A DNA stretch of 33,912 nucleotides from Parachlamydiales bacterium (GCA_020051075.1 JAGVJP010000106.1:1-33912), one strand, 5' to 3'. Positions 1 through 33,912 are shown, numbered from the stretch's first letter. The notes: generated by a model not told the origin, from the sequence alone. Translations and numbers: made by a program.

Positions 1-335
1 CCCCAAGGAATTAGGGAAACAGCTGCTTCCCTAATGCCATCTGGGTAGCTGTCGGCAAATTGGCGCATGAATTTCAAATTTCTATGCGAAAATGCAGTGA
101 TATTCGGGAATGAAGAGGCCAGATCTTTTGCAATCCTTTCAATTGTCTTCGATCCCCAAGATTCCGACAGGGCTTTTTCAGACAGCATTTTGCCGATCCT
201 CCAATAGAGCTCTATGAGTTCTTTATTAATGGATATGGCCGCGCGCAGCTGCGAGTCTTGAATGTCTTTTTTGATGTGTTCTATAAACTTGTCGTAACTA
301 TGCGGATCAACGATTTCATTTTTCTTTGCGTTCAT
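1..335 (-). CDS. DUF1016/YhcG-family protein (PD-(D/E)XK nuclease family), 5' part only; runs off the window
   Basis: Own translation from the ATG at 335: MNAKKNEIVDPHSYDKFIEHIKKDIQDSQLRAAISINKELIELYWRIGKMLSEKALSESWGSKTIERIAKDLASSFPNITAFSHRNLKFMRQFADSYPDGIREAAVSLIPW(G). Carries the DUF1016 N-terminal signature (A..S.N.EL..LYW.IG, WG, FS.RNL..MRQF, IPWG). Starts 9 bp after the integrase stop. Confidence 0.9.
   Translation of the reverse strand, partial: MNAKKNEIVDPHSYDKFIEHIKKDIQDSQLRAAISINKELIELYWRIGKMLSEKALSESWGSKTIERIAKDLASSFPNITAFSHRNLKFMRQFADSYPDGIREAAVSLIPW
10..35. repeat. 26-bp near-perfect palindrome inside the DUF1016 CDS (copy 1)
   Basis: ATTAGGGAA-ACAGCTGC-TTCCCTAAT: 9-bp perfect arms and one mismatched pair flanking CAGCTG. 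Encodes IREAAVSLI (codons 101-109). Confidence 0.95.
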
Positions 336-344
336 TAAAAACCC

Positions 345-1328
345 CTAAGATATTAAATTTACTTTTTTGCTCGCGTTATCTGCGCGCGAAGACTTGTCAT
401 AAGCGAAAACCATCTCCGATGTAGAATGTCCGGTTACACGCATGATATCACTGTCTTGAAATCCTTGCTGTTTAAGGTATGTGACAGCGGAAGCCCTTAG
501 TACGTGAGGAGATACCTTAAATGGAATACCTGCAGCTTTCCCAGCTTTTGCAAATGTGACGGCCAGCTGATTGATCATGACGGCTTTGCCCGATCTGGTC
601 ACAAACACACTGCCTGTTCTTTCCCCGATGTATTCCCTAAGTTTCTTCATAATTGTCTCTGGATATGTGATGACCGTTTCTTTCAGAAGCCTTCTCATTT
701 TCGACTGAAAAAATGTAATTTCACAGCGCTCCCAATCGATTTGGCTAGTTTGCAAGGATAGAACCTCGTTAACCCTTTTTCCTCCTTGCAGGATGATTTT
801 CCCAATCAAGCAGTCTCGAGGGTTAATTTTCTCTAATTCCTTGAAGAAAGAAATCCACTGCGCCTGAGTCATTGCATGGGTTTTAACCTTCTCGTATACG
901 TTGAAGAAGGTTTTTGCATGGCCTTCTTTATTCGGGATGGCCTTTTTTATGACTCCTTCAAGACGACGGCTCAAAAATCCGGTAAATGAAATATAACAGG
1001 CTGCACGAGCTTGGCGAGTGGTCTCAGCCCAATCCTGAAAAAGCTTGATGCGGTCGATGACGCTTTCATGATTAATCAGAGCAAACTGCTGCAAACTCAT
1101 GAGGGGATTAAGCCATCCGAACTCAACCAACTTCTTGATGCCGGATCTATAGCTAAGCTGAGTTTTAGGGCTCAAAGTCGGCAGCCAATAGGAAATTGCC
1201 TCTTCTACAGAAATCTCATCCAATTTCTTCCATACCAAGTTAGCTTTGAAAGACGCTGCTTGTTCATACGTTTCCAAATGAGAGGGGATAGGAATCTCCA
1301 AAACAGCCGGCATTAAAGTCATTGCCAT
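345..1328 (-). CDS. Tyrosine recombinase/integrase, chlamydial plasmid pGP8-D-like
   Basis: W.E.TRQARAACYISFT.FL, RD.LIGK.I.QG and P.VLRAS match my recollection of pGP8-D. Catalytic residues present: R (GKRVNEV), HxxR (SPHVLR), H (TGH), Y (FAY). True start may be the ATG at 1322, which forms an ATGA overlap with the upstream ORF. Confidence 0.92.
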   Translation of the reverse strand: MAMTLMPAVLEIPIPSHLETYEQAASFKANLVWKKLDEISVEEAISYWLPTLSPKTQLSYRSGIKKLVEFGWLNPLMSLQQFALINHESVIDRIKLFQDWAETTRQARAACYISFTGFLSRRLEGVIKKAIPNKEGHAKTFFNVYEKVKTHAMTQAQWISFFKELEKINPRDCLIGKIILQGGKRVNEVLSLQTSQIDWERCEITFFQSKMRRLLKETVITYPETIMKKLREYIGERTGSVFVTRSGKAVMINQLAVTFAKAGKAAGIPFKVSPHVLRASAVTYLKQQGFQDSDIMRVTGHSTSEMVFAYDKSSRADNASKKVNLIS

Positions 1329-1504
1329 TTCTTCCCTTCACAAAGACCCTCAAATAGTTTTTTATGTTCCTCTCTGCACATCACTTCTTGGATCGGAGAA
1401 CTTGTCTCGGTCTTAATGATTGCAAGATCAATTTTTTTCGCAGGCTTTCTTGATTCCGGTATTTTTTCTTGAGACTTTGGGTCTTTGGGTTCCTGTTTGC
1501 TCAC
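1319..1504 (-). CDS. Small charged hypothetical protein (about 61 aa) coupled to the integrase
   Basis: GTG at 1504 is preceded by GAGG; the stop overlaps the integrase ATG (ATGA). The longer ORF-track start at 1579 has no obvious RBS. Confidence 0.55.
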   Translation of the reverse strand: MSKQEPKDPKSQEKIPESRKPAKKIDLAIIKTETSSPIQEVMCREEHKKLFEGLCEGKKWQ

Positions 1505-1626
1505 ATACACCTCGACTTGTTTATAAGCGGCTTTATAAACAATGAAATGTAGCTCAAAAAGTCTTTCGTGGCAACACAAAGTTTTGACGATCTCGTGTCA
1601 TTTACACTAAGGCGTTGTAGCCACTA

Positions 1627-1698
1627 TAAATACTACGACATCTTGAATACAAGACAACTAAACGCCTATTGACACAAGGCATGCCTATCGTTTATACC
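1627..1698 (+). promoter_or_regulatory. Sigma70/sigma66-type promoter next to degenerate 8-bp tandem repeats
   Basis: TTGACA at 1669-1674 and TATACC 18 bp downstream. Upstream 8-mers TAAATACT/ACGACATC/TTGAATAC/AAGACAAC/TAAACGCC span 1627-1666. Confidence 0.45.
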
Positions 1699-1733
1699 TC
1701 TTATCAATAAACCAGCAAAAGGCTTGGGTAAAT

Positions 1734-1979
1734 ATGAACGAACAAGATCAAACGTTAATACAGCAAGACGTCAAAGATATTGGCAGTCAAATAGCCAAAA
1801 CAATTCAAAACAGGAACAAAAAAAAGTTCAAAGCCACAATCTATTTGACTGAAGAGGCGGAGAAGGCATTTACGGAGCTTTATATTCATCGCCTCAGAAA
1901 GGACAGGAAGATCGATCGTTCGATGATCGCCTGCGATGCTCTTCAGGCTCTTTATGAAAAAGAATGCAAAATTAATTGA
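1734..1979 (+). CDS. Small ribbon-helix-helix DNA-binding protein (ParG/CopG-like)
   Basis: KKFKATIYLTEE beta-strand pattern followed by two helices ending RSMIACDALQALY; promoter upstream. Confidence 0.65.
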   Translation: MNEQDQTLIQQDVKDIGSQIAKTIQNRNKKKFKATIYLTEEAEKAFTELYIHRLRKDRKIDRSMIACDALQALYEKECKIN

Positions 1980-2096
1980 GTAAATTTTATATAGAATCGG
2001 GGAACGGTGAATTTTTCTGCTATTTTATGCATCGACAAGGATAATAATCCTAGATATAGCGGACAAAAGCGAACGTCTCGTAAAAAAGAACAATTG

Positions 2097-3971
2097 TCAC
2101 GCAGACATAGGTAATTTGAAACGAATCAACCTTAATCCGTTCAAAATTACCAGTATAGCTACTCCTGAGTCAGCGCCTATTGCAAATTCAAGACCCGCCA
2201 ACCCAAAGACAGCTAAGGAAAGAAAGACAAACTTCACTCCCAAGGAGACCACAATGTTTTGCTTGATTACTTGGAGTGTCTTTTTTCCAAGGCTTATTGA
2301 ATAAGGGACATTCAGCAGATTATTACTCATCAGTGCAATGTCAGCCGTTTCAATAGCAATATCCGAACTCCCCGCTCCCATAGCGATCCCTACGTTCGCC
2401 GTAGCCAAAGCCGGAGCATCGTTGACTCCATCGCCTACCATGACGACAGATTTATATTTTTTCTTGAGTTCATCAATTTTTTCTACCTTTTCATGGGGAA
2501 GAAGAGATGCGAAAAATATTTGAACCCCTGTTTTATTAGCTATGTATTCAGCTGAATAACGGTTGTCTCCTGTAAGCATTACCGCTTCAACATTCATTCT
2601 ACGCAAAAGATTTACGGCTTCTTTCGCTTCATTTCTGATCGTATCAGCAATGCCAAGCGCTCCTATTATCTGATTCTCTTCTCGAATGATAACAACGGTC
2701 TTCCCATGTTTTTCTAATCCTTCAACAGTATTTAAAATTGCAGGGGGTATAGTAATCCCCATGAATTTAATATTCCCAATCGCATGTTCTGCTCCATTGC
2801 AGTTAATACAAATGGCCTTTCCACCCTTCCCTGAGACATTTTCATATTTTTCCATCACATGATGAGTGATTTTTTTTTCTTGGATATAATTTAAGATGCT
2901 TTTGGATAGTGGGTGAGAGGAAAATTTCTCAATGCCTGCTGCATCAGCAAGAACTTCTTCTTCTGTATGATTACCAAGTGCTATCACGTCTGTGACATAT
3001 GGCTCGCCTAACGTTAAAGTTCTTGTTTTATCAAATGCGACGATTTTCGCTTTTCCAATTTCCTCAAGATGGACCCCTCCTTTGATTAGAACCCCACGCT
3101 TGGCTGCTCCCCCAATTGCTGAAGCTATTGAAATAGGCGTGGAGATGACTAAGGCACAAGGGCAAGAAATGACTAAGAGAACCAGGGATTTGTACAGCCA
3201 CTCATTGAATATTCCTCCAAAAAACAAAGCGGGCACAGTAGCAAAAAAGAAAGCTGCAACTACAACAGTAGGAGTGTAATATTTTGCAAATTTATCGATA
3301 AATTCTTGAGTAGGAGCGCGCGAGCGCTGTGCTGCCTCAATGAGCTGGACGATTTTATTAAAAGTCGAATCTTTGTTTTCTTTCGTAACCTCGACTTCTA
3401 AAAACCCATTTTGATTGATTGTCCCAGAGAAAACTGTGTCGTTTTCATTTTTGTCCTTTGGGATGGATTCTCCTGTAATCATCGATTCATCAACTGATGA
3501 CATTCCTTTAATTACTTTCCCATCTAATGGAATCAGATCGCCTGGTTTAATCAAGATTATATCATTTTTTCTAACAGATTCAACCGGAACTATTTCCCCG
3601 TTTTTCAAAATAGCAGTTTTAGGAGCTCGTTTAATCAACGTTTCTACTGCTTTTTTAGACTTTTCTATCCCATAATTTTCAAAGAATTCAGCCAATGAAA
3701 AGAAGAAAACAACAGCCGCAGCCTCTCCTATCTGATTAATATACATAGCCCCTAAGGCTGCAATGACAACTAGGAAATTAATATTCAGAAATTTTTGTTT
3801 TACAACTCCAAGAAACGCAGAAATTAAAACGAAGTATCCTCCAGAAATTATTGAAATGTAATAAAAAACAGAAGATTCTTTACTATGCTCAAAAAATCCA
3901 AATGCAAATGCCAATAATACAGATATCCCAGAAACTAAAGTTAGAAATTTTTTCCAGAAATCAGATCTCAT
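2097..3971 (-). CDS. cadA: Heavy-metal P1B-type ATPase, Zn/Cd/Pb class (CadA/ZntA-like), no N-terminal metal-binding domain
   Basis: TGES, ISCPCALVISTP, DKTRT (variant), [23 protein letters not shown]-terminal K...D.G..ILVILNGLRL. Confidence 0.9.
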   Translation of the reverse strand: MRSDFWKKFLTLVSGISVLLAFAFGFFEHSKESSVFYYISIISGGYFVLISAFLGVVKQKFLNINFLVVIAALGAMYINQIGEAAAVVFFFSLAEFFENYGIEKSKKAVETLIKRAPKTAILKNGEIVPVESVRKNDIILIKPGDLIPLDGKVIKGMSSVDESMITGESIPKDKNENDTVFSGTINQNGFLEVEVTKENKDSTFNKIVQLIEAAQRSRAPTQEFIDKFAKYYTPTVVVAAFFFATVPALFFGGIFNEWLYKSLVLLVISCPCALVISTPISIASAIGGAAKRGVLIKGGVHLEEIGKAKIVAFDKTRTLTLGEPYVTDVIALGNHTEEEVLADAAGIEKFSSHPLSKSILNYIQEKKITHHVMEKYENVSGKGGKAICINCNGAEHAIGNIKFMGITIPPAILNTVEGLEKHGKTVVIIREENQIIGALGIADTIRNEAKEAVNLLRRMNVEAVMLTGDNRYSAEYIANKTGVQIFFASLLPHEKVEKIDELKKKYKSVVMVGDGVNDAPALATANVGIAMGAGSSDIAIETADIALMSNNLLNVPYSISLGKKTLQVIKQNIVVSLGVKFVFLSLAVFGLAGLEFAIGADSGVAILVILNGLRLIRFKLPMSA

Positions 3972-4002
3972 AGTTGCTCATTTTTTGAAATGTCTTATAG
4001 AC

Positions 4003-4031
4003 CTGATATCAAGCGGTGAATAGGACGTCAA
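4003..4031 (-). promoter_or_regulatory. Candidate promoter for the cadA-like gene
   Basis: Minus strand TTGACG-17 bp-TATCAG with a TGn extension, about 30 bp upstream of the ATG. Confidence 0.35.
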
Positions 4032-4074
4032 GTCAATAAAGCAATATGGTAATAAGCAACTTTAATGAATTGGT

Positions 4075-5424
4075 TCAGAGCGTCATAAGAGCATTTAAGT
4101 CATACGTTGCATCGGTGAGCATCAAGAAAGCACCGCTTAAAGCATCGACAATGTCATCGTGACCGCCTTCAGGGAAATTCTCTAATTCTCGGAGAAAATC
4201 TTCATTCCAAGATGCTTGTAGGATTTTGATATTTCCAGCTTCTGCCTGGGATGAAACGGGGAGGGCCCGCGTTACTTTGTCCTGAGTGGCTTTAAAGGTC
4301 TTCACATTATACCCTTGCAGCATTCTTACTAAATAGTCTGCCTCGCTTACCCCCGCCTGGCCAGGATCTTGTTCGATGCCGATCCTGGTCGAAATACCAT
4401 CCTGGCTTGCTGTATTTTTGATGGCGCTTTGAACCCCCAAAGGGCTCTGCTGAATCCTCACCATATCAGTGATGTATAAGATGTTATTTTTATCTTTTTC
4501 AAGACGCAACCCGACTGTATAATCTGGGTTGTTGCTTTCAGTCTTTTTCGTTGCAGCCCGATCCCAGTAGCGCACAGCCTTTAAGCCGCTTTTAGGAATG
4601 GCCTTAACAACTTCAAAGAAGTTTCTCTGGAAGAACATGCCCGCTGTGGGCCTGACGTTCCAGTTTCCCATGAGCAGCTGCTCCCGTTCAAAACGAGGCA
4701 GCGCTTTAAGATTGGCCAAGTATCCCGGATCTTTATCAAGCAGGATTTTATTGTCATGCACGGTTGATGCCACAAAGGAAACGCTCTTTGGGAGGCAATT
4801 TGGGTCTTTTTCTATCAATTCTTCAAGACTTGACCCCCAAATTGTCTGATCATTCTGAATGAAGAACCAGCGTGTTTTCCCGCTGCGCGAGGGGATCGGG
4901 TATCCGGATTTTTCATCAATCCACCAAGCGATGAATTGCCGGACCCAGGAGTCTGTATCCGGATTGGTGGTAGCTCTAATGTAAGGCTTCACTCCGCACG
5001 TGGATCTATTCCGCGAGAGCATATAGACGAATTGCTGCCACGAAAAATGAGTCAGCTCGTCAAAGCCGAGAAGAGGGATCTGAGATCCCTGCCAATCGAA
5101 GCGCGTCTTATCATGCTCAAGATGAGCGAATTTTACTTTGCCGTTGCCCTGGAAATCCCATTCAAGGGTTGATTCTTTAGGAGTGCCATTGGCGTGAACA
5201 AAAAGCTCGCAGCTTGTATCCCATAAGCCGCCTGGATTTCGTACCTGGGTGCTGTTTCTTCGGAATATCACGGCGGAGAAGCCTGGAACGTTTCTATGGC
5301 GCAGGCATTCCATTAAAAGGGCCCACGTTTTTCCGCCGCCGGCAGCGCCTCCGTAGATCACAATATCCGCAGAAGCATTCAAAAATTGGTATTGAGGGCC
5401 TTCCTGAGGCATGATTTTAGGCAT
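4075..5424 (-). CDS. terL: Phage terminase large subunit
   Basis: Walker A YGGAAGGGKT, Walker B LLGFDELTHF, ATTNP, RYWDRA, IEQDPG.AG, DKVTRA and C-terminal nuclease motif HDDIVDALS. Confidence 0.93.
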   Translation of the reverse strand: MPKIMPQEGPQYQFLNASADIVIYGGAAGGGKTWALLMECLRHRNVPGFSAVIFRRNSTQVRNPGGLWDTSCELFVHANGTPKESTLEWDFQGNGKVKFAHLEHDKTRFDWQGSQIPLLGFDELTHFSWQQFVYMLSRNRSTCGVKPYIRATTNPDTDSWVRQFIAWWIDEKSGYPIPSRSGKTRWFFIQNDQTIWGSSLEELIEKDPNCLPKSVSFVASTVHDNKILLDKDPGYLANLKALPRFEREQLLMGNWNVRPTAGMFFQRNFFEVVKAIPKSGLKAVRYWDRAATKKTESNNPDYTVGLRLEKDKNNILYITDMVRIQQSPLGVQSAIKNTASQDGISTRIGIEQDPGQAGVSEADYLVRMLQGYNVKTFKATQDKVTRALPVSSQAEAGNIKILQASWNEDFLRELENFPEGGHDDIVDALSGAFLMLTDATYDLNALMTL

Positions 5425-5893
5425 TTGGATCCTCCACTTTTTCTTCTATGCAATCGCCCCTTCCGTTATCCGGAATATAAATTTGGACAGGGTCTTCTCC
5501 TTTAACGATCGTTTCCGTGACAATGGTTTCTCTTTGACCGAGCCATATCTTGCCAAGCCAAATAGCCATGGTTGCATTGCGTTCGGCTTGCTGAAATTGG
5601 TAGCGCCGGAGGGAGAGTTTATGAAGTCCATTGCACCTTTTTCTTAACTCCGCAAAACCCATACCGAAAGCCTCCCTCAACCTTCGATCCAAAGTGTCAA
5701 CGCTGACCCTGAAAGCGCCCGCAATTTCTTCGGCGGTGGCTTGTAATTCCGTCCAATAGAGCACTTGATCGAGATTGATCTCCTTTTCCGGGACTACTCC
5801 TTTCCATTCAGAAGGAGGAGCTTTCGGATCGACAGGCGGCTTGACTGTTTTTTTAGGCCGGCCGTTCGGCCTTCCAGTAGGCTTCCTAGGCAT
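5417..5893 (-). CDS. terS: Probable phage terminase small subunit
   Basis: GRP..RPKK N-terminus, HTH-like EEIAGAFRVSVDTL, SLRR.QF..A..NATMAIWLGK.WLGQ. Overlaps both neighbours by 8 bp (ATGCCTAG / ATGCCTAA). Start taken at ATG 5893. Confidence 0.8.
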   Translation of the reverse strand: MPRKPTGRPNGRPKKTVKPPVDPKAPPSEWKGVVPEKEINLDQVLYWTELQATAEEIAGAFRVSVDTLDRRLREAFGMGFAELRKRCNGLHKLSLRRYQFQQAERNATMAIWLGKIWLGQRETIVTETIVKGEDPVQIYIPDNGRGDCIEEKVEDPNA

Positions 5894-7211
5894 GTTCTTC
5901 ACCATTCAACTTGATGTCGCATGGCTCGTTCCTCTGGAGCTTGTACTTCCTATAACGATCGACAATCACATCGCAATACTTTGGATCCAACTCGCATCCG
6001 AAGCATCTGCGGTTCAACTGCTCCGCTGCCATAAGAGTTGTGCCGGACCCCAGAAAGAAATCGAAGATGAGATCATCTTTCTTGGAGCTGTTATTAATGA
6101 GATAACCAATCAAAGGGATCGGCTTCATTGTCGGATGTTCGGCGTTCCTTTGGGGCCTGTCGAATTTCAGAAGAGTGGTTTGCTTCCGGTTGTTATACCA
6201 GCGATGTTTTTCTCCTTCCTTCCATCCGTAAAGCACAGGATCGTGATCGCTATACTCTTTCCCTCCGAATAGAACCGGCTCATGCTGCCATTGATAGTCC
6301 TGCCGTCCAAGAACCAGGGAATTCTTGAGCCAAATAAGGCATTGCGTCATTTTTAAGTTTGCTTCGCGGAAAAACCGGCGGAATCTTTCTCCTTCGGAGT
6401 CGGCGTGGAATACATAGATGCCCGCTCCTTCTTTCATGAAGACGAAAGCATTCACATAGAAATCACGTAAGAGGGATTCAAATTCTTCATTCGAAAGATC
6501 GTCATTTTTGATGGTAAGCTTCTCTTTCGTCCCGCCTTTATAAGCCACATTATAAGGGGGATCTGTGATGACTAGGTCTATTAATTCAGAGCCAAGGACT
6601 TTCTCAATGTCGTTATAAATTGTGGCGGATCCACAAATCAGCCGGTGCCTGCCCAAATCATAAATATCGCCCGGCTTGGTCTTCGGCTCTTCAGGCAATT
6701 CTTCTTCATAACCGTCATCAACCGCTTCAATTTTTTCAGGATCCTTCACCTGCAGCTCGTCTTCTGTAAATCCCCAATTGAACAGATCCTTTACCTCCCA
6801 TTCATTGGCTAACCGCTCCCAATCCCATTCTCCTGAATTCTTATTGCTGCGGATGAGATATTCTTCAGCCTCCCGTGTAGTAAGCTGACGGTTTGGAACT
6901 CGGACTTCGATTTCTTCTTTTCCCCGCCCAAGGGCCTTCATGGCTTTGATCCTCATGTGGCCGGCCAAGATCGTATTATCCAGATTGATAACGATGGTCT
7001 CCACATAGTTAAAGCTCTTTAATGACTGCTTTAGCTTCTCCATCTGATCTTTTGTGATCTTGCGTGGGTTTTTCTCATGTTCTTTAAAGTCTTTGATCCG
7101 CCTGATTTCGGTGTGCCACACCAACTCCTCTAAAGTGATTTCGGCTTCTTGCGCCGGGACCTCGATTTCATCTGTCTGGATCTCTGCATCCTTGGTTTTC
7201 CTCTTTGCCAT
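5886..7211 (-). CDS. Phage-type DNA methyltransferase (N6A/N4C, beta class) with ParB-like N-terminal domain
   Basis: ParB-like NPR.I...ILAGH.R; LGRHRLICG; catalytic TDPPYN precedes SAM-binding DFFLGSGTT; HPTMKP; ELDPKYCDVIV. Confidence 0.92.
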   Translation of the reverse strand: MAKRKTKDAEIQTDEIEVPAQEAEITLEELVWHTEIRRIKDFKEHEKNPRKITKDQMEKLKQSLKSFNYVETIVINLDNTILAGHMRIKAMKALGRGKEEIEVRVPNRQLTTREAEEYLIRSNKNSGEWDWERLANEWEVKDLFNWGFTEDELQVKDPEKIEAVDDGYEEELPEEPKTKPGDIYDLGRHRLICGSATIYNDIEKVLGSELIDLVITDPPYNVAYKGGTKEKLTIKNDDLSNEEFESLLRDFYVNAFVFMKEGAGIYVFHADSEGERFRRFFREANLKMTQCLIWLKNSLVLGRQDYQWQHEPVLFGGKEYSDHDPVLYGWKEGEKHRWYNNRKQTTLLKFDRPQRNAEHPTMKPIPLIGYLINNSSKKDDLIFDFFLGSGTTLMAAEQLNRRCFGCELDPKYCDVIVDRYRKYKLQRNEPCDIKLNGEEHA

Positions 7212-7379
7212 CTTTCATCTCTCTGATTTAATTTCTTCTTTGTACAAGACCTGTAGGCCGATTTTTTTTCTAATTACCAAATTGGTAAAAAGCGATAGAA
7301 AATCGGTAGTTAAGATTTAAGAGAGTAATTGAGAAAGGGAAGTAGGAAGGGTAATTGGGTAGAAGCCTAACGGCTTAAT

Positions 7380-7721
7380 TTAAACTTTGCTGACAATTTC
7401 AATGGTGACCGGATATAAATCCTCAACCATCTTTCGCTTTGCCTGGCTTAAAGCGGTATCTTTTCCTTTGGTGTCGACGAAACTTATTTCGCCATTCGCA
7501 TAAAAAACCTGAAAGTCACAAACATAGCGCACTTTTCCCGGAAGATCGAACGGTATCTGCCTAAGAAAAAAAACAACTTCCCCGGCTTTTTGAAGAATTT
7601 GGAGCTTATCGTAATACCTTCGCTCCAATTTTGAGGGAAACTTTTTACCGTCCCTCTCGCAGGGAATCGCACCGAATTTATGCTTTGGCTTCGCCCTAGA
7701 GTTAAAAAATTTAATATTCAT
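7380..7721 (-). CDS. DUF1064-like phage PD-(D/E)XK nuclease
   Basis: K.KF.A......DG.KF.SK.E..YY..L, RQ.PF, Y..DF.V, FVD.KG. Confidence 0.8.
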   Translation of the reverse strand: MNIKFFNSRAKPKHKFGAIPCERDGKKFPSKLERRYYDKLQILQKAGEVVFFLRQIPFDLPGKVRYVCDFQVFYANGEISFVDTKGKDTALSQAKRKMVEDLYPVTIEIVSKV

Positions 7722-7887
7722 TTGAACACAAGCCTGCTCCTATGGGATTAAAGATTTTTCATTCTGTCAGATTATTTCATTTTCTTGCATCTACATATTG
7801 AATATACGCGTAGTAGAGTGCATATGTCACTTTTACATGCAATAGACTGGAAATTAAGGAGAAATGGATAGGAATCAGGGGAATTTG

Positions 7888-7915
7888 AAATAGGGAAGCA
7901 GCTGTTTCCCTGTTT
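7888..7915. repeat. Non-coding second copy of the DUF1016 palindrome (copy 2), inverted relative to copy 1
   Basis: 7891-7911 TAGGGAAGCAGCTGTTTCCCT is the exact reverse complement of 13-33. Arms extend to AAATAGGGAA...TTCCCTGTTT. Confidence 0.93.
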
Positions 7916-8049
7916 GGAATATTAATTACTCATAGGGAGTTTTAGCCTTAAATTCGGATGCTCATTGCTCAACCCATTAAAGAAATTTATCTTTTTTTCT
8001 TATCGAAATCGAAGTATAGTTAAAAAATCTTTACCATCAGGAGGCCATT

Positions 8050-8268
8050 ATGCCTTTAATTCAAGGAAGCAGCGAAGAAAGCCTACATGCGAATATAAAG
8101 AAACTGATAGGGGAAGGGTATAAAAGGAAGCAAGCGGTCGCAATTGCTTATAGCATAGCTGAGAAGGCAAAGAGCAAAGATGACCAAATTGAGAAAAAAC
8201 CTTTTCAGTACAAAAATAGTTGCTTAGAGACTGCTAGGAAAGAAATCCAACAGTTTCCTTATCTATAG
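8050..8268 (+). CDS. Small phage head-region-type hypothetical protein
   Basis: MPL..GSS......NI..L..EGY..KQAVAIAYS.A motif, common in tailed-phage head modules; AGGAGG RBS at 8039-8044; TATAGT at 8015-8020. Confidence 0.7.
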   Translation: MPLIQGSSEESLHANIKKLIGEGYKRKQAVAIAYSIAEKAKSKDDQIEKKPFQYKNSCLETARKEIQQFPYL

Positions 8269-8514
8269 CAAATGTTTTTCGATCACTTCATTTATTCCAA
8301 GATGTAGATATTCGATGCCTCAAACGTTATCTTCAGTGCAGCCGATGAAGCCTTGAAGAGACTGCCGATATTTTGCTTCTCATTCCCATTAAAATTCCCA
8401 ACCAGTTTTTGTCAGGCCTTTCTACTGTTTTGTATTGCAAAGGTAAAGTGCATATGTTAACAGTAAACGCTTAGGGTCTCGCTTTGCGCATGCCAAAAAG
8501 AACGGAGTGTTTTG

Positions 8515-9924
8515 ATGAAGAGCTTTTACCGCATACTGGCGTCGTTTATAGCGTTATGCTTTGTTTCTGGCTGCACAAAAATACAAAGATCCGATGATCT
8601 GTACGTTTCGTCAGCCATTGAACGGCGACTTAATAAAACAGTTCAATGGGATAAAGGATGCCCGAAAGATGAACAAGTCCAATGCAGAATCCATAGTCTT
8701 CTTCAACAAGAATTGACCGTCGATGCAGCTGTTCAGGTTGCTTTGCTCAATAACCCTCACACCCAAGCAATATTCGAAGAGATTGGAGTTTCACAAGCTG
8801 ATTTGGTTGAAGCAGGGCTATTTTCTAACCCAATCTTTGATATTGTCATTCGCTATCCTGATAGAAAAAAACTTGTACCAGACATTGAATATTCAATCGT
8901 TGCAAGCTTTATAGATCTTTTTCTTATTCCTCTTCGTGTAAAAGTTGCCAAAGCAGAGCTTGAGCAAACAACGCTGAGAGTAACAAATGAAGTTTTAGAT
9001 TTGGCATTTGAGGTTGAACAAACATACTATGAATTGCAAGCCGCTCAGCAAGAACTTAAGTTTACTCGATCCATTGTAGAACTTACTAGTATTCATAACG
9101 AAATTGCTTCCAGACAAAGAACTATTGATAATGTTAATAGTCTTGATTTTCAACAAATTCAATCTAGATTCCTAGAGGCTAAATTAGAAATCGCAAGAAT
9201 TCAGAACGAAATCATCAGATTAAAAGAAAAACTGAACAAATTGCTTGGATTCCGTGGAGATATTCAGTGGACTATTTCAAATGACCTACCAGAAATTGAT
9301 TATCAGGGGTTGCCAATTGACCGTCTCGAATGTGTGGCTTTCAGAGAACGGCTTGATTTACAAGTATCTCGTTTTGAAGTACTTCGTTTAAGTCGCAAAC
9401 TAGGAATTAAGCAGTGGTGGGTTTACACAAATGGACGCATTGGAATAGGTGGTGAGAGAGATTCTGATGGACTTAACACTCTAGGTCCTGCTTTTTCAGG
9501 TGAAATCCCTATTTTTAACTATGGGCAAGCGGCACGCCTTCGTCTCCATGCAGAATTAAGACAAGCTCAAGATGAGCTAGCTACATTAGAAATTCGCATT
9601 CTCTCTGAAGTAAGAGAAGCTCACAAGCTTCTCATGAATAACCTAGAAATTATTAACGACTATCGAGCTCAGATCATACCCTTACAAAGTAAGATCTTAG
9701 AATCTTCAGAAGAACTCTATAACGTCATGGGGCTTGGAATTGATCGTCTTTTAGAAAATAAACGGCAAGAACTTCAAGCTTATAGCAATTATATCTTGTC
9801 CTTACGCAATTACTGGATGGCAAGGGTCCAACTTGATAGAGCTTTGGGAGGAAAACTTTACAAGATTTTCTCCTATGAAAATGAACCAATTCCCTGGTAT
9901 TGCAAAGAAGGAGTTGTAGAATGA
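8515..9924 (+). CDS. TolC-family outer membrane lipoprotein, copper-resistance associated
   Basis: Lipobox FVSGC; AVQVALLNNP...GV..ADL..AG...NP; EIPIFNYGQA; LRNYW.AR..L.RA.GG. ATGA-coupled to the oxidase gene. Confidence 0.9.
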   Translation: MKSFYRILASFIALCFVSGCTKIQRSDDLYVSSAIERRLNKTVQWDKGCPKDEQVQCRIHSLLQQELTVDAAVQVALLNNPHTQAIFEEIGVSQADLVEAGLFSNPIFDIVIRYPDRKKLVPDIEYSIVASFIDLFLIPLRVKVAKAELEQTTLRVTNEVLDLAFEVEQTYYELQAAQQELKFTRSIVELTSIHNEIASRQRTIDNVNSLDFQQIQSRFLEAKLEIARIQNEIIRLKEKLNKLLGFRGDIQWTISNDLPEIDYQGLPIDRLECVAFRERLDLQVSRFEVLRLSRKLGIKQWWVYTNGRIGIGGERDSDGLNTLGPAFSGEIPIFNYGQAARLRLHAELRQAQDELATLEIRILSEVREAHKLLMNNLEIINDYRAQIIPLQSKILESSEELYNVMGLGIDRLLENKRQELQAYSNYILSLRNYWMARVQLDRALGGKLYKIFSYENEPIPWYCKEGVVE

Positions 9925-11564
9925 AAATCTACACGACCCTTATAGCTTTTCTTATCAATTTTTCTCTATATGGCCAGAACGACCTTGGTATGCATTCTCC
10001 TAACTCCAAGACGGATAGCTCTAATCAATCTTCTATGAAATCCATGCAAGGGATGAACCATTCGCAGATGCCAATGAATGGAATGAAGGATAATAAACAA
10101 GAAACTCCCAAAAAAGACACTAAAAGTAAAGATCACTTCGTTTCAAAAGACAAGAGCCCCCCTTCTGTTATTACACCAAATGTAGGCTCTTTGCCTTGGA
10201 CTATGGATGGGGATGTGAAAGTCTTTCATTTGATAGCTGAGCCTATTCGGAGAGAATTTGCTCCAGGTTTTTGGGTTAATTGTTGGGGTTATAATGGCTC
10301 TAGTCCTGGACCCACTATTGAGGCAATTGAAGGAGAGCGAGTAAGAATTTTTGTAACCAATAAGTTGAATGAGCCCACTTCCGTTCACTGGCATGGAATT
10401 ATTCTACCTAATGGAATGGATGGAGTAGCAGGGCTCAACCAACAAGCTATTCAACCTGGTCAAACATTCAAATATGAGTTTACTCTCAAACAAAATGGCA
10501 CCTTCATGTATCACCCGCATTCTGATGAAATGACTCAGGTAGCTTTGGGCATGATGGGGTTTTTCATTATACACCCGAAAGCAGGGGATGATCCTCCTAT
10601 TGATCGTGATTTTGCTATTTTCCTGCATGAGTGGCGCATTCCTATGGGAGCGAAAACCCCAATTCCTTTTGAAATGCTCGATTTTAACATTTTTACCTTC
10701 AATAGCGTCCTTTACCCAAAGATCGAATCATTGGTCGTTAAAACAGGGGAACGCGTACGCATTCGACTAGCGAATGTGATGATGAATAGCCATCCCATTC
10801 ACTTACATGGACATGAGTTTTTAGTCACAAGAAAAGGAGCACAGAGGTTGCCTCGCTCAGCTCAATACACAGAAGTCACGATCAGCGTTGCTCCGGGAGA
10901 GACAAGAGATATTGAGCTCATTGCGGATAACCCAGGAGATTGGGCTTTTCATTGTCATAAATCGCATCATGTTATGAACCAAATGCAACATGACCTGCCT
11001 AATTTAACAGGGATTAACAAAGAGGGGATTGAAGAAAGAATCAAGCAGTTTTTTCCCAATTTTATGGGTTTAATGAATATCAATGGCATGGGAGATATGT
11101 TTGAGATGTACGGAACCAATAAGATGATGGATATGGGGATAAAGATGAAATATCCACCCAATATGTCTCCCATTGGCAACCCTGGGCCTTTCGGTGTGAT
11201 TGAAATGGGGGGAATGTTCACTGTCTTTAAAGTTAGAAATAATATCAATAGCTATGTAGATCCGGGTTGGTATCAGCATCCTTTAGGAACTGTAGCAGAG
11301 CCGGTGAGTATAGATGCAGTGCCACAAGATATTCGGGTCATGGAACAGATGACTGTGCAGAATCATGAGCCTAAAACAAGCGACATAAGCTGGCTGAGCC
11401 AAGAAGAAGAAAAAAGACAGCCCCAAGAAGATTCAACTAACTGGATGCAAAGCAAACCCGAAGACAGCATGGGAGGTGGGCATACGCATAGTATGGGAGA
11501 GATGAAAGACATGTCCCCAAAAATCATGGATGACGCATCAAATATGAACCATATGGAGCATTAA
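9921..11564 (+). CDS. Two-domain multicopper oxidase with Met/His-rich extensions
   Basis: HWHG, MYHPH, HPIHLHG and HCHKSHH..N.M copper motifs. The ATG at 9921 overlaps the TolC TGA and begins a hydrophobic signal peptide. Confidence 0.92.
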   Translation: MKIYTTLIAFLINFSLYGQNDLGMHSPNSKTDSSNQSSMKSMQGMNHSQMPMNGMKDNKQETPKKDTKSKDHFVSKDKSPPSVITPNVGSLPWTMDGDVKVFHLIAEPIRREFAPGFWVNCWGYNGSSPGPTIEAIEGERVRIFVTNKLNEPTSVHWHGIILPNGMDGVAGLNQQAIQPGQTFKYEFTLKQNGTFMYHPHSDEMTQVALGMMGFFIIHPKAGDDPPIDRDFAIFLHEWRIPMGAKTPIPFEMLDFNIFTFNSVLYPKIESLVVKTGERVRIRLANVMMNSHPIHLHGHEFLVTRKGAQRLPRSAQYTEVTISVAPGETRDIELIADNPGDWAFHCHKSHHVMNQMQHDLPNLTGINKEGIEERIKQFFPNFMGLMNINGMGDMFEMYGTNKMMDMGIKMKYPPNMSPIGNPGPFGVIEMGGMFTVFKVRNNINSYVDPGWYQHPLGTVAEPVSIDAVPQDIRVMEQMTVQNHEPKTSDISWLSQEEEKRQPQEDSTNWMQSKPEDSMGGGHTHSMGEMKDMSPKIMDDASNMNHMEH

Positions 11565-11565
11565 A

Positions 11566-12153
11566 ATGAACAAGCAACTAATTTTGTATTTATTATGCTT
11601 CTTATGCTTTGCAGTTCTTTTTGGTCATGAAAGGCATCAAAATATGGAAGAAGATAAAACTAAACAAGAAACTGTCAATCCCTCATCAGAACCTCAACCC
11701 GCTGTTAAAAACTCGGGAGGAAGGCCTTTGAGTTGGACACAATGGATTGGTAGTTTCCATTTTATCTTCCTACACTTTCCCATCGCTTTAATCGCAATGA
11801 CAGGTATTTCTGAACTTTTATTTGCATGGTGCCAAAGACCTATTTTTGATTACGCTTCTCGATTTATGATCATTGCTGCAGCTGTTCTAGCAATCCCCAC
11901 AGCCGTACTGGGGCTCATCTATAGTTATACATCCTCTTATAGCGGTCTTCTAGCTGACTTCATCTGGTGGCATATGTGGGCAGGAATTTCAACCACCATC
12001 TTTGCAATCTTTGTAGTTTTTCTTAGAGAGCGCTGGGGCATAAGCAAGCTTTACTATGCATGTCTTTTTCTCCTATTCTTGTTAGTAAATATTACTGGTT
12101 ACTTGGGGGGCGGAATGACATTTGGACCGTATCATATGTACCCGCCTAGCTAA
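11566..12153 (+). CDS. DUF2231-like membrane protein
   Basis: H...LHFPIAL, later H.W.G and TGYLGG.M motifs; about four TM helices after a signal peptide. Confidence 0.75.
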   Translation: MNKQLILYLLCFLCFAVLFGHERHQNMEEDKTKQETVNPSSEPQPAVKNSGGRPLSWTQWIGSFHFIFLHFPIALIAMTGISELLFAWCQRPIFDYASRFMIIAAAVLAIPTAVLGLIYSYTSSYSGLLADFIWWHMWAGISTTIFAIFVVFLRERWGISKLYYACLFLLFLLVNITGYLGGGMTFGPYHMYPPS

Positions 12154-13502
12154 TGGCCTATAAGGAGAATGTTATGTTGGGAAGGCAAATCAGCTATATC
12201 GGCTTGTACATGGCAGCTGTGCTAATGCCTCTCTTTTTAGTCATTTTATTTCAGCCAGTTTCTGATCATCCATTCCTTTACGAAGTAGGGGTCAACTTTG
12301 CTCTTATTGGGTTGATGATTTTTACTTTACAAGTGCTTTTGGTAGGTCGTTTCAAGTGGATCTCTCAAGTTTTTGGCCTTGATACTCTTATTCGCTTTCA
12401 TAGATACATGGCCATTTTTGCTACCTTATTAGTGATTTCTCATCCTCTTCTTTTGTTTTTATCCAGCAAAAATGGGTCTCTCATTTTCGGTCTAAACATT
12501 CCCTGGCATATTTGGTTGGGACGAACAGCCCTAATAATATTAATTACCAACATCTTATTGAGCCTTTATCAATCCAAATTGAAAATCAAATTTGAGATAT
12601 GGCGTATTTTTCATAATCTATTTGGAATTTGTCTTCTGATTTTCGCTTTTGTACACAGTTGGTTTGCTGGTAGCTCCATACAAGAAGTCTTTGCTCTAAA
12701 AGGACTTTGGATTTTACTTTTATTTGGGTTTTTGACTCTCTTTATTTATCACAGATTTTTAAGGCCTTGGTTACTCAGTCGGCATCCTTATATTGTCATC
12801 GATGTCAGGCAAGAGATACAGGATGTTTGGACAATTAAGTTTGCTCCTCCTCAAGGATTCCCCATTTTTCACTATTTGCCGGGGCAGTTTCACTTTGTGA
12901 CATTTCATAGAGGGAGGGATCTGCCCGAAGAAGAACATCATTGGACAATATCTTCTTCACCTACAGAACAAGGGTTTCTTAGCTCAACAATTAAGACATT
13001 GGGAGACTTTACAGCCACAATCGGTCAAACAAAGCCAGGCGATACCGCCACTGTTCATGGCGCTTTTGGTCGCTTCTCTTATCTTTTCTATCCAAAAGAG
13101 AAAGATTTTGTATTCATTGCAGCAGGTATTGGGATTACGCCTTTTATGAGTATGCTCAAGTCTATGCAAGACTCCCAGTCTGCCTATCCTGTTCTTCTTT
13201 TTTATGCTAATAAAAACGAAGAAGGGATTCTCTTTCGTAAAGAGTTAGAAGGAATAGAGAAAAAGGACTATCCAAAACTCAACATTGTCCACATTCTGAG
13301 CGAACCATCCACTTATTGGAAAGGCGAAAAAGGGCATCTAGACCAACAAAAGATTGAAAGATTTTGCCTCCAAAACCTCAAAGACAAATCTTTCTATATT
13401 TGTGGACCACAAGGGTTGATAGATACAACTTACAAAAGTTTAATCAAAATGAAAATTAAACATAAAAACATTCATACAGAGCTCTTTTCTTTTTTAGATT
13501 AA
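12153..13502 (+). CDS. Ferric-reductase-like membrane flavocytochrome (heme b TM domain plus FAD/NAD(P)H-binding domain)
   Basis: Heme-ligand His pattern FHRY..SHP..WR.FHN..VHS; PGQF, HHWTISSSP, AAGIGITPF, ICGP, E.F. Alternative start ATG 12174 follows AAGGAG. Confidence 0.88.
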   Translation: MAYKENVMLGRQISYIGLYMAAVLMPLFLVILFQPVSDHPFLYEVGVNFALIGLMIFTLQVLLVGRFKWISQVFGLDTLIRFHRYMAIFATLLVISHPLLLFLSSKNGSLIFGLNIPWHIWLGRTALIILITNILLSLYQSKLKIKFEIWRIFHNLFGICLLIFAFVHSWFAGSSIQEVFALKGLWILLLFGFLTLFIYHRFLRPWLLSRHPYIVIDVRQEIQDVWTIKFAPPQGFPIFHYLPGQFHFVTFHRGRDLPEEEHHWTISSSPTEQGFLSSTIKTLGDFTATIGQTKPGDTATVHGAFGRFSYLFYPKEKDFVFIAAGIGITPFMSMLKSMQDSQSAYPVLLFYANKNEEGILFRKELEGIEKKDYPKLNIVHILSEPSTYWKGEKGHLDQQKIERFCLQNLKDKSFYICGPQGLIDTTYKSLIKMKIKHKNIHTELFSFLD

Positions 13503-13508
13503 AATACT

Positions 13509-13649
13509 ATGCAAAACACCAGGCTGATCAAATTAGTACTTTTTCTTGCGTCTATTTTTCTACTCTGCGCAATTGGGATGGCTGCCTTGCGAACCTCTAC
13601 CAGTCCTAAGGCGCTTCCCCACGAGAATACTTATCATAAGATTCAATAA
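13509..13649 (+). CDS. Putative 46-aa single-pass membrane or secreted small protein (not in ORF track)
   Basis: MQNTRLIKLVLFLASIFLLCAIGMAALRTSTSPKALPHENTYHKIQ*; starts 6 bp after the reductase stop. Confidence 0.5.
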   Translation: MQNTRLIKLVLFLASIFLLCAIGMAALRTSTSPKALPHENTYHKIQ

Positions 13650-13766
13650 CCCAGTCCTATGCCTAAACTAAATTTTGATTGATTCCTTTAAATAGAGGAC
13701 TTGTGGCATATGGCTTGACATATCCGCCCAATCTACGAGTTCTCATGTCCTCTGTAATTATGAGAG

Positions 13767-13798
13767 AAAAAGCCCTGAGAAAATATTTTCAGGGCTTT
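13767..13798 (-). terminator. Intrinsic terminator of the minus-strand copper operon (possibly bidirectional)
   Basis: AAAGCCCTGA-10 nt-TCAGGGCTTT hairpin with a T-run on the minus strand, 10 bp after the metallothionein-like stop codon. Confidence 0.8.
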
Positions 13799-13808
13799 AA
13801 TCGCCAAA

Positions 13809-14039
13809 CTAGTCGTTACACTTGCAATCGCATCCACACTGACATTGATCTCCACAAGCACAAGAACGGTCGGCGCATTTGCACCCTGCTTTCGAAAAGC
13901 ACCCGCAATTAGATTCAACAGTACAATTGCATTTCTCACAATGACAACTATTTTTTGTTGGCACCTTTGCAGGAGCTGCAAAAAGCACGGCTCCTGATAA
14001 AATCGCAACTCCAAGAATAAGGGAGGAAAATAACTTCAT
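13809..14039 (-). CDS. Metallothionein-like Cys-rich protein with an N-terminal signal peptide
   Basis: 15 Cys in the last 45 aa, all within CxC arrays; hydrophobic leader MKLFSSLILGVAILSGAVLFA; AGGAG RBS; 12 bp after the copA stop; followed by a terminator. Confidence 0.85.
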   Translation of the reverse strand: MKLFSSLILGVAILSGAVLFAAPAKVPTKNSCHCEKCNCTVESNCGCFSKAGCKCADRSCACGDQCQCGCDCKCND

Positions 14040-14051
14040 AATAGACTCCTG

Positions 14052-16238
14052 TTAAAGTTTTAATTTTCTCAATCTTAACGCGTTGAGAACAACTGAGACC
14101 GAGCTAAAGCTCATGGCCAAAGCGGCTATGATAGGATTTAAAAGCAATCCTGTAAAAGGGAAAAGAATTCCTGCAGCGATTGGAATACCAGCAATGTTAT
14201 AGATGAAGGCAAAGAAGAGATTTTGACGGATATTCTTCATGGTTCCATGACTAAGATGGATTACGCGAGAGATTCCTCTTAAATCGCCTTTAACCAAGGT
14301 GACAGCAGCACTCTCCATAGCAACATCTGTTCCTGACCCCATTGCAATTCCCACGTCAGCTGCGGCAAGAGCAGGAGCATCGTTGATTCCATCACCCGCC
14401 ATTGCGACCAAACCATTTTTACCTTTCAGTTCTTTCACAAAGTTCTGTTTCTGACCGGGAGTTACCTCTCCATGAAATTCATCTATATTCAGTGTTTGAG
14501 CGACAGTACGAGCAGTCCGTGGATTATCTCCAGAAAGCATGATGATTTTTAGTCCCCGACGATGAAGATCACTGATTGCAGAAGGAGTTGAAGCTTTGAC
14601 GGGATCACTAATGGTCATCAATCCAGCAATTTTCTTGTCTATGGTGACAAAAATAACTGTTTGACCTTGATTTTGAAATTCTTTTGCTTGATCGGCTAAA
14701 GCTCCTTCTTGTTCATCCATAGATTTCCCAATGAAGACTTCCCGATTTTCAACAATACCAGTAACACCCTTCCCTGTGATAGATTGGAAATGCGTTACCT
14801 TGGGAAGGACAAGATTTCTTTCCTTTGCCCCTTGAACAATAGATTTTGCAAGGGGATGTTCACTATTTTGTTCAATAGCTGCGGCAAAAAAGAGAAGGTC
14901 TTCCTCTTTCAGTTGACCTGCTGTAACGATTAAATTGAGCTTAGGTTTTCCTTCCGTTAAAGTGCCAGTTTTATCGACAACAAGAGTGCGAACATCTTCT
15001 AATTTCTCTAAAGCTTCCGCATTTTTAATGAGAATACCCGCTTCAGCTCCTTTTCCCATACCGACCATAATTGACATGGGAGTTGCAAGGCCAAGCGCAC
15101 AAGGACAGGCGATGATAAGCACAGATACTGCATTCACAATTGCATAGGAAATAGATGGTTCGGGACCCCAAAAAAACCAAACAAAGAAAGCCACAAGAGC
15201 AATTCCAACTACAACCGGGACAAAGTAACTAGAAACTTTATCTACCAATCCTTGGATGGGCGCACGACTTCTTTGTGCTTCCGAGACCATTTCAATGATG
15301 CGGGCAAGCAAAGTTTCACTACCGACTTTTTCTGCGATCATCAAAAAACTTCCCGTTTGATTAATGGTTCCACCTATGACAGGATCATTTTCTCTTTTTT
15401 CAACAGGAATGGGTTCTCCTGTCATCATTGATTCATCAAGAGAGCTGTATCCTTCCTTGATTTTTCCATCTACAGGAACTTTTTCCCCAGGACGCACCCT
15501 TAAAATATTGCCTACTTTTACCTGATCTATGAGAATCTCTTTTTCAACATCATCTTGCACAATCCATGCTGTTTTGGCGGCTCTGCTTAATAATAGCTTA
15601 ATGGCAAGATTCGTTTTCGATCGTGCTTTAATTTCCAATACCTGGCCAAGGAGGACTAATACAGTAATGATGGCCGCCACTTCGAAGTAAATACCCACTG
15701 TCCCTTCATGCTCGAATTCTTTTGGAAATGCTTGGGGAAATAGTAATGCAAAAATACTATAAAAAAATGCCGTTCCAATCCCTAATGCAATCAAAGAGAA
15801 CATATTCAGGCTACGATGTCTTAATGAAAGCCACCCTCTTTTAAAAAATGGCCATCCAGCCCAAAGAACTACTGGCGCACTTAAAATCAATTGAAGCCAT
15901 CGGGAGAGGGATGGGCTTATAAGATTTTTAAAATAAGCACCGAACATGGCGAGTAAAAGTACTGGAATCGTGAAACTTACACCAATCCAGAAACGCTTTA
16001 ACATGTCTTTGTATTCAGCTGACTCTTCTTCAACAGTTGGCTGTAATAACTCTAAATCCATGCCACAGATAGGACATTGCCCCGGTTCATTTCTTTGAAT
16101 TTCCGGATGCATCGGACAGGTATAAATCTGGCTCTGGATCAATTGAGATGACGATTCAAGATCCATACCACATTTCGGGCATGCTCCTGGTTTATCTTGT
16201 TTTACTTCTGGATGCATGGGGCATGAATAGTACATCAA
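14052..16238 (-). CDS. copA: Cu(I)-exporting P1B-1 ATPase
   Basis: Two N-terminal Y.CPMHP...CP.CGM domains; [36 protein letters not shown] and MSFSS copper-site motifs. Confidence 0.95.
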
Positions 16239-16492
16239 TGACAGCCCTTTTGCTTATCGTTATTTTTATTTTCTTGCTTGTTCTCATGCTCAGATTTCTC
16301 ATGCTTCCCATGGCGGCTGTGATGGAATAGGTGCATCAAAGGACAAGAAAGAAAAATCAGCAGAGGTAAAATTGTCCAAAGATGTGGCCCATGATAGATA
16401 ATAAGATAAATACCGACTCCTATTAATAATATATAAAGAAAGTATATTGATTTGAAATTAAACTTCGATTTATTGTTTTTGTCGTCAATCAT
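16235..16492 (-). CDS. DUF2933-like small membrane protein with His-rich tail
   Basis: H..HL...[14 protein letters not shown] motif; stop overlaps the copA start. Start taken at ATG 16492. Confidence 0.8.
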
Positions 16493-16505
16493 TAATACCT
16501 GCCAT

Positions 16506-16847
16506 TTATTTGCCTTCTTTTGCAACTTTTTCGACCGCTTGATCTGGTGTCATTATCAGATTGCCGCTTTTGTCCTTCTGACTAGCTAGTTGCATTGCCT
16601 TTTCTCGTTGATTGTCATCAAACTGACTACAAAATATTTTTAGATTTGACTCGTTCAATTTATCAGTAAATCTTCGTACGGACATAGGGAGATCCCTGCA
16701 TTCTTCTCGATAATTATGTCTTTCATAAGGAACGTTAACAGCAAGGTCATGTTTAGTATTGTCCGCAAAACAAATGGAATTCATAAATATAAAAAATGAT
16801 ATAAATTGCGATAAAGTTAACTTCATTCCTGGCTTTTGAATGCTCAT
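16506..16847 (-). CDS. Exported hypothetical protein, paralog 2 (C-x22-C, MTPDQAVE motif)
   Basis: GAGGAG RBS before ATG 16847; signal-peptide-like N-terminus; clear similarity to the upstream neighbour. Confidence 0.8.
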   Translation of the reverse strand: MSIQKPGMKLTLSQFISFFIFMNSICFADNTKHDLAVNVPYERHNYREECRDLPMSVRRFTDKLNESNLKIFCSQFDDNQREKAMQLASQKDKSGNLIMTPDQAVEKVAKEGK

Positions 16848-16860
16848 TTTTCTCCTCACG

Positions 16861-17232
16861 TTAATTAATCTTATCAGTTTCTTTACTTGCTTCCTTCGCA
16901 GTTCTCTCAACCGCTTGATCTGGAGTCATTTTTGGATTGCCAAAGATATTCTTTTCCTTTGCCATCTGCATTGCTTGTTTCCTTTGAGCATCGTCAAATG
17001 TACTGCAGAACATTTTTTGATTAGACTCATTTAAAAGAGATCCAAACTCATACATATCTTGTGACAACCCATGACATTTTTCTCTCATTTTCTTGCTATG
17101 GTATGGTTTCGATGGTCCACCTTTTGCAGTAAGTTGTGTATCAGCATTTTGAGCATCTAAGGCACTTATGGATGAAAAAACTGCAAATATTACTGTTGCG
17201 GCGACAGTTGTTACTAATTTTTGAACTTTCAT
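16861..17232 (-). CDS. Exported hypothetical protein, paralog 1 (C-x22-C, MTPDQAVE motif)
   Basis: GAGGG before ATG 17232; signal peptide MKVQKLVTTVAATVIFAVFSSISA; shares LNESN..FCS.FDD.QR..AMQ.A with paralog 2. Confidence 0.8.
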   Translation of the reverse strand: MKVQKLVTTVAATVIFAVFSSISALDAQNADTQLTAKGGPSKPYHSKKMREKCHGLSQDMYEFGSLLNESNQKMFCSTFDDAQRKQAMQMAKEKNIFGNPKMTPDQAVERTAKEASKETDKIN

Positions 17233-17248
17233 TTTTTCCCTCAAAATA

Positions 17249-20200
17249 TTAAATCTCTTTTGATACAGGTTTGATGTGTCGAAATTGGATACTCCTCCAA
17301 ATAACATAGATTGCTGGGACTACGAGTAAAGTGAGAATGGTCAATGAAATGAGCCCCCCCCATAAGGGCGCTGCAATGCGTTTAGCAACGTCAGATCCAA
17401 CTCCTCCGCTCCATATGATGGGAAGCAATCCAAAGATGTTGAGAGCTACCGCCATGATTAAAGGCCTTACCCTAGAAGCTCCGTGCTCAACCGTCATGGT
17501 CAATAGATCTTCTTGGGAGTTTATTCGGCCCTCTTCTGTCCATTTTTTGAACCCCTCATCGAGATAAACAACCATTATTGCCGTTGTCTCCGCCGCAGTG
17601 CCAAGAAGAGCAATCACACCAACCCAAACTGCAACTGAGGTATTATAACTCACAGAGAACAGAAGCCAGATGGCTCCAATGGCGGCAAAAGGAACAGATA
17701 ACATGACAATCAGAGTTTGAGCAATGCCTCTAAAGTTAAGATAAAGAATGATAGCGATGATGATTAGAGTCAGAGGAACAACAATTTTCATTAAGGCTTG
17801 AATTCTCTCTAAGAATTCATATTGGCCTGTCCACTTAAGGTAGTACCCTGTAGGAAGTTTCAAGTTTTGTGCGACAGCTTTTTTGGCATCCTTCACGTAG
17901 CCACCAATATCTCGTCCTTCGATATCTACATAAACCCATCCCGCAAGAGACCCCATCTCGTCTTTAATCATCGGAGGTCCCATAACTGCTTCAATTTTAC
18001 CGAGTTGGCCGAGAGGAACATGTGCTACGCGTCCAGGGACTCCTTCTGGTTTCATGATGGGAACAAGGATTTTCTTTAATTTATCGATATCATCACGCAG
18101 TTCTCGAGGATATCGTATATTAATTTTGTATCTTTCACGGCCTTCGATAGTAGTATCCACGTCGAGCCCACCGATTGCTGTTTCTACAATTTCTTGTACG
18201 TCCATTACCCTTAATCCATAACGGGCAATCGCTGCACGATCTGGAGTAAAATCGATAAAGAAACCTCCCATTTCACGCTCAGCATAAACACTGCGTGTTC
18301 CTGGAACCATTTTGAGAATCTTTTCAAGTTCTTCTCCCAGAAAGGCAATTTCCACGAGATCTTTCCCAAAGATTTTAATCCCAATCGGCGTACGGATCCC
18401 CGTCGTCAACATGTCAATACGGGCTTTAATGGGCATTGTAAAGGCGTTTTGAACCCCTGCGAATTGAAGGGCCTGGTTCATTTCTTCGACTAGCTTGTCC
18501 TTTGTCATGCCTGATCGCCATTCAGACTTTGGCTTTAAAGTAATGACTGTTTCGATCATTGAAAGGGGAGCCGGGTCGGTCGGCGTCTCTGAACGGCCCG
18601 CTTTACCAAAAACTGATTGAACTTCAGGGAAGCTGCGTAAAATTTTGTCTTGTGTCTGCACCAATTGCTTGGCAGCCTCAATAGAAATCCCAGGTGTAGT
18701 GATCGGCATGAAGAGAATCGTCTCTTCATCCAAGGGGGGCATAAATTCGGAACCCAACTTGTTATAGATAGGAATAGTAGCAAGAATGAGAAGAAGGCAT
18801 CCTCCCGCTACAAAATAACGCCAGCGCACGCAAAACCTTAGGATGGGCTTGTAAGCAGCAATACAAATCCTTGTGACTGGATTTTTCATTTCGGGCTTTA
18901 TTTTCCCCCGAATAAACGTGACCATAAGGGCTGGGACTAGGGTGACTCCAAGAAGCGCTCCAAAAACTACGGAAAATGTTTTTGTGTAAGCCAAAGGAGA
19001 GAAAAGACGACCCTCTTGTTCTTGAAGAACAAACACGGGAAGAAATCCAATAACAATGACAAAAAGGGAAGCGAAAATGCTGGGGCCAATTTCTCTAGCT
19101 GCTTCGATCACTACATCAACACGAGGCCTCTTTTCTCCTTCCTGTTCTAATTTTTTATGGGCGTTCTCCGTCATAATTACTGCAGAATCGACAATATCTC
19201 CAATAGCGATGATGATCCCAGCTAGAGACATGATATTGGCGTTGATCCCCATGTAATACATCGGAATAAAAGAGATCATTATAGCGATGGGTAAAGTAAT
19301 AATAGAAACAAGGGTAGAACGAAAATGGAATAAGAAGATTAAAATAACTAGAGAAACAATGATGATCTCCTCAATCAGCGCCTCTGATAAAGTATCTATG
19401 GAGTGCCTGATGAGGGTTGAACGGTCGTAAGTCGTGACTACCTTTATTCCAGGAGGAAAAGAAGGTTCCATTTCTTTGAGCTTCTCTTTCACACGATCGA
19501 TCACTTTCGCTGTATCTTCTCCAACGCGCATGACGACGATTCCGCCGACAACCTCTCCTTCCCCATTAAGCTCTACAAATCCTCGGCGAATATTTCCTCC
19601 GATTTGCACGCGCCCTATATCTCGGATTAAGACCGGTGTGCCTTTCTGGTCAGTGCCAACAACAATCTGCTCAATCATGCCTTTATCAGTGATATACCCA
19701 CGCCCTCGAACAGCATATTCGTGTTCAGCGAGTTCAATGACACGACCACCTACATCCCCATTAGATCTGCGAACCGCTTCTTTGATATCGGAAATCGAAA
19801 GATCATAGGCTTGAAGTTTAGTAGGATCGATCTCTATCTGATATTCTTTTTGATAGCCTCCAACACTTGCAACCTCGGCAACTCCAGGCACGGAAGTCAA
19901 CCAGTAACGCAAATACCAATCTTGAAAAGTGCGCATGTCTTGTAGGGTGTATTTTCCGGATTCATCAATGAGCGCATATTCAAAAATCCAGCCAACTCCT
20001 GTGGCATCTGGGCCAAGCTGGGGAGTCACTCCTTCAGGTAGTTTTCCTTGTAACTTAGATAAATACTCCAGAGCTCGGCTTCGCGCCCAATAAAGATCGG
20101 TCCCGTCCTGAAAAATCACGGATACAAAGGACATACCAAACATGGTAAAGCCTCGAACCAATTTAACCTTCGGGGCACCAAGAAAAGTCGTGACAAGAGG

Positions 20201-20401
20201 ATAGGTAATCTGATCTTCAACCAGATTGGGACTGCGCCCCATCCACTCAGTAAAAATAATGACTTGGGTATCAGAAAGGTCAGGTAAAGCATCAATAGGT
20301 GTTTTGCTAATGGTCCAAACGGACCAGAGCAAAACAAAACCGGTCGCAATAAAGACGATAAGTCGGTTTTTTCCACAAATCTCTATGAGTTTGCCGATCA
20401 T
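17249..20401 (-). CDS. cusA: CusA/SilA-family RND heavy-metal efflux permease
   Basis: IDALPDLSD.QVII, GPDATGVGWI, GSEFMPPLDE, TDPAPLSM.ET, MPIKARIDML.TG (Met triad typical of CusA). Confidence 0.95.
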   Translation of the reverse strand: MIGKLIEICGKNRLIVFIATGFVLLWSVWTISKTPIDALPDLSDTQVIIFTEWMGRSPNLVEDQITYPLVTTFLGAPKVKLVRGFTMFGMSFVSVIFQDGTDLYWARSRALEYLSKLQGKLPEGVTPQLGPDATGVGWIFEYALIDESGKYTLQDMRTFQDWYLRYWLTSVPGVAEVASVGGYQKEYQIEIDPTKLQAYDLSISDIKEAVRRSNGDVGGRVIELAEHEYAVRGRGYITDKGMIEQIVVGTDQKGTPVLIRDIGRVQIGGNIRRGFVELNGEGEVVGGIVVMRVGEDTAKVIDRVKEKLKEMEPSFPPGIKVVTTYDRSTLIRHSIDTLSEALIEEIIIVSLVILIFLFHFRSTLVSIITLPIAIMISFIPMYYMGINANIMSLAGIIIAIGDIVDSAVIMTENAHKKLEQEGEKRPRVDVVIEAAREIGPSIFASLFVIVIGFLPVFVLQEQEGRLFSPLAYTKTFSVVFGALLGVTLVPALMVTFIRGKIKPEMKNPVTRICIAAYKPILRFCVRWRYFVAGGCLLLILATIPIYNKLGSEFMPPLDEETILFMPITTPGISIEAAKQLVQTQDKILRSFPEVQSVFGKAGRSETPTDPAPLSMIETVITLKPKSEWRSGMTKDKLVEEMNQALQFAGVQNAFTMPIKARIDMLTTGIRTPIGIKIFGKDLVEIAFLGEELEKILKMVPGTRSVYAEREMGGFFIDFTPDRAAIARYGLRVMDVQEIVETAIGGLDVDTTIEGRERYKINIRYPRELRDDIDKLKKILVPIMKPEGVPGRVAHVPLGQLGKIEAVMGPPMIKDEMGSLAGWVYVDIEGRDIGGYVKDAKKAVAQNLKLPTGYYLKWTGQYEFLERIQALMKIVVPLTLIIIAIILYLNFRGIAQTLIVMLSVPFAAIGAIWLLFSVSYNTSVAVWVGVIALLGTAAETTAIMVVYLDEGFKKWTEEGRINSQEDLLTMTVEHGASRVRPLIMAVALNIFGLLPIIWSGGVGSDVAKRIAAPLWGGLISLTILTLLVVPAIYVIWRSIQFRHIKPVSKEI

Positions 20402-21531
20402 GGTTTTTTCTTTTGCCCCATTTCCATGCCTTGCATGCCACCACCCGCCGCTTTAAGCCGACTTTCAGAATCGATGAGAAATTGCGCGCTGGTGGCCACT
20501 TCCTCATTAGTCTCTAGTCCGCTAATGACCTGATAATAGGAACCTGCCTTAAATCCCAATTGAACTTCTCTAGGTTCAAAACGTCCTTTGCCAGGCGATA
20601 CAAAGACGATTTTTCTCTGTCCGGTATCAATAACAGCCGATTCTGGAACGGCTAGCGCTTTGCCCATTTTGATTTGAATTTCCACAGTTGCATACATGCC
20701 AGGCCTGAGCTGTTCATTGGGATTATCAAAATCAAAGCGAACTTTCATCGTGCGTGTGCTTGGCTCAACGATATAGCTAATAAATGCCACAGAACCAGTC
20801 AGAGATTTTCCAGGGAAGGAGGTAAGAACAAGGGTGGCTTTTTGTCCCATCTTTATCCATGAAATATCCTGTTCATAGATATCAGCCATCACCCAAACAT
20901 GGGACAGATCCGCAATGGTGAAGATGTTCATTCCAGGCTCAACGTTCATGCCGACAAAAGCGTTTTTATTTAAGACGATCCCTTCGACAGGGGAATCGAT
21001 TGTTAAGGTTTTTGAAGGTATGCGAGTCTCTGTCAGACGCTGTATTTCCTGCTCGGGGACATCCCATAATTCTAAACGCTGCCTTGCAGCCTCTAGAAGA
21101 TCTTCATTTGATTGCGTCAGTTCCTCGCCAAACATGCCCTGTACTGGACGCTCTCCTCCCTTAAGAGCTAGTAAATACTCTTCTTGAGCTGTCAATAAAT
21201 CGGGGCTATAGACGGAAAATAAAGGCTCACCATAGCTCACTGGCGTTCCTGTAAAGTTGACAAAGAGTTTTTCTATCCACCCCTTAAATTTGGTTTGTAT
21301 ATTGGCAATTCTTCTTTCATCGACTTCGACAAGGCCAACAGTGCGTATTGTTTTAGACAAATCGCGAATTTGTAGTTTCTCCGTCGTAATTCCAAACAAC
21401 TGCAATTTTTCTGGATCGATTTGAACTTCTGCATATCCCGGAATAGGCTTTTTGTTTTGCGACATACTTTCCATCGAAGCATCCGCGATCTGAGGAGCTA
21501 AACTTAAAAGAAAAATCGTTGCTAAAATCAT
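20398..21531 (-). CDS. cusB: CusB-family periplasmic adaptor
   Basis: GWIEKL.V..TG, YSPDL..AQEEYL, IADLS.VWV.A, LRPGMYA, FLIDSES.L; ATGA-coupled to cusA. Confidence 0.92.
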   Translation of the reverse strand: MILATIFLLSLAPQIADASMESMSQNKKPIPGYAEVQIDPEKLQLFGITTEKLQIRDLSKTIRTVGLVEVDERRIANIQTKFKGWIEKLFVNFTGTPVSYGEPLFSVYSPDLLTAQEEYLLALKGGERPVQGMFGEELTQSNEDLLEAARQRLELWDVPEQEIQRLTETRIPSKTLTIDSPVEGIVLNKNAFVGMNVEPGMNIFTIADLSHVWVMADIYEQDISWIKMGQKATLVLTSFPGKSLTGSVAFISYIVEPSTRTMKVRFDFDNPNEQLRPGMYATVEIQIKMGKALAVPESAVIDTGQRKIVFVSPGKGRFEPREVQLGFKAGSYYQVISGLETNEEVATSAQFLIDSESRLKAAGGGMQGMEMGQKKKP

Positions 21532-22814
21532 TGAATTTCCTCCAACGGTACTCCAACGGCACGTTCTAATTCCGCTATTAGGGACTCCCTTTCAGCTCTT
21601 ACTCGCTCATATTCCAATGAGATATCTTGATATTGCCTACGCGTATCGAGAAGAAACAAAAAACCTCCCTTCCCTGCGCGATAGCTCGCTTCAGATGCTT
21701 TGAGAGCTTCTTGGATTTTTGGGAGTAGCCCTGTTTCGTATAAAAGAAGTCGTTCTTCGTTTGCTTTAAGTTTCCCGAGGGTCTCTTGAATTTGTCCGCG
21801 AACAAGCGCTTCCATTCCTTTAAGGGCATTCCTATTAGCAGATGCTCTGGCTTGCGCTTCGCGAACTTGCCGCTTTTGTCTTTGGCCAACCCAAAGAGGA
21901 ATTTTAAAACTGACGCTCGCTTCCCAAGCATTGTCTCGAGGATTATGCGTAATCTGTTCGTATCCCGCAGAGATAGTAACATCTGGGAAATATTCTCTTT
22001 TTGCCAGCCTTGCCATCATTTGCTGCTCTTCAACCATGGCTTGTATCTCTTTTAATTCTGGTCTTTTTTGCATCGCTAATCTTTCCAGTTTGTCATAGGA
22101 GAAATTCGCTGATGATCTGAAATCTTTTACGGGATCCCCCAAGGGATCCTTTTGAGGCCGGTCAAGAATCGCATTAAGCATCGAAACAATAAAAATCCGG
22201 TCTGCTTGGATCGCTAATAGCTGCTCATCTAAAACTTGAAGTTCGACTTGGGCTTTAGCAACTTCTTCATAGCCAGCAACACCCGATTTATATAAGGCTA
22301 AACTCGCATCAATAAGATTTTTAACCAGATCGCGATTGCTTTGGTTAATTTGAGAAGAGGCATGATTGAAAAAAAGTTGAAAATAGAGCTTTTTTGTTTG
22401 TAAAACTAGATCGCGCTTGGTGATGACTTCCTGACTCTGAAATTGTTTAAGAACTTCAGCTGCTACTTTCCCTTTTAATCCAAGCTTCCCTGGGAAAGGA
22501 AATGTTTGGGAGATTTGATATTGGAGCATGGGAATGAATTCACTGTTAGATTTAAAGTTGTTGTAATCGCTCAAAAACTTGAATTCTGGATCATCGATGA
22601 CCTGTACTCGAGGAACAACTTCAGCTGCCGCTCGAATGCGTTCCTTAGCCGCTTCTAAATTCGGATTACGTTTCAAAACTTCCTCAATCAATGTTTCTAA
22701 TTGCAAAGAAGATCGGTTCAAAGGATCCTCCTCAGAAAAAAGCTGACCTGCATTAAATGCAATAAAGGCAAAAACAAATAAATAAACTATTCTTTTTTTA
22801 TCTAAAATAAGCAT
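21528..22814 (-). CDS. TolC/CusC-family outer membrane channel
   Basis: NP.L.AA, SQ.FPFPGKL.LKG, A.REYFPD, IPLW, LERAVG; lies directly upstream of cusB. Confidence 0.9.
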
Positions 22815-24492
22815 TTAACACATATTGTTGTAACATTCTTTGACTATTGAAAAAGGAACCATTCAACGCTATGCAATGTTGCATGACAGAAATAAACTTT
22901 TCTCTTTCTTTATAAAACATCGGAACAATCACTTTCTCAAGCTTTTCATAAAGCCAAAAAGCATCCTCATGCGAGTCATTTTTCGATTCATGTTTTGGTT
23001 TATCGTCTGCGATTGACCAACCGGTAATTCCTTCAATACACCCTTCTATCCACCACCCATCTAAAATACTTAAGGATGGCACTCCATTTAGAGCCGCTTT
23101 CATCCCACTTGTTCCTGAAGCTTCCATAGGAGTTTGTGGAGTGTTTAACCAAAGATCAACTCCACTAGTGATCAGTTTTGCAAGCTCTAAATCGTAATTT
23201 TCGAGATAAACGATATGAATCTCACTCTTAAGTGACTCTTTAGCGCGATAGATCCGTTGAATCAGTTCTTTTCCTTCTCGATCCTGTGGATGAGCTTTAC
23301 CTGCATAAATAACTTGAATAGCCCCTTTTTCTTTAACGATAGACTTGAGTCTTTCCAAATCTTGAAAAAGAAGATCTCCTCGTTTGTAAGCTGCGGATCT
23401 CCTTGCAAAACCAATGGTAAATACGTCTTGATCCATTCCAATATTAGTTTGCCGGTTCACATGTTGGATCAGTTGCTTTTTCGCCTGCATATGAGCTTCC
23501 CAAATTTCATTTTTGGGAATATTTAGGGCATAACGCAGGCTAAAATTATCTTCCTTCCAAGAGGGAATATAATGATCGTATAGCAGTTGAAAGGGGGTAG
23601 ATGTCCATCTGGTGACACTGACCCCGTTTGTAATCGAATCGATTGAATAATGCCCAAACATGAGATTTGAAATTTCTCCATGTTTTTTTGCGACTCCGTT
23701 CACATAGTGGCTCAAGTTTAAAGCGAGGTAGGTTAAGTTTAAAACTCCCTCACAGCAAAAGATATCTTTCCTATTGAATACTTCTCTGTTACCCAGCACT
23801 TGAATAATGAGATCCATAGGGAATTTATCATGCCCAGCAATGACAGGAGTATGGGTAGTGAACACACACTGCTGCTTCACATTTTCTATATCCTCTTCTG
23901 TAACTACTTGCCTTCCAGCACCTACGCGTGATTCTTCAAGAAGTTCCAAGGTTAAAAGACTTGCATGACCTTCGTTCATATGAAAACGATCTATGTGCTG
24001 ATACCCTAATGCTTTAAGCATTCTTACACCGCCTATCCCCAAGACCACTTCTTGACATAGACGATAATATTGATCTCCTCCATAAAGATAATCACTTAGA
24101 GCCCTGTCACTCTCATCATTTTCAGGAAGATTAGTATCTAAGAAGAAGATTGGAATGCCAAAATTAGTCGGAGATTTAATTTCAAATTTCCACGCCCTTA
24201 TATGAACGATGCGATTGTCAATATCCACCTTGATACGCTCTGGCAATTCTTGCAGAAAATCTTCGACGACCCATTCAACGGGTTCTTCCACTTGCCATCC
24301 GTTTGAATCTAATTTTTGATAACAGTATCCTTTTCGATAGAGCAAGGTGACAGCAACCATTGGAACTTTAAGGTTTAGGGCTGCAAAGATAGTATCTCCT
24401 GCTAATACTCCTAGGCCCCCGCTATAAGTGGGGATGTTTTCTGCTATAGCAATCTCCATTGAGAAATAAGCGATTTTTGCTTGGTTGTTCAT
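22798..24492 (-). CDS. glgP: Alpha-glucan (glycogen) phosphorylase, short form
   Basis: [38 protein letters not shown] and the PLP site EASGTSGMK. Confidence 0.95.
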
Positions 24493-27182
24493 GCTTGCCT
24501 TTTCTGAAATATTCGATTAATCACATATCCACCCATCCCTACACCGAAAGCCACAATGGCAATAACGCCCCATTCTTTTAACCCTAATCCAACTGTTCCG
24601 AAGATTTTTTGTAAGGGAGGGAGATAAATGACGAGCAGCTGAACAAATAGCGAACTTGCTAGAGCTCCAATAATCCATCGATTAGAAAAAAATCCGATGT
24701 GGTATTGAGAGCGCACCATCTGAACTCGAACAAGCTCTAATACGACCAGAGTCGTAAAAGCCATTGTTTGTCCTAAAGCTGCACTGGTACGCAATCCAAA
24801 ATGGCAAGCGACAAGCGTACCTACAGCAATGGTACTACTGATTAACACCAGCTGTAGGGAAAACCGAAATGACAAAATGGGTTCGCTTGACTTTCTGGGT
24901 AGCCTTTCCATCGCTTTTGGATCAACGGGGTCCATCCCTAAAGCAATGGCTGGAAAGCCATCTGTCACAAGATTTAAGAACAACAATTGAACGGCAGATA
25001 AAGAAACGAAAGGATTTCCAGCTGGGTCTTTAAACCCAATGGCCATTCCTGCAAAAATGACCATAAGTTCAGCGATATTCGAGGAAAGCAGATAATTAAC
25101 GAATTTAATGATATTATCATAAATGCCCCTTCCTTCTTCCACCGCATTGACAATAGAAGCAAAATTGTCATCAGTGATAATCATATCGGCGGCTTCTTTA
25201 GTGACATCTGTTCCCTTGATTCCCATGGCTATCCCAATGTTCGCCTCTTTAATCGCAGGAGCATCATTGACGCCATCACCTGTCACTGCGACAATCTCCC
25301 CTAAATTTCGCCACATCCTCACAATACGTAATTTATGTTCTGCTGAGACGCGAGCATAAATACTAATAGTTCGGAGGGCTTTTTTAAGTTCCTCATCGCT
25401 CATTTGTTGAAGCTCTATTCCAGTAATTGCAAGCTTTCCTTCCGTCATTAACCCCAATTCTCTTGCTATAGCCTCCGCTGTATCTTTATGGTCGCCTGTG
25501 ATCATCACTGGAAGGATGCCTGCTTTCATGCAAGTTTGAACCGCTTGCTTAACTTCGGTTCTCGGAGGATCCATCATGGCTACAAGGCCAACAAAAGTGA
25601 GATTATTTTCCATGGATTCATCTATGTTCTGGCCAGACTCTATGTCCCTATAAGCCATAGCTAAAACTCTCAAGGCCCCAGCTGCAAAATCATGGTTGGC
25701 ATTAAGAATTTCTTGTTTGAGAAGAGGCGTAAGAGGTGTCTGCCTATTCTCAAGAAGAACTGTTTGACAACGGTTTAGAATTAAATCAGGTGCTCCCTTA
25801 ACAAAAAGAACATTTCCAGTAGAGGTCTGCCTAAGAACACTCATCCGTTTGCGCTCTGAATCAAAAGGAATTTCCCCAAGAAGAAGATTCACAGTCTCAA
25901 GTTCTTTCTTTTTTATTCCTCCTTTTTCTGCGGCAACGATCAAAGCACCTTCTGTAGGATCTCCGGTAATTTGCCAGCCTTGTTCCGTATGTGTGAGATT
26001 GGCGCTATTACACAATATTCCCGTCTCAAGAAGACGCTTTAATTCAGGGAAGTCTGTAAGAGAAATGATTTGCGATTTTAATGCGAAATCTCCTATAGGC
26101 GTATACCCCACACCAGACACATCAATCTGTGCTTGATTGGCCCATATCTTCCTCACACTCATCTCATTCTTCGTTAGAGTCCCTGTCTTGTCAGTACAGA
26201 TCACAGAGGCACATCCTAGTGTTTCAACTGAGGGAAGATGGCGAATAAGAGCTTTACGCTTTGCCATTTTCCGAACACCAATAGCAAGCGCGATGGTTAC
26301 AATAGCAGGTAGTCCTTCAGGCACAGCAGCAACTGCAAGGCTTGTTGCTATTAAAAGGATGTTAAGAAAAGAATTTCCTTGTAAAATTCCAAGGATAAAA
26401 ACAATCGCAACAATTCCAAGGCAAAGAAAAACCAACCGACGTCCTAATCCGGCTAAGCGAATTTGCAAAGGAGTTTGTTCTTCTTTGTGCTCACTTAACA
26501 GGGAAGCGATCTTTCCAAGTTCTGTATTTAATCCTGTCGTTGTCACTATCATATGTCCTTTACCGCTAAGGACAACTGTTCCCATAAAGGCCATGTTTTT
26601 TCGATCGCCAATGGGTAATTCGCTCTTCGCAAGCGGATCAATCATTTTATGAATAGGCAAAGATTCCCCTGTAAGAGACGCTTCTTGAGTGGAGAGCTGA
26701 ACAGATTGAATGACTCTACCATCTGCTGGAATCAGATCGCCCGCTTCTAATAAGATAAGATCACCGGGGACAATTTCTCTTGAGAGAACTGTCTGTAGAA
26801 CTCCATCGCGGATCACTTTACACGTTGGAGTTGCTAGCTTTTTTAGTGCTGCAAGAGACCGTTCTGCATTGATTTCTTGGATGAATCCTATGATTGCATT
26901 CAGAATAACAATCACAAGAATCGCTATTGCATCTATCCATTCACCAAGAATCCCAGCAATGACAGCTGCGGCAATTAAGACCCATACGATGAAACTGGAA
27001 AATTGATTTAGAAAAAGTTTAAATGGGGAAGGGGGTTTGGGTTCTGGTAACTCATTGAAACCATAACTTTCTAATCGTATCTTTATAGCAGCAGGGGACA
27101 ATCCTTGTTTTGGATCGGTATCTAGTTCCTTGTAGGTTTGTTCTGTGGAAAAACTCCACCACGGCTTCTTCTCTGCTGGCAT
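24489..27182 (-). CDS. P2A-type cation (Ca2+-like) transporting ATPase
   Basis: [57 protein letters not shown]. Confidence 0.95.
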
Positions 27183-27294
27183 TTATTACCCATAACCCTG
27201 CTATCCTATAGAGGCTCCCTTTCCGCAAAATATCTTTATATTTATTTTTTTTCCATTATATTCACTTATTTATTGATAAAAGGAAAAAATACAC

Positions 27295-29682
27295 ATGCCA
27301 AGAGAATTTCAAGATCCTTATGCTGAGGATCCTTTAACCAAGATGGAGCTAAATAAACTTAATGCTTACTGGCGAGCAGCTAATTATCTTTCTGTGGGTC
27401 AAATATACCTGCTAAACAATCCTCTACTCAGAGAACCCCTAAAACTTGAACACATCAAACCTCGGTTGTTAGGGCATTGGGGGACAACACCAGGCGTAAA
27501 TTTTATTTACGCTCACATGAATCGGGTCATCAAAAATTTTGATCTTAACGTTCTCTTTATGTTAGGGCCTGGGCATGGAGCGCCTGGACTCATTGCTAAC
27601 ACGTATCTTGAAGGAACATATAGTGAATTCTACCCTCATATCACTCAAGATATCAAAGGCATGCAACGATTATTTAAACAGTTTTCCTTTCCAGGAGGTA
27701 TCCCTAGCCATGCTGCGCCAGAAACACCTGGGTCCATTCATGAAGGAGGGGAGTTGGGCTATGTGATCAGTCACTCCTACGGGGCTGTTCTAGATAACCC
27801 AAATCTTATCACTTGTTGTGTTGTAGGAGATGGAGAAGCAGAAACCGGCCCTCTTGCATGTAGTTGGCACTCTAATAAATTTTTAAATCCTGTCAATGAT
27901 GGAGCTGTGCTGCCTATCTTGCATTTAAATGGGTACAAAATAGCTAATCCCACATACCTTTCGCGAATCAGTCGCCAGGAATTGAATAATCTCTTTGTCG
28001 GATACGGATATAAACCCTATTTTGTAGAAGGATCGGAACCTGAGACAATGCATCAGTTGATGGCTAAAACGCTTGATATAGTCATCAATGAAATCCTAGA
28101 AATCCAAAAAAAGGCCCGTCAAAAAGAGGGTTCTGAACGTCCAGAGTGGCCAATGATTATCCTAAGAACCCCAAAAGGATGGACAGGACCTAAAGAAGTG
28201 GACGGGGAAAAAACAGAAAATAGTTGGCGATCCCACCAAGTCCCTTTAGGGGATTTTAAAACTAAACCCCAACACTTACAACTCCTTGAAATATGGCTAA
28301 AGAGCTATCGACCTGAAGAATTATTTGATGAAAATGGAAAATTGAAGTCTGAACTTCAAGATATGGCGCCGAAGGGAAATAGGCGCATGGGTGCAAATCC
28401 TCATGCAAATGGAGGAGCACTGCTTCAAGAATTAAAATGCCCTGATCTACGAGATTATGCTGCTAAAATTGAATCTCCTGGAAAAGTGGTTGCCGAATCG
28501 GCGAGAATTCTTGGTGGATATCTAAGAGATGTCATGAAGCTCAATCTGGAAAGCAAAAATTTTCGAGTTTTTGGACCCGATGAGACAGCTTCAAATCGAC
28601 TAGGCGCTTTATTTGAAGTCACAAATCGAACTTTTAACGCCACAATCCTCCCTTCAGATGATCATCTTTCCCCTGATGGACGTGTCATGGAAGTACTCAG
28701 CGAACATCTTTGTCAAGGGTGGCTAGAAGGGTATCTTTTGACAGGTAGGCATGGTTTTTTCTCTTGTTATGAAGCCTTTATTCATATTATCGATTCGATG
28801 TTTAATCAACATGCAAAGTGGCTCAAAGTATCGCGGCAGATTAGCTGGAGAAAACCGATTGCCTCCCTTAATTATTTCCTAACTTCTCATGTCTGGAGGC
28901 AAGACCATAATGGCTTTTCTCACCAGGATCCTGGCTTTATTGACATTGTTGTAAACAAAAAAGCTGAAGTCATTCGAGTTTATTACCCACCCGATGCCAA
29001 CACATTGTTATCCGTAGCAGATCACTGTCTTAAATCACGCAATTATGTGAATGTGATCATCGCAGGCAAACAGCCTGCTTTGCAATACCTGAACATGGAG
29101 GAAGCGGTCAACCACTGCACAAAAGGGATAGGGATTTGGGATTGGGCGAGCAACGATAAAGGACAAGCTCCTGATGTCGTCATGGCCTGTGCAGGGGATA
29201 TTCCCACATTAGAGACACTTGCAGCGGTGGATATTTTAAGGAATATGCTTCCATCACTTAAAATCCGCGTTGTCAATGTTGTTGATCTCATGGTACTACA
29301 ACCTAAAAACGAACACCCTCATGGGCTTTCAGATGCAGAATTTGATGCTTTCTTCACAACGGATAAACCCATTATTTTCGCACATCATGGCTATCCCTGG
29401 ATCATTCATCGACTTACCTATCGTCGCACAAACCATAAAAATCTTCATGTCCGAGGATATAAAGAAGAGGGAACGACGACGACCCCCTTTGACATGGCAG
29501 TACTAAATGACCTAGATCGGTTTAATCTTGCAAAAGATACTATCGATCGCATCCCCATAGCTTCCGAAATAAAAGCCAACATTAAAGATGCTCTAAATAA
29601 AAAACTTGCCTACCACAAAGAATATATTCGAGAATACGGAGAAGATATTCCCGAGGTGATCAACTGGAAATGGCCATATTGA
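27295..29682 (+). CDS. xfp: Xylulose-5-phosphate/fructose-6-phosphate phosphoketolase
   Basis: [58 protein letters not shown]. Confidence 0.96.
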
Positions 29683-30897
29683 ATGAAAAAACAACTGATC
29701 CAGGTCATCAACATTGGAAGTTCATCATTAAAGATCTCTCTCTTTTGTATTTATAAGAAAAGAGTTGAGCGCATTTTGGACGCACATTGCAGAAATATCC
29801 ACGATTCCAATCCGCAAATCGAGATTGTTACCCAAGCAAAGAAAACCTGCATTAAACATCTTAAGGAAGGACAAATTGATAAAATTTTTCTACAGCTCAT
29901 GGAAGAAATCGAGAAGTTCATCGATTTTCATCTTTTTGCTATTATCGGAATAGGACATCGGTTCATTCATGGAGGCGATAAGTATACAACCAGTATGGTC
30001 ATCAACTCTTCTTCTCTTAAAGAGCTAGAAAAACTCAAAGATTTAGCCCCTCTTCACAACCCTGATTGTCTTAAACTCATCAAAGCAAGCCAAAAGTATT
30101 TCCATTCTAAAATGCTACAAATTGCCGTATTCGATACTGCCTTTCACAGCACTCTTCCTTCCTATGCATCACAATATGCGATTCCTCACTCCCTAGCTTC
30201 CAAGTATCACATCAAACGTTATGGGTTCCATGGCATTTCACATGCTTATCTCACCGATAAATATTTTGAATACACAAAAAAGAAAAAAAGACCTTCCAAA
30301 CTTATTACCTTACATCTTGGGAATGGATGCTCTGCTACCGCTATCCTAGACGGCTTATCCATCGATACTTCTATGGGATTCAGTCCTGCAGAGGGACTCG
30401 TGATGGGCACGAGAGCTGGCGATATAGATTTTACCTTGATTGAATTCCTTTGTAAGCAACAGCATCAATCTGTACGCCAAATCACCCATATGCTCAATTT
30501 CGAATCTGGTTTAAAAGGGATTTCGGGAAAAACCTCAAATGTAAAGGAACTTCTTCAGAGCTATGAAAAAGACCCGAATTGCCGACTTGCCATAGATATG
30601 TTTTGCTATCGAATCATCAAATATATAGGGTCCTTCACTACTATCCTCAATGGTGTAAATGCGATTATTTTCAGTGGGGGCATTGGAGAAAACTCTCCTC
30701 TCATAAGGCAGATGATTTGTTCAAAACTCAAATGGTTAGGATTAAAAATCTCAGTCAAAAGAAACAACTCCATTGTAAATTCTAGTCCTGGCAGCGTTCA
30801 AAAAATCAACACTCCCTCTTCTTCTGTCGAACTGTACGTCATTTCAACAGATGAAAATCTTTTTATTGCACAAGAAGTGCTAAAAAATCTCAATTAA
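29683..30897 (+). CDS. ackA: Acetate kinase
   Basis: N.GSSSLK, GHR..HGG, LAPLHN, VFDTAFH, YGFHG.SH, HLGNG.S, MGTR.GD, F.GGIGEN, TDE; abuts xfp. Confidence 0.94.
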   Translation: MKKQLIQVINIGSSSLKISLFCIYKKRVERILDAHCRNIHDSNPQIEIVTQAKKTCIKHLKEGQIDKIFLQLMEEIEKFIDFHLFAIIGIGHRFIHGGDKYTTSMVINSSSLKELEKLKDLAPLHNPDCLKLIKASQKYFHSKMLQIAVFDTAFHSTLPSYASQYAIPHSLASKYHIKRYGFHGISHAYLTDKYFEYTKKKKRPSKLITLHLGNGCSATAILDGLSIDTSMGFSPAEGLVMGTRAGDIDFTLIEFLCKQQHQSVRQITHMLNFESGLKGISGKTSNVKELLQSYEKDPNCRLAIDMFCYRIIKYIGSFTTILNGVNAIIFSGGIGENSPLIRQMICSKLKWLGLKISVKRNNSIVNSSPGSVQKINTPSSSVELYVISTDENLFIAQEVLKNLN

Positions 30898-30980
30898 GAG
30901 CTAAATCCTTTAGCTTGCAATTTTTAATTTGGACAATTAATACGAAGGTTAGGGGAATCATTTTGTGGGACGGGTAACTA

Positions 30981-32360
30981 TTGTTTAATTTTCTGCAGCC
31001 AGCTCCTATTGTAGAAGAAATCCAAGATCCTGTACTTGTTAAAAAAAAGTACAAGTACTGGCGATTGCGTACATTTTATGGGATGTATATCGGGTATGCC
31101 TTCTATTACTTTTCCCGCAAAAGCTTCACTTTTGCCATCCCTTCGATGCTCGAGGAAGGGTTTAGCCTCTCGGAACTTGGGATGTTGGGAACCATTCTTT
31201 CCATTACATATGGTGTTAGCAAATTTGTCAGTGGAGTTATGGGGGATAAATCAAATCCCCGTTATTTTATGTCCTTCGGATTGATTTTAACCGGTATTTT
31301 CAATATCGGTTTTGGCTTCACAACAGCTTGGGTCATGCTTGCTGTCCTTTGGGCATTGAATGCCTGGTTTCAAGGGTGGGGCTGGCCCGGCTGCGCAAAA
31401 TTGCTCACTCATTGGTATTCCCAATCTGAGAGAGGGAGATGGTGGAGTGTATGGAATACATCGCATAATTTGGGTGGAGCCCTCATCCCACTCGTCATCG
31501 CTTTTTGCGCTCATCATTATGGCTGGCGTTGCGCTATGTTTGTACCGGGCATCCTCTGTATTATAGCTGGTTTATTCTTGATGAACCGCCTTCGAGATGT
31601 GCCTCAATCGCTTGGATTACCTCCAGTTGAAAAATTCAAAAATGAAGAACAGCCATCGACATCCGGGAAAAATAAAAAGCTTACTTTATCAACGAAGGAA
31701 ATTCTTTTTGACCATGTGCTGTGTAATAAGTACATCTGGGTCATGGCCTTTGCTTACTTTTTCATTTACATCATTCGCATTGGTTTCAATGACTGGAGCA
31801 TGGTCTATTTCGTCAATAAGGGCTACTCTAAAATAAAAGCAGCAAGCTTTGTCTTTTGGTTTGAAATCGGTGGTTTTTTAGGCAGCCTTTTTGCTGGATG
31901 GTGCTCAGACAAAATTTTTAGCGGTAAACGCAACCCAGTCAACATTCTCTTCACCGTTGGAGCCATTGGCGCGCTCCTTGCCATGCATTGGAATGGAGTT
32001 GGCTGGTTATTTTTGGATACTATTATCATCTTTTTAATCGGCTTTTTCATCTTTGGCCCGCAGATGTTGATCGGTATGGTTGCAGCGGAACTTCCTGATA
32101 AAAAAGCTGCAGCGACTGCCAGCGGCTTTGCGGGTTGCTTTGCTTATCTTGGCGCAGCTGTAGCTGGAGGCCCCCTCGGTGCTCTTACGGATCTTTGGGG
32201 CTGGAATGGCTTTTTTGTTGTCTTGATTAGTTGCGGGTTAGTTTCTCTTGCATTAATGATTCCACTTTGGTCAATAACGACAAGGGCCAAACCTGCTGTT
32301 CAACAAATATCTCCTTCGACAGAGATCAACCAAAAAATGACAGTCGAAGAAGCTGAGTGA
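30981..32360 (+). CDS. uhpC: MFS hexose-phosphate transporter, chlamydial UhpC-like
   Basis: I.DP..VKK.YKYWR.R.FY, RKSFTFA.P, SNPRYFM, NAWFQG.GWP, ERG.WW..W..SHN.GGA, FGPQMLIG; TTG start. Confidence 0.93.
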   Translation: MFNFLQPAPIVEEIQDPVLVKKKYKYWRLRTFYGMYIGYAFYYFSRKSFTFAIPSMLEEGFSLSELGMLGTILSITYGVSKFVSGVMGDKSNPRYFMSFGLILTGIFNIGFGFTTAWVMLAVLWALNAWFQGWGWPGCAKLLTHWYSQSERGRWWSVWNTSHNLGGALIPLVIAFCAHHYGWRCAMFVPGILCIIAGLFLMNRLRDVPQSLGLPPVEKFKNEEQPSTSGKNKKLTLSTKEILFDHVLCNKYIWVMAFAYFFIYIIRIGFNDWSMVYFVNKGYSKIKAASFVFWFEIGGFLGSLFAGWCSDKIFSGKRNPVNILFTVGAIGALLAMHWNGVGWLFLDTIIIFLIGFFIFGPQMLIGMVAAELPDKKAAATASGFAGCFAYLGAAVAGGPLGALTDLWGWNGFFVVLISCGLVSLALMIPLWSITTRAKPAVQQISPSTEINQKMTVEEAE

Positions 32361-32370
32361 CTTTGTCGGC

Positions 32371-32613
32371 TTATTTACTGTCTTCTTCGGGGTATACTTC
32401 AGGGATATAATGGGCGAAGTTTTTTGCCTCTTTATCGCAGATAAAGACAGAGGTGACTGCCGATGAACTTCCTGTCTCTACCTTGTCATTCTCGTAGCAT
32501 GCTCCTCTCCATGCATTTTCTATGGCAATTTCTTCAGTAGGAGCCTCAACTTCTACCATGAAATATTGCGTGAAGGAGAGCCCTACGCGCCATTTTGGAA
32601 ATTTTTTATTCAC
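32371..32613 (-). CDS. Small hypothetical protein, phage/mobile-element type
   Basis: V......Y..VEVEA.TEE.A pattern typical of small mobile-element proteins; co-oriented with the phage-like genes upstream. Confidence 0.55.
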   Translation of the reverse strand: MNKKFPKWRVGLSFTQYFMVEVEAPTEEIAIENAWRGACYENDKVETGSSSAVTSVFICDKEAKNFAHYIPEVYPEEDSK

Positions 32614-32632
32614 GAATCACATCCCTGTTGCC

Positions 32633-33337
32633 TTATGTTACACTGATATTTCCCTGCGAAATTCCCGTACAAGTCCAATCGGTGTTGGCCGCTGTGCAGA
32701 GGAGCTGAATCGCATCATATTGATTGGTCGAATCTAAAGAACCACCAATGCCTGTGGTCGTATCTTGATTGCCAAAGTGGATGGTCTGGCCTACATTTTG
32801 GGCGATTTGCCATCCACCTACGCCCTTTCCAACGATCCAAACGAGATCACCGACCGATGAAGTAGCGGGGAGAGTAGCGATAACGAGGGCAGGGTTATTG
32901 AGGATGTACCCGTTGTTGACTGCCATGGTCAGGGCAGTGCCTGTCATCTCGGTGAAAGAAAAGAAAGAAGCTTGCGGGGTCCACTTAACCCCCTCTGGAG
33001 TCGTGGAATCGGTAGTAAGCACCTGGTTGTCTGGTCCGGCTGGCAATCGTGTATTGGCAGTAACCGTTCTGATCAGAAGATCTCCTTTAGTAGTAAGAGG
33101 GGAGATATTCCCAAAAGCGATCACAGCATTGGCTACATCAGAAAGATTGTTAGCGACTGCGAGCAAATCAGTGACCTTCTTTCCTGAATCTTGGATGACC
33201 TTTCCTGTATTATCGGCATAAGTTGCAATATCATCCTGAACAGAAGAATTGGGGCCGATGACATTGCCCGTGCCACCGCCGCCAGTCCCCGATTTATCCA
33301 GGTTGTTCGTGAATGGGTTATATCCGTAAATACTCAT
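32633..33337 (-). CDS. Phage virion protein, short tail-fibre-like
   Basis: G/T/N-rich. Modules YNPFT.NLD, G.V.GP.SS..D.IA.....TGK.IQ.S, LAVANNLSDV, LTTKGDL....TRLP.G...QVLT.DS, then a C-terminal NNGYI.N......TLP....VGD...I.G.G.GGW.IAQN domain. Confidence 0.7.
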   Translation of the reverse strand: MSIYGYNPFTNNLDKSGTGGGGTGNVIGPNSSVQDDIATYADNTGKVIQDSGKKVTDLLAVANNLSDVANAVIAFGNISPLTTKGDLLIRTVTANTRLPAGPDNQVLTTDSTTPEGVKWTPQASFFSFTEMTGTALTMAVNNGYILNNPALVIATLPATSSVGDLVWIVGKGVGGWQIAQNVGQTIHFGNQDTTTGIGGSLDSTNQYDAIQLLCTAANTDWTCTGISQGNISVT

Positions 33338-33345
33338 GATTTCCC

Positions 33346-33621
33346 CTATGAAAAATAAGTCGCGCGGTTGGTCCAGCTATAAATGAAGCCAGCTCCCGCA
33401 TCGGGTATCTGGACTCGATTGATAAAGTTATTGCTGTCGTAACTAAGTTTGCGGATAAACCACGTTGAATTATCGACGTTTTCATTCGGAATGGCGGAAA
33501 ACCCTACATAAAGCGGCCTTCCTGCGCTGTCATTATCGAGCCTCTGCTCATAGAAATCGTTTGTTCCTAGAGTAGAAGCTAGATTATTGATCTGGTCAAA
33601 AACGTTGGTTGGAATAGGCAT
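33346..33621 (-). CDS. Small phage structural-type hypothetical protein
   Basis: YVG.......STW.IRK..Y......W.NRATY pattern seen in tailed-phage virion gene clusters; AAGGAG RBS. Confidence 0.7.
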   Translation of the reverse strand: MPIPTNVFDQINNLASTLGTNDFYEQRLDNDSAGRPLYVGFSAIPNENVDNSTWFIRKLSYDSNNFINRVQIPDAGAGFIYSWTNRATYFS

Positions 33622-33912
33622 GAATCACTCCTTTGACCAAAGTCTAAGGCTATTTGACGCCTGTCCAACAGAGAGGGGGGTTCAAACCAAATTACTGGTC
33701 TTCTCGATATTGCGACCTGGTGGTACAGCTATCGCTTTTTCGGGCAGCACCATCCTCCTCTTCTTCTTGATGAGATGGAGGAGGCAGGGCGAGAGCCTGA
33801 ACAAATTCAGGTATCGCAATCCCTTCGAGTGATTCCTCGTGTCTAACATTCGGCATGGCACGGCCTTGCGCAATGGTTGCATTTTTAAAATATGATGTTA
33901 GCTTGATCTAGA

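Follow-up and report, generated by a model that had tools for sequence, protein, structure and literature searches.

Gene content of the contig

We analysed a window of 33.9 kb (positions 1-33912) that is the whole of contig C84 in a Parachlamydiales MAG (G000), and therefore has no flanks. A packaging and integrase module occupies the left end, followed by cargo for metal efflux and carbon metabolism (24 kb) and then by three conserved backbone genes (Table 1). The left-end and right-end genes named in the first-pass annotation, with cargo between them, were all recovered at those ends. Left-end genes lie on the minus strand, with the 81-aa gene as the sole exception. No housekeeping or chromosomal gene was found on the contig when Pfam and NCBIfam were run over the window.

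Table 1. Features of the 33,912-nt window, with strand and main evidence
Position	Strand	Feature	Evidence
3..335	-	DUF1016/YhcG-type PD-(D/E)XK nuclease, N-terminal fragment of 111 aa, cut by contig end	Pfam DUF1016_N 1.4e-23
12..33	.	22-bp palindrome, left copy	consensus TAGGGAAACAGCTGTTTCCCTA
345..1328	-	Tyrosine recombinase, chlamydial plasmid pGP7/8 type	PF00589 1.6e-19
1319..1579	-	Conserved 86-aa ORF overlapping integrase start	78% identity to same-position ORF on reference plasmid
1734..1979	+	81-aa protein, possible ribbon-helix-helix DNA binder	68% identity to plasmid counterpart
2097..3971	-	Zn/Cd/Pb-type P1B ATPase	TIGR01525 2.6e-174; ZntA-like models
4075..5424	-	TerL, large terminase subunit, intact	Terminase_6N + 6C; phrog_979 E 6.6e-164
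5417..5905	-	Putative TerS, 162 aa	overlaps terL start; phrog_309 E 0.006
5886..7211	-	ParB-like domain fused to N6/N4 DNA methyltransferase	PF01555 1.4e-30; phrog_498 6.8e-138; ParB-like PHROGs
7380..7721	-	DUF1064, first gene of packaging operon	PF06356 9.9e-13; phrog_190 8.6e-26
7891..7912	.	22-bp palindrome, second copy	170 nt upstream of DUF1064; edge of large cargo bay
8050..8268	+	72-aa protein, phage family phrog_2423	phrog_2423 1.1e-17
8512..13502	+	TolC-type channel, multicopper oxidase, DUF2231 membrane protein, ferric-reductase-like flavoprotein: copper handling	Pfam, NCBIfam
14052..16525	-	CopA-type Cu(I) P1B ATPase and DUF2933 protein	TIGR01511 3.2e-177; HMBD; DUF2933 1.5e-12
16506..17307	-	Two paralogous small proteins, signal-like N-termini	42-53% mutual identity
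17249..22814	-	CusA, CusB, outer-membrane factor: heavy-metal RND efflux pump	TIGR00914 1102.8 bits; HlyD_D23 1.7e-81; OEP 1.6e-42
22798..27182	-	Alpha-glucan phosphorylase and Ca-type P2 ATPase	TIGR02094 4.2e-164; TIGR01522 6.7e-224
27295..32360	+	Phosphoketolase, acetate kinase, UhpC-type sugar-phosphate transporter	XFP domains; NF003619 1473.1 bits; TIGR00016 5.4e-116; NF008661 5.9e-158
32371..33621	-	Conserved triad of 80, 234 and 91 aa	84%, 83%, 96% identity to plasmid genes at 42.7-44.0 kb

The reference for comparison was plasmid 1 of Criblamydia sequanensis CRIB-18 (NZ_LK031773.1), a circle of 89,524 bp (Bertelli et al., 2014, PMC4208316). In tblastn searches, the integrase showed 91.4% identity to that of the reference plasmid, with 58% for its counterparts on plasmids of Waddlia and Simkania and 49-51% for those on Chlamydia plasmids, one of which is annotated 'pGP8-D'; 112 of the 159 matching plasmid records were from Chlamydia. 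The integrase falls within the chlamydial plasmid group and not outside the Chlamydiota, which would have counted against the first-pass reading. A single pGP7/8-type integrase is present in the MAG. The DUF1016 fragment was 82% identical to a full-length 362-aa gene of genome G361, which has both DUF1016_N and YhcG_C, and 80% identical to IMG/VR locus L045; both share the order integrase, then DUF1016 gene.

Neither the 86-aa ORF (Pfam, PHROG, NCBIfam) nor the 81-aa protein (Pfam included) matched a known family. The latter is probably the RHH gene of the first-pass annotation: a CopG cluster appeared only at rank 12 in the Atlas, and the C-terminal 46 aa matched, at 41% identity (E 1.6e-5), a protein that neighbours ParA on the reference plasmid. 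The P1B ATPase that follows is cargo in a small variable slot between TerL and integrase, which is filled by an AbiEi/AbiEii pair in the reference plasmid, G101 and G202.

TerL was 93% identical to that of the reference plasmid, and its nearest relatives among GenBank phages (Rhizobium phages, Methanoculleus viruses) reached 53-54%. In IMG/VR contigs with 70% TerL identity, TerL is followed directly by portal, MuF, MCP and tail terminator, and these contigs point to a tailed-phage ancestor, in line with the phage-plasmid reading favoured below. The putative TerS was 85-94% identical in relatives and 31% identical in the tailed-phage relative L046. Its predicted fold was of low confidence (pLDDT 57), no viral-library match reached E <= 0.001, and two of the seven top matches were named TerS; the call is weak. 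The terS and RHH genes claimed earlier are both present as ORFs, but are weak calls. The PHROG matched by the DUF1064 protein carries the name Holliday-junction resolvase.

Two diverged packaging modules are present in the MAG, on C84 and on contig C95 (84.9% over 3.5 kb). Comparison of the two gave dN/dS values of 0.009 for TerL, 0.036 for TerS, 0.033 for the methyltransferase and 0.049 for DUF1064, with dS above 1. Both copies are under strong purifying selection.

The cargo extends from about 8.3 to 32.4 kb (24.1 kb). The locus of the 72-aa ORF at its left edge has same-place counterparts on the reference plasmid, G101 and L049; in tblastx of the plasmid against the MAG this ORF was unmatched whereas the flanking genes matched, and the plasmid protein at this locus found no match in the MAG at E <= 1e-3 (tblastn). 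Identity to plasmid genes was 68-75% for the copper-handling genes, 47-73% for CusCBA and 65-66% for the glucan phosphorylase and P2 ATPase. The ferric-reductase-like gene had no counterpart on the plasmid (tblastx, tblastn), and the two paralogous small proteins had no family match (Pfam, PHROG, NCBIfam). Contigs C75 and C22 carry diverged second copies (41-51% identity) of the phosphoketolase, acetate kinase and UhpC genes, with the UhpC paralogue on C22 at 51%.

The right-end triad recurs in G179 and L049, and the reference plasmid contains a paralogue of it among its tail-fibre genes. In a structural model of the 234-aa protein the C-terminal half is well folded (pLDDT above 90), and the best PDB matches were the N-terminal region of phage CBA120 tailspike-4 (E 7.8e-6), baseplate chains of Klebsiella phage KP1 and T4 gp9/gp10. 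The model suggests a protein like a tail fibre, tail spike or baseplate adaptor.

Complete relatives, their spread and the missing backbone

Nearly all window genes have counterparts on the reference plasmid (tblastx and tblastn), which is collinear with the window in its left module, cargo types and right-end genes; positions 346-7844 aligned to it at 81.9% nucleotide identity. The likeness is close for the integrase (91%), TerL (93%), putative TerS (95%), methylase (92%), DUF1064 (88%) and triad (83-96%), and extends to the order of DUF1064, palindromic site, metal-efflux cargo and triad. The plasmid cargo also includes CusCBA, CopA, a multicopper oxidase, a P2 ATPase, phosphoketolase, glucan phosphorylase and acetate kinase. 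However, the cargo of the window is only 47-75% identical and differently arranged, a ZntA-type ATPase stands where the plasmid has AbiE, the ferric-reductase-like, UhpC and DUF1016 genes are additional, and the ars operon of the plasmid is absent from the window.

Pfam searches of the reference plasmid identified a complete myovirus head-tail module (portal PF06381, Mu-F, DUF2213, cement, MCP PF09950, collar, terminator, sheath DUF3383, tube, TAC, tape measure, Dit-like, plug gp18, hub gp41 and spike), together with a DnaG-DnaB primase-helicase and ParA. Contig C4 of G101, 70,193 bp and circular by a 55-nt terminal overlap, has the same gene set at 95-100% amino acid identity. The 98-kb contig C3 of G179 carries, in order, methyltransferase, TerS, TerL, integrase, an ATPase gene, portal through tail, ParA and primase-helicase. 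In all three, a single molecule holds ParA, primase-helicase, integrase, the terminase operon and a full myovirus set of the E217/Pam3 type. The cement protein, collar gp28, hub gp41 and plug gp18 families of these relatives are those of Pseudomonas phage E217 and cyanophage Pam3 (Pfam), which, unlike them, are ordinary phages without plasmid genes; the window itself has none of these structural genes.

The window is thus probably a contig-length fragment of one member of a family of environmental-chlamydial megaplasmids of the C. sequanensis type, phage-plasmids by their gene content, and comprises the packaging operon, the recombinase, one end of the backbone and cargo in a variable bay. A phage-plasmid hybrid had been the first of three readings offered in the first-pass annotation, and it is the best fit given that the collinear plasmid also has ParA, primase-helicase and a myovirus module. 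The combination of tailed-phage genes with chlamydial plasmids is less new than was then assumed, and hybrids of this kind in environmental chlamydiae have been described in part. Seven percent of the C. sequanensis plasmid proteins were reported to be 'of phagic origin' (Bertelli et al., 2014, PMC4208316). Koestlbacher et al. (2021, Curr Biol, PMC7846284), in the portion of the text available, defined a 'phage group' of chlamydial plasmid gene families, found a phage terminase and other phage-derived families alongside pgp7/8 and parA/pgp5 on the plasmids carried by P. massiliensis and by C. sequanensis, and inferred transfer of the set between Parachlamydiaceae and Criblamydiaceae. That portion describes a 'putative prophage' building block, and makes no mention of a complete myovirus module, a phage-plasmid lifestyle, cargo bays, the palindromic site or an integrase placed between terminase and portal.

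TerL matches at E <= 1e-20 were present in 26 of 401 Chlamydiota genomes. Besides G000, 13 genomes (families f1, f6, f9, f16, f30) have a full-length TerL at 87-96% identity, and 10 of the 13 also have the portal family, truncated in one. We compared TerL and RpoB of G000 with those of four genomes (G179, G101, G111 and G361): identity was 94.9, 95.8, 87.5 and 94.4% for TerL and 75.3, 84.3, 78.3 and 89.4% for RpoB. TerL is thus more alike across families than RpoB in these four comparisons, indicating horizontal spread.

The MAG is 99.92% complete with 5.7% contamination, and the first-pass annotation had advised looking nearby for portal, capsid, tail, helicase and parA genes; none was found in the MAG, which also did not yield the replication, partition and virion genes of the reference plasmid. 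In tblastn searches at E <= 1e-3, the 36 fibre-to-portal genes of the plasmid gave no match apart from that of a paralogue to the 234-aa gene of the window, and its early-region genes, 548-aa protein and primase-helicase were likewise not found. A ParA of the plasmid type was not found, with only distant ParA matches at 30-32%. Pfam searches of the MAG for portal and MCP were also negative, in a setting where their controls matched no control genome either.

The window ends share no terminal overlap, so that the suggested check of circularity was negative for this contig. The public sequencing run X1, however, contains a single contig of 83,926 nt that matches window positions 3288-33912 with one difference and continues for 53.3 kb past the right end. 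Its last 564 nt are 85% identical to window positions 2092-2655, and small X1 contigs cover positions 2685-3315; together they seem to fit a circle of about 84.5 kb. Window positions 1-1880, integrase included, were not covered by the run, and X1 is perhaps not independent, because it is a possible source of the window DNA. The remainder of the element most likely lies on unassembled or unbinned DNA of this organism.

The palindromic site and a proposed mode of transfer

The left copy of the 22-bp palindrome falls within the DUF1016 reading frame, at a distance of 312 nt downstream from the integrase stop, and forms a 21-nt exact inverted repeat with positions 7891-7911; none of 100 shuffles gave such a match. 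The motif was found in all related elements examined, at the edges of the cargo bay in each, and homology between elements breaks there. The second copy holds the same position in the reference plasmid, G101, G361, G179 and C95, and homology between the two packaging modules of the MAG stops at position 7920; the left copy is degenerate in G361. The palindrome is a candidate recombination or operator site. Other possibilities are an RNA hairpin, for which folding gave -19.7 kcal/mol (z -3.8), or a role as an operator.

In phage-plasmids, among them P1 (Cre-loxP, ParAB) and the SSU5 group, one replicon unites genes for virion and terminase with those for plasmid replication and partition, and encodes a tyrosine recombinase whose target is a short palindrome. 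By gene content, the chlamydial elements can be likened to these in combining virion, terminase and plasmid genes with a tyrosine recombinase. They differ in that their host is an obligate intracellular bacterium, in cargo that reaches tens of kb, far more than in those elements, and comes between terminase and portal, and in that no lysogeny or lysis genes were identified in them.

From gene content, we propose that the element would be maintained as a low-copy plasmid, with its own replication and partition, and that its DNA would be packaged by TerS and TerL into particles with contractile tails. These particles may carry it, with its metal-efflux and carbon genes, between chlamydiae that share a host cell. 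Much as Cre acts on loxP in P1, the tyrosine recombinase may act on the palindrome at the edges of the cargo bay, and such recombination might serve in multimer resolution, in circularisation of packaged DNA and in cargo exchange.

Alternative readings

The elements may instead be plasmids with a dead or domesticated prophage, a captured building block that makes no infectious particles or only tailocin- or GTA-like ones, the window then being plasmid cargo with leftover packaging genes. We consider this unlikely. The phage group was published as a 'putative prophage' in the available portion of its description (PMC7846284), the head-tail module takes up only about 22 kb of the 89.5-kb reference plasmid, whose annotations include no identified lysis gene, and terminase and portal are 3.7 to 19.2 kb apart in the eight genomes with both on one contig. 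However, more than 30 structural genes are intact at 46-100% identity across the plasmid, G101 and G179, ParA, primase-helicase and integrase are contiguous with the phage modules, and the packaging genes have dN/dS values of 0.01-0.05. In addition, cross-family identity of the packaging genes exceeds that of RpoB, so that some transfer route is needed, and the plasmids are typed as non-mobilizable.

Less probable still, the window may be a decaying chromosomal remnant, in which one or two elements recombined into the chromosome and lost their structural and replication genes, leaving the packaging module, integrase and cargo. The missing genes of a 99.9%-complete MAG, and its two packaging modules against one integrase, are as expected from such a history. 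A remnant state is real in this element family, as chromosomal packaging-only copies occur in relatives: the packaging module and integrase stand alone on a 1.92-Mb contig of G202, and accompany a truncated portal in the 2.07-Mb single-contig genome G111, while G148, G118, G400 and G317 carry TerL fragments interrupted by in-frame stops. In contrast, the genes of the window are all intact and under strong selection, the contig is without a chromosomal gene, and the near-identical 83.9-kb X1 contig extends by 53 kb and appears self-closing. Plasmids shared between strains are often unassembled or unbinned, and the closest carrier of the same family, G361, has its portal on a separate contig.

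A phage satellite or hitch-hiking cassette, in which the integrase and DUF1064-methyltransferase-TerS-TerL unit between the palindromes redirects packaging into capsids of complete phage-plasmids, is very improbable: the unit is flanked by inverted site copies (12-33 and 7891-7912), is under purifying selection and occurs without a detected portal in G000 (twice), G202, G364 and G212, but it lacks genes for replication, helper sensing or capsid remodelling, complete elements have these genes as their only terminase, the portal-less genomes are fragmented drafts in three of four cases (G202 being a 2-contig assembly), and the left copy of the site is situated within a coding sequence and is degenerate in G361.

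We therefore favour the reading of the window as part of a phage-plasmid. Because its relatives hold a full tailed-virus gene set, the element likely moves cargo between chlamydial families, and metal-resistance and sugar-metabolism genes are likely to be carried between these families by such elements.

Window contents and kinship with chlamydial plasmids

The window is an entire contig (C84, 33,912 bp) of a 2.94-Mb MAG in 133 contigs (completeness 99.92, contamination 5.7), and family scans confirmed that it contains the gene set claimed in the first-pass annotation. No tRNA was found in the window. The packaging genes have a G+C content of 46-49%, compared with 37-42% in their neighbours. 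The 162-aa ORF that overlaps the start of terL is a putative TerS; its fold model was of low confidence (pLDDT 57.3), and no match was found in the viral library at E <= 0.001. An RHH gene had also been proposed, and the 81-aa gene is indeed present, but the leads to an RHH identity are weak, with CopG appearing in the Atlas at rank 12 only.

Gene map of the window obtained from family scans, with the copies of the 21-nt inverted repeat
Feature	Position	Strand	Basis
DUF1016/YhcG nuclease gene, cut by contig end	3-335	minus	family scan
21-nt inverted repeat, first copy	13-33		exact repeat
Tyrosine recombinase	345-1328	minus	family scan
86-aa ORF	1319-1579	minus	
81-aa gene, likely the earlier 'RHH' gene	1734-1979	plus	weak leads only
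Zn/Cd-type P1B ATPase	2097-3971	minus	family scan
TerL	4075-5424	minus	phrog_979, E 6.6e-164; T4-type
Putative TerS, 162-aa ORF overlapping terL start	5417-5905	minus	weak TerS match, E 0.006
ParB-domain N6/N4 methylase	5886-7211	minus	family scan
DUF1064	7380-7721	minus	family scan
21-nt inverted repeat, second copy	7891-7911		exact repeat
Cargo	8.3 to 32.4 kb		family scans
Cargo, copper part: TolC-type channel, multicopper oxidase, DUF2231, ferric-reductase-like protein (flavoprotein at 12153-13502)			
Cargo: CopA, DUF2933, two small paralogous proteins (16506-17307)			
Cargo: CusCBA, alpha-glucan phosphorylase, P2 ATPase			
Cargo: phosphoketolase, acetate kinase, UhpC			
Triad ORFs of 80, 234 and 91 aa	32371-33621	minus	

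Two parts of the cargo drew attention. The gene for the ferric-reductase-like membrane flavoprotein (Ferric_reduct, FAD_binding and NAD_binding domains) comes after those for the multicopper oxidase and DUF2231. No equivalent of it occurs on the circular 89.5-kb plasmid of Criblamydia sequanensis CRIB-18 (NZ_LK031773.1), and the flavoprotein may work with the multicopper oxidase as a cupric or ferric reductase. The genes for the tandem paralogous proteins (134 and 148 aa, 42-53% identical over matching parts) sit between cusA and DUF2933-copA. Both products have a hydrophobic N-terminus and share a C-terminal motif; they matched no known family and may handle metals in the periplasm.

Over 94-100% of its length, the window integrase shares 91.4% identity with its counterpart on the C. 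sequanensis plasmid, 58% with the integrases of the Waddlia and Simkania plasmids and 49-51% with those of Chlamydia plasmids, of which one carries the annotation pGP8-D. It matched 159 plasmid records, 112 of them from Chlamydia. These identities support its earlier description as pGP8-like and would place it in the pGP7/8 group; passages of Koestlbacher 2021 (PMC7846284) place pgp7/8 among viral integrases.

The likeness to the C. sequanensis plasmid extends well beyond the integrase. Positions 346-7844 of the window are 81.9% identical to it at the nucleotide level, and on the plasmid, too, the integrase gene is followed by two small ORFs, TerL, a 138-aa ORF, methylase and DUF1064, after which come metal-efflux cargo and then hypothetical genes of 81, 234 and 91 aa. 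Among 72,556 plasmids, its record was the only one with a TerL of >60% identity. RefSeq annotation and a Pfam scan located ParA, a DnaG-DnaB primase-helicase and an entire virion module of the contractile-tail type elsewhere on the plasmid. The module has portal, Mu-F, DUF2213, cement, major capsid, collar, tail terminator, sheath and tube proteins, as well as chaperone, tape measure, Dit-like, plug, hub, spike, wedge and glycine-rich fibre proteins. The efflux systems and ars operon of this plasmid have been reported, along with 7% of its proteins being 'of phagic origin' (Bertelli 2014, PMC4208316). Related plasmids, namely the 80-kb plasmid of R. massiliensis and a Protochlamydia plasmid, are tied to it in parts of Bertelli 2016 (PMC5010888), and a 'phage group' of chlamydial plasmid gene families is interpreted in sections of Koestlbacher 2021 (PMC7846284) as a putative prophage, transferred between families by inference. 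In the main texts searched, we found neither a phage-plasmid name for these elements nor a description of the virion module, the bays of variable cargo or the palindromic site.

The right end of the window had been called virion-like. The predicted fold of the 234-aa protein best matched the N-terminal region of CBA120 tailspike-4, KP1 baseplate chains and T4 gp9/gp10, and the plasmid's tail-fibre genes include a paralogue of it; model and paralogue together back a probable virion-related role. In public metagenomes, the protein is represented by 65 cluster representatives at >=70% identity.

Anatomy and distribution of the relatives

We found TerL matches at E <= 1e-20 in 26 of 401 sampled Chlamydiota genomes. 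Full-length TerL of 87-96% identity occurs in 13 genomes besides that of the MAG, from five families of the same order, and fragments with in-frame stops in several other Chlamydiota genomes. The portal family is also present in 10 of the 13 genomes (truncated in one) and was not found in the remaining three (G202, G364 and G212) or in the MAG. The entire backbone, 95-100% identical to that of the Criblamydia plasmid, is present on a 70,193-bp contig of one relative (G101:C4). The ends of this contig overlap by 55 nt; it is therefore circular. The least interrupted order is seen in G179:C3, which runs methylase, TerS, TerL, small ORF, integrase, ATPase-HTH gene, portal through tail fibres, ParA and primase-helicase, with an 82/234/91-aa triad farther along. 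Chromosomal remnants occur in G111, which is one contig of 2.07 Mb, and on a contig of G202 that measures 1.92 Mb.

In IMG/VR contigs with a 70%-identical TerL, the portal and head genes directly follow TerL, as is ordinary in phages. Because these relatives keep the TerL-portal order, the chlamydial lineage looks like a tailed phage that acquired a plasmid-type recombinase between terminase and portal. The terminase-portal gap varies from 3.7 to 19.2 kb in the eight genomes with both genes on one contig, and forms a first variable bay. Another is found upstream of DUF1064, and the 24 kb of metal and carbon genes in the window fill it.

Several further features of the relatives were recorded. 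A conserved gene of ~476 aa lies on the opposite strand between integrase and portal (L031:14837-16267 in G179, and also in G111, G101 and the related locus L043), and its product has an ATPase_2/AAA domain, an ArsR-type HTH and DUF234. The cargo bays of G361 C27 and G179 C3:1-50000 are unlike the metal/carbon set of the window, and contain LD-carboxypeptidase, beta-lactamase-fold proteins, GNATs, amine oxidase and O-methyltransferases. When metagenomes were scanned with a 30-nt word taken from the window's right end, one contig (L049, 20 kb, JGI) was found. It is a relative, 84% identical over the triad, and was rejected as an extension of the window element. Its cargo beside the triad is different and comprises four GNAT acetyltransferases, a PadR regulator and a 613-aa DUF7380/DUF4209 protein, and a 72-aa phrog_2423-like gene directly adjoins the triad.

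Extent of the element and the palindromic site

The virion and packaging genes in the window are TerL, the putative TerS and one tail-fibre-like gene, while the full set is present in the C. sequanensis plasmid, G101 and G179, as are ParA and the primase-helicase. The flanks had been proposed as the place to look for portal, capsid, tail and maintenance genes; these are present in the three relatives but were not found in the MAG. The structural, early-region and replication genes of the family gave no tblastn match there at E <= 1e-3. The plasmid primase-helicase is likewise missing from the window and had zero matches in the MAG at that threshold, and ParA, also absent from the window, had only 30-32% matches in the MAG, on C69 and C56. 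Pfam searches of the MAG for portal and MCP families found nothing, a result of little weight alone as control genomes gave no match either. The window has no terminal overlap of >=15 nt, and its ends share no 25- or 31-mers with other MAG contigs. The missing part of the element may be unbinned DNA.

Public sequencing runs extended the element. In run X1, one contig of 83,926 nt reproduces window 3288-33912 but for one difference and runs on for 53.3 kb past the right end. Over its final 564 nt it is 85% identical to window 2092-2655, a copy of the palindromic site lies 640 nt earlier, and small contigs of the run cover window 2685-3315. Taken together, the X1 contigs appear to fit a circle of ~84.5 kb. 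Window 1-1880 had no cover in this run, and the X1 element therefore differs around the integrase. As X1 is a possible source of the window DNA, it was not counted as fully independent. Run X2 covered the entire window, including the integrase-ATPase junction, and runs X3, X4 and X6, from other studies, gave pieces at >=99% identity across the window. Further runs, listed with small shares, did not enter the evidence.

The 21-nt exact inverted repeat of the window (matches in 0 of 100 shuffles) belongs to a 22-bp palindrome with the consensus TAGGGAAACAGCTGTTTCCCTA. A copy lies 170 nt upstream of DUF1064 in the window, in contig C95 of the MAG, in the plasmid, and in G101, G361 and G179. The site is found between integrase and portal in G111 and the related loci L043 and L044, and ~2.7 kb past the integrase in G202, with no structural genes nearby. 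In the window, the DUF1016 gene just beyond the integrase contains a further copy, and G361 has a degenerate version of it within the same gene. The window and C95 cease to be homologous at 7920, right at the site. From this placement we infer that the palindrome is a candidate target of the recombinase; alternatively, it may be an operator, or act as a hairpin (-19.7 kcal/mol). Other direct and inverted repeats in the window are short, imperfect, two-copy families, and were treated as chance or as paralogy between ATPase genes.

Signs of horizontal spread and the nature of the element

We compared the packaging proteins of four relatives with RpoB as a measure of their hosts.

Protein identity to the MAG (G000)
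Genome	RpoB	TerL	Methylase
G179	75.3%	94.9%	94.9%
G101	84.3%	95.8%	92.5%
G111	78.3%	87.5%	86.9%
G361	89.4%	94.4%	92.3%

TerL and methylase identities exceed those of RpoB, and the element is therefore younger in these hosts than the host divergence, which implies that it spread horizontally. The rpoB match in the MAG (C46:7489-11215) is in two pieces (model positions 3-370 and 368-1237) with one in-frame TGA reported, and the split may be a frameshift or an assembly error.

The MAG contains a second, diverged packaging operon at C95:1-14442, which begins inside terL and is 84.9% identical to the window copy at the nucleotide level, its TerL being 97% identical over 345 aa. The dN/dS between the two copies was 0.009 for TerL, 0.036 for TerS, 0.033 for the methylase and 0.049 for DUF1064, with dS above 1. 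These values suggest that the two modules are old lineages, each retained under selection. After the packaging operon, C95 carries an AbiEi/AbiEii pair, CusCBA and a P2 ATPase, in the order of the C. sequanensis plasmid.

Taken together, the window is a fragment of a new, cargo-rich member of a partly described family. The presence of virion and maintenance genes on one molecule in the C. sequanensis plasmid, G101 and G179 lends support to the earlier suggestion of a phage-plasmid hybrid, and gene content, conservation and distribution point to a probable phage-plasmid lifestyle. A GTA-like reading was rejected as the leading one: in the complete relatives, the element retains an integrase and genes for plasmid maintenance. 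A PICI-like phage satellite is improbable, as the family scans recognised no replication or interference gene and the same genes are the only terminase of the complete relatives. An integrated prophage is unlikely too: the contig has neither a tRNA nor a chromosomal gene, and its sole long repeat is the 21-nt palindromic site, which is inverted. Chlamydiamicroviruses have small ssDNA genomes without a terminase; membership in this group is out, given the T4-type TerL of the window and the myovirus module of its relatives. According to parts of Bertelli 2016 (PMC5010888), Chlamydiamicrovirus comprises the only known chlamydial phages.

A broader reading, which we hold tentatively and consider somewhat improbable as a whole, is that an active contractile-tailed phage-plasmid lineage infects environmental chlamydiae of at least five families in their eukaryotic hosts, and swaps metal-resistance and central-carbon cargo of tens of kb through its plasmid recombinase and the 22-bp palindromic site. 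Environmental chlamydiae have almost no genetic tools. If the reading is true, the lineage would comprise the first tailed dsDNA phages of the phylum. It would also be a major path by which genes pass from one chlamydial family to another, and would offer a ready transduction vector for organisms without such tools.

The virion genes proper are not within the window and the family is partly in print already; what the window contributes is a new set of cargo genes, a diverged second copy within a single genome, and a site that marks the edge of a cargo bay. A plasmid family with a whole tailed virion, near-identical across families, would explain how megaplasmids that are typed as non-mobilizable pass from one obligate intracellular bacterium to another. 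The spread of copper, zinc and silver efflux and of genes for phosphoketolase, acetate kinase and UhpC through water and soil systems would be explained as well, and the family could serve as a natural delivery vehicle.
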